From contig JAILZY010000009.1 in the NCBI GenBank assembly GCA_023512255.1, positions 4,011 to 68,010 of the forward strand: a DNA stretch of 64,000 nucleotides. The letters are read 5' to 3'. Source of the DNA: a bacterium (lineage in GTDB: Bacteria; SZUA-182; DTGQ01). Positions 1 through 64,000 of this stretch are shown here, in pieces. The notes under the pieces are model-generated. The model was not told the DNA's origin, ran no database searches, and was given only the letters and a program-made list of their open reading frames with translations. A program made the translations under genes and the position numbers. Position 1 is the stretch's first letter. Every line of letters starts with the position of its first letter.

Positions 1-216
1 CTGGTGCTAAAAGCCATTATTGATTTTGAAAAAGAGCGCCGGGCTATTCTTGGCCAGGATGTAGTCAAGAGCGGAGATATTTTGGAAAATACACAAATAG
101 GTAACCGGCTAGTAAATATGAAGGTTCTAAGCATTGGAGAAAATACCGTAACTTTGGGAGACGGACAAGAGCGCTATACCCTGAAGCTGTCTCCTAATCC
201 GGTTCAATTTAAATAG
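1..216 (+). CDS. 3' part of a pilus/T2SS accessory protein (PilP/GspB-like), open at the window edge
   Basis: Frame is open from base 1; pattern 'LKAII..AIL..VKSGDIL..KVLSIGENTVTL'; ends 4 nt before the secretin gene. Confidence 0.5.
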   Translation: MVLKAIIDFEKERRAILGQDVVKSGDILENTQIGNRLVNMKVLSIGENTVTLGDGQERYTLKLSPNPVQFK

Positions 217-220
217 GGAG

Positions 221-1849
221 ATGTGTATGAAACCTCAGAGGAGAAAATGTTGGCTTTGGATGCCATCCCTCTTGATTCTTTCGTTGAGCAGTCTTGTATC
301 TGTGTTTGCCGTGAGCCCCTGTTGTCAGGCCGGGAGAAGAAAACCGTATGCTTCTGATATTTCCGATCATGATTTCCCTTATGAAAACTGTTCTCTTAAA
401 GCCGTTGACGCTGATGTCAGGAATGTGTTGCGGGCCTTTGCTGACAAGTATAAACTGAGCATCATCATGAGCGATGATGTTCAGGGAAAGGTCAGCATTA
501 TTGTTAATAATATCCCTGTCAAGGAGGCTTTTGAAAGCATCTTAAACTATGCAGACCTTGGTTATATAAAAGAAGGAGCCATTTATCGGATCAGGCCGCT
601 CGAAAAGCTGCTTAACCAGGAGAGTATGAATCAGCGTATTGAGGAGCTTCGGACCGAGGTTATCCCTTTAAAGTATGCCAATGCAGAGCGGCTGATACCC
701 AATTTGACCAAGTTTAAATCAAACCTGCCTGAGGCTGTAGTTGATGCTGATAAATGGACTAATTCAGTGGTCATCAAAGATACTGTGCAGAAGATTGAAG
801 AGATGAAAGCCTTGATTAGTCGGTTGGATGTGGCCGAGCCGGCTAAAGAGGTCAAGGAACTGACCCAATCGAGCAAGATTATTAAGCTTCACTACCTCAA
901 GTGCCAGGATGTGGCCAAGCTGAAGGCTCTTGAGGGGAAAGTCAGCGCTCATGAGCAAACTAACTCGGTGATCATTACTGATTTGCCGGAAAACATTGGT
1001 CGGCTGGCCTCAATTATAAGTGACTTGGATAAGCCGATACGCCAGATTCTGATTGACGCCAAGATTGTCGAGACAACGAAAAACTACAGCAACAGCTTAG
1101 GCATTCAGTGGGGAGGCCGCTATCATGCCAACCCACCATCAGGGAAAATCATGCCGACCATATCGGTCGGAGGTGCCATGGGAGGGATCAATTACGATAA
1201 TAGCTTAGCCAACTATGCGGTCAATTTGCCTGGATCAGTGGCCCCCTATGGTAGTGTCGATTTCCTACTTGGCCACCTCAAGGATAAAGTGGCTCTGAAT
1301 CTTCGTCTCTCAGCCATGGAAGACAGTGGAAATGGGCGGATTATTTCTCAGCCCCGGATTATGGCTATGGATAATACCCGGGCTACGATCAGCAGCGGTG
1401 AGGTCATTCAACTGCCACCTGTGGCTAATAGTGGATCTACGGTCACGGTGGTGAGTGGTGGCACCACCAGTCAGGAAAACACTACTGCCACTGAGAAGGA
1501 GGCTAAGACTAAGCTGGTTGTAACCCCTCACATCATTTCTGACAACCAGGTTAAGCTTACTATTAACATCAGCCGTGATACTCCAGACTTTAGCCGCACG
1601 ATCAATAATGTTCCGGTTATTATCACCCGTGAGGCAGAAACTGAGCTTATTCTCGAGAATGGGGAAACCGCGGTTATCGGAGGATTAGCGATTAGCGATG
1701 TGTCTCAGACACAGTCTGGCATCCCCTGGCTCAGTAAGATTCCTTTCTTGGGATGGCTATTTAAAGGGAAAGCAAATAGGTCTGAATATGGAGAGTTGCT
1801 CGTTTTTATTACCCCTCATATTATTGAGGGTCAGCAGGCTAAAAATTAG
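221..1849 (+). CDS. pilQ: Type IV pilus/T2SS secretin (PilQ/GspD family)
   Basis: N-domain repeats (LKYANAE..D.WTNSVVIKD), QILIDAKIVE, GETAVIGGL, GIPWLSKIPFLGWLF, ELLVFITPHII. Confidence 0.9.
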   Translation: MCMKPQRRKCWLWMPSLLILSLSSLVSVFAVSPCCQAGRRKPYASDISDHDFPYENCSLKAVDADVRNVLRAFADKYKLSIIMSDDVQGKVSIIVNNIPVKEAFESILNYADLGYIKEGAIYRIRPLEKLLNQESMNQRIEELRTEVIPLKYANAERLIPNLTKFKSNLPEAVVDADKWTNSVVIKDTVQKIEEMKALISRLDVAEPAKEVKELTQSSKIIKLHYLKCQDVAKLKALEGKVSAHEQTNSVIITDLPENIGRLASIISDLDKPIRQILIDAKIVETTKNYSNSLGIQWGGRYHANPPSGKIMPTISVGGAMGGINYDNSLANYAVNLPGSVAPYGSVDFLLGHLKDKVALNLRLSAMEDSGNGRIISQPRIMAMDNTRATISSGEVIQLPPVANSGSTVTVVSGGTTSQENTTATEKEAKTKLVVTPHIISDNQVKLTINISRDTPDFSRTINNVPVIITREAETELILENGETAVIGGLAISDVSQTQSGIPWLSKIPFLGWLFKGKANRSEYGELLVFITPHIIEGQQAKN

Positions 1850-1913
1850 CTCAAAAATTCATGATTGCAGAAAAAAATGAGCATTTAAAATAAAAAAGCT
1901 AGGGAAAATTCAC

Positions 1914-3644
1914 ATGTCGAAGGGATATCGACAAGAATATGATCTTCTTGGCAATCTTCTGATCAAGGATAACCTGATCACCAAAGGGCAACTGGAAGAG
2001 GCCTATCGGAAACACAAGCATACTGGTGAGCGGCTGGGCGACATTTTGCTGAACATGGGCTTGATTTCCGAACAGGACCTTTTGAAAACCTTGGCTAAAC
2101 AGCTCCATATCGAGTATATTGATCGTGAGGGGCTTAGCCATGTAAATCAGGCTCTTGCTCAGATGATTCCAGAATCAATGGCCAGAAAGTACCTAGCCCT
2201 TCCCTTTTCTGTTAATGACAACACCTTGACGGTGGTCATGTCAGACCCCTTTGACCTTCTGGCCATTGATAACATTCAAAAAGTTACTCAACGGGAAATC
2301 AGACCAGCTATTGCCGCTAAACGAGATATCGAAGATTCGATCAATCTCCTGTATAAAAAGCGGGAGGAGGCTCAACTTCTGGAGGTTCTCGAAGACCTCC
2401 ACGCTCAGCACCTCGAAATCCAGGAACGTAAGGAAGAGGAAAAGGTTGATCTTGAGTCTTTAAAGCAGCAGGTTGAGGATGCTCCAGTGGTTAAGCTGGT
2501 TGATTATATCATCAGCAACGCCATTTCTAAAAGGGCTAGTGATATCCATATTGAGCCCACAGAAAAGGAACTGCTGATTCGCTACCGGATAGATGGGGTT
2601 TTGCATAAGATTCTCTCCCCATCCAAACAACTGCAATCAGCTATTATCTGCCGGATCAAGATCTTGTCCAATTTGGACATTGCCGAGCGAAGGCTTCCCC
2701 AGGATGGAAGGTTTACGGTCAAGTTCGGCAGTCGAGAGATTGATCTTCGAGTCTCTAGCGTGCCAACGATTTTTGGTGAGAAGATCGTTTTACGGCTCCT
2801 GGAGAAAAGCTCTTTCAACTTCCGCTTGGAAGAGCTGGGTATGGACAATCATCAGCTGAAGATCTTCAGGCATCATATGTATCTGCCCTACGGCATGATT
2901 CTCCTGACTGGCCCTACGGGAAGCGGAAAATCAACCACCCTCTATTCCATCCTCTCCCGGATACGATCACCGGAGAAAAATATCATCACCATTGAAGATC
3001 CGGTAGAGTACCAGATAGAGGGAATAAACCAGATCCAGGCGAATTTCAAGATCGGCCTTTCCTTTGCTCAGGGCCTGCGGTCAATCCTGCGGCAGGATCC
3101 CGACGTCATTATGGTTGGCGAGATCAGGGATCAGGAAACTGCTGAGATTTCGATCCGCTCTGCTCTGACCGGGCATCTTGTTTTCAGCACGCTGCATACT
3201 AACGATGCGGTCGGAACCCTTATCCGCCTAATTAATATGGGCATTGAACCCTTTCTGGTTTGTAACTCCCTGACCTTGGCTGTGGCTCAGCGGCTGGTGC
3301 GTCGCATCTGCGTCCATTGCAAGGAGGCCTATACTCCTAGCGAAACCCTGATCGAACACTTTGGTCTACAGCCTGACCGGAATGAAAGTGTAGTTTTCTA
3401 TCGTGGTCGGGGCTGTGAGAAATGTAACTATACCGGATATTTTGGCCGGATTGGCATATTCGAGCTCCTGGTAGTGAATCAATCTATTCGGAATCTAGTT
3501 CTCCAGAACGCTTTGCCTGATATCATCAAGAGAAAGGCTATTGAAAATGGAATGACTACCTTGCTGGAGAGCGGCCTGCACAAAGTGATTCAGGGGATTA
3601 CCTCTATTGAGGAAATTTTCAGAACATGCATGGAGGAAGATTAG
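1914..3644 (+). CDS. pilB: PilB/GspE assembly ATPase with N-terminal MshEN-type domain
   Basis: ASDIHIEP, Walker A GPTGSGKSTT, LRQDPDVIMVGEIRD, TGHLVFSTLHTN, two CxxC; N-terminal RLGDILLNMGLI motif. Confidence 0.92.
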   Translation: MSKGYRQEYDLLGNLLIKDNLITKGQLEEAYRKHKHTGERLGDILLNMGLISEQDLLKTLAKQLHIEYIDREGLSHVNQALAQMIPESMARKYLALPFSVNDNTLTVVMSDPFDLLAIDNIQKVTQREIRPAIAAKRDIEDSINLLYKKREEAQLLEVLEDLHAQHLEIQERKEEEKVDLESLKQQVEDAPVVKLVDYIISNAISKRASDIHIEPTEKELLIRYRIDGVLHKILSPSKQLQSAIICRIKILSNLDIAERRLPQDGRFTVKFGSREIDLRVSSVPTIFGEKIVLRLLEKSSFNFRLEELGMDNHQLKIFRHHMYLPYGMILLTGPTGSGKSTTLYSILSRIRSPEKNIITIEDPVEYQIEGINQIQANFKIGLSFAQGLRSILRQDPDVIMVGEIRDQETAEISIRSALTGHLVFSTLHTNDAVGTLIRLINMGIEPFLVCNSLTLAVAQRLVRRICVHCKEAYTPSETLIEHFGLQPDRNESVVFYRGRGCEKCNYTGYFGRIGIFELLVVNQSIRNLVLQNALPDIIKRKAIENGMTTLLESGLHKVIQGITSIEEIFRTCMEED

Positions 3645-3650
3645 TCACCT

Positions 3651-4898
3651 ATGCCTGTTTTTCAATATAAAGCTAAGCGGTTTGATGGAAAAACCATAGC
3701 CGGCGTCATCGAGCTCGATAGTGAAATGACGCTTATCGACCGTCTCCACCGCAAGAATGCTGTTCTCTTGTCAGCCAGTCAGATTGAGGATGGCAGACAG
3801 GCTAAAATTACCAAGGCTGGCTTTGGAGAAAAACTGCGGACCAGATTTAACAAAATCTTCAATTCCATATCTTCTAATGAAATTTTACTCTTTACTCATC
3901 AGATGGCCGCCATGTTCGGAGCTGGAGTCCCCCTCTCCCGCTGTCTTGAATCATTAGGCAAGGATTTAAAAAACAAAAAATTCCGCGATATTGTTTCCGA
4001 AATTCACCGCGATATTGAAAGTGGGGACGATCTATCCGAGGCTATGGCCAAGCATCCTCATGTTTTCAGCAAACTCTACATTAACATGATCCATGCCGGT
4101 GAATCGAGCGGGACACTAGCAACCATTCTCAGCCAGTTATCCTTTTATCAGGAAACAGCCACAGAGGTACGGGGCAAGCTCAAGGCTGCTTTGGCTTACC
4201 CCATCGCTCTGATCTCATTCACTCTGGTGGTCATGTTAATCTTGCTTTTGGTCATTATCCCCCAGTTCAATCAGATCTATAGCCGGCTAAATACTCCTCT
4301 GCCGCTGCCAACAAAAATTTTGATGAAAATCAGCACAACCATCAGGTATGGGTATTACTGGTACCTGATAGGTTTCTTCAGCCTGTGGGTCTTGTGGGGG
4401 CTTATCTTGCAAACTTCATGGGGAAGATATACCTGGGATAGACTCAAATTGCGAATTCCTATTATCGGTCCTATTATACTTAAAGGGATTTTCACTCAAT
4501 TTTCAAGAACCCTTTCCATTCTCTTGAAAAGCGGCTTGCCTGTTATCCAGTCACTGCGAATTATCAGTGAGTCAACTCCTAATGCGTATATCAAGAAAAA
4601 GGTTGAGGAGTGTGCAATCAAGATACAAAAAGGAGCTACGATCTCCGAGGCCTTCGCCGAAGGGGAGGTTTTCCCTGAACTCATGCTCCAGATGATTTCT
4701 TCAGGTGAGGAGTCAGGGACCCTATTTGCCATGCTGGCCAAAGTGGCTGACTTTTATCAGCAACAGGTAAGTACCACTGTAGCTACGCTGACTTCCATTA
4801 TAGAGCCTGTATTAATTGTCATTATGGGTCTGATTATTGGCTCAATCGCCATCTCGGTCTTCCTGCCGATTTTCAAGATGGGAGGAGCATTTCACTAG
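3651..4898 (+). CDS. pilC: PilC/GspF inner-membrane platform protein
   Basis: MPVFQYKA start, AGESSGTL, YP motif, GEESGTL, IEP..FLPIF. Confidence 0.92.
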   Translation: MPVFQYKAKRFDGKTIAGVIELDSEMTLIDRLHRKNAVLLSASQIEDGRQAKITKAGFGEKLRTRFNKIFNSISSNEILLFTHQMAAMFGAGVPLSRCLESLGKDLKNKKFRDIVSEIHRDIESGDDLSEAMAKHPHVFSKLYINMIHAGESSGTLATILSQLSFYQETATEVRGKLKAALAYPIALISFTLVVMLILLLVIIPQFNQIYSRLNTPLPLPTKILMKISTTIRYGYYWYLIGFFSLWVLWGLILQTSWGRYTWDRLKLRIPIIGPIILKGIFTQFSRTLSILLKSGLPVIQSLRIISESTPNAYIKKKVEECAIKIQKGATISEAFAEGEVFPELMLQMISSGEESGTLFAMLAKVADFYQQQVSTTVATLTSIIEPVLIVIMGLIIGSIAISVFLPIFKMGGAFH

Positions 4899-4900
4899 GG

Positions 4901-4998
4901 AGAGCAGCCGCTAAGGGAAGAGGACAGCCAATAAAGTAAGAGGGCAGCCACTTAAGGAAGAGTAGCTACTATAAGAAGGAAGAGGGTAGCTGCTAATT
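4901..4998 (+). repeat. Degenerate 20-bp tandem repeat right after the pilC stop
   Basis: agagcagccgctaagggaag / aggacagccaataaagtaag / agggcagccacttaaggaag at exact 20-bp period, then two more degenerate units. Confidence 0.7.
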
Positions 4999-5103
4999 AT
5001 AAGCCATTAATTAATGGTGGGGAGCAAAGGGAGGCCTTACCAAACAGGGCACGATTACCAAACTATGGAGAAATTATCGAGCAGCCGCTAATTGCAGCCC
5101 TAG

Positions 5104-5268
5104 AAGTTTCCCTCATACAGAGGGGAGCCATGCTATCATCATCAATCAACTCAAAATCAATCAACTCAAACCCTATGCGAAGTTTCCCTCACACAGAAGG
5201 GATGTATGGTGGCCTGTGCAGTCTTATCCTGCTCGAAGGGAGAAGCTACCCTCATACATAGGGGAGCC
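5104..5268 (+). repeat. Three spaced ~25-bp hairpin-type repeats
   Basis: aagtttccctcatacagaggggagcc (5104), aagtttccctcacacagaaggga (5180), aagctaccctcatacataggggagcc (5243). Confidence 0.7.
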
Positions 5269-5367
5269 TTCCTTACATTAAGAGAGCCATCCTCCATTAA
5301 ATAAAAAAGGCAGGGGAAAGGGGATGAGAGGTTGGGTATTCATTGAGGGGGGAGTATATACCAGTCC

Positions 5368-5664
5368 ATGGTCGAAATTCGTAAGTATCCTATCAAATCT
5401 AAGAAAGTAAATTTAAAGGTAGTTATCTTCACTTCCGATACAAAAATTATCGGTACTATTCATATTCCGGGTGGAAGGCTTACTGATTTTCTAAACAGTA
5501 AGGGTTCATCAGAGGTTGAATTATTTATTCCGATAACTGATGCTTCAATATATGAAAAAAATTCTGATAATATGCTATATTTTACAAAATTTTTGAGCAT
5601 CAACAGGGAGCAGATCATGTTTATTTTCCCCCTGGATGATGACTCCGAAGTAGCTGTTGAATGA
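5368..5664 (+). CDS. Conserved hypothetical protein (DUF6812-like)
   Basis: I.GTIH..RLTDFLN..FIPITDA..INREQI pattern; purine-rich RBS upstream. Confidence 0.7.
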   Translation: MVEIRKYPIKSKKVNLKVVIFTSDTKIIGTIHIPGGRLTDFLNSKGSSEVELFIPITDASIYEKNSDNMLYFTKFLSINREQIMFIFPLDDDSEVAVE

Positions 5665-5734
5665 GTCAAAGCTCATAAGAGTCAAAAATTTTCCATGAGA
5701 AATAAACAGATCATGGGAGGGGGGATAAAGAAAG

Positions 5735-6550
5735 ATGCCCAGAGGAAAGCAGGTGCTTAAAACCTCTCCATTATGCCTGCTTCTCCTGTTGCTGTTTTTG
5801 GTCTCCTGTGCCAATACTAAAGCCTGTGACCAAATGAAGCTTGATCTTGCCGAGGTGAAAGAGCAGATGCAGGCCTGTAGAAAGAAGCAGAATCAGATAG
5901 CTGCCTCAGCCGAGCAGATGCAGCGAAGCTTTTCGCGGCTAGAGGAGAAGGTCGCTCATCTTGAAGAGCGGCTGCGGAATTTAGAGCGAAGCGAGTTAGA
6001 GTCGATCTCAAGCCAAAGTCAAGAAGGCACTGATACTGATCAAGACCAGAAGCTAAAGCCGTCGAGGGCTGATCAGCTTGGTGGTGGGGTATCTAAACAA
6101 CAGGCTTCTGTCAAGGAGACTGCCTCCAGCAGAGAGACTGAAAGCTATTCTACTGGTGGAGATGATTTATACAACCAGGCCTTGGCAAAGCTTCGTCAAG
6201 GGGATGTTGATGAGGCCTCGGAGATGTTTCAGGAGTATCTCGAATCCTTCCCTAATACCCCTCTTACTGATAACGCTGCTTACTGGTTAGCTGAGTGTTT
6301 TTACCATCAGCGAAAATTCACTCTGGCCGCTGACTATTTTCAAAGGGTCATCGATCGTTATCCTAATGGCGATAAGGTAGCCGCGGCTACCCTAAAGTTA
6401 GGATATTCCTATTTTAATCTTGGTGACTTGCGCACCGCAAGATCCATTTTACAAGATCTTATGGCCGAATACCCCAAAAGTGAGGAGGCGCTGTTGGCTC
6501 AAAAAATGGTGGATAGAATTAATTCCCCACACATCAATCTCACCCATTAA
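5735..6550 (+). CDS. cpoB: Tol-Pal/cell division coordinator CpoB (YbgF), lipoprotein
   Basis: Lipobox LVSC, coiled coil, TPR motifs NAAYWLAECFY and YPNGDKVAAATLKLGY. Confidence 0.85.
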   Translation: MPRGKQVLKTSPLCLLLLLLFLVSCANTKACDQMKLDLAEVKEQMQACRKKQNQIAASAEQMQRSFSRLEEKVAHLEERLRNLERSELESISSQSQEGTDTDQDQKLKPSRADQLGGGVSKQQASVKETASSRETESYSTGGDDLYNQALAKLRQGDVDEASEMFQEYLESFPNTPLTDNAAYWLAECFYHQRKFTLAADYFQRVIDRYPNGDKVAAATLKLGYSYFNLGDLRTARSILQDLMAEYPKSEEALLAQKMVDRINSPHINLTH

Positions 6551-6567
6551 TCAAGGAGGTTGCACCG

Positions 6568-7680
6568 ATGGCCAGGCAAAGGAAAAATTGGTTATTCATT
6601 AGCTTGTTCTCTGTTTTTGGCGCCATAGGGATGTTGCTATACTCACTTCCGCTTGAGGCAGAACAGGCCCCATCAGTATATATCGTCCAGGAGGGTGATA
6701 CTTTGTGGGATATTTCAAAACGCTTTTTCAACAGTCCCTTCATTTGGCCTACTCTCTGGGAAAAGAACAAGCATATTAAAGATCCGCAATGGATTTATTC
6801 AGGACAGCCCTTGCTGCTCGGAGAAAAAAGACCGGTTGATGACAGCTTTGATCGTTCCGCTGATCATCCGTCGGCCCGCATAGTCAAGGCCTCTCCTCCT
6901 AAATCTGCTGATAGCTCAGCCGCCGCCTTAGTGCAATCAGGAGTGCAATCAGCAGATACCTCTGCCCCAGAGGCTTCAGAATATCTGATTACCCGTGAGC
7001 AGGTAGACTCCTGTGGCTATATCCTCTCTAGGCAGCAGATGCTGGCCAGAGAGAAGGAGGAGCAGTGGGGTGCGGTGATCGATGCTAGGGAAAACAAGAT
7101 TAGCTACAGCTATCCAGACCTAATTTACATCAACAAGGGCAAGGGGCAGGTTTCGCCAGGCGCTCGATTTACTGTGTTTCGGCCCTATGATCTGGTTATT
7201 CACCCTGAATCTGGCCAGGAAATCGGCTATAAGATTCAGATCCTTGGAATCATTGAGGTGCGGGAAGTCTTTGAGCAGATCGCCCTGGCTCAGATTATCA
7301 AATCGTTTTCAGAGATTCATCTAAACGACAGAATCAGACCTTATGAGCAAATTCCTATCCCTGTACGAAGCAAGCCCAAGACAAAGCTGCAAGGGATGGT
7401 CATTGCCAGTGAGGATGGACGGATAAATTTATCCTTTCACAATATTGTTTTTCTTGATCAGGGCAAAAAGCAGAAAATCCAGGCTGGAAATTGTTTTTCC
7501 ATCTACCGCCAGGATATTGTTGATAGTTTGCAGGAAAGAGATCAACAGTCTGAAACTGTGAACGAAGTAATTGGAGAATTAATGGTTCTCAAGGCAGAAG
7601 ATGATACCAGTGCAGCCCTGATCACCAAGAGCAAAGATGCCATTGCTGTCGGCTATAGGTTTTCAGCCCAGCCGGAATAA
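6568..7680 (+). CDS. LysM peptidoglycan-binding protein (TsaP-like)
   Basis: Signal peptide, LysM YIVQEGDTLWDIS..WP.LW..N..IKDPQWIYSG, C-terminal beta domains (IYINKG, IVFLDQG). Confidence 0.8.
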   Translation: MARQRKNWLFISLFSVFGAIGMLLYSLPLEAEQAPSVYIVQEGDTLWDISKRFFNSPFIWPTLWEKNKHIKDPQWIYSGQPLLLGEKRPVDDSFDRSADHPSARIVKASPPKSADSSAAALVQSGVQSADTSAPEASEYLITREQVDSCGYILSRQQMLAREKEEQWGAVIDARENKISYSYPDLIYINKGKGQVSPGARFTVFRPYDLVIHPESGQEIGYKIQILGIIEVREVFEQIALAQIIKSFSEIHLNDRIRPYEQIPIPVRSKPKTKLQGMVIASEDGRINLSFHNIVFLDQGKKQKIQAGNCFSIYRQDIVDSLQERDQQSETVNEVIGELMVLKAEDDTSAALITKSKDAIAVGYRFSAQPE

Positions 7681-7767
7681 GGCAGAAAGGCCAAAAGTGC
7701 TAAAAGTGAGTTTGAATAAAAACACCACACCATCAGTGCGTAACAGACACAGATACAATTAAACAGA

Positions 7768-7789
7768 GGCGGCCCCTTTTTGGGCCGCC
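7768..7789. terminator. Hairpin between convergent genes
   Basis: ggcggccc-cttttt-gggccgcc, 8-bp GC stem. Confidence 0.65.
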
Positions 7790-7837
7790 CCCAAATGTCA
7801 TTTTGTTAGGCGAGAGGAGTAAGAGGACTAATATAAG

Positions 7838-8560
7838 TTAGTTGAGTGTAAATTTAATCCATGTTACGCCTTGTCCTACCCTCACTCCATATGGGTCGCA
7901 GATAACTCTGTTTACCCCTATCCACCATTTCTTGTCATTCATTCCTCCTGGTCTTTCGAGATCAACATTTTCAAGCCGAAGAAGATATGCAGATTGCAAG
8001 GTTGCATTTTGGCTATTGTTGGTGCTATTTACATACTTAGCTTTGATGATAAACTTAGCCGATGTCTTTCCTTGCGGCTTGAGAAAATTATCTACCTGAA
8101 GCATGGGACGAGGATGCTCGGGATAAGAAAAATCATTAGGAAATACCCTTAGAGGGATATTAAGAAGATATGCCGGAAGTACTTTAGTTTCATCATCAAA
8201 ATCTGGGTATGGTGGCGCAATGATAGGCGCAATGATATCCAATTCTGCGTCATTAGAGGTCGTTCCTGCGTCTCCTCCATGTCCATTGTTTGTTTCGGAA
8301 TCCCCTATATTCAGGACATAGCCCTGGGGAGTCTTAAATTCCACATCTACCGTTAAGGTTGTGTAATTTGTCATGTCCACTTCAACTACTCCCCTTTGTG
8401 GTCCCGGCCCTGGGACTATATTTACCGGCCCGCTACAGTTACAGCTACTATTTATAACATCCCAATAACACGTATAACTTATTGCTGCTTGTGCCTGAAC
8501 GGAAAAAAGCATTAGACATACTATTGATAATCCAAAAAAAACCCCCCACTTTTTTAACAT
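7838..8560 (-). CDS. Secreted hypothetical protein
   Basis: Signal peptide ending AQA-A, AAGGAG RBS, distinctive NIGDSETNNGHGGDAGTTSNDAE motif. Confidence 0.8.
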   Translation of the reverse strand: MLKKWGVFFGLSIVCLMLFSVQAQAAISYTCYWDVINSSCNCSGPVNIVPGPGPQRGVVEVDMTNYTTLTVDVEFKTPQGYVLNIGDSETNNGHGGDAGTTSNDAELDIIAPIIAPPYPDFDDETKVLPAYLLNIPLRVFPNDFSYPEHPRPMLQVDNFLKPQGKTSAKFIIKAKYVNSTNNSQNATLQSAYLLRLENVDLERPGGMNDKKWWIGVNRVICDPYGVRVGQGVTWIKFTLN

Positions 8561-8624
8561 ATTATCTCTCCTTACTTAATATTTAGTTTTTAGTTAGGAG
8601 GCCTCCATTTATTTATGTTTAATA

Positions 8625-8640
8625 TGCAATTTCTATACCA
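8625..8640 (-). promoter_or_regulatory. Sigma54 -24/-12 promoter
   Basis: Minus strand TGGTATAGAAATTGCA: GG-N10-GC spacing, close to consensus TGGCAC-N5-TTGCW, 65 nt upstream of the 8560 start. Confidence 0.7.
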
Positions 8641-8788
8641 ATTATTTAATATAATATATTAATAGTATAATAAATATATTATATTAAATATAATAAAAAA
8701 TATAATTAATATTAAAATAAATATTTTATTATTAATTATTATTATTTAAATAAAAATTTTTTTAAATATAAATTGTAAATCAATAAAT

Positions 8789-8827
8789 TATGAAAATCAT
8801 TTCATATAATATGAAAACATTTTCATA
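8789..8827. promoter_or_regulatory. Double palindromic binding site (putative enhancer)
   Basis: TATGAAA-atca-TTTCATA-taa-TATGAAA-acat-TTTCATA. Confidence 0.75.
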
Positions 8828-8918
8828 CAATAAAATTGCTTTTCCTGGTAATTAATTTCCCAAATAAGGTTAGAGCGTTATGGATGGTGTGTATTTATGT
8901 AGCGTTATATGATGGTGC

Positions 8919-10943
8919 TTATTCAAAATTCTGCTGGCTCTCGATTTCTATTTTCGCCCGATTGGTGCAATCTTCATCTGGGACATCTTTGAGAGAGCCG
9001 GAAAGTTTACTCACCTTTTTCCAAACCCTGATAAATACATTGACAATAGCTGGGTCAAACTGGGTTCCAGCACACCTTCGAAGCTCTTGGAGTGCCTCTT
9101 CCGGCCTCTGAGCCTGTCGGTAGGGTCGATCAGAGGTCATGGCATCAAAAGCGTCGGCTACAGCCAATATACGGGTTTCTATCGAAACCTGGCTAGGTCC
9201 AAGGCCATCAGGATATCCTCTCCCATCATACCTCTCATGGTGATGCTTGATTCCCTCTCTGACCTCTTTCAGAAAGCTGATGTGATCGATAATCTTACTG
9301 CCAATCAAGGAGTGTTCTCGAACCATAGCCACCTCATCGGGAGACAGAGTCATTTCTTTGTGAAGGATGTTGAGGCTTACTCCGATCTTGCCGACATCAT
9401 GCAGGATACTAGCATGTCGCAGTATCTCCAGACTTTTTTCCGGCAGTCCAAGCTCTCTGGCAATTAGCAGGCTAAGTTCCGTAACTCGCTCTGAATGGCC
9501 GTAGGTATAGGGGTCTTTAGCCTCAATGGCATTGACCAGAGCACGGATAGTATCGAAATAGCTTTTCTTCAGATCATTATATAGGTTAAAGTTTTCAACT
9601 GCTACCGCAGCCTCACTAGCAATGGTGGTCAGAAGTTCAAAGTCATCGAGGGTAAATGGGGTATTCGATTGCTTATCAATCATGCCGATAACTCCCATAA
9701 TTCGATCCTTGGTGTATAGAGGAACGTACAGGACAGAGCGGGGCATGTGGTTTTTGATCTCTTCGATATGGAATCTGCCATCTTGGGAGAAATGAGGGAT
9801 TAATACAGACTTTCCGGTATCGAAAACATGCTGGGCAATTTTCTGATTTAGCAGATCTTCTCCTGGGTTTAAGCCACTACGCAGGATATGGCTTACCTTC
9901 AATTGATTCAGATCGCGATCAAAGATTGACAGGTAGCCTGAGGCTCCATTCAGGATGTTAGTCGTCATCTTGAGCACAGAGCTCAGCAATTGGTCAAGAT
10001 CGGCTACTGAGCCGATCTCCTTGGCAATATTATTTAAGGTGGTAAGAATGTCAATCGTTCGCTCAAGCTGGATATTCTTTTCCTCAATTTGCCGTTTATA
10101 TTTTAGTTCCTCCTCTGCTCTGACCAGAGCCTGCTCCCGTCGAAGGTCCCGCTCGTGAAGTTCGCTGATCTCCGAGATCATGTAATTGAAGGTATTCCCC
10201 AGTTTCCCAAGCTCATCCGTAGTGTTTAAAAGCACGCGGGCATCCCAGTTGCCCCGGCGGACAATGTTCATCACCTCCATCAGGGAGTGAATCGGCTTGG
10301 CGACCAGCTTCGAAAGCAGGAAATATATGGAGATACCGATCAGAAAAAGAGTTACCACTGCCGAGAGGATAATGAAAAACCGGCTCTCCATAAGAGGAAC
10401 CCTCATCCAGGCGATTGATATCCGAACCTGGAGTATCCCCATAAACTTATCTTCATTGCTATGGCAAGCATAACAGTTACTTTTGCCAATAATCGGCTTC
10501 AGTATGGAAATACTAGTATAATCAGGGGTGAGCTCGATTAGCTCATTTTTCCCTTGATTTATAAAGGATAAATCCACCTTGTCCAAAACAGTGCCTACTT
10601 CATTGATATCGCCAGAGGCAATGATCTTTTTCTGGTCATCAATGATCCTGACATCCTCCATATCGACCTCATTGGCGATATTGTTAAGCAAATCCTTTAC
10701 ATCTTCATGTTTCCCGATCAGCATTGAGTGGTTAATACTTGTTTCAAGGGTTTGAGCAATCTCCAAAATACGTTTTTTGGCCCCTTCCACAAAGTATCCT
10801 GTCTGCATGAGTAGGCTGATATAGGTCGATATGCTGATCCAGACAGCAACCACCATAATAGTGGACAGAATAATCTTAGATTGAAGTCGCTGACGAGGGC
10901 GGTGGATAAGATAATCGGCTAAGAATCTCGAGACCTTGAGCAT
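8919..10943 (-). CDS. Membrane HD-GYP phosphodiesterase (periplasmic CXXCH sensor, HAMP, GAF, HD-GYP)
   Basis: Two TM helices flanking CYACH; HAMP DELGKLGNTFNYM; GAF; AKDPYTYGHSERV, LHDVGKIG, HHERYDGRGYPDGL, VADAFDAMTSDRPYR. Confidence 0.9.
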   Translation of the reverse strand: MLKVSRFLADYLIHRPRQRLQSKIILSTIMVVAVWISISTYISLLMQTGYFVEGAKKRILEIAQTLETSINHSMLIGKHEDVKDLLNNIANEVDMEDVRIIDDQKKIIASGDINEVGTVLDKVDLSFINQGKNELIELTPDYTSISILKPIIGKSNCYACHSNEDKFMGILQVRISIAWMRVPLMESRFFIILSAVVTLFLIGISIYFLLSKLVAKPIHSLMEVMNIVRRGNWDARVLLNTTDELGKLGNTFNYMISEISELHERDLRREQALVRAEEELKYKRQIEEKNIQLERTIDILTTLNNIAKEIGSVADLDQLLSSVLKMTTNILNGASGYLSIFDRDLNQLKVSHILRSGLNPGEDLLNQKIAQHVFDTGKSVLIPHFSQDGRFHIEEIKNHMPRSVLYVPLYTKDRIMGVIGMIDKQSNTPFTLDDFELLTTIASEAAVAVENFNLYNDLKKSYFDTIRALVNAIEAKDPYTYGHSERVTELSLLIARELGLPEKSLEILRHASILHDVGKIGVSLNILHKEMTLSPDEVAMVREHSLIGSKIIDHISFLKEVREGIKHHHERYDGRGYPDGLGPSQVSIETRILAVADAFDAMTSDRPYRQAQRPEEALQELRRCAGTQFDPAIVNVFIRVWKKVSKLSGSLKDVPDEDCTNRAKIEIESQQNFE

Positions 10944-10988
10944 AAAATCATTACCACCTGATTTGAGAGTATATTTTACTACCCAGAA

Positions 10989-13127
10989 TCAACATAACCA
11001 GCATCTCACCCAGTGATCCTTTTCCCTCTCCAGCAATTCAGGGTTTTCCTCTCGGCACCGCTTCTCTGCCCGTGGGCAGCGAGGATAGAATCGACATCCC
11101 GGTGGCAAATTGATCGGCGAGGGCACATCTCCGCTCAAGGGGGGCTGTCTGCCCCGAAGTGAGGGATCGGTTACCGGATTGGAAGAGAGCAGGGCCAAAG
11201 TGTATGGATGGGCGGCTATTTTTACCAGCTTGTCAGCCGGCATCTGTTCCACGATCTGCCCTAGATACATAATGGCGATTTTATGGGAAATATGCTCTAC
11301 TACAGCAAGATTATGAGCAATAAAAAGATAGGAAAGATTCATCTCTTCCTGTAATTTTTGCAGCAGGTTGATAATCTGGGCCTGGATGGAAACATCAAGA
11401 GCCGACACTGCCTCGTCGCAGACGATAAATTCAGGGCTCAAGGCCAAAGCCCGAGCAATGCCGATCCGCTGACGCTGTCCGCCGGAAAATTCATGGGGAT
11501 AGCGGTTGATATAAGAAGGTGATAATCCGACCTTAGCAAAGAGATTTTCAACCAATGCCCGACGCTCGCGGCCGCGGGCGATTCCATGAGCAGTCAGGGC
11601 CTCTCCAACAATATTGCCTACGGTCAACCGCGGATTGAGCGAAGAGTAGGGATCTTGGAAAATGATCTGCATTTTTTGTCGTATCTTCCGTAAAGCTTCT
11701 CCCTTGAGAGAATACAGAGAGGTCCCCTTAAACAAAACATCTCCCGAGGTTGGCTCCATAAGCCTCAGTATCAGCCGGCCAACCGTGGTTTTCCCACAGC
11801 CCGACTCACCCACAAGCCCCAGGGTCTGCCCATGATTAATGCTCAATGACAAGCCATCGACAGCCTTGACCACAGCCTTGGTTCTTCTCCAAAATCCACG
11901 CCTTATGGGAAAGAACTTCCGTAGGTTCCTGACCTCTATGATTTTCTCAAAAGATCTGGCTGGCGAATATGGTCCACTTCCTATAAGTGCTGATCCTCTA
12001 TCATCTAAACGCTCACCCTCCACTAGTGCCAGTTGCCCATCCTTCTGCTGCCCCTGGCTATCTTCCTGTAGGGAGATAATAACCTTACCCTCCTTGCCAT
12101 CATCCCTTGATGATGAGCAAGGGAGGCCTTTGATCCTGTCGCCACCAGCTTTGCTGACTCTCCAGCAGGCTACCCAGCGGTTTGAGTCAATCTGGACAAG
12201 ATCTGGCTCCTCTTGTCGGCATCTTTGATCAGCCAAGGAACAGCGGGGCCAGAATTTACATCCTGGGGGAAAGTTCAAGGGATTTGGCACCTGTCCCTGA
12301 ATAGCCTCAAGGCGCCGCCCCCGTCCCCCAAGACAAGGCAGTGAATGGAACAAGCCGATAGTATAAGGGTGCAGAGGCTGTCTGAACAGCTCTTCGACAG
12401 TAGCCTGCTCAACTACCCGTGAGGCATACATTACCGCCACCTGATGGGCCATCTCGGCAATAACACCAAGGTCATGGGTGATCAGCAGAATAGACATTCC
12501 CATCTCCTGCTGCAATTGATAGAGGAGGTTGATGATCTGAGCCTGCATGGTTACATCTAGGGCTGTGGTAGGCTCATCGGCAATCAGCACCTGCGGGTTG
12601 CAGGCAATAGCCATGCCGATCATGGCTCGCTGTTTCATCCCTCCAGACATCTGATGAGGATATTCATCAATTCGAATCTGCGGTGAAGGGATACCGACCT
12701 TGGACATAATGTCGAGGGTACGCTCTCTGGCTTCGGCCCGGCTAAGCATTCGGTGGGTAATAAGGGTTTCCATGATCTGCTCTCCGATCCGAAAAACTGG
12801 ATTCAAGGAGGTCATAGGCTCCTGGAAAATCATCCCGATATTGTTACCCCGCACCTTTTGCATCGCCTGCTCAGGCAGATCAAGGAGGTTCTTCCCCTGG
12901 AATATTACCTGGCCGCCGGCAATTCTCCCGGACGGCGGCTTGATTAGGCGCATGATCGAAAGCGAGGTAACGGTTTTTCCGCAGCCTGATTCCCCGATAA
13001 TGCCAAGGGTTTCCCCGCGGGACAGGGTTAGATTGATCCCATCTACCGCCCTAATTTCACCTTGGGAAGTGCGAAAGTAGGTTTTAAGATTTTTGATTTC
13101 TAGTAAGATTTCCTTATCTTGGGACAT
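10989..13127 (-). CDS. Fused OppD/OppF-type oligopeptide ABC ATPase
   Basis: Two GESGCGKT Walker A motifs, YPHQMSGG and YPHEFSGG, two Cys-rich HPY tails. Confidence 0.9.
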
Positions 13128-13156
13128 ATTCTCTTGCTTTAGCTATTTAATGCTCA

Positions 13157-14131
13157 TTATCGCTCTCGCAGCCTTGGGTTTAGTGCCTCGCGCAATCCTT
13201 CCCCGAACAGATTAAAGGCTAGTACCGTAAGCAGAATGGCTGTGCCAGAGGCAATAAACAGCCAGGGAGCATCAAAGATAAATTCCTTACCGTCAGATAG
13301 GATATTGCCCCAGGAGGCTGCCGGTGGAGGAACCCCAAAGCCGAGGAAGCTTAAGCTTGACTCGGTCAGGATGGCGCTAGCCACTTCAATGGTCGCTGTA
13401 ACCAAAACTGGCGCGATGGCATTTGGGACCATATGAACAAACATAATTTTCAGCTTCGAGAGGCCAAGGGCCTCGGCCGCGACTACAAAATCCTGTTTTT
13501 TCAAAGCCAGAAATTCAGCCCGCACAAATCGGGCAATAGGTGGCCAACTGGTTAGCCCAATGACTATCATGATGTTCCAGATACTAGGGGGCAGCAGAGC
13601 AACTACAGTCAGAATCAGAAAGAATGAGGGGAAGCAGAGCATAATGTCAACCACGCGCATGATGATCGAATCAACATAGTAGCCTGAGTAGCCAGCCAGG
13701 GCCCCCAGAACGATACCCAGCACAACCGAAATGCCTACCGAGATAAACCCTACCAACAGGGATACATGAGCCCCCTGAAGCATCCTGGCTAGGACATCCC
13801 GACCTAGCTTGTCAGTGCCCAAAAGGTAGATGCCAAATAGTGGGCGATCCTCTGGTGCCAGAACAGACTCATTGGCTTTGGTTAGGGGAGGCTTTAGGGT
13901 ATCGACCAGCCGGACCTTCTCTGGATCCATGATCGGCTGGCGGCCTTCAGTCAAAATAAGGCCAGCAGCAGCAATAAAGAAAAAAATGGACAAAAGGCCT
14001 AGTCCCCAAAGAGCCAGGGAATTGGTCCTAAGTTGCCTCCACAGGTCCCTCAGGCCACTAACCTGGGGAAGCAGCAACTCTTGCTCTGGCTGCGGAGCGG
14101 AAAGATTAACTGATGATCCATTTTTTTCCAT
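13157..14131 (-). CDS. oppC: Oligopeptide ABC permease (OppC/DppC)
   Basis: LGTDKLGRDV, LSFLGFG, WGNIL, FNLFGEGLREALNP. Confidence 0.88.
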   Translation of the reverse strand: MEKNGSSVNLSAPQPEQELLLPQVSGLRDLWRQLRTNSLALWGLGLLSIFFFIAAAGLILTEGRQPIMDPEKVRLVDTLKPPLTKANESVLAPEDRPLFGIYLLGTDKLGRDVLARMLQGAHVSLLVGFISVGISVVLGIVLGALAGYSGYYVDSIIMRVVDIMLCFPSFFLILTVVALLPPSIWNIMIVIGLTSWPPIARFVRAEFLALKKQDFVVAAEALGLSKLKIMFVHMVPNAIAPVLVTATIEVASAILTESSLSFLGFGVPPPAASWGNILSDGKEFIFDAPWLFIASGTAILLTVLAFNLFGEGLREALNPRLRER

Positions 14132-14193
14132 GATTATTAAAACCTATTAATATATTTTATATAATATGTTCTTCATCTAAAGTGCTTATTTTC

Positions 14194-15171
14194 TTAGCCT
14201 TTCGATTCCGAGATTAGGGAAATTCTCGGGTCAACCACCATATATAGGAGGTCAGAAATAAAGGTGCCAACCAGGACCAGACAAGCGGCGATAAAGTTTA
14301 GACTCAGGATAAGTGGATAGTCTCTGGCCAAGATAGCGTCATAGCCAAGTCTTCCCATACCCGGCCAGGAAAAAATTGATTCGATAATAACTGATCCTCC
14401 GATCAGACCAGGCAGGGTCAACCCAAACATGGTAACAAAGGGAAGCAGAGCATTGCGCAGAGCGTGCTTGTAGTAAACCGTATCCGGCGGCAATCCCTTG
14501 GCCAGGGCAGTGCGAACATAATCCTGCTCGATGACCTCAAGCATCTGGCTCCTTACATATCGGGACAGAATGGCTATTCCCCCTATGGCGCTCAAGACCG
14601 AGGGCAGTACCAGGTGCCAGATGCGGTCGTTGATCAGATACCACCAGCTTACTGATTCTCGACCGAAGGTCTGCAATCCGATTACCGGCACGTTAAAGAC
14701 TTTGACTATGAAGATGATCAACACATAAGCCAGAAAGAAGGATGGCAGAGAAATGAAAAAATAAGAAAAGAAGGTGGTCGAGCGGTCGAAAAGAGACTGG
14801 CGACGCAGCGCAGCCTGGATTCCAAGAGGGAAAGCCAGACACCAGGTCAGCAGGGTTCCTACCAGAAAGAGTGGCAGGCTGTTGAGAAATCGTTCCGTGA
14901 TTTTTTTCAATACCGGCTGATTATCTTTATATGATCGCAGCTCATTAGTGAATAGCTTTTTATAAAACAGGTAATACTGAACGGGCAAAGGTTTGTCAAG
15001 GTCAAAGGCCTTGCGCAGCCGCTGAATATCCTCTTGGGTAAATTTAGGATTCAGCGGGTCAATTTCTGATGGATCTCCAGGGGCAAGCATCACCACACTG
15101 AATGAAATTATGGAAATAAAAAATAAGGTGATTAATTTTTCAACCAGACTTTTGGCCCAAAAAGAAAACAT
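14194..15171 (-). CDS. oppB: Oligopeptide ABC permease (OppB/DppB)
   Basis: APGDP, DYVRTALAKGL, HALRNA, ESIFSWPGMG, RDYP, DLLY.VDPRI. Confidence 0.88.
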   Translation of the reverse strand: MFSFWAKSLVEKLITLFFISIISFSVVMLAPGDPSEIDPLNPKFTQEDIQRLRKAFDLDKPLPVQYYLFYKKLFTNELRSYKDNQPVLKKITERFLNSLPLFLVGTLLTWCLAFPLGIQAALRRQSLFDRSTTFFSYFFISLPSFFLAYVLIIFIVKVFNVPVIGLQTFGRESVSWWYLINDRIWHLVLPSVLSAIGGIAILSRYVRSQMLEVIEQDYVRTALAKGLPPDTVYYKHALRNALLPFVTMFGLTLPGLIGGSVIIESIFSWPGMGRLGYDAILARDYPLILSLNFIAACLVLVGTFISDLLYMVVDPRISLISESKG

Positions 15172-15236
15172 GGCTCTTGTCTCTCCTGCCTCCTTGGTTA
15201 TTATTTTATGCTTATTATTTTACTAAAATTTTATTT

Positions 15237-17435
15237 TTATTCAAACCCTGTACTAAAGACCGGATCTTGTGGAAATTTGATCCACTTGTTAAAATAAAAG
15301 CTATAGTTACCCGTTTTCGTAGGGGTAATTCTCTTGATGATTTCCCGCCCTTGATCATCCCTTTCCAGGATAGCGATTTTTTTATCTAACAGGGCTGTCC
15401 AGCGTCCGACATAGAGGAAAGTATAGGGCTGATCATCGTAAATAATTTCATGTAATTTATGACAATATTCAATCTGTTTTTTCTCGTCATACTCTTGGCG
15501 AATTTTGAGAATCAAATCATCGGCCTGAGGGTTGTTATAGCCAACGAAATTGAGCTGATAATTTCCCGACTGACTGGAGTGCCAGATCTGATATAGATCA
15601 GGCTCAATTCCCATGCTCCATCCTAGCACCACAGCATCGAAATTGCCCACATTGATATGCTTTTCCAGAAAGACCGACCATTCCACACGATCCGCAGAGA
15701 CCTTCATCCCAAGCTTTTTCCAAGCATTCTGAGCAATGATCAAAATAGCCTCACGGTAAGGATTCCCATTATTAGTAATAATGCTGAACTCAAAATATTT
15801 CCCGCCCTTGCGCAAAAAGCCCTGCTCGTCACGCTCCCAGCCTGCTTCTCGCAAAAGCTGCAATGCCCCATCAGGATCATAGGGCAGTGGCTTGACCTCA
15901 TGGTTATAAAACTCTGTCTGCTTGAGAAAAGGGCCGGTGGTAGCCTCTCCCTCTCCATAGAGCACATATTGGATAATATCTGGAATATTAATAGCCATGG
16001 TCAAGGCCTTTCTTACCCTTTTATCCTGAAAAAGCTCGCGACGCAGATTATAGCCGATGTAGGTATAGCTGAAGGAGAGGCCGGAAAAATTTTGAAACCT
16101 GCTGTCTTTCTTTAGCCGATTAACCTGATGGACCCGAGCTTCGTAATGATCGGTTGCTCCGGCATAAAATTCAAGCTCCTGCGTCAGCATATCCGGTATC
16201 ACTCGCCAGATAAATTCCCGGTAGTGGGGTGCACCTTCCCAATAATTTTCATTTCTGACCAGTTTGATATACTGATCGGAACGCCACTCAACAAAGGTAA
16301 ATGGACCTGTACCTATGGGCCGCAGTTTGTTAAAATCGCTTTGGCGCATAGTAAATTCAGCCGGATCAAGGTTTTTTCCCCGAGCCTCCCTGGCCAGGCT
16401 TTCCTTGTTGAGCAGATGCTCTGGCAATATGCCAATCCCCCAGGCAGTAATTGCCGGCTGAAACAGCCGTTTATAGGTAATTTTCACCCGGTATTTATCG
16501 AGCACTTCCAGTGTCTTGACTGGCTCAAAATCAGGTATCCGGGGTGAGCGGTTAGCAGGATCCATGATTGACTCGTAGGTAAACCGCACATCATCGGCAT
16601 CAAATTCATGCCCATCGGAAAATCTTACCCCACGGCGGAGATTGAAGATAATAACCGGATTATGTTCAACCACTGGTAGATACTGGCTCAGATAGGCTGT
16701 CCGGCGCTCAGGCGTATCGTAGACAGGAGGGTCGATGGCTAAATAAGGTGAAAGCCGTTTCTGATTGAAATACCCACTACCCAGCAGGGGCTCAAGCTGA
16801 GTGAAAAAATCCTGATTCACCTCGCGCAAGGTAGCCTTAATTCGCGCTGGATAGCGAATGCTAACTTTGATCTTGATCTCCTTACCCTCACCCCCCTGTT
16901 CATTTGCTTCCTGCTCGGATACGACCCTCTCTTCGGTGCATGGGGGCAGAATATCAAGATGATCTATGTTTCTTAGGAAGGAATTCTCCGGCTGAGGAGA
17001 TGAGGCCGCTCTTTCAATAGCTTCCTTTACCGCCTCAGGGGTTGAAAGCCCTTTGCTGATCCAAACAGGATCGTCATTAACTACAAAGTAAACCTCTTCA
17101 TAAATTTTCCAATCCGTAGCTAGACGGCCTCGCAGTTTAAGATTCTCATCTCGATCGATCAAGCCATCGAATATCTTTTCGCAGATTTCGCTACTGGCTG
17201 AGTCAGCATTCAAGATAGGATTGATTATGGCCACATCGCCAATCGAAGCAGAAATATATTGGGTAAGCCGTTGTGGATTGCCTCTAGTCTGATGATCATA
17301 ATTTGGAACCCAGAAATATGACTGGACCAGAATGGCCAAAACCACTGCTGGCAGAATGATTAATATCCGTTTGGCAATTGCACCACTCATCGACTTTTGA
17401 GAATTTTTCCCCCTCTTCAGCCCAGGGCTTACCAT
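15237..17435 (-). CDS. oppA: Family 5 peptide-binding protein (OppA-like) with a large insertion
   Basis: LRRGVRFSDGHEFDADDV.FT, PIGTGPF, F.DKRVRKAL.MAIN, N.VGYNNP..D. Confidence 0.85.
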   Translation of the reverse strand: MVSPGLKRGKNSQKSMSGAIAKRILIILPAVVLAILVQSYFWVPNYDHQTRGNPQRLTQYISASIGDVAIINPILNADSASSEICEKIFDGLIDRDENLKLRGRLATDWKIYEEVYFVVNDDPVWISKGLSTPEAVKEAIERAASSPQPENSFLRNIDHLDILPPCTEERVVSEQEANEQGGEGKEIKIKVSIRYPARIKATLREVNQDFFTQLEPLLGSGYFNQKRLSPYLAIDPPVYDTPERRTAYLSQYLPVVEHNPVIIFNLRRGVRFSDGHEFDADDVRFTYESIMDPANRSPRIPDFEPVKTLEVLDKYRVKITYKRLFQPAITAWGIGILPEHLLNKESLAREARGKNLDPAEFTMRQSDFNKLRPIGTGPFTFVEWRSDQYIKLVRNENYWEGAPHYREFIWRVIPDMLTQELEFYAGATDHYEARVHQVNRLKKDSRFQNFSGLSFSYTYIGYNLRRELFQDKRVRKALTMAINIPDIIQYVLYGEGEATTGPFLKQTEFYNHEVKPLPYDPDGALQLLREAGWERDEQGFLRKGGKYFEFSIITNNGNPYREAILIIAQNAWKKLGMKVSADRVEWSVFLEKHINVGNFDAVVLGWSMGIEPDLYQIWHSSQSGNYQLNFVGYNNPQADDLILKIRQEYDEKKQIEYCHKLHEIIYDDQPYTFLYVGRWTALLDKKIAILERDDQGREIIKRITPTKTGNYSFYFNKWIKFPQDPVFSTGFE

Positions 17436-17490
17436 GTTGTTGGTTCACCAGAGCTGAAAGGACCAATGTTCACTGATAATAAATAACTCT

Positions 17491-17519
17491 ATTGTAGATA
17501 ACTTATTCCCAAAAGTCAA
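17491..17519 (-). promoter_or_regulatory. Sigma70-type promoter for the opp operon
   Basis: Minus strand TTGACT-17 nt-TACAAT. Confidence 0.6.
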
Positions 17520-17700
17520 AATAATTCCAGCAATTATCTTGACAGTGTCAGATTTTCTTCTAGGTTCCGGCGCTTCAAGATCTTCTAACCAGGCTCTTCT
17601 TCCCACTCCAAAAAAGTTAATTCGCCTATCCCCCCTACTGGCTGGAGCTTGCTAGAATTTAGGCCGGCCGCTGCCGGAAGATAATAGCGCTCAGATATTC

Positions 17701-17846
17701 GCGCTGCGCGCCGTGGGGGGGCTAACCCTGCCTGATGTGCTTAATCAGTGAGATACCAGCCCTGTGCGCCCGAGGGTAGGACCCTGACAAGGTGGCCACT
17801 GTGGGGCACTCTATCACCAGCGCTGCGCCCGAGGGTAGAAACCTGA
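17701..17846. repeat. GC-rich repeats with ~61-bp period downstream of secG
   Basis: accagccctgtgcgcccgagggtaggaccctga (17755) and accagcgctgcgcccgagggtagaaacctga (17816); degenerate third copy near 17701. Confidence 0.65.
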
Positions 17847-17862
17847 TGCTGCGGCGGCAAAG

Positions 17863-17890
17863 CTACTTTCCCTGCTGCTTTGGTGCAGTT
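17863..17890 (-). repeat. 28-bp duplicate of the secG 3' end
   Basis: ctactttccctgctgctttggtgcagtt matches 17985-18012 with 1 mismatch. Confidence 0.8.
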
Positions 17891-17984
17891 TGGTTTTAGC
17901 TAGTCGCCAATACCTTGGCAGGATGCTTTCCCTGAGGTGCAGTCTACAAGACAGCTCAAGCCGCGATGAGGCCCCGCAGCTTTC

Positions 17985-18449
17985 CTACTTTCCCTGCTGC
18001 TGTGGTGCAGTTGCTGGAGTTTGCTGGATCGGTGCTGCCGGCTGCTGTGCAGATGGAGCCGGAATCTGCACCGGGGCGGATGATTGTTTTGGTGATGGAG
18101 CCGCAGGCTGCCCTGGCTGAGACTCAGGTTTAGCCGAAGGTGAGGGCTGCGCTGGCATTTTTGGAGACGCGGCCTGCTCTCCAGACTGAGGAGTAACATC
18201 TTGAATCAGAGACCTTTGCCTGTTCGATGACAGAACAGCCAGAGAAAGGGAGGTTAACATAAAAATCACCGCGCAGACCACGGTTGTTTTTTCCAAAAAT
18301 CCTGCCGCACCCTGGCTTCCAAAAGCCGTTTGACTTGATCCGCCGCCAAACACAGCTCCCATTTCACTTCCCTTGCCGGACTGTAAAATAATTACCAGAA
18401 TCATGATCACACTGACAATCAGATGAATAGCAATAAGGACACTATACAT
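17985..18449 (-). CDS. secG: Preprotein translocase subunit SecG with Pro/Gln/Ala-rich tail
   Basis: ILQSGKGSEMGAVFGGGSSQTAFGSQGA..FL.KTT...A..F. Confidence 0.95.
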   Translation of the reverse strand: MYSVLIAIHLIVSVIMILVIILQSGKGSEMGAVFGGGSSQTAFGSQGAAGFLEKTTVVCAVIFMLTSLSLAVLSSNRQRSLIQDVTPQSGEQAASPKMPAQPSPSAKPESQPGQPAAPSPKQSSAPVQIPAPSAQQPAAPIQQTPATAPQQQGK

Positions 18450-18642
18450 ATTTTTATCCTTCCATTGAATGTAACGTTAATCAGCTTTGAATTATATTGT
18501 ATTATTGACCATTCAATCCCCAAAAAGCACTCTTCATAATACCAGATTTTAACTTGTTTTTCCAGCAGAATTTTTTTGGCTTGCCGAAAGAGATTATCCC
18601 CGCATTTTCTACTACATTTTCTGCACCAGCCAGGCCAAATAA

Positions 18643-18720
18643 GGTAGTGCCCAGTCATATCGTAGGGGTAGTGCCCAGTTATATCGAAGGGTATGGCCTA
18701 GTCATATCGAAGGGTATGGG
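18643..18720. repeat. ~24-bp tandem repeat overlapping the permease stop codon
   Basis: ggtagtgcccagtcatatcgtagg / ggtagtgcccagttatatcgaagg / gtatggcctagtcatatcgaagg. Confidence 0.75.
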
Positions 18721-19885
18721 TTGGATCCTGCTTCGCAGCCAGGATAGCAGGATACGTTCCAAAGACAATGCCGATAAAGGAGGCGATAACCAAAGAGATG
18801 AGAAGTAATTTGAAAGAAAAAACAGGAGCAAATTGGGATAAATAACTAATCAATTTTGATCCAAAAAATCCTAGAATAGCACCGCCAAAGGCGCCAAATA
18901 TGCATAAAAGTATAGACTCAACCATAAACTGGAGCATAATCGATTTTTGGGTTGCTCCTAAGGCTCTGCGGATCCCTACCTCTTTTAGCCTTTCCGTAAC
19001 TGAGACCAGCATAATATTCAGAATGCCGATCCCGCCAACTAGTAGTGAAATACTGCTGATTGCCCAAAGGACGTATTCGAATATTTTGACAAATTTTTCC
19101 TGGGTTTTAAGAAGCTGCCGCTGGCTTTCTATTTCAAAGGAGGCTTCATCTCCGTATCGGGTTTGAAAGAATTGGCGAAGCTCAGCTATGGCCTTATTAG
19201 TATCCTGGGCATGGATATAGAGTGCGCTGAGCTCATCAGCATGAAAAAGACGCTGGACAAAAGGTAAGGGGACGAGGATTTCTCGCTCTATATTAATCAT
19301 TCCAATTATTAGTCTTTTAGGTTTGCTCAAGGTGCCAATGACCTTAAATTGATACCCCTGAATGGGAAGAGATTGGCCCAGCGGGGATTGGTCGTCAAAA
19401 ATAAAGTCGGCTACCTCGCTTCCAACCAGACAATATTGATTTTGAGACTCAAGATCGAAATTGGAAATAAGCCTTCCGCTGTTAACTTTAACCTTGAACA
19501 TCTCCTGGTATGATGGGGTAATTCCCACTACGGCGAAGCTTTCCGAATCTCCCTTGCGGTAGAACGAGGCTTGCTCCTTAACCACAGGGGAGACGATTGA
19601 AATCGAAGGGCACTCTTGCCTGATGGCTTCAACATCCTTAAGTGACAGCTTGGCACTTTTAAGCCTTGCCCCCCTTGGGGAGGTAGCCTTTGGCTGGACA
19701 CTAAGAATATCCGCCCCGAGCTCTTGAATACTCTCTATAGTTGCCCGTCTGGCCCCCTCGCCTATCGAATACATGAGAGAAAAGGATCCAATACCAATGA
19801 CAATACCTAAAATTGAAAGGATAGAACGCAAGCGATGGCTCCAGAGGCTATGCCAGGCAGTATCAATAAGGTCATAGGTCAGCAC
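18698..19885 (-). CDS. MacB/FtsX-like ABC permease
   Basis: RSILSILGIVIGI, ISLLVGGIGILNIMLVSVTER..E.GIRRALGA, QFM.ES, FGTYPA..AA..DP...LRYD. Confidence 0.92.
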   Translation of the reverse strand: MLTYDLIDTAWHSLWSHRLRSILSILGIVIGIGSFSLMYSIGEGARRATIESIQELGADILSVQPKATSPRGARLKSAKLSLKDVEAIRQECPSISIVSPVVKEQASFYRKGDSESFAVVGITPSYQEMFKVKVNSGRLISNFDLESQNQYCLVGSEVADFIFDDQSPLGQSLPIQGYQFKVIGTLSKPKRLIIGMINIEREILVPLPFVQRLFHADELSALYIHAQDTNKAIAELRQFFQTRYGDEASFEIESQRQLLKTQEKFVKIFEYVLWAISSISLLVGGIGILNIMLVSVTERLKEVGIRRALGATQKSIMLQFMVESILLCIFGAFGGAILGFFGSKLISYLSQFAPVFSFKLLLISLVIASFIGIVFGTYPAILAAKQDPTHTLRYD

Positions 19886-20042
19886 ACCTCAAAACCCTCC
19901 AGTAAATAAGGCTTCTCTGCCTCCCCACCTTGCGCTTTCCTCATCTGGTGCTTATCTCTCTTCGGTGTTTCCCTCTCTGGTAAATTTTCTATAATTTTTT
20001 TATAATTCGCCTCATCAGCTGTAATTTGCCTCATCAATTTGA

Positions 20043-20738
20043 TTATGACTCCTTTAAGATTTGGCCATCTTTTATATAAATTGTGCGATCTGCATAAGTA
20101 GCTAATTTTTGATCATGAGTAACCATGATAATGGTCATACCACGCTTATGGAGTTCTTTCATAATGTTCATGATCTCAAAACCAGTTTTGCTATCCAGGT
20201 TTCCGGTCGGCTCATCGGCCAGGAGCAGAGAGGGTTGAGCAGCCAAGGCGCGAGCAATAGCCACCCGCTGCTGTTCGCCTCCAGAGAGTTCAGCCGGACG
20301 CCGATGCCCTTTGCCGGTCAGGCCAACCTGATCGAGCATCTGGTTAACAATCGCTTTGCGTTCTGAGGGCTGAATTTGTTGATATACTAGGGGCAGCTCC
20401 ACATTACGCCAGGCTGAAAATCGAGGCAAGAGATTGAAGGATTGAAAGATAAAGCCGAATTCTCGATTGCGAAGATGGGAAAGCTGGTTATCATTGAGCT
20501 GGTTTACATTTTTGCCCCGAAAATAGTAGGTGCCCGATACCCCTGATCGATCAAGGCATCCGATAAGGTTAAGGAGGGTTGTTTTCCCTGAACCCGAAGC
20601 ACCCATAATAATCAGAAATTCGCCCTTTGAAACCACAAGATCAATCTCCTTCAGTATAGGGAAGATTATTCCTGCGCTGCGGTAAACTTTAGAAACTTTT
20701 ATCATTTTGACAAGCACTTCGCTCTCTTTAGGCACCAT
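20043..20738 (-). CDS. MacB/LolD-type ABC ATPase
   Basis: GASGSGKTT, GFIFQSFNLL, LSGGEQQRVAIARAL, ADEPTGNLD, VTHD. Confidence 0.93.
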   Translation of the reverse strand: MVPKESEVLVKMIKVSKVYRSAGIIFPILKEIDLVVSKGEFLIIMGASGSGKTTLLNLIGCLDRSGVSGTYYFRGKNVNQLNDNQLSHLRNREFGFIFQSFNLLPRFSAWRNVELPLVYQQIQPSERKAIVNQMLDQVGLTGKGHRRPAELSGGEQQRVAIARALAAQPSLLLADEPTGNLDSKTGFEIMNIMKELHKRGMTIIMVTHDQKLATYADRTIYIKDGQILKES

Positions 20739-22014
20739 CGGATTCAGAAGTCAAAAGCTTTGCAGGCACGATGCGGAAAATCTTCTGGCCGGCTGATAAG
20801 CCATTTAAAATCTCTGCTAGCTCGCCATTGTTTAAGCCCACACGCACTGGACAGAAACGGGGAGGATCGGACTCGGCCAAATACACACCGCTCACTCCTT
20901 CTTTTTTCACCAGAGCAGAAGTTGGCACCACTAAAACATTTCTCTTCTCTTCTAGGAAGATATCAACCTGTCCAGTCATCCCTAGCCTAAGTGGCGGATT
21001 GAGCTGATTGATCTGACATCTTACTAGGTAAAAGGCCTGTGAGTTTTCCGAGGCCATTGGTGAAATAGAGGCCACATGCCCGGAGAATTGCCGGCCTCCA
21101 AGGGCTGGAATGCATATCTTGCACGGTTGATTTTCTTTAACCCGATAAACATCAAACTCATCCACCTTGACATCGACCGTAAGGATGCTCTGATCTGAGA
21201 TGGTTACAAAGATATCTCCTGCCGACACGGTAGTATTCTTTGAAAATAACTTCTCCAGAGCAGTTCTGGAATCGGAACTAGAACTGCTGCTCTGCCTGAT
21301 GGAAACTACGCCTGAGACAGGGGCTAGAATCTCTCGATGGGCCATAGCCTCTTGGGCCTTTCGAAAATCAATATCAGCAACAATGAATTCCGAGCGAGCC
21401 TTTTCCAGGGCTTTTTCATCTCCCTTGGCTGCTGTTTCCGCAAACTGAGCCTTGGCGACCTCAAGGTCTGACCGAGCCCGCTTAAGGTCGAACTCAGAGC
21501 TATTAAGCTCTTGTTTTGATATAGCCTTAGCCTGATAGAGTTCCAGGTTTTCTTTATACTTTTTTTCCGCCTCTTCGCAGCGGGCCATAGCATAGTCTAG
21601 CTGGGATTTTGAAGAGATATAGGTCGATGAATTATGCCAATCTCTGATCTCAGCTAATCTTTCCTTGGCATTTAGGTACTTGATCCGTGCATTTTCAAGC
21701 TCATACTTAAGATCTTCCTCATTAAGACGAAGGAGCACTTGCCCTTTTTCAACCCAGTCGCCATCTTTGACCAGTCTTTCCTGAACTCGGGCATTGGCCG
21801 TAAAGACAACATCCTCTGAGATTAGGTAGCCGACCTTGCCGGAAAGATGAAGAGTTGAGGAGATGTTTCCAGCGGAAACGGTATAAATATCCTGTTGAGC
21901 CGCCTGATTCGGATTGAAACCCTTCCCCCGGTTGAGCATAATAGTAAGGATTCCAACCCCAGCCAGGGGCACAAGAATAAAAACGGAAAGGATAGATTTA
22001 GAAATCTTGCGCAT
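20728..22014 (-). CDS. Periplasmic adaptor (MacA/HlyD-type membrane fusion protein)
   Basis: N-terminal TM, VKDGDWVEKGQVL, coiled-coil hairpin, APVSGVV, VRVGL..EILNGL. Confidence 0.88.
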   Translation of the reverse strand: MRKISKSILSVFILVPLAGVGILTIMLNRGKGFNPNQAAQQDIYTVSAGNISSTLHLSGKVGYLISEDVVFTANARVQERLVKDGDWVEKGQVLLRLNEEDLKYELENARIKYLNAKERLAEIRDWHNSSTYISSKSQLDYAMARCEEAEKKYKENLELYQAKAISKQELNSSEFDLKRARSDLEVAKAQFAETAAKGDEKALEKARSEFIVADIDFRKAQEAMAHREILAPVSGVVSIRQSSSSSSDSRTALEKLFSKNTTVSAGDIFVTISDQSILTVDVKVDEFDVYRVKENQPCKICIPALGGRQFSGHVASISPMASENSQAFYLVRCQINQLNPPLRLGMTGQVDIFLEEKRNVLVVPTSALVKKEGVSGVYLAESDPPRFCPVRVGLNNGELAEILNGLSAGQKIFRIVPAKLLTSESDGA

Positions 22015-22070
22015 ATAATAACCTTCAGTAATTATTGTTTATAATATTTATTATTTATTATTTTAATATT

Positions 22071-22183
22071 CGCTCTTATTTATTAGCTACCATTGAGAGA
22101 CATAACCCTAATAAAGAGCTAAGCCCATTCGAGGGTTTATGGTGTCTTGATATAGGGTTTATGGTGTCTGATATATAAGAGCG
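22071..22183. mobile_element. MITE, copy 1 (113 bp, CGCTCTTAT terminal inverted repeats, 8-bp TSD)
   Basis: Begins cgctcttat, ends ataagagcg; flanked by TTAATATT at 22063-22070 and 22184-22191; inverted homolog at 38779-38920. Confidence 0.85.
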
Positions 22184-22220
22184 TTAATATTATAATTATC
22201 CTTAATTGCTATTAATTACC

Positions 22221-23684
22221 CTAATTATCCTTTATTAATTGCCCTGTGATTAATTGCCCTGTGGCCGTAACCATGGATCTGCCCAGCGCCTTGTGCACCC
22301 TGATCTTGGAGAGGGTATGGGCGATCAGTGCATCCAGCAGATTCAGCTCTGCGGTCCGCAGGTTATTTCTGGCATCTACCAGCTCTAGATAACTGCTCGA
22401 CCCTAGCGTGTATCGAAGCTCGGTAATCTTCAAGCTTTCCTTGGCCAGCTTGATGTTGTCCTCGGCAATTTGCACCCGCTCCTGGGCATTTTCAAAGTTC
22501 GTTAGCTCTCTTTTGATTTCAAGCTTAATTGAATCTATAGTTTCCTTGATATCGGCTTCGGCTTGCTCAAGATCAATAATGGCCTGAGTTTTCGACTCTC
22601 GAATAACGCCGCCATCAAAGATAAAAAGCGGCAGATTAAGACTTGTGGTTACTGACCAGCTTGGCTCATCAGGCCGCTGATCTATGGCTTCTGATACCCG
22701 AGTGCCTGAAACCTGATACCCCCATCCTGCCGATAAAGACCAGGTAGGCCGATACGGGTCAGAAGTGGATTTTAAAGCAATCCGGGCAGACTCTAGCCTG
22801 AGCCGGGCGATTTCCATCTCAACTCGGCTCTTCAGGGCTTCTCTTTCAGCCTCCTCATAGGTAAAGGTTTCAGGAACATATTTTAATTCAGTTGTGGGCA
22901 CAATCTCAAGCCCATGATCAAGTACCAGGGTATTCAGCAAGGCAGCTAAAGCATTGAGATAATCCCGCTCATCCCTCTTCAAGCTCTGTTTGGCATTGTT
23001 CAATTGGACGGTAGCAGTCATGACATCAACCTCTGGGGCTCTTCCCTTTTCTACTCTAGCTTTGGCGATCCGAAGCTGCTCTTCGGCCATCTTCACCTGG
23101 GCCTGATCAATAGTAATGGTCTGCTGAAGCCGGATAAGTTCGTAGTATTGTTCACAGACGCTGACCACCAGATTCTGACAGGTCGTAATATAGTTAGCCT
23201 TGCTGCTGCTCAGGGAAATTGAAGCCTGCTGGAGAGATCGGTCTATGCTTCCCGACAGATCCAAAGGCAGGCTAAAGTTAACCTCAACCCCACCCCGATA
23301 AGTGTTTTCTACCGAAGGATCCATATTTATTTGATTATATACGCTATAAGAGGTAGAAATATCGCCCGACAGCTTGGGTGAGCAGCCTGCTTTGGCCATC
23401 CGGTAGCTTGATTCGGCACTCAGGAGAGTCCTTTGGGCTGTCTTCAGGTCGCGGTTATTTTTAAAGGCAAGCTTTAGCGCCTCTTCAATCGACAAATGAA
23501 TCTGCCGCTTCGGCAAATCCCCTTTCTCTTGTTGACCAAAGCCCATACCAGGGGATACTAAGAGTAGTATACCTACAAAGAAGATAACTACGGCAGCTAA
23601 TATAGACAGCCACAGGCTGAGAGAAAAACCCTCTATAGCCCTGTCTATAGCCCTTATAGCCCTGTCGATCGGTTTAATCTGCAA
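22221..23684 (-). CDS. tolC: TolC-family outer membrane efflux protein
   Basis: LSIEEALKLAFKNN, LPLFIFDGG, RYTLGSSSYLELVDA; AAGGAGG RBS before TTG start. Confidence 0.85.
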   Translation of the reverse strand: MQIKPIDRAIRAIDRAIEGFSLSLWLSILAAVVIFFVGILLLVSPGMGFGQQEKGDLPKRQIHLSIEEALKLAFKNNRDLKTAQRTLLSAESSYRMAKAGCSPKLSGDISTSYSVYNQINMDPSVENTYRGGVEVNFSLPLDLSGSIDRSLQQASISLSSSKANYITTCQNLVVSVCEQYYELIRLQQTITIDQAQVKMAEEQLRIAKARVEKGRAPEVDVMTATVQLNNAKQSLKRDERDYLNALAALLNTLVLDHGLEIVPTTELKYVPETFTYEEAEREALKSRVEMEIARLRLESARIALKSTSDPYRPTWSLSAGWGYQVSGTRVSEAIDQRPDEPSWSVTTSLNLPLFIFDGGVIRESKTQAIIDLEQAEADIKETIDSIKLEIKRELTNFENAQERVQIAEDNIKLAKESLKITELRYTLGSSSYLELVDARNNLRTAELNLLDALIAHTLSKIRVHKALGRSMVTATGQLITGQLIKDN

Positions 23685-23910
23685 GAATTACCTCCTTGAG
23701 AGGGAGCAAGAATTACCTCTTTCGAGAGACTGCATAGAGAGAATACATAGAGAGACTCTCTAGAGACTGCATAGAAATATACTCTATAGAATAAAATCCA
23801 TAACAGAATAACATCCATAAGGTAGTGAAGTTATTAAGATTAATAAGGTTATATGAATCTAAATTTATTTAGTATTTTACAGTAATTAGTTAAAAATTTT
23901 TATCATTACT

Positions 23911-23939
23911 ATTCTACCAGAAAGAAAATATCAAATCAA
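23911..23939 (-). promoter_or_regulatory. Sigma70-type promoter for the tolC-MFP-ABC operon
   Basis: Minus strand TTGATT-17 nt-TAGAAT. Confidence 0.55.
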
Positions 23940-24188
23940 GCAAATTGTAATAAATTGCATTAATTTTAATTATGGAGATGAAATCAGGAAGCTCTTAGAA
24001 AAAAAGGCTGGACAAATTGCTCTACACTTCCTCCCCTTTTTTTGGCGAGAGAAGGAAGTGGAGAGAGTGATCTTATCAAGGAGCTTTTCCCTCAGGGGGA
24101 AATTTCAAAATATCCCCATTTTATAGCCTCAATTTTACTCGCCTAATTTCAATGGGTTTTCCAGGAAATCTAAAACTCAATGGTATTT

Positions 24189-25364
24189 TCAGCGAGTCGA
24201 AAGTTTCTGTAAGGAGGAGTGCCGCTGATTGGGTTTGACAGCCAGATTGGCTTTGATTGGTAAAACCTGCGGACGCTCCAGTGAGGCTTCTTGAGATGAT
24301 AGCAGCTCGGTAACCTTTTTGGTCTTCAGGTCAATTAGGCAAATAATCCGTTTTTTGTCTTCCTTTCCTTTTCGCCGAGCGAAAATCAGCTTGGTTCCAT
24401 CAGGCCACCAGGCAGGCTGAGCATCATCTGGGCCATCCGTTATCCGCTCAAGCCGCGATCCATCCGGGGTAAAGGTCCAGATGGTTTTAGTATCGGTGAT
24501 CGGATCATGGCCGCGAAAAGCGATCCGATCCCCTTGAGGAGACCAGACCGTCTCATTGACAGCAAAGCCGCCGGGCAGTGGTTTGGTTATGGTCTTGGTT
24601 TTAAGGTCCATGATCTTGGCTGTAGCTATCGGAAAGGCAAGTGGGAAGCCCTCGATCTTGAGCAGTTGGGTTTGGACAAAAGCGATCTTAGAGCCATCCG
24701 GCGACCAGCATGGAGTCAGCTGATCAACGTTGATTTTATCCTGAGTACCTGTGTTGTTTTTATCCTGAGTACCTGTCTGGGTATCTATCTGGGTATCTAA
24801 GATAGAGCGGTTTTGGCCATTTATATCCATAAGGTAAATACGCCAGGACGTATCGGCATTAGGATCTGCCAGCCGGGTACAGAAAGCCAAACGCTTTCCA
24901 TCCGGTGAGCAACTGGGATTACAATCAAGGGCTGAATTGTTTGAGATCTGGGTAACCTTTTTGCTGTCCAAATCCAGTTTGAAGATCTGATACAACACTC
25001 GGCCTGTCTTGGGATCATCCACCGAATCTTCAAAGAAGACGCTCTTTCCATCAGGAGAAAAGCTGGGATTTTGAGCGAAAAAACTGTAGGTCAACTGTTG
25101 GATCTGCCCATCAGATCTGGCAAGATAAAGATTGATAGCCGCTGCGGTTTCGGCCTGGAATACAACCATGCACTCTGGAATGGTCGCATGAGAGACAATC
25201 TTTACGCTTTCCTTTGGCTTGGTAGGGGGGGCCGACCGAGAGACTATGTTTACACCGCTTTCTGGTTCGGCATGGAGTAGATGAAGCGGGGCCAGGGTAA
25301 TTAGCAGGGAGAAAATTATCAGTGAAACGGTCCAACCTATCTTGGAAAATGTATGGCGAAGCAT
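24189..25364 (-). CDS. Secreted TolB-like (PD40) beta-propeller protein
   Basis: Repeated PSFSPDG/PCWSPDG/WSPQG/PAWWPDG; start moved to ATG 25364 behind AAGGAGG. Confidence 0.8.
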   Translation of the reverse strand: MLRHTFSKIGWTVSLIIFSLLITLAPLHLLHAEPESGVNIVSRSAPPTKPKESVKIVSHATIPECMVVFQAETAAAINLYLARSDGQIQQLTYSFFAQNPSFSPDGKSVFFEDSVDDPKTGRVLYQIFKLDLDSKKVTQISNNSALDCNPSCSPDGKRLAFCTRLADPNADTSWRIYLMDINGQNRSILDTQIDTQTGTQDKNNTGTQDKINVDQLTPCWSPDGSKIAFVQTQLLKIEGFPLAFPIATAKIMDLKTKTITKPLPGGFAVNETVWSPQGDRIAFRGHDPITDTKTIWTFTPDGSRLERITDGPDDAQPAWWPDGTKLIFARRKGKEDKKRIICLIDLKTKKVTELLSSQEASLERPQVLPIKANLAVKPNQRHSSLQKLSTR

Positions 25365-25567
25365 GAAAAATTTATCCTCCTTAAAATAATAGAAGAACAA
25401 AGCCAATAATAGAAGAACAAAGCCGAAAGTATCAAATAGAAAGTATTTGATTATGATAATTATTATCTGTCTAATTGTTATCTGTCCAGATTTAAGTTAG
25501 CAGTTAGATATTTAATTAGCAATCAATATCTAATTCAACCAGTACTTAATTCAGCCTCAGAATCAAA

Positions 25568-25605
25568 AGGAGGCGGGAAAGCCTTTCTTTATCTCCCCGC
25601 CTCCT
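25568..25605 (-). terminator. Intrinsic terminator of the beta-helix gene
   Basis: aggaggcggg..cccgcctcct 10-bp stem followed by T run on minus strand. Confidence 0.65.
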
Positions 25606-25645
25606 AAAAATCAGCCCCTTTAAAAATTTTTTAATATAATCTTAA

Positions 25646-27802
25646 TCAATATGGCCAAACCCAGCTCGGATACAGCAGCCACGGCCACATAAGGTTAGAA
25701 TACAGTCGCCCGGCCACACCCGCCATCAAACCCGCCGGATAGAAGGATGGAATAATAGGAGAATAATAAATTGAGATCGGGGCTGGAATAGCAGCCGAAA
25801 CAGGTCCATGGAAGTTGCTTACCCCATGGGTGTCTATATCTTCTAGGCGATAGAAGTAGGTAATCCCAGGTGCGGCTGTGGTATCAACATAGGAATACTC
25901 TGCCTTCAGGGTAGCCCCACCCTCGGATGGGATAATCGCGGCATTGATCTTGGTGTATTCTCCGCTCTCTTTATTGCTGCGCCAGAGGTTGAATCCTGCG
26001 GTGTCGATCTCGCTCAGTGTGGTCCAGGATAGGATGATTTGTCCGCCTCCTGGGGTGGCAGTGAATTGATCTAGTTTAATCACATTAGGTCCTTCAGCCT
26101 CATAAGCCCCCATATCACTTGCCCACTTACCGTCATTATTTCCATCCATTGGCCTGGGTTGAGAATCTTTATCCTCAGCCACCGGCGGATCAAGCCATCT
26201 CGCCAGATCAATGCAAGGAGAGCTAGCGCTTAGGCGGTAGTCACCCAAGTCAGGATCAACAAATTGTGGATCTCTATTGATATTGTGGTCCTCTGGATTA
26301 CCATAGCCACCCTTGACGTCAGAGTAGGTAACATCAAGACCATTGCCAGATATTTCATCTGGCAAATTAAGCCAGATAATACTGTTTTTGACAACTGCAT
26401 TTGATAAGTAATTATAAATTGCTCCACCACTATTGCTGGAGGCGACATTTCCACTCATAGTACAATGGATCAATTCCAGCGGTGCGCTATTATTATAATT
26501 GTAGATTCCACCACCTTCTCCTAACTGAGCCAAGTTGACCGCTAATACACAGTTGGTCAGGGTCATCGGAGATGAACTTTGTTGGCGATAGATCCCGCCG
26601 CCTTGCCCGCTTATAGCCTCATTATCTTTAATAGTACATTTGTCTATGGTGATTATCCCCGCCGTGGAACAATAAATTCCACCACCAGAATTAAGAGCAT
26701 GATTACGTTCGATAGCAGAGGCAGTGGCTTTCAATCTGGCGTTAGTCATGCAGGCAACCCCACCGCCATTAGTGGCCGAGTTGTTATTAATCGTACATTT
26801 GATGAAATGTGGTGCAAAAGAGGAAGCTGCGCAATATATTCCACCACCATAGGATATTAAGGTCCCATTACTATTCTCAGCCGAATTATTATTTATTGTT
26901 GTATCTTTAACTATAGTGGCTTTTGAGGGGAGATCAAAGAAATATATCCCTCCGCCTCGGCCAGAATTTCCACGATTTATTGTATCTGAACTGGCCGTTG
27001 ATGAATTATTACTAACCGTACAATTTCTGATGATCAGTGAAGATTTATCGCTATAAATTCCCCCACCGTTGCCAGTACTGATGCCAGAATCGAATGGATT
27101 AAAGGGATCATCCACAGAGGGTATGGCCCTATTATTAGTAATAGTACAGTTTTCAATGGTCGCTACTGCCCGGAAGCAGGAAATTCCGCCGCCATTGCCA
27201 GCACTGGCTTCATTTCTTCCAACAATGCAGCCAGTAATGATTACTGGTGAAGCATTATATGAACAACAAATTCCACCCCCATCACCAGCCGTAGCTATAT
27301 TATCGCTAATCGTACAGTTGGTAATTTTTGCTGAGGAGTCATTGCAATAAATCCCACCACCATTGGCAGCGCTATTATTTACAATGATACAATTTTTAAT
27401 CTCTGGCGAACACGACCAGCAACTAATTCCTCCCCCATTATCAACACCGGCATTTCCATTTTGGATAGTAAATCCATTAAGTACAGAATCTCCATAAAAA
27501 GTAACTGTGCTTCCCATATTACTACCATTAATAATTGTGGATGCCACTATCATAGGGTTATCGGGATTGGTACTTTGGACTGTTATAGACTTATCGCCCC
27601 AGAAATACACATTCTCAAAATATGTCCCACTGCGAACAATAACTACATCCCTATCAGCGGCATTAAAAATGGCTTGGTTAATAGTTGGGTAGTTATCAGG
27701 TACATAGATAGTGTTTGCTTCCAGCCAAGATACATGGACTACCAATATTACCACCATGATCATGAAAACTAAGGCTATGCTGAGCGTTAATCCTTTTTTC
27801 AT
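25646..27802 (-). CDS. Secreted right-handed beta-helix repeat protein with C-terminal Ig-like module
   Basis: IYVPDNYPTINQAI, many N.A..GGGIYC repeats, DPQFVD..DYRL..SPCID..DMGAYE, SWTTLSEIDTAGFNLWRS..YFYRLEDID. Confidence 0.85.
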   Translation of the reverse strand: MKKGLTLSIALVFMIMVVILVVHVSWLEANTIYVPDNYPTINQAIFNAADRDVVIVRSGTYFENVYFWGDKSITVQSTNPDNPMIVASTIINGSNMGSTVTFYGDSVLNGFTIQNGNAGVDNGGGISCWSCSPEIKNCIIVNNSAANGGGIYCNDSSAKITNCTISDNIATAGDGGGICCSYNASPVIITGCIVGRNEASAGNGGGISCFRAVATIENCTITNNRAIPSVDDPFNPFDSGISTGNGGGIYSDKSSLIIRNCTVSNNSSTASSDTINRGNSGRGGGIYFFDLPSKATIVKDTTINNNSAENSNGTLISYGGGIYCAASSFAPHFIKCTINNNSATNGGGVACMTNARLKATASAIERNHALNSGGGIYCSTAGIITIDKCTIKDNEAISGQGGGIYRQQSSSPMTLTNCVLAVNLAQLGEGGGIYNYNNSAPLELIHCTMSGNVASSNSGGAIYNYLSNAVVKNSIIWLNLPDEISGNGLDVTYSDVKGGYGNPEDHNINRDPQFVDPDLGDYRLSASSPCIDLARWLDPPVAEDKDSQPRPMDGNNDGKWASDMGAYEAEGPNVIKLDQFTATPGGGQIILSWTTLSEIDTAGFNLWRSNKESGEYTKINAAIIPSEGGATLKAEYSYVDTTAAPGITYFYRLEDIDTHGVSNFHGPVSAAIPAPISIYYSPIIPSFYPAGLMAGVAGRLYSNLMWPWLLYPSWVWPY

Positions 27803-28130
27803 GGTCTCTCCTTTTTATTATAATAAATTATATATAAATTAATCCTTATAACAGGTAATTTAACTATAAAAAATATACAAGCAAGCCGGCTTATATTTTT
27901 AAACTCACTCTCATATAGCAGACACCAAAATGGAGAACCGTGAAAGAAAGATTCTGTATTCTCATAACTTCATGAGAGTCTCTCTCTTTTGTTATTCTTT
28001 AAGCATGGCATCTAATAAAATTAAAATGAGAGCGGTTTGAACTTTTTGAACTCTATTTCCGCATATTTTTAACTGGAGTAAAAAATTTTACAATTGAAAC
28101 TACCCACGGGAACTTTATCGACTCAAAAAA

Positions 28131-28185
28131 TGCCCCGGTGTAAGGATAAAAGCGGATTTTATTCTACTTCCTCCCCACCGGGGCA
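28131..28185 (-). terminator. Intrinsic terminator after the small secreted paralog pair
   Basis: tgccccggtg..caccggggca stem followed by T6 on minus strand. Confidence 0.6.
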
Positions 28186-28217
28186 AGTTTATGCATATAG
28201 CAGATTTATCCTAAAGC

Positions 28218-28631
28218 TTAGAAGGTAACCCAAGCCGAATTAGGATATACTGCAATATTGGCTGTACGGGTCCAAGTTTGACCAGGCCAATCTATAGCGG
28301 GGAAACTAACAGGAGCTGAGGTTCCCGTAAACCTGATGTTTACTGTTCCAAATATTGTCATGGTCCAGTCAGCCGTAGCTACTACATTAGTAGCACCTGA
28401 GAAATTCTGGACTACCTTTTTTATTTGATAATATCCATTAGAGTTTGTAGTTGTGCTGCCAAAAATCTGGTTAACCTGAATACTCGCCCCTGGACAGACA
28501 TAAGTATACTCCATAATATTGACTGTACCATTGATAGTAACCGTTCCCTGGACAGGCTGCTGTGCTGCGGCGATTCCTGTCATTACTACTACTGCCAAAA
28601 CCGAAATAATCAAGCTTGCAAACTTCTTCAT
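28218..28631 (-). CDS. Small secreted hypothetical protein (paralog B)
   Basis: MKK signal peptide, AAGGAG RBS; shares Y.CPG, TTTNSNG.Y, SAPV and WP with 28866-29390. Confidence 0.8.
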   Translation of the reverse strand: MKKFASLIISVLAVVVMTGIAAAQQPVQGTVTINGTVNIMEYTYVCPGASIQVNQIFGSTTTNSNGYYQIKKVVQNFSGATNVVATADWTMTIFGTVNIRFTGTSAPVSFPAIDWPGQTWTRTANIAVYPNSAWVTF

Positions 28632-28865
28632 CGTCTTTCTCCTTAAAAATAGTTAATTAACTTTATATAAATAAAAATTAATAAATAATTAATAATTAAT
28701 AATTACATAATACAATGCATGTCCTTACATACTTTAAAAGTTACATCACAACAAAAAGTTACAACGGGCCGTCTCGCTTCAATATTAACACCTCCTTTCT
28801 TTTTTCTTCATAACAGAGAGAGTCTGTCATGAAGAGAGCTTTAAAGATTTTTTAAAAAAACTGAA

Positions 28866-29390
28866 TTAGTTCGAAATCCCTCTTAAAATCCCGTTTGTCG
28901 AAACAGAAGATGAAACAGTATCTATATCTACTACCGATTCTACTACCGGCTTTATTGAAATAAAATCTCCCGGCAGTGGAATATCCGCTATACAGGTATA
29001 GATTGGGCTTGGCCATTGACTTATTGGAGGATAGTAAACAGGCGCTGATTCTCCATGAAAGTGAAGATTGATTTGCATATCGCATGGACGAAAAGGGAAT
29101 TGAAGTGTAAGATCCCAATTCCCTATAGCTACCACCGTAGCACCTGGGAAATCAGGCCCTACCTTCTTTTTTGCTATATAGTCTCCGTTGGAGTTCGTAG
29201 TTGTGGGTTCAAAAAGCTGAGAAAACTTTACGTTCACCCCTGGGCAGGTGTATGCATACTGGGGATGGTTACCAATATATACCTTACCTTTTATAATAGC
29301 TGTTCCTTCAACTGTTTTTATCTGGGCTGTTGCTATTCTTGCTATAGTCAATATCGAAAATAAAATAATTAAGCTTATAAATTTTTTCAT
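28866..29390 (-). CDS. Small secreted hypothetical protein (paralog A)
   Basis: MKK signal peptide; collinear similarity to 28218-28631. Confidence 0.78.
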   Translation of the reverse strand: MKKFISLIILFSILTIARIATAQIKTVEGTAIIKGKVYIGNHPQYAYTCPGVNVKFSQLFEPTTTNSNGDYIAKKKVGPDFPGATVVAIGNWDLTLQFPFRPCDMQINLHFHGESAPVYYPPISQWPSPIYTCIADIPLPGDFISIKPVVESVVDIDTVSSSVSTNGILRGISN

Positions 29391-29612
29391 GGCTTTCTTC
29401 TTTCTTATATTATATTAAGTATAATATTAATAAATTTAAGTTACTTCTATATTTTGTAATTTATTTTAAAATTTTTGATTTTATTTGATTTATATGAAAA
29501 ATAATTTTTAATAAATTTTTTAAAAATTATAGTTTACCTAAATGTAAGTTATTTTAAATTAATAAATTAACATTAATTTATATAGATTACATTCTCTATG
29601 CAAATAATATTT

Positions 29613-29628
29613 TGCAAAATATATGTCA
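29613..29628 (-). promoter_or_regulatory. Degenerate sigma54-like promoter
   Basis: Minus strand TGACATATATTTTGCA: GA in place of GG at -24, correct spacing to TTGCA. Confidence 0.4.
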
Positions 29629-29902
29629 TATATAAATTTTATTTTTTATAAAAATATGATATTTAAAATAATTCATTGTTTTATATTAAACTACTCATCA
29701 TAATTTAGATATCCACTATGTTTTTAAGTAATAATGATAATATTTAATTCTTACTGATATATAGTTTTTTTATTTTTAATAATAAAAAATCAATACAAAT
29801 TTTATATTTACTGATAAAATAATTTAATAGATTTAATTTCAAATAAATTTAAATAATTTATTTATTATATCAATAATAATTAATTAATTTTAAATATTTA
29901 AT

Positions 29903-29941
29903 TATGAAATTTATTTCATATCATATGAAACATATTTCATA
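29903..29941. promoter_or_regulatory. Double palindromic binding site, same architecture as 8789-8827
   Basis: TATGAAA-ttta-TTTCATA-tca-TATGAAA-cata-TTTCATA. Confidence 0.75.
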
Positions 29942-30219
29942 GTGCCTATGGCTACTAAGCTATTCCGTTTTTAAAATTATGAAGATAACTACATTAAATG
30001 AGAATTCCCAAGGTATGCAATGTAATTCACACTGATATAGTCTATGCCCTGCTAGTCAATATCAGGCGCCATGCTAGTAAATAGCTGGCGAAAAGAAGAC
30101 AACGAAAAGAAGGCAAAGGCAAAGTAAGGCAAATAAAATAAAGTCATATATGCCGTCAGACATGCCGCAAGATATAATCCAATAAAAAAGTATTCATGGA
30201 TTCAGGGAAGTATTGATTA

Positions 30220-30248
30220 TTGATTTAGGAGTAAGAGTTAGGTATAAT
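30220..30248 (+). promoter_or_regulatory. Sigma70-type promoter facing the repeat tract and mltG
   Basis: TTGATT-17 nt-TATAAT. Confidence 0.55.
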
Positions 30249-30324
30249 AAAAAAATTAAAAAATCTGGCGAACATGAGATGGAATTCTCAGAGGGATCTA
30301 AAAATTCTAGTCAACCCCTTCGCA

Positions 30325-30764
30325 TCCTTACTGACATGGTTGGTTCATACTCGGCGATCTTGACCTGGCTGTCTTTCGCCCCTTGCTTGCTCCTTCGCTC
30401 CTGGCTTGGCTCCTGGCTTTGCTCTTTCGCTCCTGGCTTTGCTATTCGCTCTTTGACTTATGCGGTTTTGCTCGCCATTTCGGCGATCCTGTGGCCTGCT
30501 CGCGGACTTCGCTCTTTACTGATGTGGGTGGCCTGCTGGCGGACTTTACTCCTTACTGACATGGTTGGTTCATGCTCGGCGATCTTGACCTGGTGTCCTT
30601 CGCTCCTGGCTGTCTTTCGCCCCTGGCTTGCTCCTTCGCTCCTGGCTTGGCTCCTGGCTTTGCTCTTTCGCCCCTGGCTTGCTCCTTTGCTCCTGGCTTG
30701 GCTCCTGGCTTTGCTCTTTCGCTCCTGGCTTTGCTATTCGCTCTTTGACTTATGCGGTTTTGCT
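30325..30764. repeat. Nested tandem duplication (148-bp and 215-bp copies with internal gctcctggctt units)
   Basis: 30325-30472 and 30550-30764 both start tccttactgacatggttggttca and end gacttatgcggttttgct. Confidence 0.85.
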
Positions 30765-30975
30765 TTTCACCACTGAAAAGCGATCTGCTCTTCACCGGGA
30801 ACGCTTCATTTAACGTTTTGGTAAAAATATTTTTTTTCATTAAAAAAATAATATCTTATTATAAATATTGGAATAAAATCGAAAGCTAAGCCGAATAATC
30901 GAGCCCATATTTTTTACCAGCTATTCCGAATAAGCATCGTGAAAGGATTCCCCGAAAGATATTTGGACCAAAGCG

Positions 30976-31995
30976 ATGAAATTTCTAAAAGGGTATGGAA
31001 GAATTCTTGGTAAGGGCGCGATACCATTTATTGGCCTGACGGTTTTGGTACTTTTTATCATTCATATCTATGGTGCTCTGAGAATGCCTCTCTCCTTTGT
31101 CCCACCTGAGGGGAAGATTATTGAGATCAAAAAGGGGATGCCGATCAGCGAGATTTCTCTTCTTCTCAAGAAGGAGAAGATTATTCGTGAAGCTTGGCTT
31201 TTTAAACTGCTGACCAGGATAAAATATGGTACGCTGATCAAAGCTGGAGAATATCGGCTAACTCCGGCCATCAATCTACTCCAGCTTTTTGATATACTTC
31301 AGCATGGCAAATCGATCTGTCATCGGGTAACGATTCCGGAAGGATACACTATCCGGCAGATTGCGGCCATATTGGCTGATCATGGTTTGGCTGATCGGGA
31401 AAAATTTATTAAGGCGGCCAATGATCCCGCTTTGGCCAGAAAGCTAGGTATCCAGGCCGAGAGTCTAGAAGGGTATCTTTTTCCCGATACCTATTATTTT
31501 ACTAAGGGGGTGTCTGAAAAGGTGATCATTGAGGCTATGGTCTTGCGGTTTAACCAGATCATTCCCAAGGAGTGGAAAGTGCGCTCCCGTGAGATGGGAT
31601 TTGATTTCCATCAGATCGTTACCTTGGCCTCACTGATTGAGAAAGAGACTTCCCGGCTGGAAGAAAAACCGCTTATTTCGGCTGCCTATCACAATCGGCT
31701 GCGGGACGGGATGCGCTTGCAGTGTGATCCGACCGTGATCTACTCGCTGGCTAGCTTTAGCGGAAATCTGACCAAGGAGCACCTGTCGATTGATTCTCCT
31801 TATAATACCTATCGTGTCTATGGTCTGCCCCCTGGTCCGATTGCCAATCCGGGGAAAGACTCAATCCAGGCGGCCTTATATCCTGTCAAGATTGGCTATC
31901 GCTATTTTGTCTCAAAAAACGATGGGACACATCACTTCTCTTATACCTTGGAAGAACATAATCGAGCTGTAGAAAAATATCAAAAGCGGAGGTAG
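30976..31995 (+). CDS. mltG: Endolytic transglycosylase MltG
   Basis: [53 protein letters not shown]. Confidence 0.95.
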
Positions 31996-31999
31996 TTTC

Positions 32000-32869
32000 A
32001 TGAAGTTACGAATTGGCATTCCGAAAGGGAGCTTACAGGAGGCGACCATTGCCCTGTTTCGAAAGGCGGGATATCATATTTCGGTAAGTCATAGATCATA
32101 TTATCCGCTCATCAATGATTATCAGATGGAAGCTATGCTTATCCGAGCCCAGGAGATGGCCATTTATGTTGAAAATGGGGTTCTGGATGCCGGTTTAACT
32201 GGCAAAGATTGGATTTTGGAGCAAGGCGCCGATGTACATGAGGTTGCCGAGTTGGTGTACGGCAAGGAGGGGCTAGCGCCGGTTAAATGGGTTTTGGCTG
32301 TGCCGAATGATTCCCCTATCCAGAGCGTCAAGGATCTTGAAGGCAAGAGAATCTCCACAGAGCTGGTCAATTTTACCAAAAATTATCTTCGGAAAGCAGG
32401 GGTCAGGGCTGAGGTTATGTTTTCCTGGGGAGCTACGGAGATCAAGGCGCCGACTCTGGCTGATGCCATTGTTGAGTTGACCGAGACCGGCAGCACGCTG
32501 CGGGCCAATAATCTTAGGATCGTAGAAACTTTGATGGAATCGACAACACGGCTGATTGCCAATAAAACTGCCTGGAAAAACAACTGGAAACGGGAGAAGA
32601 TTGAAAATCTAGCCTGCTTGCTGAAAGGATCGCTCCTGGCCGAAGAAAAGGTTGGCCTTAAGATGAACATTACTCAGAAAAACTTAGACCGCATTGTCGC
32701 TCTGCTGCCGGCCATGCACACCCCGACCATATCGCCTCTGGTGGACAAGGATTGGGTAGCCCTCGAAGTGGTCATTGATGAAAAGGTTGTGCGAGACATC
32801 ATCCCGGAGCTGAAAAAAGCGGGAGCTACTGGAATTGTGGAATATCCTTTAAACAAAGTGATCCCATAA
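32000..32869 (+). CDS. hisG: ATP phosphoribosyltransferase, long form
   Basis: [40 protein letters not shown]-terminal regulatory domain PTISPL. Confidence 0.95.
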
Positions 32870-32883
32870 GATTAGTAAAAGCC

Positions 32884-34815
32884 ATGCGAGAGAAGATACT
32901 TATTGCTGAGAGCAATCCAAGATTTTTGGGGAAACTTTCGACCATTCTAATTCAAAATAATTACCAGGTCATTGCTGCCTCAAAACCAAATGAAATACTC
33001 GATCGTCTAAAGGAGGATTCTCCCGATCTTCTTATGTGGAGCTATTCTGTTCCCTGTTTGGATAATCCTGATCTGCTCAGAGAGATTCGCCAGAATCATG
33101 AGAATATATCTATTGTTTTTTTGGTCAATCAGGAAAATGAAGCTAGGCTAAGAGACCTCAGCGGCGATGGAGTGGATGACTATCTCGTTGAGCCATTTGA
33201 TGATTTACAGGTTCTGACCACGGTCAGCAATGCCCTGAAGTTTCGCCAGATCAAACTTCGGAACAAAATGATCTGTCAGGAATTGGTTAATGCCAACCAG
33301 AGGCTGTCCATCAAGACTCGGCAGTTTCAGGAACTGGTGGATTTCCACAACAGCATCCTGGAAAATATCAATGTTGGTATCTTTACCATCGACTCCCGAT
33401 TTAAGGTAACGAGCTGGAACAAAAAGATTCAGGAGTTGACCGGCATATGTCGCGAGGATGCGGTGGACAAAAATATTTTTTCCCTGATCCCGGTTTTACG
33501 TGAGGATAACCTCCATCAGCGGATATCTCAAGTTGTCCAGCATGGCGGGACCACCGAGCTTGGCCATATTTATAGTCTAAACCCGCAGGGTGAGCAGGTG
33601 TGCTGTGCCTATAAGATTTCACCCATCCGCAAGAGCGGAGAGATTCTGGGAGCAGTTTTCCTGGTGGATGATATTACTCAGAAGATCAATCTCCAGCAGG
33701 AGCTTAACAAAACTCAGCGGTACTTAAGTCACTTGGTGGAGAACTCCACCGATGCCATCATCAGCTTTGATCTGGACGGGGTAATCGTTACCTGGAACCA
33801 GGGAGCAGAGGCCATTTATGGATACTCTGATCGAGAAGCTATCGGTAGGAAGTGGGATATTCTTGTCCCTGCGCATCTCCATGATCAGGTAGCTCACCTT
33901 TTCAAATGGGTGAAAGAGAGTGGTTCGGTCAAAAACCTGGAACTTTCGATGATCAACCGCAAGGGGAAAGAAATTCCGGTTACTATGAGCCTGTCTCTGA
34001 TCAAGGATCCTCATGGTAACATCTTCGGCTTATCCTGTATTTCCAGGGATCAGTCTGAAAAGCGCGACCTTCAGAATCAGCTCATTCATACCCAGAAGAT
34101 GGCTTCACTTGGAAAGATGGCTGCTGGGATGGCTCATGACATTAATAATCCACTCTCTTCGATCCTTGCCTATGCCGAGCTGCTGGTCAATAAGACAGAG
34201 AAAATCGGTTTTACCGAGCTTACGGAACATCTGCTGCAGGTTGAAGAGGATGTGGGGCGGATCAGCAGTATGATCAGAAAAATGATCTGGTACTCCAAGC
34301 CTTCTCCTCCACAACTTGGCCAGGCTAATATAAACGAGCTCTTGGACAGAGCCGTAGAATTTGCCAATTTTCAAACCCCTCTGCGGGGCATCAAGGTGGT
34401 CCGCCAGTATGACCAGAACCTGCCAGAGACCTTAGTTGATGCCAAAGCACTGGTTCAGGCCTTTGTCAATCTCATTACCAATGCCGTAAAAGCTATGCCG
34501 AATAATGAGGGGACCTTGACGCTCACCACCTCTCATCGGACTAAAACGATCCACGGAGTTGATGAAATTCTGATCATGATCGCTGACACGGGCATTGGTA
34601 TTCCTGAAGAAAACCTTGGCAAGATATTTCAATACTGCTTCACCACTGGCGAGAGCACCGGTAAGGGAAACGGCCTTGGGCTCTATGTGGTCAGGGCCAT
34701 TGTTGAAGAAAGTGGCGGTAAGATCAGTGTCCAAAGTAAGGTACATGAAGGGACTACCTTTACCATAACCCTGCCCATAAAGACTGATGTTAAACCTAAT
34801 CCCTTTCTTCAATAG
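32884..34815 (+). CDS. Cytoplasmic sensor kinase (degenerate REC, PAS, PAS, HisKA, HATPase)
   Basis: H-box MAHDINNPL, N-box NLITNA, DTGIGI, GNGLGL; two PAS domains (WNKKI.., WNQGAEAIYGYS). Confidence 0.9.
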   Translation: MREKILIAESNPRFLGKLSTILIQNNYQVIAASKPNEILDRLKEDSPDLLMWSYSVPCLDNPDLLREIRQNHENISIVFLVNQENEARLRDLSGDGVDDYLVEPFDDLQVLTTVSNALKFRQIKLRNKMICQELVNANQRLSIKTRQFQELVDFHNSILENINVGIFTIDSRFKVTSWNKKIQELTGICREDAVDKNIFSLIPVLREDNLHQRISQVVQHGGTTELGHIYSLNPQGEQVCCAYKISPIRKSGEILGAVFLVDDITQKINLQQELNKTQRYLSHLVENSTDAIISFDLDGVIVTWNQGAEAIYGYSDREAIGRKWDILVPAHLHDQVAHLFKWVKESGSVKNLELSMINRKGKEIPVTMSLSLIKDPHGNIFGLSCISRDQSEKRDLQNQLIHTQKMASLGKMAAGMAHDINNPLSSILAYAELLVNKTEKIGFTELTEHLLQVEEDVGRISSMIRKMIWYSKPSPPQLGQANINELLDRAVEFANFQTPLRGIKVVRQYDQNLPETLVDAKALVQAFVNLITNAVKAMPNNEGTLTLTTSHRTKTIHGVDEILIMIADTGIGIPEENLGKIFQYCFTTGESTGKGNGLGLYVVRAIVEESGGKISVQSKVHEGTTFTITLPIKTDVKPNPFLQ

Positions 34816-34978
34816 TCGCTTTGTTAGCCGAGGGGGCAGTGGGAAAGAGCAGTAACTATAAACCATGCGGCTACCACAGAGAGCACAGGGCCAGAGGCAA
34901 ATCTGGCCACTGCCAGATGAGAAGAGACAAAAATCGAGTATAAATTATCGAGTATAAATTTTTGAGGATACCTGCTAT

Positions 34979-36145
34979 ATGAAGATAACCATTGCTGAGA
35001 GGCTGAATCAGCTTCCCCCTTATCTTTTTGCCAAAATTGATGCTTTAAAAGCTCAAGCTATAAGAGATGGAGTAGATATTATTGATCTTGGAATTGGAGA
35101 CCCTGACCAGCCGACCCCTCTCCGTATTAGGGAGAGGATGAGAGAGGCGGTTGAGGATAGAGCTAATCATCGCTATCCATCTTATCAGGGTCTGCGTGAA
35201 TTCAGAGAGGCTGTAGCTAGGTGGTATCAGAGGAGATTCGGCGTTAATCTTGATCCTGAAACCGAAGTGCTCTCACTGATTGGGTCCAAGGAAGGCATTG
35301 CCCATATTCCGTTAGCTTTTCTCAATCCTGGCGATATTTGCCTTGTCCCTGACCCCGGCTATCCTGTCTATCAGGCCGGAACTACCCTGGCTGGCGGTCT
35401 GGTTCATCGACTCCCCCTTTTGCCAGAGAAGCGGTTTCTCCCTGATTTAGCCCAAATCTCTGACCCTGCAGTACTGTCAAAGGCTAGGCTGCTATTCATT
35501 AACTATCCAAACAATCCTACCGCAGCCACGGCAGAGCCTGAGTTTTTCCGCCAGGTAGTTGACTTTGCCCGAGAACACAATATCATTGTCTGCCATGACA
35601 ATGCTTATTCAGAAATTACTTTCGATGGCTATCAGGCTCCAAGCTTCCTTCAGATAGAGGGAGCCAAGGAGGTAGGAGTTGAGTTTCATTCTCTCTCTAA
35701 GACTTATAACATGACTGGATGGCGGATCGGTTTTGTTGTTGGTAACGCTGAGATCATTGCTGCCTTGGGCAAGGTTAAAACTAATATCGATTCGGGCATC
35801 TTTCAGGCGGTCCAGAGGGCTGGTATCGAAGCCTTGAATATGGATCAGGAATGTGTCCGCGAAATGTGTAGACTCTATCAGGACCGTCGCGATGTCCTCT
35901 GCCAGGGGCTTGAATCTCTTGGGCTTAGGGTAGAAAGACCAAAAGCGACTTTTTATCTTTGGATTAAGGTCCCAGACGGGATTACCTCGGAAGCCTTTAC
36001 CCTGCGGCTTCTCAGGGAGGCTGGGATTATCTGCACCCCAGGCACTGGATTTGGCGCCTGGGGAGAGGGATTTATCCGCATGGCTTTGACTATCCCCAAA
36101 GAGAGAATGGCCGAGGCTGTAGACCGGATCAGAAAGATTCTGTGA
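34979..36145 (+). CDS. dapL: LL-diaminopimelate aminotransferase
   Basis: LPPYLFAKID, DLGIGDPD, GSKEGIAH, NYPNNPT, SLSKTYNMTGWRIG. Confidence 0.85.
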   Translation: MKITIAERLNQLPPYLFAKIDALKAQAIRDGVDIIDLGIGDPDQPTPLRIRERMREAVEDRANHRYPSYQGLREFREAVARWYQRRFGVNLDPETEVLSLIGSKEGIAHIPLAFLNPGDICLVPDPGYPVYQAGTTLAGGLVHRLPLLPEKRFLPDLAQISDPAVLSKARLLFINYPNNPTAATAEPEFFRQVVDFAREHNIIVCHDNAYSEITFDGYQAPSFLQIEGAKEVGVEFHSLSKTYNMTGWRIGFVVGNAEIIAALGKVKTNIDSGIFQAVQRAGIEALNMDQECVREMCRLYQDRRDVLCQGLESLGLRVERPKATFYLWIKVPDGITSEAFTLRLLREAGIICTPGTGFGAWGEGFIRMALTIPKERMAEAVDRIRKIL

Positions 36146-36223
36146 AAATATTCCGCGAGTAGTTTTAGGCGCCTTAAAAAGAGACTACTTTAACCTTTTG
36201 AGTAAAGCCGTGGAGTAAAACTT

Positions 36224-36727
36224 ATGGCCACAGAAGCTTATCTGGGGCTTGGATCAAATCTCGGCTCCCGGATTCTAAACTGCTATCGGGCCATCTATCA
36301 ACTTCATCATTCAGGCTCTGTGGCTTTGGTTGAGCGATCCTCGTTCTATGAAACCGAACCCTATGGGTATGAGGAGCAGAACAGGTTCATCAACCTGGTT
36401 CTGAAAATCAGAACCGATCTCTCCCCGCAGGCATTGCTCTGCCTGACTCAAAGTGTGGAAAAAAGCTTGGGCAGGGAGGTAAGTTTCAGGTGGGGGCCAA
36501 GGGTTATTGATATTGACCTTCTCCTTTTTGGAGATGAGCAGATAGAGGAAGAAGGTCTGGTTATTCCTCATCCTCAGCTGCACCTTCGCCGGTTTGTTCT
36601 CTATCCCCTGGCTGAGATCGCCCCAGATCTTAGACATCCAGCGCTTGGTAAAACCATAAGCGAGCTTCTCCAAACCTGTCCAGACCGAAAGGAGGTTAGA
36701 AACCTTGAGCCTAGAGGAAAGCGCTAA
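36224..36727 (+). CDS. folK: 2-amino-4-hydroxy-6-hydroxymethyldihydropteridine diphosphokinase
   Basis: YLGLGSNLG, YETEP, RWGPRVIDIDLL, IPHP...R.FVL.PL.EI. Confidence 0.95.
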   Translation: MATEAYLGLGSNLGSRILNCYRAIYQLHHSGSVALVERSSFYETEPYGYEEQNRFINLVLKIRTDLSPQALLCLTQSVEKSLGREVSFRWGPRVIDIDLLLFGDEQIEEEGLVIPHPQLHLRRFVLYPLAEIAPDLRHPALGKTISELLQTCPDRKEVRNLEPRGKR

Positions 36728-36728
36728 G
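36676..36728 (+). repeat. 53-bp direct repeat, left copy (folK 3' end)
   Basis: Matches 37733-37785 with one mismatch. Confidence 0.9.
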
Positions 36729-36773
36729 CGGAGGTAAAGCCACCTTTTGGGGAAGTTTTGCATGTGCTCTCTC

Positions 36774-36802
36774 TTGCGATACAGTATAAAATAGTATAGA
36801 AT
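36774..36802 (+). promoter_or_regulatory. Sigma70-type promoter of the inserted cassette
   Basis: TTGCGA-17 nt-TAGAAT, 30 nt before the 36833 start. Confidence 0.5.
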
Positions 36803-36832
36803 CGATAAATAAGAGGAACGAGTAAGGTCGCT

Positions 36833-37435
36833 ATGGATTTGGTATCAAATGGAATTATAATTGTACTTAAATATCTTCTCCCTGGTTTTGTATCTGCATG
36901 GATTTTTTATGGCCTTACTGCCTGGCAAAAGCCACCTGAATTTGAACGAGTAATTCAAGCTTTTATTTTCAACATGTTTGTTCAGGTTCTGGTCATCTTT
37001 ACTTCCTGGACATTTTTTCTATTTGGCAAATATGTCCATAGTTTTGGCTCTTGGACAGCAAATGTTTCTTTATTTTGGTCTCTCATAGTTGCAATTCTTT
37101 TTGGTTTGGCGGTTTCATATTTTGCTAATAATGATACGATACACGCTTTTTTAAGAAGAAAAAATATTACCCAGCAGACATCGTATCCTTCCGAGTGGTT
37201 CGGAGCGTTTCGACAGAATAAAACTTACGTTGTCTTGAACCTCAAGGGCGAACGGAGGCTTTATGGTTGACCCTTGGAGTGGCCAGCTCAGCCGCATAAT
37301 GGCTATTTTTCAATTATGGAAGCAGAATGGTTAGATGGAGAAAAAAGAATACCGTTGGAAAATGTTACCAACATTCTTGTTCCAGCAAGTGAGGTAGTAT
37401 TTGTTGAATTTGTAGCCTCAAAAGATGATCATTAG
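36833..37435 (+). pseudogene. DUF6338-like membrane protein interrupted by one in-frame TGA
   Basis: LLPGF..TM helices..PSEW..YG*PLEWP; frame continues 54 codons past TGA 37268-37270 to TAG 37435, ending ILVPASEVVFVEF. Confidence 0.7.
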
Positions 37436-37471
37436 AAGCCTATCTTTTGAGAAATGGATAAGGGTAAAAAA

Positions 37472-37618
37472 ATGGGCCGTAAAGAACCGCAACCACCGCC
37501 TGGTAAACCTATACCATATTCCGATTACGGACGGAAGGAAATTATAAGAGAAGGTATTACCCCCAAAGCGATGAATATTGTCAAGCCGCCGCCGCCACCG
37601 CCACCGCCGAAGCGATAA
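37472..37618 (+). CDS. Small proline-rich protein (48 aa), missed by the ORF track
   Basis: MGRKEPQPPPGKPIPYSDYGRKEIIREGITPKAMNIVKPPPPPPPPKR; alternative in-frame ATG at 37454. Confidence 0.55.
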   Translation: MGRKEPQPPPGKPIPYSDYGRKEIIREGITPKAMNIVKPPPPPPPPKR

Positions 37619-37732
37619 GACGGCAAGCTGAGATCAAGGTGGATATAAGTCTTTACTTGTAGACCTGCCTAGTTGCAGCCAGGCTTGTCTGGTGCAGAGC
37701 TAGGCAGATAGGAAGTTCATCCACAATCACAT

Positions 37733-37785
37733 CTGTCCCGACCGAAAGGAGGTTAGAAACCTTGAGCCTAGAGGAAAGCGCTAAG
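37733..37785 (+). repeat. 53-bp direct repeat, right copy (panB RBS and start)
   Basis: Contains AAGGAGG and TTG start of panB; matches 36676-36728. Confidence 0.9.
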
Positions 37786-38580
37786 GTAACCATCCCCGGC
37801 TTAAAGCAGATGAAGCAGGATGGGCGGAAGATCACCATGCTCACCGCCTATGACTATCCGACGGCTGTCTTGCTGGACAAAGCTGGGATAGATATTCTGC
37901 TGGTAGGAGATTCCCTTGGCATGGTGGTGCTTGGTTATGAAAATACTCTGCCTGTAACCATGGACGAGATGCTCCATCATACCAAAGCAGTGAAGAGAGG
38001 CTGCAAGCGAGGGCTGATTGTGGGTGATATGCCCTTTTTGTCCTTCAATGTGGATAGCACCCAGACCATTGAAAATGCAGGCCGATTTATCAAAGAAGGA
38101 GGTGCTGAGGCGGTCAAGCTAGAAGGGGCCACAGAGCCTGTCTTGCGAACTATCCGGTGTCTAGTGGAAGCAGGCATTGCGGTCATGGGGCATATCGGCT
38201 TGACCCCGCAACTGGTGCACCAGATGGGCGGGTTCAAGGTTCAAGGAAGAGAAAAGGAGAGCGCTGAGCTTCTGATCGAGGGAGCTGGAAAACTCGAAGA
38301 TGCAGGCGCTTTCGCCCTGGTCCTTGAGGGAATCCCGGCAGACCTTGCCCGAATCATTACCCAAAAGCTCTCTATTCCTACGATAGGTATTGGAGCCGGG
38401 CCGCACTGCGACGGTCAGGTCCTGGTTACCCATGATCTGCTTGGGCTCTCAGGTGCTCCAAAGCCAAAATTCGTCAAGCAGTACGCTTCCCTGCACCCCT
38501 TGATTCTATCAGCCCTTAGCTCTTTTCGCCAGGAGGTGCTGGAGGGGAAATTCCCCACCGATGAGTATAGCTACCACTGA
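37762..38580 (+). CDS. panB: 3-methyl-2-oxobutanoate hydroxymethyltransferase
   Basis: MLTAYD, LVGDSLG, GDMPF, AVKLEG, GHIGLTPQ, TIGIGAG..CDGQVLV.HD. Confidence 0.96.
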   Translation: MSLEESAKVTIPGLKQMKQDGRKITMLTAYDYPTAVLLDKAGIDILLVGDSLGMVVLGYENTLPVTMDEMLHHTKAVKRGCKRGLIVGDMPFLSFNVDSTQTIENAGRFIKEGGAEAVKLEGATEPVLRTIRCLVEAGIAVMGHIGLTPQLVHQMGGFKVQGREKESAELLIEGAGKLEDAGAFALVLEGIPADLARIITQKLSIPTIGIGAGPHCDGQVLVTHDLLGLSGAPKPKFVKQYASLHPLILSALSSFRQEVLEGKFPTDEYSYH

Positions 38581-38667
38581 TTAAGTAATTCGCCTCATGT
38601 CTATCATTCGTGAACACCGACTATCACTCGTGAACACTGAAATCACAATAATCTTATATCTTCTACA

Positions 38668-38762
38668 CTTTTGCAGAAATTTCTTATCGCCTTGAAATCC
38701 TTGAAAGTTACCTCTAATAGCAAATCCAGTAAAATCAAGGCGTTGGAGAAAAAGTGCAAAAG
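38668..38762. repeat. Imperfect foldback intergenic element
   Basis: cttttgca..tgcaaaag outer arms and cgccttga..tcaaggcg inner arms; 22-bp segment 38689-38710 recurs at 60110-60131. Confidence 0.55.
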
Positions 38763-38778
38763 CATAAATATCTTGATT

Positions 38779-38920
38779 CGCTTTATATATCAGATACCAT
38801 AAACCCTATATCAGAACAACCATAAAATATCAGAACAACCATAAATCCTCGAAGGGGCTTAGAAGGGGCTTAGCTCTTATTAGGGTTATGTCTCTCAATG
38901 GTAGCTAATAAATAAGAGCG
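38779..38920. mobile_element. MITE, copy 2 (inverted relative to copy 1, 8-bp TSD)
   Basis: Reverse-complement homolog of 22071-22183; flanked by TCTTGATT at 38771-38778 and 38921-38928; two internal tandem duplications. Confidence 0.85.
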
Positions 38921-39012
38921 TCTTGATTTCCGCTTTCGCTCAAGAATGATGGCATATTGAAATTACTCGACTTTTCACTAGACCTTATCGTAATCACATC
39001 ACAGACACCGCC

Positions 39013-39142
39013 ACTTTTTTCTCATCACGCGTATCCTCATAACGTGTATGAGGAATAGCCATACACGTGGCCTATTGGCTCGTCAAGGCTACACTTTTCC
39101 CTCATCACGTGGGACAAGTCAACACTCTTTCCTCATCATGTG
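39013..39142 (+). repeat. Three copies of an act(t/c)tt..ctcatca(c/t)g(c/t)g motif upstream of the acyltransferase
   Basis: Copies near 39013, 39094 and 39124. Confidence 0.55.
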
Positions 39143-39274
39143 GAGAGGAATAGATACACTCACCGAATTTCTCATATACAAATAAATTATAAATTTATCC
39201 GATTATGTATATTGTTTTGATATTCATAAGCATATATCTAAACTTTAAACTTTATATCTAATGGTCTTCTCAGG

Positions 39275-40075
39275 GTGGGGGAAAATACCAAACCGTTTGC
39301 AGCGACTACAGGCAGGATAAGGGCATGTCTTTGGCTGATAAGTCAGAGAGTGGGGCTTATTATCCAACAACTAAAATTTTCTGTTTCCCATCCCTGTCTG
39401 GCCTGGTACGAGATTGTCGACGATTTTCTATATCCGACCTGGATAGGCCGCAAGAGAGGGCTATTTATGGAGGGAAAAGTGATCCTTAGGGGATTGCCCA
39501 TTATAGATATAACCCAGGGGGCATCGATCAGTATCGGCAAGAATGTAATGCTTAACTCCCGCAACAGAGGATACCATATCAATCTTCATTCGCCGGTGAA
39601 ACTCTTTGCTGACAGGCCTGGAGCTGAAATTACCATTGGGGAAAATACCAGGATTCACGGAACCTGCATTCATGCCCACCGCAGAATCAGCATTGGCCGA
39701 GGATGTTTGATAGCGGCCAATAGTCAGATTTTCGATGCCAGTGGACATGAACTTTCTTTTCCCCAGGTCGAAAACAGGATTCATACAACTGGCCAAGCCA
39801 AACCAATTACCATTGAAGATAATGTCTGGATTGGGGCAAACTGCCTTATTCTGCCGGGCGTGCATATTGGCCGCGGAAGTGTAATCGCGGCCGGGAGCGT
39901 CGTGGTGAAAAGTGTACCACCTATGGTGATTGCGGGTGGTAATCCGGCCCGAGTGGTCAGGAGCTATTCTGGCCAAGCTAATCCTGTCCATCTGTCTGGA
40001 GCCCCCGGCCCGGGTGATCAGGAGATATTCAGCCATGCGGATTCAAATCATTTAAACCCAAAGCAATTCTCATAG
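39275..40075 (+). CDS. Left-handed beta-helix acyltransferase (sugar O-acetyltransferase family)
   Basis: Hexapeptide repeats, PITIEDNVWIGANCLILPGVHIGRGSVIAAGSVV, GGNPARVV; start uncertain. Confidence 0.85.
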   Translation: MGENTKPFAATTGRIRACLWLISQRVGLIIQQLKFSVSHPCLAWYEIVDDFLYPTWIGRKRGLFMEGKVILRGLPIIDITQGASISIGKNVMLNSRNRGYHINLHSPVKLFADRPGAEITIGENTRIHGTCIHAHRRISIGRGCLIAANSQIFDASGHELSFPQVENRIHTTGQAKPITIEDNVWIGANCLILPGVHIGRGSVIAAGSVVVKSVPPMVIAGGNPARVVRSYSGQANPVHLSGAPGPGDQEIFSHADSNHLNPKQFS

Positions 40076-40159
40076 GTCGCAGGGTTAGGTTTTGGGAGAA
40101 AATGGAAGCTTTGGAGGACCTTTTTTGAGGATAATGACAGCCAGGAGGGGAGAAGATTT

Positions 40160-43100
40160 ATGAAGAGATGCTCTTTTTTCATTCGAGAAAGGAAAGGGGT
40201 TGCGGTTTTTGGGGCATTGATCCTCTGTTTTCTTTTGGTCTTAGTCTCAAAAAGGATACTTTGCCCCAAAACCGTGGCTGCTGATGTTCATTTTCAGGAT
40301 GCGGCCACTCATGCCTGGCCGTGCCAGGGGCATGATTCGGGGCATAGTGGCCAGAGCCAGTTTTTGGGAAGCCAAACCGATACCTTGAAGTGGAGATGGT
40401 CAGCAGGGGGGAAGGTTTACTCATCCCCTGCTGTTGGGGCTGATGGCACAGTCTATATCGGCAGCGACCGTGGTTGGGTCGTTGCTCTTCGAGTCCGTGA
40501 TGGGTGTCCCATCTGGAGCTTTGAAACCGCAGGCAGTGTGTATTCATCCCCTGCTCTGGGAGCAGACGGCACGGTGTATATCGGCAGCCTAGATGGTCGG
40601 CTCTATGCCCTGCGAGGCCAGGATGGCAGCTTGAAGTGGAGCTACAGATCTGGTGATGAGATTTATGGCTCGCCTGCCATTGGGGCAGATGGCACGGTGT
40701 ATATCGGCAGCCTAGATGGTCGGCTCTATGCCTTGCGAGGCCAGGATGGCAGCTTGAAGTGGAGCTATAGAACAGGATATTGGATTTATGGCTCGCCTGC
40801 CGTTGGAGCAGACGGCACGGTGTATATTGGCGGCCTCGATGGTCGGCTCTATGCCCTGCGAGGCCAGGATGGCAGCTTGAAGTGGAGCTATAGAGCTGGG
40901 GATGAGATTTATGGCTCGCCTGCCATTGGGGCAGATGGTACAGTATATATTGGCAGCCTCGATGGTCAGCTCTACGCCTTGCGAGGCCAGGATGGGAGCT
41001 TGAAGTGGAGCTACAGAGCTGGGGGCGGCATATCCTCATCACCAGCTATTGGAGCAGATGGCACGGTGTATATCGGCAGTCTCGATGGCTATCTCTATGC
41101 TTTTGGTTCTCCGGCAGGATTGGGAGCTGATAGCATCTGGCCATGCTGGAGGCTTAATGCTCAGCATACTGGCCAAAGTCTCCTGGTCGGGCCGAAAACC
41201 CCTACCCTGAAATGGAAGTGCCAGATCGGGGGAGAGGTATACTCTTCGCCAATTGTTGCCCTTGATGGCACGATCTATATTGGAAGCTACGACTCTAAGA
41301 TCTATGCCCTCAAACCTGATGGTAGTGGTGTGAAGTGGAGCTATCAAGCTGGGGGGCAGGTGAGGTCAACGCCTGCCATTGCCAGCGATGGTACCATCTA
41401 TGCGGCAGCTTTTGATGGCCTGGTTTATGCTCTCAAATCATTGAATGGCAGTCTGAAGTGGAGTTATCAGACCGGCAACCAGATCTATTCCTCACCATCT
41501 GTTGGGCCCGACGGCACGGTCTATATTGCCGGGCTTGACGGCAAGGTTTATGCCCTCAAGCCTGATGGGAGCCTGAAGTGGAGCTATAAAGCTGATAGCG
41601 GTATCTACTCTTCACCGGCTCTTAGTCAAGAAGGGCTGGTTTATGTCGCCAGCGGTGATGGAAAGCTCTATGCCCTAAATTCCCAGGATGGCAGACTGGT
41701 TTGGAGTTATCAGACCAGAGAGCGGATCTACTCATCACCTGCTCTTGATGCTTATGGCACGCTCTATATCGGCGGTCTCAACGGCCGTCTTTATGCCCTA
41801 AGCAGTGCTGACGGGAGCCTGAGATGGAAGTATCAGACTGGCGGTGCGCTTTACTCCTCACCCGCGGTCGGTTCTAACGGCAGTGTGTATATTGGCAGCC
41901 TCGATGGTCGGATTTATGCTCTTAACGCTCAGGATGGTGGTCTTGTGTGGAGCTATCAGACCGGCGGAGGAATCTATTCTTCGGCAGCGCTGGCCGCGGA
42001 TGGAATAATTTATATTGGCAGCCTCGATGGTCGGATTTATGCTCTTAACGCTCAGGATGGCGGTCTTGTGTGGAGCTATAAGGCCGCAAGCCGCATTGAT
42101 TCCTCACCAGCTATAGCTGACGGGGGCATAGTTTATGTCGCAGACTTGAGCGGCACAGTTTATGCCTTCGCTGATCCAGCACTGGATAAGTCGCCTCAAC
42201 TGAGCTGTCCAGGCCCGATCGTGGTCTTAGCTACTGGTCCTAAAACTAAGGTATATTTCCCCGAAGCCATAGCTATTGATGATCAGGACCCTAAGCCGCA
42301 GATAACTTACGACCATGTCTCTGGGTCTGAATTTCCGGTTGGGACAACTATAGTTAAGGTTACGGCCAGGGATAATTCGGGTAATGTAAGCCTTTGTTCC
42401 TTTCCGGTAACGGTTAAGGATATCGAGCCGCCTAGGATTCTTTGCCCCTCTGATATTGTTGTCTCAGCCACTGGGCCAAAGACGCGGGTAAATTTTGTGG
42501 CTACAGCTTCTGACAATACAGATCAAAGCCCACAGATAGTCTCCGATTATCAGCCAGACTCTGAGTTTCCCCTTGGAGTTACGAAGGTCAAAGTAATGGC
42601 CAAAGACGCCTCGGGTAATTCCAGCACCTGTTATTTTACAGTAACAGTCAAGGATACAACCCCGCCTCTAATCATCTGCCCATCCGATATGATTGTCTCC
42701 GCCGCTGGCCCAAAGACCAGGGTGAATTATTCGGCTACCGCGAGTGATGATATTGATCCTAAGCCTCAGATACTTTATGATCCAGCCCCTGGCTCAGAGT
42801 TTCCCCTTGGCACGACTCAGGTTACGGCTACAGCCAAAGACTCATCAGGCAATTCGACTACCTGCTCTTTTAAGGTTACTGTCCGCGATAGCACCGCGCC
42901 CATAATCAGATGTCCTCAGAGTCTGGTTATTCCGGCTGAGGGCCGCATGACTAGGGTAAGTTATACGGTTACAGCTACGGATAATGTAGACCAGGAGGTG
43001 AAAGTTATCTGTGAGCCTGCCTCTGGTTCCGAGTTCACTCTTGGAACACACACAGTTAGGGCATCGGCTATTGATTCGGCTGGAAATTCTACGGACTGCA

Positions 43101-44506
43101 CATTTGAGGTCCTGGTGAAAGACATCGAGCCGCCTATAATCAGGTGTCCGGCCACGGTTGAAGCTACGGCTTCTGGCTCTCTGACTAAGGTTAATTTTAC
43201 GGCTACAGCCGAAGATAAAGTTGATCCAAGCCCCCGGCTGATTTACGACCATGTACCGGGGTCAGAATTTCCTGTTGGCATAACGACGGTCAAGGTTACT
43301 GCCATTGACTCGGCAGGCAACTCAAGCATAAGCTACATTACTGTGAATGTAAAAGACCCTGGCGCTCCTACTCTTATCTGTCCGGCTGATATGATTGTCT
43401 CAGCCACTGGGGCAAAGACGAGGGTAGATTTTTCAGCTCAGGCCACAGATGCCACAGACCCTAATCCGACCGTAATCTACAACCCAGCTCCCGGCTCAGA
43501 ATTTCCCCTTGGGACAACATGGGTTACAGTTGTGGCCAAAGACTCATCGGGCAATTCGAGCACCTGCTCTTTTAAGGTTACGGTGCGGGATAGTGAGCCG
43601 CCACGAATCATCTGTCCGGCTGATATGATTGTCTCAGCCACTGGGGCAAAGACTCGGGTAGATTTTTCAGCTCAGGCCACAGATGCCGCAGACCCAAGAC
43701 CGCAGATAGTCTACGACCCTGCGCCTGGCTCAGAATTTCCCCTTGGGACAACGAGGGTTACGGTTGTAGCTACTGATGCTTCGGGCAATAGGGCAACCTG
43801 CACCTTTAACGTAGTTGTCCAGGATACTGATTTGCCCTTGGTGGCCCTGACTCTTGGCGAAAAACCTCCATATGATACCAGTCAGGGGATGAGAATCTTT
43901 TACACAGCCAGCGACATCTGCGATCCTGCCCCCAAGGTCAAGGTGGAACTTTCCAACAACGGCGACCCTGCGGTCGATATTACCGCCTCATCACCCATTC
44001 TGCTCAGCCTGCAAGAGCTGGCCGGTAAAAATACGGTTACCGTGACCGCAACCGATGCTTGCGGCAATGTAAGAAAAGAGACAGTGAGTTTTGAGGTGAC
44101 TCTCAAGCTTATTGGAGATCAGATCGTGGTCAAACCTGAAACCCTGAGAATCTATCCGGGCATATTTACTGTCTCTTTGGCCTTCCCACCGCCATACGAT
44201 GTCTCAACTATCCGGGAGGTAGAAGCCGATGGAGCTCGTTATAAAAAGATCACCTACCAGAGTGAAAACAAGAAGACAATTTGTGAATTCAATAGATCCG
44301 ACATCAAGACTCTACCTTTGGATAACCAATTCGAGATTAGAGGCTCCTTTGTTTACAAAGGGACAGAATGCACCTTTTTCGGCACTGACACTATTCAGTG
44401 GGTGCGGCAGATACCAACTCAGCAGAATGGATGGTTGAGTGGTGGTGGGCGGCGGCCAGTTTTTGATGGAACTATATGTCATGGGCTGCTGTGTGATGAG
44501 TGGTGA
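40160..44506 (+). CDS. Large secreted protein: two PQQ/BamB-like propellers plus tandem HYR domains
   Basis: N-terminal hydrophobic segment; SSPA.GADGTVYIGS.DG.LYAL..DG.LKW repeats; PGSEFPLGTT.V...A.D.SGN...C.F.VTV.D HYR units. Confidence 0.88.
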   Translation: MKRCSFFIRERKGVAVFGALILCFLLVLVSKRILCPKTVAADVHFQDAATHAWPCQGHDSGHSGQSQFLGSQTDTLKWRWSAGGKVYSSPAVGADGTVYIGSDRGWVVALRVRDGCPIWSFETAGSVYSSPALGADGTVYIGSLDGRLYALRGQDGSLKWSYRSGDEIYGSPAIGADGTVYIGSLDGRLYALRGQDGSLKWSYRTGYWIYGSPAVGADGTVYIGGLDGRLYALRGQDGSLKWSYRAGDEIYGSPAIGADGTVYIGSLDGQLYALRGQDGSLKWSYRAGGGISSSPAIGADGTVYIGSLDGYLYAFGSPAGLGADSIWPCWRLNAQHTGQSLLVGPKTPTLKWKCQIGGEVYSSPIVALDGTIYIGSYDSKIYALKPDGSGVKWSYQAGGQVRSTPAIASDGTIYAAAFDGLVYALKSLNGSLKWSYQTGNQIYSSPSVGPDGTVYIAGLDGKVYALKPDGSLKWSYKADSGIYSSPALSQEGLVYVASGDGKLYALNSQDGRLVWSYQTRERIYSSPALDAYGTLYIGGLNGRLYALSSADGSLRWKYQTGGALYSSPAVGSNGSVYIGSLDGRIYALNAQDGGLVWSYQTGGGIYSSAALAADGIIYIGSLDGRIYALNAQDGGLVWSYKAASRIDSSPAIADGGIVYVADLSGTVYAFADPALDKSPQLSCPGPIVVLATGPKTKVYFPEAIAIDDQDPKPQITYDHVSGSEFPVGTTIVKVTARDNSGNVSLCSFPVTVKDIEPPRILCPSDIVVSATGPKTRVNFVATASDNTDQSPQIVSDYQPDSEFPLGVTKVKVMAKDASGNSSTCYFTVTVKDTTPPLIICPSDMIVSAAGPKTRVNYSATASDDIDPKPQILYDPAPGSEFPLGTTQVTATAKDSSGNSTTCSFKVTVRDSTAPIIRCPQSLVIPAEGRMTRVSYTVTATDNVDQEVKVICEPASGSEFTLGTHTVRASAIDSAGNSTDCTFEVLVKDIEPPIIRCPATVEATASGSLTKVNFTATAEDKVDPSPRLIYDHVPGSEFPVGITTVKVTAIDSAGNSSISYITVNVKDPGAPTLICPADMIVSATGAKTRVDFSAQATDATDPNPTVIYNPAPGSEFPLGTTWVTVVAKDSSGNSSTCSFKVTVRDSEPPRIICPADMIVSATGAKTRVDFSAQATDAADPRPQIVYDPAPGSEFPLGTTRVTVVATDASGNRATCTFNVVVQDTDLPLVALTLGEKPPYDTSQGMRIFYTASDICDPAPKVKVELSNNGDPAVDITASSPILLSLQELAGKNTVTVTATDACGNVRKETVSFEVTLKLIGDQIVVKPETLRIYPGIFTVSLAFPPPYDVSTIREVEADGARYKKITYQSENKKTICEFNRSDIKTLPLDNQFEIRGSFVYKGTECTFFGTDTIQWVRQIPTQQNGWLSGGGRRPVFDGTICHGLLCDEW
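40562..41102 (+). repeat. Near-identical 123-bp coding repeats (propeller blades)
   Basis: gcaga(c/t)gg.ac.gt.tatat start at 40562, 40685, 40808, 40931, 41054. Confidence 0.9.
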
Positions 44507-44639
44507 GCTTGGTGAGTTTGGGCAGAATATCTTGGTTTTTGGGGAGAAGAGCTTGAACATGGAATTACTCGAGTATGCAATTAAATGATAAATTTATCTG
44601 ATAAGTTTATGCTGTCGTGGCAGGGTGATTTTGTTGCTG

Positions 44640-45310
44640 TCGCGGGCATGTTGATAGAGAATGACTACTTCTGCAAACACGCCGGTGGTAAGGCAAAAGA
44701 TCACTATCTGGGGAGGCCGGCGGGTAACTGCTATGGTTGGAAGTGCACGCTTATATGTGGTCTCCCATAAAAGAAAGCTTTTAATCGTAGCCCTCAAGTA
44801 TAAGGGGAAGAGGGGAATATCGATATCTCATAGCCTCAGACCTGAGCTGGAGAACAGAGGATGTTTTGCATGGCCATACCTTCAGGTGGCTCATAGAGGT
44901 TTTCAATGATGACTAGAAGCAGTATGAAGGATGATGGCAGTTGACCAAACAGCCCGGCGAAGAAGGATCAAGCAGAAGCCTGATCCTGGGCCTGCTGCTA
45001 GATCACTGCCTCCTTTTTTCATCCTTAGCAATTGGCCCGCTTGCAAAACAAACTGCCCGCTTGTACAGTGGGAAGCCTATGAGTACAGTGGAAAGCCTAC
45101 GAGACAAAACCAAGTAGAGTGCCTGCTGGAGTTTATCCAAGATCTGCTCTCAGCTTCAGATCCCCAAGAGAAGCTTACCCTTCTCACTTGAGGCAGTAGA
45201 GAATGTCTTTCAACTGGCATCATCGAAGAAACACATGATAGGCAGGGATCTAGGGAGGCTTGAGCCCCTCATTTAAGTACAAGGCTAAAGCTTGTGCCTC
45301 TGTTTAGACA
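44640..45310 (+). pseudogene. Decayed DDE transposase, C-terminal part (IS4/IS701-like)
   Basis: Across a frameshift and stops: SARLYV.SH..ALKY / EYRYLIASDLSWRT..RWLIEVFNDD*KQYEG*WQLTKQPGEEGSSRSLILGLLLDHCLLFHP*QLARL. Confidence 0.65.
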
Positions 45311-45364
45311 ACTGTCTTTGAGGAGGGAATGGGTTACCCTAATAAAAGTAAAGATTATTTCACT

Positions 45365-46020
45365 AACCTATGTTTGCATAAACTAAAAACTTGAGGATCG
45401 AGCAAAAACCTGTTATAATTTACTATAATGCTTCAACTTTGGTTTTTTCAGGCACAATTTTTGTTTATGGTGTTATGAAAAAGCGTTTCAGCTTAAAGAT
45501 ATCTACAACTACGCCGACAGCTACTTGCGGGAATGGTTTCCCAAATTACCTTCCTATGTAGCCTTTGTCCAGCGTATTAATCGGTTCGATAGCCTATTTC
45601 CCATGCTTATTGAACTCATTCTCAATTATTTTTCCGAATCTGACCTCACCCCCAAAATCCGGCTTATCGACTCTATGCCCATAATCTTAGCTAAGGCCAA
45701 AAGAAGTGCCAAGGCTAAGGTTGCTAACCAGCTGGCACAATAAAAGATATTGTGCCTCTAAGGATATCTACTATTACGGCGTCAAACTCCATATCTTGGG
45801 CCTCAAAAGAGAAGGAACCCTTCCTCTGCCACAGTATATTGGCCTCACCTCAGCAAGTGAGCAGACGGGAGTGTTTTTGATCAAATTGCCCACCTATTGA
45901 AAGGAGAAGAAGTCTATGCAGACAAAGCCTACATTGACGATGCCATGAAACAACTTCTTGAGCAAGAACAACAAGTGCAGATCCATACCCCAATTAAAAA
46001 GAAAAAGGTCAAGAAAAAAG
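45365..46020 (+). pseudogene. IS982-family transposase remnant
   Basis: WFPKLPSY..F..RINR, IDSMPI, frameshifted YCASK..YYYGVKLH, then YADKAY; internal deletion and 3' truncation. Confidence 0.75.
45391..45419 (+). promoter_or_regulatory. Sigma70-type promoter with extended -10 at the IS982 left end
   Basis: TTGAGG-17 nt-TATAAT with TGn immediately before the -10. Confidence 0.55.
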
Positions 46021-46030
46021 AGAGGAAAAT

Positions 46031-48736
46031 ATGAAACGCAGATTAAAGAACATACTGATGATATTGCTTATCTTAACACTGTATGCCGTTATCGCTGAAG
46101 CCAGCGATCCACTTCCCGTAACCATAAAACCGGTAAGCGTTGTACCGGTTATGAAACAGTTTAAGATTCCTTATGTGCCGGTCGAAAATTTGACAATTTC
46201 CTCACTTACTGCCCAGCAGTCGGTAGCGCTTAAGAACTTTAAGCAGACCTTGCCGGGGATAGCAGCCCTGAAGTCTTATTGTAATCTGGCGACCTATCAG
46301 ACCTCCGTCAAAAATCAGCTACCACGTGGGAGCTGTGCAAGTTTTGCCTTTCTCGGGGCAATAGAGGCCTATTATAAAAGACATTACAACCTGGAATTAG
46401 ACCTGTCTGAAGAGTATTTCATCCATATCGTACATTCCACTCAACCCACTTGTAACCCTGACCTTCTTCACGAGAATATCTCCTCCTGGTGCGGCGCAAG
46501 TTGTCTTACCACACCGATGACCTCGGGAGAGGTTTATATGGCTCTTAACGGCATCGCTATTCCAGAAGAAAAATATGCCCCTTACTTTGGCGATGGGAGT
46601 ACTTACCCTGACCATAGCCAGGCAGATCTGGATAAAATCGTCTCCGACAGTGGCCTTGTCTGTGACTCTTGTTCCGAGTCTGCTTCTACGGCGATCCCTC
46701 TTCTATCTCAGAAAGCGGTTGATAACTATGAATACGACCCGAGATATATCCCTCTTGAGGCCAGGAAAAACGCCCGCTACGGCGCGACAAAAGTGCAGCT
46801 CTTATCGGTTGCGGATACTCAGGATACAGCCTTCCTGGAACAGTGTCTGTGGGGTGGTCATGAGGTTGATATATTTCTTGATCTCAATAGACTGGATATT
46901 GGCGATGGTAATTTTTTCAGCAATGGAACTCCCGTAAGCAAGCATCCTGACGGCAACCCCATTGCCGTATGGCCAAAAGATGGAGTTAACGAAGGCCACA
47001 TAGGTCATACCATGCTATTGATAGGCTATGATAAAACCAGACAGTTATTTTTACTCAAAAATTCCTGGGGCAGTTATTTACCTTACTTCTGGGTGCCGTA
47101 TAATTACGTTAAGAATTGCAGTACGGGCGGAGTGATCGTCCTCGATGTCAGGGACCCGAACCTCGGCCCATCCCCGGAAGCCATGTGGATCGGTAAATGG
47201 AATATGGATCATGACGGATGGCTGGGAGAGCTGGTCATTCGAAGGACCAGAAGCAGAGCGCAGAGTAATACCGGAGATATTTACACGGAAACTACGCTGG
47301 GTACTCCCGCCAGGCTAGGCACCTATTACTCACAGGATGGCACTGCCCATGCTGTAACAGGCTATATTTCCGATAGTGTAGGGTATAAGATCAAACTGTT
47401 TATCGACTTTGATAACCCCGAAGGCGCTCCGCAAGCGGAGAGCACGCCAATTACCCTGAAAGGACAGGAATTCGATCTCGAAATGTTCGCTTCACCATCA
47501 AATTCGACTACCTTCGGAAACTACGCGGCCGGCACTACGGTCTGGCGCAATTATATGTTTGGTGCCCTCATATCCCGCCCCTCTGCACCCATCCGGATCA
47601 AGCATATTCCCGGAACCTTCTCTCTCGATGACTGGAAAAAGAGCTTTATGCTGTTCTATAGCGGCGGAAGTACGGCATATTTTAAAATAACCGATATAGC
47701 CTCTTCAGAGAGCGGTGCCTACTATTCAGTAACTGACACCTATAACGGAACTGTCGGGCATCATTGCGGAATCGACAAGAAGCAGACAAACCGCCTGTTC
47801 TTCTTCGGAGCCTTCCAGCCCGCTTTATTCTACCACACCCATGAAACCGGTATTGCGAGCGGTTTGGGTGTTTTTGGTATATCCCTCCCTTCTTCTCTCA
47901 TCGTCAAAAAACCCACCCTCACCGTCCTCCCCTATCTTAATTCTATGGCAATATTTTCAATCACCTGCGATACCGAGGGAGCTGTGATCCACTACACGAC
48001 GGATGGAAGTGAGCCAACCGAAAACTCGCCAATTTATACCGAACCCCTGGTCCTGCCTCGCGACAGTGTCATCAAGACCAAAACCTTCATAGATGACCTG
48101 CCAGCCAGTGAGACTGTCACAGGAACTTATAACTGGGCTGGAGTATGCGAAGAAGGTGATATCGGAGAACTGGATATTGAAGGAAGGAAAGGAATCATAG
48201 GAGATAAAGTCAAAATCCCGGTGAAGGTTCAAGTTGCAGGCAAGAAAATCTTCAGCCTTGGCTTTGAAGTTGTTTATGATCCGAGTGTCTTGAACTATAC
48301 AGGCTATGAGAGAGGAAACCTGACTGCTGACTTTGATATGTTCGAGGTTAACCCGTTAAATCCGGGGAGAATACTCACAGGCGGATTCTCCAACAAAGGC
48401 ACTGATGCCAATGGTTACCTGGTCTGGTTAAACTTCGAGGTTGTGGGAGGCCGGGAAAACGAGTGTTATCCACTGCTCCTGAAAAATGTGAATGACGATC
48501 TAAGCAGCCTTTGCAGAACCGACGGATGCTTTTGCCTCAATAAGGCCTGTAATGGCGATCTCAATGGGGATGGAGCAATTACCCCGTCCGATGCACTCGC
48601 GGCCTTCAAGTGTTATCTCGGCTCCGGCCCCTGTTCAGATTGTTCTGATGTCAATAGAGATGGTGGGGTAACACCGTTGGATGCCCTTTGCATTTTTAAA
48701 AAGTATCTTGGCCAGAGTTCCTGTTTAGACGACTGA
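46031..48736 (+). CDS. Secreted C1 (papain-like) cysteine peptidase with FN3-associated, cohesin and dockerin domains
   Basis: VKNQ..RGSCASFA (Cys), LDLSEE, GHTMLLIGYD (His), KNSWG (Asn); IHYTTDGSEPT; GDKVKIPV..FEVVYDPSVL; GDLNGDGAITPSDA and DVNRDGGVTPLDA. Confidence 0.85.
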   Translation: MKRRLKNILMILLILTLYAVIAEASDPLPVTIKPVSVVPVMKQFKIPYVPVENLTISSLTAQQSVALKNFKQTLPGIAALKSYCNLATYQTSVKNQLPRGSCASFAFLGAIEAYYKRHYNLELDLSEEYFIHIVHSTQPTCNPDLLHENISSWCGASCLTTPMTSGEVYMALNGIAIPEEKYAPYFGDGSTYPDHSQADLDKIVSDSGLVCDSCSESASTAIPLLSQKAVDNYEYDPRYIPLEARKNARYGATKVQLLSVADTQDTAFLEQCLWGGHEVDIFLDLNRLDIGDGNFFSNGTPVSKHPDGNPIAVWPKDGVNEGHIGHTMLLIGYDKTRQLFLLKNSWGSYLPYFWVPYNYVKNCSTGGVIVLDVRDPNLGPSPEAMWIGKWNMDHDGWLGELVIRRTRSRAQSNTGDIYTETTLGTPARLGTYYSQDGTAHAVTGYISDSVGYKIKLFIDFDNPEGAPQAESTPITLKGQEFDLEMFASPSNSTTFGNYAAGTTVWRNYMFGALISRPSAPIRIKHIPGTFSLDDWKKSFMLFYSGGSTAYFKITDIASSESGAYYSVTDTYNGTVGHHCGIDKKQTNRLFFFGAFQPALFYHTHETGIASGLGVFGISLPSSLIVKKPTLTVLPYLNSMAIFSITCDTEGAVIHYTTDGSEPTENSPIYTEPLVLPRDSVIKTKTFIDDLPASETVTGTYNWAGVCEEGDIGELDIEGRKGIIGDKVKIPVKVQVAGKKIFSLGFEVVYDPSVLNYTGYERGNLTADFDMFEVNPLNPGRILTGGFSNKGTDANGYLVWLNFEVVGGRENECYPLLLKNVNDDLSSLCRTDGCFCLNKACNGDLNGDGAITPSDALAAFKCYLGSGPCSDCSDVNRDGGVTPLDALCIFKKYLGQSSCLDD

Positions 48737-48790
48737 GCCGCGAGCGTTTAAGCTCTCAGTCTTCGTCTCCTCATTTTTCCGCCGCCTTAT

Positions 48791-48846
48791 AGGACTGTAC
48801 ATCCTACTTATATCCGACTCACCGTAGGGTGTACAGTCCTGTTTTT
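48791..48846 (+). terminator. Long hairpin terminator after the peptidase
   Basis: aggactgtacatcctac..gtagggtgtacagtcct followed by gttttt. Confidence 0.7.
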
Positions 48847-48916
48847 CCGATTATTATTCCGATTATTATATTCAAGTGATCCAAACAGCGTAAAGATCGA
48901 GTAAGGCAAGACCTAC

Positions 48917-49029
48917 TGGTTTTTTCGCTAAGTGCGTAACACAATTGCACAGCGGATCAATTACGCTATCAATTGTAGGTGCGGACCTTGTGCCCGCCTA
49001 GCTTGCGTACTTTATTAGCGAAAGAACCA
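48917..49029. mobile_element. MITE-like element containing a GTAG-type REP
   Basis: Inverted ends tggttttttcgctaa / ttagcgaaagaacca (1 mismatch); internal gtaggtgcggaccttgtgcccgcc at 48975-48998. Confidence 0.55.
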
Positions 49030-49208
49030 CTTACGGATGGGCTGGGGAATATATAACCGATGCGCCCGACGAACATGTAAGGGCTATTGTACAATATCTT
49101 TATGATAGTGTAATAGAAAACAGTTAATATGGAATTTACGGGGCGAAGCTCTGCCTGGCTAAAGATACTTGAAAGTAGGGAGCTTAAGAGAAATAGCCTG
49201 AATAGCCG

Positions 49209-50276
49209 ATGATCAAAGAGGTTAATACCCTGTCAGGATTCAACCAGATTGAGCATCTGTGGGATGACCTTTATCGGCGCTCCCAGGTCAGGAATCTTTT
49301 TTTGACTCACGCCTGGCTCAGGCTATGGATCAAGCATTTTGGTGCCGGGCAGACCTTCGCTTTACTATATCTGCCAGATGGGGCCGATAGGTTAGAAGCT
49401 GGCGCTGTTTTGAAGCGGCATGGTAAGGTGATAAGCTTTATTGAAAGTGATTTTTCCGCACACCCTGATTTTTTGGCCACACCAGCCTCAACAGGGAGAA
49501 TTGGTGAGTTTTTGGCTTATCTCAAAGCAACATACTTTCCATCCAAATTCGTTTTTGCCGACACCAGCATTAATTCAATCCTATGCAGAAGCGTTACTCG
49601 GCTGACCAAAGAACGCTGGCTGCCAATCTTCAAATATCCCTTTGCCATGAGGTCAGTAAATGTTGCTGGGACATTTGATTCGTATTTGGCTGCTCAGGGA
49701 GCAAAGGTCAGGTCAGAGATGAGGCGCAAGGTGCGTCGGGCGCAGAGGGATTACCAGCTCAGTCTGAGGCCCTTCGCCCAACAGGGTGAGCGGGATGAGG
49801 TATTTGAGCTTATCAGGAGGGTTGAGCAGGATTCCTGGAAAGCTCAGGTTGGATCGGCCATTATTTATAATGGAGATCAGATGTATTTTTATCAGGAGGT
49901 CTTTGATTATTATGCTAAGCGGAATGAGGCCAGGGTTTATTGCCTATATTTTAACGATCAACCCGTATCATTTGTTTTCGGCATCCTATCAGAGCGAAGA
50001 TACTATGCGCTGAAAACCTCTTACCGGCTCCTCTACCGTGATTATGCTCCGGGACTGGTTTTGTTTTTCAAGGTACTTGAGTCGTTTTTCCACAACAAGG
50101 AAGCAGATAGGCTTGAATTTCTTGGCTCTGATGCTCGATGGAAGGAGGAATTTTCTAATCATCGGGAAGATTTTTGTACCCTTGAACTCTATCCGATGGG
50201 GTTGAAGTCGATCTCCTACCATGTGCTTTATCGCTATATCCGCCCGATTGTCAAGAGATTAAGAATTCGGTCATGA
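49209..50276 (+). CDS. GNAT N-acyltransferase (CelD/BcsL-like)
   Basis: WDDL..FLTHAWL..W..HF, F..YL....K.R..RRK.RR, SWK, Y.PG..L, LG....WK. Confidence 0.8.
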   Translation: MIKEVNTLSGFNQIEHLWDDLYRRSQVRNLFLTHAWLRLWIKHFGAGQTFALLYLPDGADRLEAGAVLKRHGKVISFIESDFSAHPDFLATPASTGRIGEFLAYLKATYFPSKFVFADTSINSILCRSVTRLTKERWLPIFKYPFAMRSVNVAGTFDSYLAAQGAKVRSEMRRKVRRAQRDYQLSLRPFAQQGERDEVFELIRRVEQDSWKAQVGSAIIYNGDQMYFYQEVFDYYAKRNEARVYCLYFNDQPVSFVFGILSERRYYALKTSYRLLYRDYAPGLVLFFKVLESFFHNKEADRLEFLGSDARWKEEFSNHREDFCTLELYPMGLKSISYHVLYRYIRPIVKRLRIRS

Positions 50277-51358
50277 ATACCTTTCAAAAAGTCAAGTCCA
50301 GGATTAAGCGGTTTGTTGTGCCTGCCTTGTTTCGCTGTGGCTATTATTCCTGGCTCCTGCACACTAAGGGAAGGAGCAACCGATGTTTGATTCTGATGTA
50401 TCATCGTATTGGTAGCCGGAATGATGCCGGAGGATGCCTTGGCGGTCAGGATGGAATCAGCCGGTCAAGTTTTGAAAAACAGATGCAGTTTCTGAGAGAG
50501 CATATGACCCCGATGCCTCTTTCTGTTTTAGTCAAAAGCCTTAAATTTAGACGCCGTATTCCTCCGAGGGCGGTGGTGGTTACCTTTGACGATGGATACG
50601 CGGATAATTACCTGAATGCCTATCCGGTGTTAAAAAAGTACCGCATTCCGGCCACCATTTTTTTGGCTACCGGCTATATCAGCACTGGGAGGCGGTTTTG
50701 GTGGGATCAACTGAGGGCCATGATTAGGCAAAACCCTGATCTGCCATTGCTTATGGCTAAAAAGGGCCTTCTACCCCCAGAGATCAAGGAAGGGTGGTTT
50801 TCGGCTGGACCGAGAAACCAGCACGAGCTGGTAGAATCGTTGATCTCCCATATCTGGCAGCATCAGAATATGCGTCCTGATAAATGGATAGAGCTTCTGG
50901 AGCAGGAAATTGAACATAATCTCCTGCCAAGCGATGATTATGCTCCTTTGAGCTGGGAGCATGTTCAGGAGATGAGCCGCCATGATTTTGATTTTGGCTC
51001 GCATACGGTCAGCCACCCTAATATGGTGCACCTTTCCTCTCGTGAGGTTGAGGAAGAGCTTGGAGTTTCCAAGAGAACTATCGAGCAGCATCTTGGCCGG
51101 CCAGTGGAAGGTTTTGCCTATCCAATAGGCCGGGGAGAGCACTACGATAGCCGGATAAAAGCGCTAGTGCAGAAAGTAGGCTTTCAGTATGCCTGCACAG
51201 CTCAATTGGGCTGCATTTGGCCTGAAAAGTGGGATATATTTTCCCTTAATCGGATTTCACCCCCAAGCTCTCTACCCTATTTTGTGCGGGACATAAGCTT
51301 TTATCTAACCTTTCCCTATCCGGTAACAAGTCATGGCAATCGCATCATAATTGGCTAG
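50273..51358 (+). CDS. Polysaccharide deacetylase (NodB/CE4)
   Basis: ILMYHR, VTFDDGYADN, PATIFL, FGSHTVSHP, FAYPIG. Confidence 0.9.
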   Translation: MNTFQKVKSRIKRFVVPALFRCGYYSWLLHTKGRSNRCLILMYHRIGSRNDAGGCLGGQDGISRSSFEKQMQFLREHMTPMPLSVLVKSLKFRRRIPPRAVVVTFDDGYADNYLNAYPVLKKYRIPATIFLATGYISTGRRFWWDQLRAMIRQNPDLPLLMAKKGLLPPEIKEGWFSAGPRNQHELVESLISHIWQHQNMRPDKWIELLEQEIEHNLLPSDDYAPLSWEHVQEMSRHDFDFGSHTVSHPNMVHLSSREVEEELGVSKRTIEQHLGRPVEGFAYPIGRGEHYDSRIKALVQKVGFQYACTAQLGCIWPEKWDIFSLNRISPPSSLPYFVRDISFYLTFPYPVTSHGNRIIIG

Positions 51359-51496
51359 TCAATAATATCAATATGTTACATAATAAAGCTAATTATGTTT
51401 AATCCATATAAGTATTTGATATCTTTGGATATTAGCAGAATGTTAGCAGATTTTTTCAGGCCATTGCCCTAGATAAGCGAGCAGGGCTTGTCTACG

Positions 51497-52783
51497 ATGA
51501 AGAAGATGAAGCGGGTTTTGATGATCTCTTACTATTATCCCCCCTTGCTGGATGTTGGGGCTTTGAGGGCTCTTGGATTTTCCCGCTATCTGCCAGAATA
51601 TGGCTGGCAGCCTTATGTGGTTTCGGTTAAAAACCCTGACCCTGCTTACTGTCTGTTGGGGCAAGAGCCTTGCCCTGAGCAGGTCAAGATTATCTATACC
51701 CGCTCGCTGGTCAATCTGGCTCGACTCAACGGGTTGATCAACGGCGGTCTGTGTCGGCTGCTCGAATTTTTGGGTTGTGAGAATATTCAGAATCCGGCTG
51801 ATATTCTCTTTTTACCCGATATCTTTGTCGGTTGGATTCCGCTCTCTTGCTGGACAGCCTACCGGCTGATTCGCCGATATGGCATTGAGGTTATCTATGT
51901 TTCAGCCAAGCCTTTTAGCTCCACACTGACTGGCGTCGTACTGAAGAGGCTGACTGGGAAATTTCTGATCCTTGATTTTAGAGATCCCATCTCCTTGGAA
52001 GCCATGGAAGGAGATGAGCCGGGAGAAAGCAACAGACTGTATTGGAAAATTATCCGAAAGCTTGAGCATCTGGTTGTCAAGCAGGCAGACTGGCTGCTGG
52101 TAACGAGCCAGAAAACCCAGGAAAAATATCTCTCACTTTATCCCTTCCTTAAGGATAGGTGTTCGGTCATCTATAATGGATTTTTTGATGAGCTTTTGCC
52201 CAAAAGCCCGGCATCTGCCTCAAGCTGTCGATTTTCCATTATTTATACCGGCAACTTCTATCCAACCTTGCCGGGATCGGATATCTTTTTCCAGGGATTG
52301 CAGCAGGTTTTAGCCGAAGGTAAAATTCCTCGGCATAAGATTAGCTTTTTATATTTTGGCGATAACCGAGAATGGTTTCAAGGGATGAGAGAGAAATACG
52401 GCCTGTATGACGTAGCTTGGCATTGTGGACACACGAGCCGCAGGAAGGCTCTTCAGTACATTTCAGACTCTTCCCTCTTTCTCCTGCGGTCCAGGGGGAA
52501 TATGGTCAGCGCCAAGCTCTATGAGGCCTTGGCTCTTGGGAAGCCTATCCTTTCCCTGGACTCAACTGAGGAGGTAAGTCAACTGATCAGGAGCTATTCA
52601 TCGAATTTCTATCTCCTGTTCAGTGGGGACGGCCCAGCGAAGGTAGCCGAAGCTATCCATCATGCTTATACCAGATGGGAGATAGGGGACTGGCCAGCCG
52701 TCCCAAATCCGGAATATCTAGAAAAATTCAATAAGCGGCAGTTGACCAGACAACTTGCGGCCATTTTGGATAAGGTTAGCTAG
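51497..52783 (+). CDS. Glycosyltransferase, GT4-like
   Basis: VLMISYYYPP, LPEYGWQP, LDFRDP, IYNGF, YTG..Y, KLYE.LA.GKPIL. Confidence 0.82.
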   Translation: MKKMKRVLMISYYYPPLLDVGALRALGFSRYLPEYGWQPYVVSVKNPDPAYCLLGQEPCPEQVKIIYTRSLVNLARLNGLINGGLCRLLEFLGCENIQNPADILFLPDIFVGWIPLSCWTAYRLIRRYGIEVIYVSAKPFSSTLTGVVLKRLTGKFLILDFRDPISLEAMEGDEPGESNRLYWKIIRKLEHLVVKQADWLLVTSQKTQEKYLSLYPFLKDRCSVIYNGFFDELLPKSPASASSCRFSIIYTGNFYPTLPGSDIFFQGLQQVLAEGKIPRHKISFLYFGDNREWFQGMREKYGLYDVAWHCGHTSRRKALQYISDSSLFLLRSRGNMVSAKLYEALALGKPILSLDSTEEVSQLIRSYSSNFYLLFSGDGPAKVAEAIHHAYTRWEIGDWPAVPNPEYLEKFNKRQLTRQLAAILDKVS

Positions 52784-52788
52784 AGAAG

Positions 52789-54255
52789 GTGCTGGAAGAG
52801 CACACGGCAGGGGAGATTTCAGTCAGACGAAGGGTCAGATTTGCGGCCACATGGCTTGCCGGAACAAGGCTCCTTGGACAGCTTCTGACCCTGGGCATGA
52901 CTGTGCTGATTACCAGGCTCCTTCAGCCGGCTGATTTTGGTCTTTACGGCATGGCCAATCTGGTCATTTCCTTTTTGACCCTGTTTGAGGGGGTTGGGCT
53001 TGATGCCGCTATTATCCAGAAGCAGAATTTAGCGGTCGAGGATGCAGATCGAAGTTTTTGGCTCATGCTATTGATTAATCTTGGGCTGTATGGGATAACC
53101 TTTGCACTCTCTCCGCTTCTGGCTTGGTTTTTTCGCGAGAGGCAGCTTTCTGGCATGATCAGGATTTTGGGGCTAAATTTGATTTTGGTTGCTCTGTACG
53201 GCGTGCCCTACAATCTTATGACCAGGGAGCTGGCCTTTGATCAGCGATCTAAGGCAGAGCTAGTCTCAGGGGTAGGACATAGCCTGATCTGTTTGATTAT
53301 GGTTTTGGCTGGCTGGGGAGTTTGGGCCTTGGTCTACAGCAGCCTGGCCACGCCGCTAATTATGCTTGGCCTGATTTACTATTATCAGCCCTGGATTCCC
53401 AGACTCTGCTCTCCCTTCAGCGGGGAGAGCCGGGGGCTGTTAAACTTTGGCAGCCAAATCATGCTCTCCCGCCTTCTGTGGTACGCCTATTCCAACTCCG
53501 ATTTTCTCATTGCTGGTCGTCTGTTGGGCAAAGAGGCCCTAGGGTACTATACCCTGGCCTTTGAAATGGCCTCTCTTCCTTTAGAAAAGGTGGTGTCGAT
53601 GATTCCCCAGATTGCCTATCCCACCTTTGCCCAAGTTCAGCATGAGGAGGAGAGAGTGAGGCATTACTTTTTGAAAACCTGCCGGCTAGTGGCGCTGATC
53701 GTCTTTCCTCTCTTTCTGGGTCTTTTCCTTGTGGCCGAAGACCTTATTAGGCTGGTTTTGACTGGAAAGTGGGCCGCGGCCATCGGCCCGCTGAAGATTC
53801 TCTGTCTTATGTCTATCCTACGCTCTTTGGCTGTCCTGGGTGCGCCGCTGACCAATGCCCTGGGCAGACCCAATATCGCCCTGCTCAATTCGCTCCTCTG
53901 TGCCCTGATTTTGCCGCCGACATTCTGGGTGGGAGCAAGATTTGGCATTCAGGGGATTTCGCTGGCCTGGCTGATCGCCTACCCTTTTTTATTTTTGATC
54001 ATAACCTCAAATTCCATCCACACTATCCGAATTACCCTGAGGGAGTACTGGCTAAACCTTCTGCCTGTGATCGAGGCGAGCCTCTTTATGCTGCTGGTGA
54101 TATTCGGATTGCAGAGCTTGTTTTGGTCAGCTCTAACCTTGTGGTTTCGGCTATTTTTGACCTGCTTTCTGGGAGCTGTCTGTTATGTGGGTATCTTGTG
54201 GCTGGCTAACCGCTCTTTGCTTGAAGAACTTTTGGAATTTATCAGGAGAGATTGA
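52789..54255 (+). CDS. wzx: Wzx-type polysaccharide flippase
   Basis: RLLQPADFGL, many TM helices, GWGVWALV, D..I.GRLLG...LGYY. Confidence 0.85.
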   Translation: MLEEHTAGEISVRRRVRFAATWLAGTRLLGQLLTLGMTVLITRLLQPADFGLYGMANLVISFLTLFEGVGLDAAIIQKQNLAVEDADRSFWLMLLINLGLYGITFALSPLLAWFFRERQLSGMIRILGLNLILVALYGVPYNLMTRELAFDQRSKAELVSGVGHSLICLIMVLAGWGVWALVYSSLATPLIMLGLIYYYQPWIPRLCSPFSGESRGLLNFGSQIMLSRLLWYAYSNSDFLIAGRLLGKEALGYYTLAFEMASLPLEKVVSMIPQIAYPTFAQVQHEEERVRHYFLKTCRLVALIVFPLFLGLFLVAEDLIRLVLTGKWAAAIGPLKILCLMSILRSLAVLGAPLTNALGRPNIALLNSLLCALILPPTFWVGARFGIQGISLAWLIAYPFLFLIITSNSIHTIRITLREYWLNLLPVIEASLFMLLVIFGLQSLFWSALTLWFRLFLTCFLGAVCYVGILWLANRSLLEELLEFIRRD

Positions 54256-54259
54256 CTAT

Positions 54260-56122
54260 ATGCCAGGATTATTCGGTTTTTATCGAAAGAAACCCTTTTC
54301 ACTGGAAAGATCCTCGGCGCTGCTAGCCAAGATGAAGGGACAGATGCAGCACACATCAAGCGGGGTCAGCGATTCGTATAGCCTCGATCGGTTTGCCGCC
54401 GGACGGCTGACCCTCGGCATTTTGGCTCCATCGCCCCAGCCGCTGATCAGCCCCGATGGGCGGTATATTCTCTTTTTTGATGGACAAATTTACGAATACC
54501 ACACCCTGGCCAAGGAGCTGAAAGAGCGAGGATATACATTTGCCCAAAACTCAGAGGCTGAGCTGATCATGAATCTTTTTCTCGACCAGGGCAAGAGGTT
54601 TGCTCAATTGATTAAGGGGATATTTACGGTGGTCATCTACGATCAGCTCAGCCATTCGCTTCTTTTGGCCAATGACCGCTACGGCCTTTTCCCTCTCTAC
54701 TGCCAGGATAGTGAGGATCAGTTTGCCTTTGCCTCAGAACTTAAGGCCCTTTTGCCAGTGATGGATGGTGAGCGAAAGGTTAACCGCAGTGCTTTATGCG
54801 ACTTTTATAATTTTCAATTTATCACCGCAGATGATACCTTTCTGGAAGGGGTCAGTCTCCTTCCCTATGCTACGGTTATGGAGATAAGCGAAAGCGGCCT
54901 GCTCCAGGAACGCTATTGGGATTATCCCTACCAGAATCAGGAGAAGGACCGGGGGCTAGATGAGCTGGCCGAGGAAGGTTATTTGCTGATCCGCAAGGCG
55001 GTCCAAAATCAGTGGAAGACAGGTTTTAAGATCGGTATCCCTTTGAGCGGTGGGCTTGATTCGCGGCTTTTGGGGACGATAGCCTCAAAGATAGCTTCAC
55101 AGAATAAACAACGGGTAAATTTTTTCCATGCCGGCAGCAATCCGCGGTATCGGGAAACCCAGATTGCACAACGGGTTTGTGGCTCGCTGGGTGGAGAGTG
55201 GCATTTTGTTGATCTTCTGTCCCAGGATATCAGCACCTTGATCCCAGAGGTGCTCAGCTTGAATGATAGCCATTTTTCCTGTCATCAGAGCTGGCTACTT
55301 GGAGTAGCCAAACGAGCCGCCAGAGAGGGTAAGGCTAATATACTCCTTGATGGCTACTGCTTTGATGCCCAATTAGGCTCGACATTTTCCATCCTCGGTC
55401 CCACCCCCCCTTCTGAAGAGCGGTGTAAGCTGATTCGCACCATCTATTGCGGCCTTCAGCCAGAGCTTGCCCAGCAATTTTTCACCCCTGAATTTGCCCG
55501 CTCTCTGATCCAGGTTACGGATGAAAATATCCGCCGGATGAGCAAGGAGCGGGATGGAGAGCCTGTTGAAAACTGGCTGCAATATTTTTGCTTTGTCAAT
55601 CGGGCCCGCCGATACACCATCGGCAATTCCTGGGTAGGCCGCAACTATATTGAAAGCGCCTTCCCATACTTAGACTATGATCTTTTTGATTTCTGCCTGC
55701 GGCTTCCCTCTCAATACCGTTACCAGAGCAGGCTTTATCGACATATTTTCTTGCGCTATTTTCCCGCTCTGGCCAAGATCCCCTGGAGCAAAACCGGGCT
55801 TGCCCTGGATCGCTACCAGAGCAGTCTAAGCCGCTTATGGGACCTGATCAAAGGATCGGGCTACTATCTCAACCGCCTGAGCTGTGGACAGCTTGAGTGC
55901 GGAAATCTTGATGTAGATGCTAATCGCAGATTTCGCAAAGATCCAGCCTTCAGACGGTTTTTCATGGATATTTTGCGGGATGAGCGGACCGCAACCCGAG
56001 GGACTGTCTCTCGTCGAGGGATTGATAATCTTATTCGCTGCCTCGATTCGGGGAGGAATTATTTCCATCTGATCGAAGCTATTGTTACGGTGGAATTTTT
56101 CTTTCGCTCGTTTGTGGATTAA
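54260..56122 (+). CDS. Asparagine synthase-like amidoligase lacking the N-terminal Cys
   Basis: Start ATG 54260 (MPGLFG) after AGGAG; ANDRYG..PL, FASELKAL, PP-loop LSGGLDSR, PYLD. Confidence 0.85.
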   Translation: MPGLFGFYRKKPFSLERSSALLAKMKGQMQHTSSGVSDSYSLDRFAAGRLTLGILAPSPQPLISPDGRYILFFDGQIYEYHTLAKELKERGYTFAQNSEAELIMNLFLDQGKRFAQLIKGIFTVVIYDQLSHSLLLANDRYGLFPLYCQDSEDQFAFASELKALLPVMDGERKVNRSALCDFYNFQFITADDTFLEGVSLLPYATVMEISESGLLQERYWDYPYQNQEKDRGLDELAEEGYLLIRKAVQNQWKTGFKIGIPLSGGLDSRLLGTIASKIASQNKQRVNFFHAGSNPRYRETQIAQRVCGSLGGEWHFVDLLSQDISTLIPEVLSLNDSHFSCHQSWLLGVAKRAAREGKANILLDGYCFDAQLGSTFSILGPTPPSEERCKLIRTIYCGLQPELAQQFFTPEFARSLIQVTDENIRRMSKERDGEPVENWLQYFCFVNRARRYTIGNSWVGRNYIESAFPYLDYDLFDFCLRLPSQYRYQSRLYRHIFLRYFPALAKIPWSKTGLALDRYQSSLSRLWDLIKGSGYYLNRLSCGQLECGNLDVDANRRFRKDPAFRRFFMDILRDERTATRGTVSRRGIDNLIRCLDSGRNYFHLIEAIVTVEFFFRSFVD

Positions 56123-56222
56123 GGTTTTGTGGATTAAGAAATTTTGTGGATTAAGGGATATTAGGGATTATTAAGGGATTATTCAAGGAGATAGTTTCTT
56201 TCGCTGTCTTTTCGCCTTGCCA

Positions 56223-57452
56223 ATGAGCTCTGGTCCAATTAGCCTGGTGGCAGTAGGAGATATCTGTCTGGGGATGGGGGTTGGGGATTTGGTCCGGCAG
56301 TTTGGTCCTGATTTCCCCTTTGCTCCCTGCAGCCGGATTCTGCATAAGGCAGACCTTGTTTTTGGCAATCTGGAGATGGTTTTCTATAATCCCAAAACGC
56401 CCCTTATCAAGGAGAGATGTTCCCAATCTTTGATGGAAGCCCCCCATACTTTTCTTCCCCTTGATAGGGGATCGGGTGAGCCGGGGCTATTTCAGGATGA
56501 TGCCATGAGCCACCTTCCCCTTCTTGATTTCAAAGTCCCCTTGGCTTATGGTCAGGGGCTTGCCCGGGCAGGATTTCGCCTGCTTAGTGCCGCTAATAAC
56601 CATATCATGGACTTTGGCTTTGCCGTATGCCAGGATACCTTGGACTTTTTAAAAGAGCAGGGGATTATGACCGCAGGATGCGGAAGGAATCTGGCTGAGG
56701 CGAGAAAACCAGCTATTCTGACGGTGCGGGGAAAGCAGATCGGCCTTCTGGCCTATGCCGATGACAGTGGTCAGTTTGCCCGGCCTGGGCAAGCTGGGGT
56801 AGCTCCGATCAAGAAAAAATATCTACTTGAGGATATCAAGGCTCTGCGTCCACAGGTTGATATTCTGGTTGTGTCTCTTCATGCCGACCTTGAATTTGTA
56901 GCCTATCCCGCGCCCTGGCGGGTTAGGTTGTCTCGGCGGCTCATCGAGGCGGGAGCAGATGTCGTACTCCAGCATCATCCGCATGTGCCCCAAGGGATTG
57001 AGCGCTACCGCGAAGGACTGATTGCCTACAGTCTGGGGAGTTTCGTTTTCCCCATTTGGGGAAACAGCTATGCCCAGCAGCGACCTTATACGGATCAAAG
57101 TCTTATCCTTAATCTTCACCTTGATAGGCACAGGATTTTAGGGTATGAGATTTGGCCGGTGCGAATCAATACTTACCATCAGCCGCTGCTCATGGAGGGT
57201 GAAGATCGACAGGAATTCCTTCGGTATCTTCGAGCGATTTCCCTACCCCTTGGCTGTCCTGATCTTCTGGATCGGCTATGGGCGAAAAGCTGTAGGCAGG
57301 CGGCAAGTGCCTACTGCTCCTGGCTGAAAGGGATTTACTGGCAGGAGGGATGGCCGGGGGTATTTCGGCAGATCGCTCTTTTAGCCAAGAGCACGGAAAA
57401 GCGGCGCTGGGTGCTTGGTCTTGTATCTGGCCTGGGGCGGTTTGGATTTTAA
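56223..57452 (+). CDS. CapA/PgsA-family metallophosphoesterase-like protein
   Basis: VGDI, GNLE, ANNHIMDFG, VSLH, HHPHVPQGIE, YSLG.F. Confidence 0.85.
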   Translation: MSSGPISLVAVGDICLGMGVGDLVRQFGPDFPFAPCSRILHKADLVFGNLEMVFYNPKTPLIKERCSQSLMEAPHTFLPLDRGSGEPGLFQDDAMSHLPLLDFKVPLAYGQGLARAGFRLLSAANNHIMDFGFAVCQDTLDFLKEQGIMTAGCGRNLAEARKPAILTVRGKQIGLLAYADDSGQFARPGQAGVAPIKKKYLLEDIKALRPQVDILVVSLHADLEFVAYPAPWRVRLSRRLIEAGADVVLQHHPHVPQGIERYREGLIAYSLGSFVFPIWGNSYAQQRPYTDQSLILNLHLDRHRILGYEIWPVRINTYHQPLLMEGEDRQEFLRYLRAISLPLGCPDLLDRLWAKSCRQAASAYCSWLKGIYWQEGWPGVFRQIALLAKSTEKRRWVLGLVSGLGRFGF

Positions 57453-57458
57453 TCCCCG

Positions 57459-58727
57459 ATGATGCTCTCTTTCTATCTCTGGACCCTGATTATAATTGGC
57501 CGCCCCCAGGATATCTTTCCCGATCTTCTGTTTCACCTTCATCCGGGTAAGATAGCGGCTTTGCTTACTATCGGGCTCTATGGATTGAACATCAAGAAAA
57601 GGGTTAATGAGGATCTGTTCAAAAGCCCTGAGGTTTTGATTTTTCTGCTCTTTGGACTTCTTATGGTCGCCTCTGGTTTATTCGGTGTCTATCCACGGCA
57701 GAGCCTAGAGTTTTTGAAACAGGATTTTTTAAAACTGGCTATATACTTTCTGATCCTAAGCCGGATTATAATTACCCCCGATGATATCCGCAAGCTTGCC
57801 TGGGTGATTGTCTTAGCTGCGGTTATGATTTCTCTGGCCAGCCTTCGGTTGAAGGCTCAGGGTGAGCGGATCAGTGTCGGCACCATGTATGACCCAAATG
57901 ATCTGGCTATGGTCCTGGTCATATCCTTCCCCTTTCTTCTGCACTTTTTCCTTGAGGGCGGAAGGGTTCAGAAGGCAGCTTTGGCTGGAGCTGGGGCTAT
58001 TGTCTTGTCAGCCTTTTTACTCACCAAGTCGCGGGGAGGCTTCTTAGGCCTGGTAGCTGTTATCCTAGCCTTTGCAGCCACAGGCTCCTCCGGGGAGCCA
58101 GATGGGGGGAAAAAGTGGTCCAAGAGGGTGGTTATTCTGCTCCTGACTCTGGCTCTGGCTGGTTTGGCCACCAGCCAGTACTGGCAACGCATCCGAACTA
58201 TTTTCTCTCGCCAGGACCGAGGCTCCATGAGAGAAGTGATCTGGAAGCGAGGGCTGGTTCTATTTGCCGAACACCCTTGGCTGGGGGTTGGGGTTGACTG
58301 CTTTTCCACTGCCTATGGCCGGGCTCTTGAGCAGGGAAAGTTTTATCATCTTGGGAATGTATATGATCGGGCTTGGAAAGCGGCTCACAATAGCTTTTTG
58401 CAGGTAGGAGCCGAGATGGGCATTTTCGGCTTTCTGATTTTCCTTTTCCTGATCGGCCTATCTTGCTGGAATTTCCAGCAGGCCAAGTACCTAGCCCGGG
58501 TCGCCTCGGCTCCGGATATCCAGCAGCTGGCCGAGATGTTTTCCCTAGGATTGATCGGCTTTCTAGTCTGCGGCTTTTTTCTCTCTCAGGCCTATTCAGT
58601 CTTTCCATACCTCTTTTTGGCTGTTTCGGGTCTTTTGCGCCGCCAGGCGGCAAGTTGCCAAGTGGCAAGTTGCCAAGTGGAAAGCGGCCAGAAGGATGGA
58701 AGAAGCCAGAAGGATGGAATAAGATGA
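57459..58727 (+). CDS. O-antigen ligase/polymerase family membrane protein
   Basis: GRPQ, DPNDLA, TKSRGGFLG, HPWLGVG, AHNSFLQVGAEMG..G. Confidence 0.85.
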   Translation: MMLSFYLWTLIIIGRPQDIFPDLLFHLHPGKIAALLTIGLYGLNIKKRVNEDLFKSPEVLIFLLFGLLMVASGLFGVYPRQSLEFLKQDFLKLAIYFLILSRIIITPDDIRKLAWVIVLAAVMISLASLRLKAQGERISVGTMYDPNDLAMVLVISFPFLLHFFLEGGRVQKAALAGAGAIVLSAFLLTKSRGGFLGLVAVILAFAATGSSGEPDGGKKWSKRVVILLLTLALAGLATSQYWQRIRTIFSRQDRGSMREVIWKRGLVLFAEHPWLGVGVDCFSTAYGRALEQGKFYHLGNVYDRAWKAAHNSFLQVGAEMGIFGFLIFLFLIGLSCWNFQQAKYLARVASAPDIQQLAEMFSLGLIGFLVCGFFLSQAYSVFPYLFLAVSGLLRRQAASCQVASCQVESGQKDGRSQKDGIR

Positions 58728-60097
58728 GTCAAAAGCAGCCAGCAGTGGTGGGCCAGCGAGTCGAAGACTGGGGGCTTGAAAATCGGCAGGGGCTGCTTAT
58801 CATTGACGGTGTAAGTTGTCTGGATCTGGTCAGGGAATTTGGCACTCCCCTGCATGTGGTTCACGAGAGGCGGCTTCAGAGCAACATCAGGCGCTTTAGA
58901 GCCGCGTTTTCAGGATATGAGCCTGGGGTGCAGATTTTCTATTCCTACAAATCAAATGGCATCCCTGGAGTATTGAAGCTTCTACACCAGAGGGGAGAAG
59001 AAGAGGGAGAAGAAGGACTTGGGGCCGAGGTCATATCGCCTTATGAATTGTGGCTAGCCATGCGGATGGGAGTGGATCCCCGGCGGATTGTCTATAATGG
59101 CCTGGATAAGCCGCCTGATAGTCTGAGACTGGCTCTTGGGGCCGGAGTGAGAATCAATGCCGACTCCCTTATAGAGCTGAAGCGGCTTGAAGCTGTGGCC
59201 AAAGAGCTTGGCGTTGGCTGTGAAATAGGAATTAGGGTTTGCCCTCAGGTTGGCTGGAATTCCCAGTTCGGCCTGGGACTTGCTAATGGGCAGGCTGAGC
59301 AGGCCATAGACTATATTAGCCGCTCCTCATACCTTACCTGCACCGGCCTGATGTGTCATGTTACTACCCGAGCCACGGAAGCAAAGCCTCATATCAGAGC
59401 CTGCTTGGAGCTTGTGCGGTTTGCGGCCAAAGTTTGCCGCCGCTACGGCCTCAAGATCAAAACCCTTGATCTTGGGGGAGGCTTTGGGGTGCCAACCGTC
59501 AAGGGGCTCTCTTACTGGGAGAGCCTTTGCTACCGGCTCTTGAACCACCCACCAAAGCCACCAAAGGCTGGAGAGTGCCAGCCGATTGAGAGCCTGGCCG
59601 AGCAAATCCTGAGCGCACTCGGCAGGGAGTGCGAGCGGCTGAAGATCGACCCACCCATCCTCTGCCTTGAGCCGGGCAGAATTATTACTAGCGATGCTCA
59701 ACTGCTGCTGTTAACGGTGGCGGGAGTAAAGCCCGGCGACAAAAGATGCCTCTTTGCCATTACCGATGGCGGAAGGTTTACTACTAACTACCCCCTGGAT
59801 CATGAGTACCATGCCGCTTTTGTGGCCAATAGGCTGAATGATCCCCCTGGGCAGGAATATTTCGTGGTCGGAAGGCTGTGCTCCCCTGGTGATTGGGTTT
59901 TTCGAAGCATTCGTCTGCCTTGGCTTCAGGCTGGAGACATATTGGCTATTATGGATTCGGGCGCCTATTTTACCCAGTTTTCGACCAATTTCTCCTTTCC
60001 ACGAGCCGCGGTTGTGGCTGTGAGGGATGGTGTGGCCAGGGTTTTACGGCAGAGGGAAACCTATGAGTATATGATCGGCATGGATATTTGGTCTTGA
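58724..60097 (+). CDS. Group IV PLP-dependent decarboxylase (LysA-like)
   Basis: ATGA overlap with the upstream gene; FGTPLHV, YSYKSN (PLP Lys), DLGGGFG, EPGR, GRLC..GD, GAY; HVTT replaces HIGS. Confidence 0.82.
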   Translation: MSQKQPAVVGQRVEDWGLENRQGLLIIDGVSCLDLVREFGTPLHVVHERRLQSNIRRFRAAFSGYEPGVQIFYSYKSNGIPGVLKLLHQRGEEEGEEGLGAEVISPYELWLAMRMGVDPRRIVYNGLDKPPDSLRLALGAGVRINADSLIELKRLEAVAKELGVGCEIGIRVCPQVGWNSQFGLGLANGQAEQAIDYISRSSYLTCTGLMCHVTTRATEAKPHIRACLELVRFAAKVCRRYGLKIKTLDLGGGFGVPTVKGLSYWESLCYRLLNHPPKPPKAGECQPIESLAEQILSALGRECERLKIDPPILCLEPGRIITSDAQLLLLTVAGVKPGDKRCLFAITDGGRFTTNYPLDHEYHAAFVANRLNDPPGQEYFVVGRLCSPGDWVFRSIRLPWLQAGDILAIMDSGAYFTQFSTNFSFPRAAVVAVRDGVARVLRQRETYEYMIGMDIWS

Positions 60098-60177
60098 AAT
60101 TCTTGCCATGCCTTGAAATTCTTGAAAGTTATCTTTCGTAATTACTACCGGACACATTTTATCTTCTGGTTTTGTAT

Positions 60178-60329
60178 ATGCCTTCTAATATTACAACGAG
60201 ACATTGTTCCTTATACTAGCCATTTCATCTGTCCTGCGGTGTAGAGAATCGACGCGTTATCCTCATAAATTCCTACTTCAAGCAGGAAAGATGTTTGGGA
60301 AGTCTCGTTGTAAGACTAAGTGCAGGCAT
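60178..60329. repeat. ~150-nt nested foldback element
   Basis: atgcct/aggcat, ttacaacgagac/gtctcgttgtaa (perfect 12 bp), catctgtcctgc/gcaggaaagatg, gtagagaat/attcctac. Confidence 0.7.
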
Positions 60330-60334
60330 TTCAT

Positions 60335-60361
60335 GTCATTCTCGCCTAGGCGGGAATCCAG
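60335..60361 (+). repeat. REP-like palindrome
   Basis: gtcattctcgcctaggcgggaatccag resembles the widespread GTCATTCCCGC..GCGGGAATC repeat type. Confidence 0.6.
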
Positions 60362-60409
60362 AGGGTTGCTGCAATTAAAGGAAATAGGTAAGATCGAGGA
60401 AATAAAAAT

Positions 60410-61609
60410 TTGCGGGTCTTGATCACCAATGGCCAAAATCGCATCGCTTATGCAGCCTTAAGGAGCCTTGGCTGTCGTGGGATTTCAGTCTGCGCGGCTG
60501 ACTTCATTCCCTGGGCTATGTGTTTTTCCTCTCGCTATTGCCAGGGGCACTTTCGCTATCCATCACCGTTCCGCAAACCCCAGGAGTGCATTAACTCCCT
60601 AATCGAAAATGGCCGGCGGCAAAATTGCCGTATCCTGCTGCCTATTTATGAGGAGACCTTTCTGATTGCTAAATATCAGGACAAGCTAAAATCCCATTTT
60701 TCTCTGGCTGTGCCTGAGTATGAAAAGATGCTGATGGTTCATGACAAAAAGCGTCTCTATGAGCTTGCCCAAAGGCTTGAGATACCAACCCCGCGCTTTG
60801 CTGCCTTGAGTGCTCCTCACCCTTCCCATTATCCCTGGCTTGAGGAAGCCCGATATCCGCTATGGTTAAAGCCACGGCAGGGTGGAGGAGCCTGGGCCGT
60901 AGTGCCGATGGCCTCCTTTGAAGAGCTGCTGAGGCGATGGACTCGGCCTGATCTGCCCTATGGGCTTCCTCCTGATCGCTTCCTGGTACAGGAGCATGTG
61001 CCCGGGCCGATTTTTTGTGTGGCCATGCTGTTTTGTCGGGGAAAGCTGCGGGCCCGCTTCACCTACCGGCAGGTGAGGAATTATCCCTTGCGTGGAGGAG
61101 TGGCTACACTGCGGGTCAGCGATCGACACCAAGGGGCCGAAAGCAGCTTGCAGCGGCTTCTTGAAGCCCTAGAGTGGCACGGTGTCTGCCAGGCGGATTT
61201 TGCCATAGATCAGGAATCTGGGCTAGCTTATCTTTTGGATGTTAATCCGCGATTTTGGAGTGCCACCCACCTTGCGGTCATCTGTGGAGTAGATTTCCCC
61301 TATCTAGTGTATCAACTAGCGGCCTTCGGCGATATTGAGCCAGCTCTTGAGCACCCAATAGGCATTCAGTCCCGCTGGTTTTGGGGAGAGCTTCGGGCTT
61401 TCTGGGAGGCTTTCCGCCAGCCTGGTGAGAGAATCAAGGCTCTCAAAACCTATAGCCGAATCAGGGGAGCTGATAGCCATTTCGATGACCTATGCCTGAA
61501 AGATCCTCTGCCTCCTCTTATATTTTTTATAGACAGCCTGAGGAGGATGCTAAAACAGCGCTCCCTAACCCTGCGGCCCCATGACTCTCTGGATGGGGTT
61601 TGGGAGTAA
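60410..61609 (+). CDS. ATP-grasp ligase (carboxylate-amine ligase-like)
   Basis: RSLG, SRY, DK..L..LA...IPTP, YP..LKP..GGG, LVQE.VPG, DVNPRFW, GVDFP. Confidence 0.85.
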   Translation: MRVLITNGQNRIAYAALRSLGCRGISVCAADFIPWAMCFSSRYCQGHFRYPSPFRKPQECINSLIENGRRQNCRILLPIYEETFLIAKYQDKLKSHFSLAVPEYEKMLMVHDKKRLYELAQRLEIPTPRFAALSAPHPSHYPWLEEARYPLWLKPRQGGGAWAVVPMASFEELLRRWTRPDLPYGLPPDRFLVQEHVPGPIFCVAMLFCRGKLRARFTYRQVRNYPLRGGVATLRVSDRHQGAESSLQRLLEALEWHGVCQADFAIDQESGLAYLLDVNPRFWSATHLAVICGVDFPYLVYQLAAFGDIEPALEHPIGIQSRWFWGELRAFWEAFRQPGERIKALKTYSRIRGADSHFDDLCLKDPLPPLIFFIDSLRRMLKQRSLTLRPHDSLDGVWE

Positions 61610-61644
61610 AAAGAGAATAAAAAGAAAGAAAAGAAAAATAAATT

Positions 61645-62832
61645 ATGCTAAGCAGGAGGAAAGAGCCAATCAGGGTCTTGCAGCTTATCGCTCCCAATAC
61701 CCTTGGCGGTGCGGAAAAGGTAGTTTTGTCGCTTCAGGAGTGGCTGGCCGCGGGGGAAGATGAAAGCCCACAGTTTATCCCCTCTCTGGGAATATTCATC
61801 TGGGTCAGGAGACCACAGAATGCTTTTTTGCAAGAGGTTAGAGCCAAGGGCTATCCCCATATCATCTTTCCCATGCGCTTTGCCTTTGACTGGGCCAATA
61901 TGATCCAGCTCGCTCGCTATCTCAAGGCAAGCCGAATCAAGCTTCTACACACCCACGGCTACCGCTCGGATATCGTGGGGCTTTTCTGTGCCCGGATAGC
62001 CGGTATTCCAGCGGTTACTACCCTGCATGGCTGGACAGCTACAGACTGGAGAGTGCGTACCTATGAGTGGGGACAGCGCCTGATACTCCCCTTTTTTGAA
62101 GCTATAATCGCCGTCTCGGAGCAGATTGCCGATCAGCTCGTCAAACAAAGGGGGATTGCACCCAGCAAAGTCAGACTGCTGCCCAATGCGGTCAGGATTC
62201 CACAGGAAGATGTGGATTGGACCGAGCGGCACAGAGTACGGCGCCAGTTTGGCTGTGATCCTGAGGCCTCAGTAGTTGGCTTTGTTGGGCGCTTGAGTTC
62301 GGAAAAAAATCCGGCTGATTTGCTCAAAGCCATAAGCCTGCTCACTCCCAGACTGCCCAAGCTGGTGTGTTGGATAGTCGGAGAAGGGCCACAGCGGTTA
62401 TCTCTTGAGAGGCAGGCCAGAGAGCTTGGTATTGCTCGGCAGGTTTTCTTTCTCGGATTTCAGGCAGACATGGGCCGTATTTATCAGGCTCTTGATGTCC
62501 TGGCCATTACTTCTCGCACCGAAGGGACGCCCCTGGCCCTCCTTGAGGCCATGTCCTTCGGGCTACCGGTGGTTTCAATGCGGGTAGGAGGGATAGTCGA
62601 TCTGCTGGATGAAGGAGTCAATGGTCTGCTAGTCAACCCAGGTGATACGGCAGCTATGGCCGATAGCCTTGCGCGGGTGCTGACCGATCCACAGCTAGCC
62701 AAAGAGCTTGGGAGGGCAGCCAGAAAAAAAGTGCAGACCCATTTTGCCATAGATGTATGGATCAGCCGCCTTCGGCAAGTGTATCGGGAGTGTGTGGAAG
62801 CGCATCTTTTCAGGCAGACTCTAAGAGCTTAA
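61645..62832 (+). CDS. Glycosyltransferase family 4
   Basis: GGAE, HTHGY, T.HGW, VGRLSSEK, S..EG.P.ALLEAM, GG..D. Confidence 0.9.
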   Translation: MLSRRKEPIRVLQLIAPNTLGGAEKVVLSLQEWLAAGEDESPQFIPSLGIFIWVRRPQNAFLQEVRAKGYPHIIFPMRFAFDWANMIQLARYLKASRIKLLHTHGYRSDIVGLFCARIAGIPAVTTLHGWTATDWRVRTYEWGQRLILPFFEAIIAVSEQIADQLVKQRGIAPSKVRLLPNAVRIPQEDVDWTERHRVRRQFGCDPEASVVGFVGRLSSEKNPADLLKAISLLTPRLPKLVCWIVGEGPQRLSLERQARELGIARQVFFLGFQADMGRIYQALDVLAITSRTEGTPLALLEAMSFGLPVVSMRVGGIVDLLDEGVNGLLVNPGDTAAMADSLARVLTDPQLAKELGRAARKKVQTHFAIDVWISRLRQVYRECVEAHLFRQTLRA

Positions 62833-62954
62833 TTTTAATTCTTACCATATTTTTGGCTATCGGACACTTTTTACTACAGATGTATTTATTTATATTTATT
62901 GGTGTAATTTAGAAGTAATCATCATTCCTCTCGGCAACCAAAAAATCAAGTCCA

Positions 62955-64000
62955 ATGAACATTTTATTTTTATCCACCATTATCCCCTATCCGCCTGTGG
63001 ATGGACATTCGCACAGGACCTATTACCTCCTGAAGTATTTGGCTGAAAATCACCGCATTCACCTGATCGGCTTTGTGAAAAAGCCTGATGATTGGGACTC
63101 GGCACGAGCACTTAGCAAATTCTGCGCCAGTGTGCACCCATTTCTTCTTCCCGAAGATTTTTCTCGGATCTCTCTTGGGCTTTCGCTGACCCAAAGTCTC
63201 TTTTCTTCCGATCCCTTTGTAGTCAGAAAATACCTCCATCCACCAGCCCAGGCAGCTATGGAGAGGATTTTGCGAACCGAGCCAATCCATCTCATTCACT
63301 GTGATATGCCGAATCTGATCGCCTATGTCAGAGGCGACAGCAGTCCACCGGCCATTGCTGTTCATCATGATCTTGAATGGCTGCTTATGGATCGGCGGGC
63401 TCAAGCTGAGCCAAATTTCCTAAAAAGGTGGTATTTTTCCCAGCAGGCTAAAAAGTGGCGGCAATTTCTCCCCAAGATGGAGCGGAAAACCAGGCTACAT
63501 GTCGTTGTTTCCGAAGTGGACCGAAAGCGGCTGGAGGAGGCCTCTTTCTTTCACCGCCCGGCTCGGGTAGTACCGAATGGAGTGGATATAGAATATTTCC
63601 AGCCTCAACCCTCTATCCCGACAGAGAAGATGGTGGCACTCCTTGGCGGAATGCACCTTTTCCAGAATGCTGATGGGGCAGAGTATTTTCTGGAAAGTGT
63701 CTGGCCAAAAATTAAAGCCCTAGACAGTGGGATAGCCTGCCTGATAGTCGGGCAAAAGCCCTCATCAAGGCGGCTTAAGGCACTGGCTGCAAGAGCTGGT
63801 GGCGTCAGGATGCTGGGATTTATCAGCGATGTGCGGCCCCTGCTGGCTAGAGCAGGGTTGATGGTAGTTCCAATTCGAATCGGCAGCGGAACAAGGCTCA
63901 AGATTTTATCCGCTATGGCTATGGGCAAGGCTGTGGTGTCAACCTCTATCGGCTGTGAGGGGATCGAGGCCAAAGCAGGAGAGGAGCTTCTGGTGGCTGA
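62955..64000 (+). CDS. Glycosyltransferase family 4, truncated by the window edge and absent from the ORF track
   Basis: Own translation: MNILFLSTIIPYPPVDGHSHRTYYLLK..VPNGVD..N.DG..YF...VWP..VVPIRIGSGTRLKILSAMAMGKAVVST. Confidence 0.85.
   Translation, partial: MNILFLSTIIPYPPVDGHSHRTYYLLKYLAENHRIHLIGFVKKPDDWDSARALSKFCASVHPFLLPEDFSRISLGLSLTQSLFSSDPFVVRKYLHPPAQAAMERILRTEPIHLIHCDMPNLIAYVRGDSSPPAIAVHHDLEWLLMDRRAQAEPNFLKRWYFSQQAKKWRQFLPKMERKTRLHVVVSEVDRKRLEEASFFHRPARVVPNGVDIEYFQPQPSIPTEKMVALLGGMHLFQNADGAEYFLESVWPKIKALDSGIACLIVGQKPSSRRLKALAARAGGVRMLGFISDVRPLLARAGLMVVPIRIGSGTRLKILSAMAMGKAVVSTSIGCEGIEAKAGEELLVA

Follow-up and report, generated by a model that had tools for sequence, protein, structure and literature searches.

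Activators of the NtrC/AtoC type bind tandem dyad-symmetric sites 100-200 bp upstream of their promoters, where cooperative dimers nucleate a ring. The published AtoC site may resemble the TATGCAA variant. Among sigma-54 systems that control exported proteins, PrsK/PrsR with its motif in front of PEP-CTERM protein genes is a close parallel. According to Haft et al. 2006 (PMC1569441), who described it for Proteobacteria, exported proteins are encoded in numerous scattered units, most of them of one gene, and the long intergenic region before each unit combines a common activator motif with a spacer and a -24/-12 element for sigma-54; one activator was inferred from comparative genomics, and there is a link to polysaccharide and surface biology. 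PspF and HrpR/HrpS, composed of an AAA+ domain plus a helix-turn-helix only, also bind upstream of a sigma-54 promoter; they serve one or very few promoters each and are restrained by PspA or HrpV, and HrpRS heads a secretion-related programme (PMC3105312, in the part available). More broadly, sigma-54 has been called the "controller of the bacterial exterior", a cross-species generalisation (Francke et al. 2011, PMC3162934, available sections).

Here, we report tandem TATGAAA-N4-TTTCATA palindromes in a 64,000-nucleotide stretch of DNA (the window) from an uncultured bacterial lineage. Leaving aside which activator binds them, we are fairly confident that they are the upstream activating sequence, i.e., the enhancer, of a sigma-54 regulon. 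All the features of PrsK/PrsR listed above recur here; unlike in that system, the window's targets and most other members lack a PEP-CTERM tail, and the host lineage is an uncultured one, whereas PrsR was described for Proteobacteria. The outputs are exported proteins, unlike the nitrogen or short-chain fatty acid metabolism of the NtrC/AtoC type. The theme of Francke et al. fits the regulon, which includes pili, polysaccharide export, surface and secreted proteins and c-di-GMP enzymes; the available sections of that paper (PMC3162934) do not describe this motif and activator, and a literature search for TATGAAA-N4-TTTCATA found no description.

Two proposed enhancer-promoter sites in the window

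The window contains four exact palindromes arranged as two pairs with a period of 21 bp. All 28 of 28 arm bases are identical between the two sites while the spacers differ (ATCA/ACAT vs TTTA/CATA), and in coordinates and letters this is the structure that the original prediction had described.

At site 1, the proximal palindrome (TATGAAA-ATCA-TTTCATA, 8789..8806) and the distal palindrome (TATGAAA-ACAT-TTTCATA, 8810..8827) are both exact and lie 21 bp apart. The end of the proximal one is 148 bp from the -24 element, across a spacer (8641..8788) of about 2% G+C. The sigma-54 type -24/-12 promoter TGGTATAGAAATTGCA (8625..8640, minus strand) scores 14.8 with a matrix that was built from the general consensus without training on this organism; only 145 sites on both strands of the genome reach a score of at least 14. 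From the position of the promoter, transcription is predicted to start near 8614. The gene for a signal-peptide protein of 240 aa (7838..8560, minus strand, from translation) begins with its ATG 65 nt after the promoter, and a terminator-like hairpin (7764..7793, minus strand) with a 12-pair stem, nine G-C pairs and a T-rich tail closes this single-gene unit. The protein is an orphan: it matches no Pfam or NCBIfam family, has a homologue in none of 13 relatives, and finds a single match, at 29% identity, among 5.8 billion proteins; its structure model is unusable (pLDDT 33.7). Site 1 looks like a fully functional regulon output. An IHF-consensus match, AATCAAtaaaTTA, does abut the enhancer at 8778-8790 as had been noticed earlier, but a general role for IHF in the system was not supported, i.e., the 29 enhancer-to-promoter spacers show no excess of the consensus (two matches vs 0.97 expected). 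A-tract phasing at 10-11 bp was likewise not seen across the regulon spacers.

Site 2 has the same layout. Its proximal (TATGAAA-TTTA-TTTCATA, 29903..29920) and distal (TATGAAA-CATA-TTTCATA, 29924..29941) palindromes are exact and are identical in two metagenome contigs, and the spacer (29629..29902) has about 9% G+C. The top-scoring promoter candidate within 28632-29960 is TGACATATATTTTGCA (29613..29628, minus strand), which scores only 9.6 because its -24 element reads GA instead of GG. In the two metagenome contigs (L201 and L202), which carry a 95% identical gene, the enhancer is kept exactly and the aligned promoter place reads TGGCATATATTTTGCA, the canonical TGGCAT-N5-TTGCA; the difference is one base, a G-to-A change in the promoter as read on the minus strand, at window + strand position 29626. 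A degenerate second promoter had been predicted at this very place, and the relatives bear this out. Given the change at the invariant -24 GG together with an extended leader, the output of site 2 is probably weakened or silent in this strain. Downstream on the minus strand are a 174-aa signal-peptide protein (28866..29390, from translation) and its 137-aa paralogue (28218..28631, 46% identity). The former has a homologue in none of the 13 relatives and one 95% identical cluster in a large protein collection, and the latter has a weak CarboxypepD_reg match below the cut-off. The interval between the two genes contains no terminator-like site, and they are probably co-transcribed.

Motif statistics, the proposed regulon and other genomes

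Allowing up to two mismatches, the window holds five matches (four exact), whereas 100 dinucleotide shuffles averaged 0.49 and never exceeded three. The whole genome has eight exact palindromes, four of which are those of the two window sites. At the same mismatch limit, 40 of 74 genome palindromes are followed within 40-300 bp by a sigma-54 -24/-12 promoter (score at least 13) that points away from them, whereas 100 permuted-arm, composition-matched control palindromes gave on average 1.19 promoter-linked among 32 sites, with a maximum of five. The genome has 10 tandem pairs at 18-22 bp, where 100 permuted-arm controls averaged 0.03, and 20-22 bp is the most frequent pair spacing genome-wide (12 of 25 pairs). 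The earlier expectation that motif pairs would exceed an AT-matched null and be enriched for -24/-12 elements is thereby borne out.

The genome has about 29 motif-bearing sigma-54 promoters (31 promoter hits, about 28 distinct), with a distance between the proximal palindrome and the -24 element of mostly 98-200 bp. A clear tandem pair is present at only about 12-13 of the 29; single-site members, e.g., the Flp pilus locus with one site at two mismatches, are less secure. By a crude hydrophobicity criterion, under which membrane anchors count too, the first downstream ORF is signal-peptide-like or membrane in 22 of 25 cases vs 26.9% of 2690 background ORFs, in line with the predicted association with signal-peptide genes. 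The great majority of the products are exported or lie at the cell surface. Many are orphan signal-peptide proteins (the three in the window among them), and there are large surface proteins with Ig-like and Calx-beta domains, a subtilase and a cohesin/dockerin protein; further targets are the genes for Flp pilin and its assembly, for polysaccharide polymerase and export, and for two small diguanylate cyclases, as well as a radical-SAM peptide maturation cluster. Three members have PEP-CTERM-like tails, and the genome carries an exosortase gene. The gene for sigma-54 itself, rpoN, is present. The activator had been placed outside the window, and none of the 27 sigma-54 activators encoded in the genome is on the window's contig.

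By analogy with the known mechanism of the family, a dimer of one enhancer-binding protein would occupy each palindrome, at a distance of about two helical turns, and the two dimers would nucleate an ATPase ring; the 100-200 bp spacer would loop out, and the ring would remodel the sigma-54 RNA polymerase bound at the -24/-12 element, allowing transcription of the downstream gene.

The arrangement is repeated in related genomes. Of 14 loci taken from G001 and G004, eight have a sigma-54 promoter 130-299 bp from the palindrome, and two of three loci of G008 have one, at 135 and 226 bp. In all five other genomes of the same family the motif outnumbers its reversed control (15-24 vs 1-7; host genome 28 vs 3), and seven other genomes of the same order have 3-14 vs 0-4. 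Seven further genomes of the class show no excess (0-2 vs 0-7).

Candidate activators and competing readings

We lean, with modest confidence, towards a 341-aa protein (G000:C114:28393-29418; hereafter C114) as the activator that binds the palindromes. It consists of an AAA+ sigma-54 interaction domain and a Fis-type helix-turn-helix with no sensory domain, as in PspF and HrpR/HrpS, and HrpRS at the head of its secretion-related programme is a further likeness. It misses the PspF family cut-off (273.1 bits vs 443.55). Unlike those proteins, C114 would serve about 29 promoters, and its own gene would be sigma-54 dependent; in contrast to PrsR it lacks a receiver domain, and both candidate activators fall short of the 502.6 bits required for PrsR (300.6 and 418.3). 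C114 is the only one of the 27 activators with the motif plus a sigma-54 promoter before its own gene, and by acting there it may establish positive feedback. Within the order, all 11 of 11 orthologue loci (host included) have a palindrome, counted at up to three mismatches and with an adjoining second copy 18-19 bp off, upstream of a sigma-54 promoter, in the synteny tsaD-activator(-selA). The 11 orthologues all have the recognition helix IDRRNLGYF, and the paralogue and out-of-order proteins have a different one. Several points count against C114. The genome G003 (76% complete) is motif-enriched (16 vs 1), yet no C114-type orthologue was found in it, and a response regulator, discussed below, is tied to the motif with equal conservation. 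A further one concerns the GAFTGA loop, whose Phe contacts sigma-54 in well-studied activators; C114 has the variant GSYTGA, in which Tyr takes its place. GAYTGA variants are described as active (PMC6615313, part available), and HrpS, similarly, has a natural Tyr in this loop, where Y85F is called a gain of function (PMC3105312, part available).

The main alternative, possible though we doubt it, is that the enhancer/sigma-54 mechanism is the same but the palindromes are bound by a response-regulator activator (G000:C45:21213-22586; hereafter C45), a 457-aa protein with receiver, AAA+ and HTH domains whose gene follows one for a histidine kinase. The kinase would then sense a signal that activates all members of the regulon, among them the neighbouring diguanylate cyclase and C114, and C114 would be a second-tier regulator with its own targets. 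A sensor-less activator that needs its own product faces a start-up problem, which such a two-component cascade would solve; sensor-less activators, e.g., HrpS, are described as being under the control of other factors rather than of a domain of their own (PMC3105312, part available). The architecture of C45 is exactly that of the NtrC/AtoC type, and AtoC is its top-scoring model, but it is below every equivalog cut-off (490 bits vs 714 for AtoC). The cassette runs kinase, regulator, tandem palindromes, sigma-54 promoter and GGDEF gene. In the order, nine of 10 orthologue loci, host included, have a palindrome (up to two mismatches) 4-114 bp past the stop codon; within the family, the intergenic alignment has no conserved blocks other than palindromes and promoter, and the helix-turn-helix is nearly invariant among orthologues. 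However, the orthologue in G007 has the promoter and no palindrome at up to three mismatches, and searches of G008 (93% complete), G011 and G012 (63% complete each) found no orthologue of C45, the best matches being 43-45% identical. G008 and G012 retain a C114-type activator with the motif, and G008 also the motif-promoter pairs. Adjacency is fallible as well: another response-regulator activator (C8:53552-54976) also precedes the motif, but none of its five orthologues does.

We regard it as very unlikely that the palindromes bind a non-activator factor, e.g., a global co-regulator or repressor common to many sigma-54 promoters, with separate activator sites at each promoter. Motif copies adjoin three different activator genes, a possible sign of local activators that act together with a common second factor, and the layout of the 5-N4-5 core is similar to that of CRP/FNR-type dimer sites. 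Against this, the position upstream of the promoter, the tandem spacing close to two helical turns and the strict association with -24/-12 elements are those of activator sites; moreover, most targets have no activator gene nearby, and the conserved C45 cassette leaves no further conserved block for a separate activator site.

The idea that the repeats arose by chance in very AT-rich intergenic DNA, or that they are the ends of a small mobile element, deserves next to no credence: the flanking DNA has a G+C content of 2-13%, and in BLAST it matches many other AT-rich tracts of the genome weakly, but those copies are no better than 70-89% identical over 40-186 bp, conservation is limited to the arms and absent from spacers and flanks, the shuffles never reached the observed window count, the permuted palindromes are almost never paired or near sigma-54 promoters, and the motif is kept at orthologous places across an order, so that this origin was rejected.

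The original prediction of dispersed secreted proteins under one activator is largely supported by the motif statistics, rpoN and the product content. In this uncultured hot-spring bacterium, one activator together with sigma-54 appears to turn on about 30 dispersed genes for secreted or cell-surface proteins; the mechanism class is textbook, and the regulon itself is new.

Tandem palindromes and promoters in the window

The original prediction described paired TATGAAA-N4-TTTCATA palindromes, read as enhancers, standing upstream of sigma-54 (-24/-12) promoters before two separate sets of genes for small secreted proteins. A pattern search of the window returned four exact palindromes (8789-8806, 8810-8827, 29903-29920, and 29924-29941), which form two pairs with a 21-bp period, identical arms, and different spacers; the tandem arrangement is thus real. 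When up to two mismatches were allowed, five palindromes were found in the window, versus a mean of 0.49 and a maximum of three in 100 dinucleotide-preserving shuffles. The assembly of the studied genome (G000; 3.83 Mb in 172 contigs, 47% G+C; contigs are cited here by C-numbers, the window being C84:4011-68010) has eight exact copies, so the window carries half of them. Genome-wide, the spacing of near-match pairs (at most five mismatches summed over both palindromes) peaks at 20–22 bp, with 12 of 25 pairs there and one pair each at 18 and 19 bp. The two sites are not copies of a mobile element or a long repeat, because a BLAST search of the genome with the two intergenic sequences gave only low-complexity AT-rich matches (70–89% identity over 40–186 bp).

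At the first site, the promoter TGGTATAGAAATTGCA lies on the minus strand at 8640-8625 with a sigma-54 matrix score of 14.8. The proximal palindrome is 148 bp from the -24 element across a spacer of about 2% G+C, and the ATG of a 240-amino acid signal-peptide protein (7838-8560, minus strand) is found 65 nt past the promoter. A 12-pair terminator-like hairpin is behind the gene (7793-7764, minus strand), and this site is a single-gene unit. The structure model of the protein is unusable (pLDDT 33.7). Directly upstream of the site and on the same strand, 8919-10943 encodes a HAMP-GAF-HD-GYP protein, likely a c-di-GMP phosphodiesterase; the regulon described below includes two GGDEF proteins.

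At the second site, the best promoter candidate in 28632-29960 is the element TGACATATATTTTGCA (29628-29613, minus strand), which scores only 9.6 because its -24 dinucleotide is GA. The proximal palindrome is 274 bp away across a spacer of about 9% G+C, and a 222-nt leader precedes the genes for a paralogous pair of signal-peptide proteins (174 and 137 amino acids; 28866-29390 and 28218-28631, both minus strand), which are 46% identical to each other. Two metagenome contigs (L201 and L202) encode a 95% identical copy of the 174-amino acid protein. Aligned to the window, their 39-bp double palindrome is identical in every letter, and at the promoter position they carry the canonical TGGCATATATTTTGCA, which confirms the predicted placement of this promoter. 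The element, previously called degenerate, therefore reads as a canonical sigma-54 promoter with a single G-to-A change in this strain (plus strand 29626). The change could be either an attenuating mutation or an assembly error; the GA at 29626-29627 is covered by one contig only, probably the source contig. The leader in L201/L202 is about 100 nt shorter, and the stretch of the window just before the ATG (29391-29612) seems to duplicate a segment that is single in those two contigs. Next downstream of the site-2 genes on the same strand, 25646-27802 encodes a 718-amino acid signal-peptide protein with a right-handed beta-helix and Chlamydia-PMP repeats. Sigma-70-like hexamers are not above shuffled expectation in the region of either site (9 versus 6.0, sd 2.3, and 16 versus 11.0, sd 2.9).

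A probable sigma-54 regulon of exported proteins

Our sigma-54 matrix was composed from the general TGGCAC-N5-TTGCW consensus rather than from promoters of this organism, and on both strands of the genome it gives 260 sites scoring at least 13 and 145 scoring at least 14. The palindrome was compared with an AT-matched null of 100 control palindromes in which the arm letters were permuted and the composition was kept. The real palindrome has 74 sites at up to two mismatches (control mean 32), 40 sites located 40–300 bp upstream of a promoter pointing away (control mean 1.19, maximum 5), and 10 tandem pairs at 18–22 bp (control mean 0.03, maximum 1), far exceeding the controls in promoter linkage and pairing. 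In total, 31 promoter hits, about 28 of them distinct, have at least one palindrome (up to two mismatches) 30–320 bp upstream, or about 29 promoters if the second site of the window is included. A clear tandem pair is present at about 12–13 of these 29, the others having one good site or wider-spaced sites, and the proximal palindrome is mostly 98–200 bp from the -24 element. Activator sites of sigma-54 promoters typically stand some 80–200 bp upstream, usually as two or more dyad-symmetric copies.

The products behind these promoters are CarboxypepD_reg-domain surface proteins, a 985-amino acid subtilase carrying Ig-like domains, a cohesin/dockerin protein, a 1265-amino acid HYR-domain protein, a 946-amino acid Calx-beta/fn3 protein, an Flp pilin together with prepilin peptidase and CpaB, a Wzy_C polymerase paired with a Poly_export protein, a class III cytochrome c with a GGDEF protein next downstream, another small GGDEF protein, a 57-amino acid peptide followed by a PqqD/radical-SAM/SPASM enzyme, about 12 signal-peptide proteins without a family, and one sigma-54 activator. 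The predicted enrichment of signal-peptide genes was borne out: 22 of the 25 first ORFs (at least 100 amino acids) look exported or membrane-anchored, versus 723 of 2690 background ORFs (26.9%), by a crude rule (basic N terminus, then an 11-residue hydrophobic window) that also takes in membrane anchors. Judging by the two diguanylate cyclases, the Flp pilus, and the polysaccharide genes, the output may be a surface-attached or aggregating state. The sequencing runs that contain this DNA are labeled hot springs metagenome. The window's own targets are orphans: none of 13 relatives, of which two belong to the same genus, has a homologue, and there is almost nothing among 5.8 billion proteins.

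The peptide-maturation unit (C8:41667-45307), preceded by a tandem palindrome and TGGTATATTAATTGCT, consists of the Cys-rich 57-amino acid peptide, the PqqD/radical-SAM/SPASM enzyme, and an HPr-kinase-like protein. In several regulon members the leader is 260–800 nt long, and UpxY-type antiterminators could act on such leaders. Searches for known RNAs or riboswitches gave no Rfam match at E ≤0.1 in 20 promoter/leader loci and none at the gathering score in the window.

The sigma factor itself is present, as a single PF04552 match (E 3.3e-60) in a 495-amino acid open frame at C75:6499-6972. PF00158 matches are found in 32 places, 27 of them full sigma-54 activators. None of these 27 is on the window's contig, so the activator must be encoded outside the window, as had been predicted. 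A sigma-54 enhancer regulon is supported by the joint occurrence of motif, spacer, and -24/-12 element, by rpoN and activators being encoded in the genome, by the type of product, and by conservation across the order. By analogy with what is established for enhancer-binding proteins, dimers bound to both palindromes would nucleate a hexameric ATPase, the spacer would loop out, and the ATPase ring would open the sigma-54 closed complex.

One detail of the original prediction, the integration host factor (IHF) site, was not supported as part of the system. The match at 8778-8790 exists and overlaps the palindrome edge, but the consensus WATCAANNNNTTR has only two matches in the 29 enhancer-promoter spacers versus 0.97 expected, a count reached by 52 of 200 dinucleotide shuffles; since there is no excess across the regulon, the window's match stands alone. 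Intrinsic bending by phased A-tracts was likewise rejected: the 11 of 29 spacers with <20% G+C show no excess power at 10–11 bp, and period 9 is the sole outlier (3 of 200 shuffles). The extreme AT-richness of many spacers may facilitate looping or attract a nucleoid protein. With four HU/IHF-family genes, the genome can supply a bending protein; one of these genes (C75:5142-5408) is on the rpoN strand, about 1 kb upstream of that gene.

Candidate activators

Only one of the 27 activators has the motif and a sigma-54 promoter before its own gene. This is C114:28393-29418, and we hold, with moderate confidence, that its product is the protein that binds the palindromes. It is a 341-amino acid protein with PF00158 (2.3e-69), AAA_lid_14, and HTH_8 domains and the Walker motifs GESGTGKE and ILLDEI. 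An N-terminal sensory domain is absent, the sigma-54 domain starting at residue 9 of about 340, and the orthologues are 332–367 amino acids long. The protein is below every NCBIfam equivalog cut-off, and the protein atlas search returned generic activator clusters only. Its GAFTGA loop reads GSYTGA in all five family members examined and in G007, another compared genome, and GSFTGA in the sister family. GAYTGA and GSFTGA are given as active variants (PMC6615313); GSYTGA itself was not found in the literature.

Orthologues in the family were assigned by synteny (tsaD - activator - selA). A sigma-54 promoter is located upstream of the C114-type gene in all 11 loci from three families of the order, G000 included, and in each of them a palindrome (up to three mismatches) lies about 110–210 bp upstream of the promoter, with a second, more degenerate copy, read by eye, 18–19 bp from the first. 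The recognition helix IDRRNLGYF is invariant in the 11 proteins, and IDQRNL[SFN]YF is found in a paralogue on C58 and in proteins outside the order. Motif counts against a reversed control are 28 versus 3 in this genome, 15–24 versus 1–7 in five other genomes of the family, 3–14 versus 0–4 in seven other genomes of the order, and 0–2 versus 0–7 in seven further genomes of the class, i.e., the boundary of motif enrichment matches that of the C114-type recognition helix. In two of the compared genomes (G001 and G004), a sigma-54 promoter is 130–299 bp from the palindrome in 8 of 14 fetched loci. An excess in another genome, G020 (7 versus 1), was discarded as a regulon sign; all three loci inspected lack a sigma-54 promoter. 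Counting against the C114 protein, the motif is enriched in G003 (76% complete), in which no C114-type orthologue was found.

The gene is flanked by tsaD, selA, and, in its own family only, a divergent UpxY-family NusG paralogue (C114:27425-27991; 130.4 bits, cut-off 100), which is present in all five family genomes examined and absent in the sister family.

Two other activators have the motif just behind the stop codon, C45:21213-22586 and C8:53552-54976. A less likely reading is that the C45 protein binds the palindromes and that the C114 protein forms the second tier of a cascade. The C45 protein is a response regulator (receiver-AAA+-HTH) encoded behind a GAF/HisKA/HATPase histidine kinase; its gene is followed by the tandem palindromes, then by a sigma-54 promoter and a gene for a GGDEF protein. 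A palindrome (up to two mismatches) is found 4–114 bp past the stop codon at 9 of 10 orthologous loci across the order, G000 included; in the cassette alignment, no intergenic block other than the palindromes and the promoter is conserved, and the helix-turn-helix is nearly invariant. The usual rule of the neighboring activator points to this protein as well, and a cascade from C45 to C114 would also explain how a gene that otherwise only activates itself is first switched on. However, the same rule fails for the C8 activator, whose motif is downstream in none of five orthologues, and searches of G008 (93% complete) and of G011 and G012 (63% complete each) gave no C45-type orthologue. The C114-type gene with its motif is nevertheless retained in G008 and G012, and of three palindromes in G008, two stand upstream of sigma-54 promoters, at distances of 135 and 226 bp. 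Because of these missing orthologues and the failure of the neighbor rule at C8, we modestly prefer the C114 protein.

What confidence remains, a small share, goes to a binder that is neither of the two. The C8 activator itself was rejected on the orthologue count; the C58 paralogue was rejected because it has a sigma-54 promoter but no upstream palindrome, and a different recognition helix. At this sensor-less C58 paralogue (C58:16703-16796), the promoter is TGGCATAAACCTTGCT without a TATGAAA palindrome, and three direct repeats (A/G)AAACTGCA, about 20–21 bp apart, are located between the promoter and the ATG.

Known systems and biological meaning

The closest known system is the PrsK/PrsR regulon of PEP-CTERM genes in Proteobacteria, described as single-gene units whose long upstream regions combine a common activator motif with a spacer and a sigma-54 element; its activator was identified by phyletic profile (PMC1569441). 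In contrast to PrsR, the C114 candidate has no receiver domain, and both the C114 protein (300.6 bits) and the C45 protein (418.3 bits) are below the TIGR02915 equivalog cut-off of 502.6 bits. Unlike those of the PEP-CTERM regulon, the window's targets and most others appear to lack a PEP-CTERM tail: by eye, 3 of 25 targets, one on C130 and two on C20, have PEP-CTERM-like C termini, and none of the window's do. A TIGR02595 search gave no matches and is uninformative, as its control also matched in no genome. An exosortase gene is present at C20:13120-13878, about 7–8 kb from the two C20 regulon proteins (C20:21037-22383), whose ends are a hydrophobic stretch and then KKK/RKK; the third such tail is on C130:47827-48819. 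A 956-amino acid sigma-54 activator (C45:7946-9612) adjoins a second, weaker exosortase-like match (34.2 bits) and may belong to a separate PrsR-like system.

Among proteins, PspF and HrpR/HrpS are closest to the C114 candidate. They share with it the absence of a sensory domain, and the loop of HrpS likewise contains a Tyr (PMC3105312); however, each serves a single promoter or a few and is controlled by an inhibitor acting in trans (PspA, HrpV), and the C114 protein scores 273.1 bits in TIGR02974 (cut-off 443.55) and 242.4 bits in NF008622 (cut-off 529). The regulon content fits the general theme of sigma-54 as a controller of the cell exterior (PMC3162934). In our literature search, no paper combined TATGAAA, TTTCATA, and sigma-54, and the main text of a Desulfovibrio regulome paper, whose supplements may list motifs, has no TGAAA or TTTCA string. 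The mechanism is textbook; the regulon, the operator, and the candidate activator are new, in an uncultured hot-spring lineage.

A wider and more doubtful reading makes the sensor-less GSYTGA activator the self-amplifying master switch of an "accessory exterior" that varies between strains. Genes for exported proteins, whether orphan or newly acquired, would join the program merely by position, behind a portable cassette made up of the double palindrome, an ultra-AT-rich spacer, and a sigma-54 promoter. Across the order, the activator, the recognition helix, and the motif are constant while the cargo changes even inside one genus, and single outputs would be retired when the invariant -24 GG acquires a point change, as at 29626. 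The diguanylate cyclases, the pilus, and the polysaccharide genes would link such a switch to a surface-attached life style.

The regulon is notable for its size, its orphan-rich content, a possible sensor-less self-activating master regulator, and an apparently natural -24 promoter variant. Since the 39-bp operator is defined, two candidate activators are named, and this variant would serve as a natural promoter-down allele, a culture-free test in vitro or in a heterologous host is feasible. As a large sigma-54 regulon for the cell exterior found outside the Proteobacteria, it adds to a known pattern, parallel to PrsR/PEP-CTERM and possibly topped by a sensor-less activator. About 30 genes of this uncultured lineage, many of them orphan secreted proteins that databases leave unexplained, would thereby gain one co-regulated exported and surface program, in which pili, polysaccharide export, and c-di-GMP synthesis also fall.
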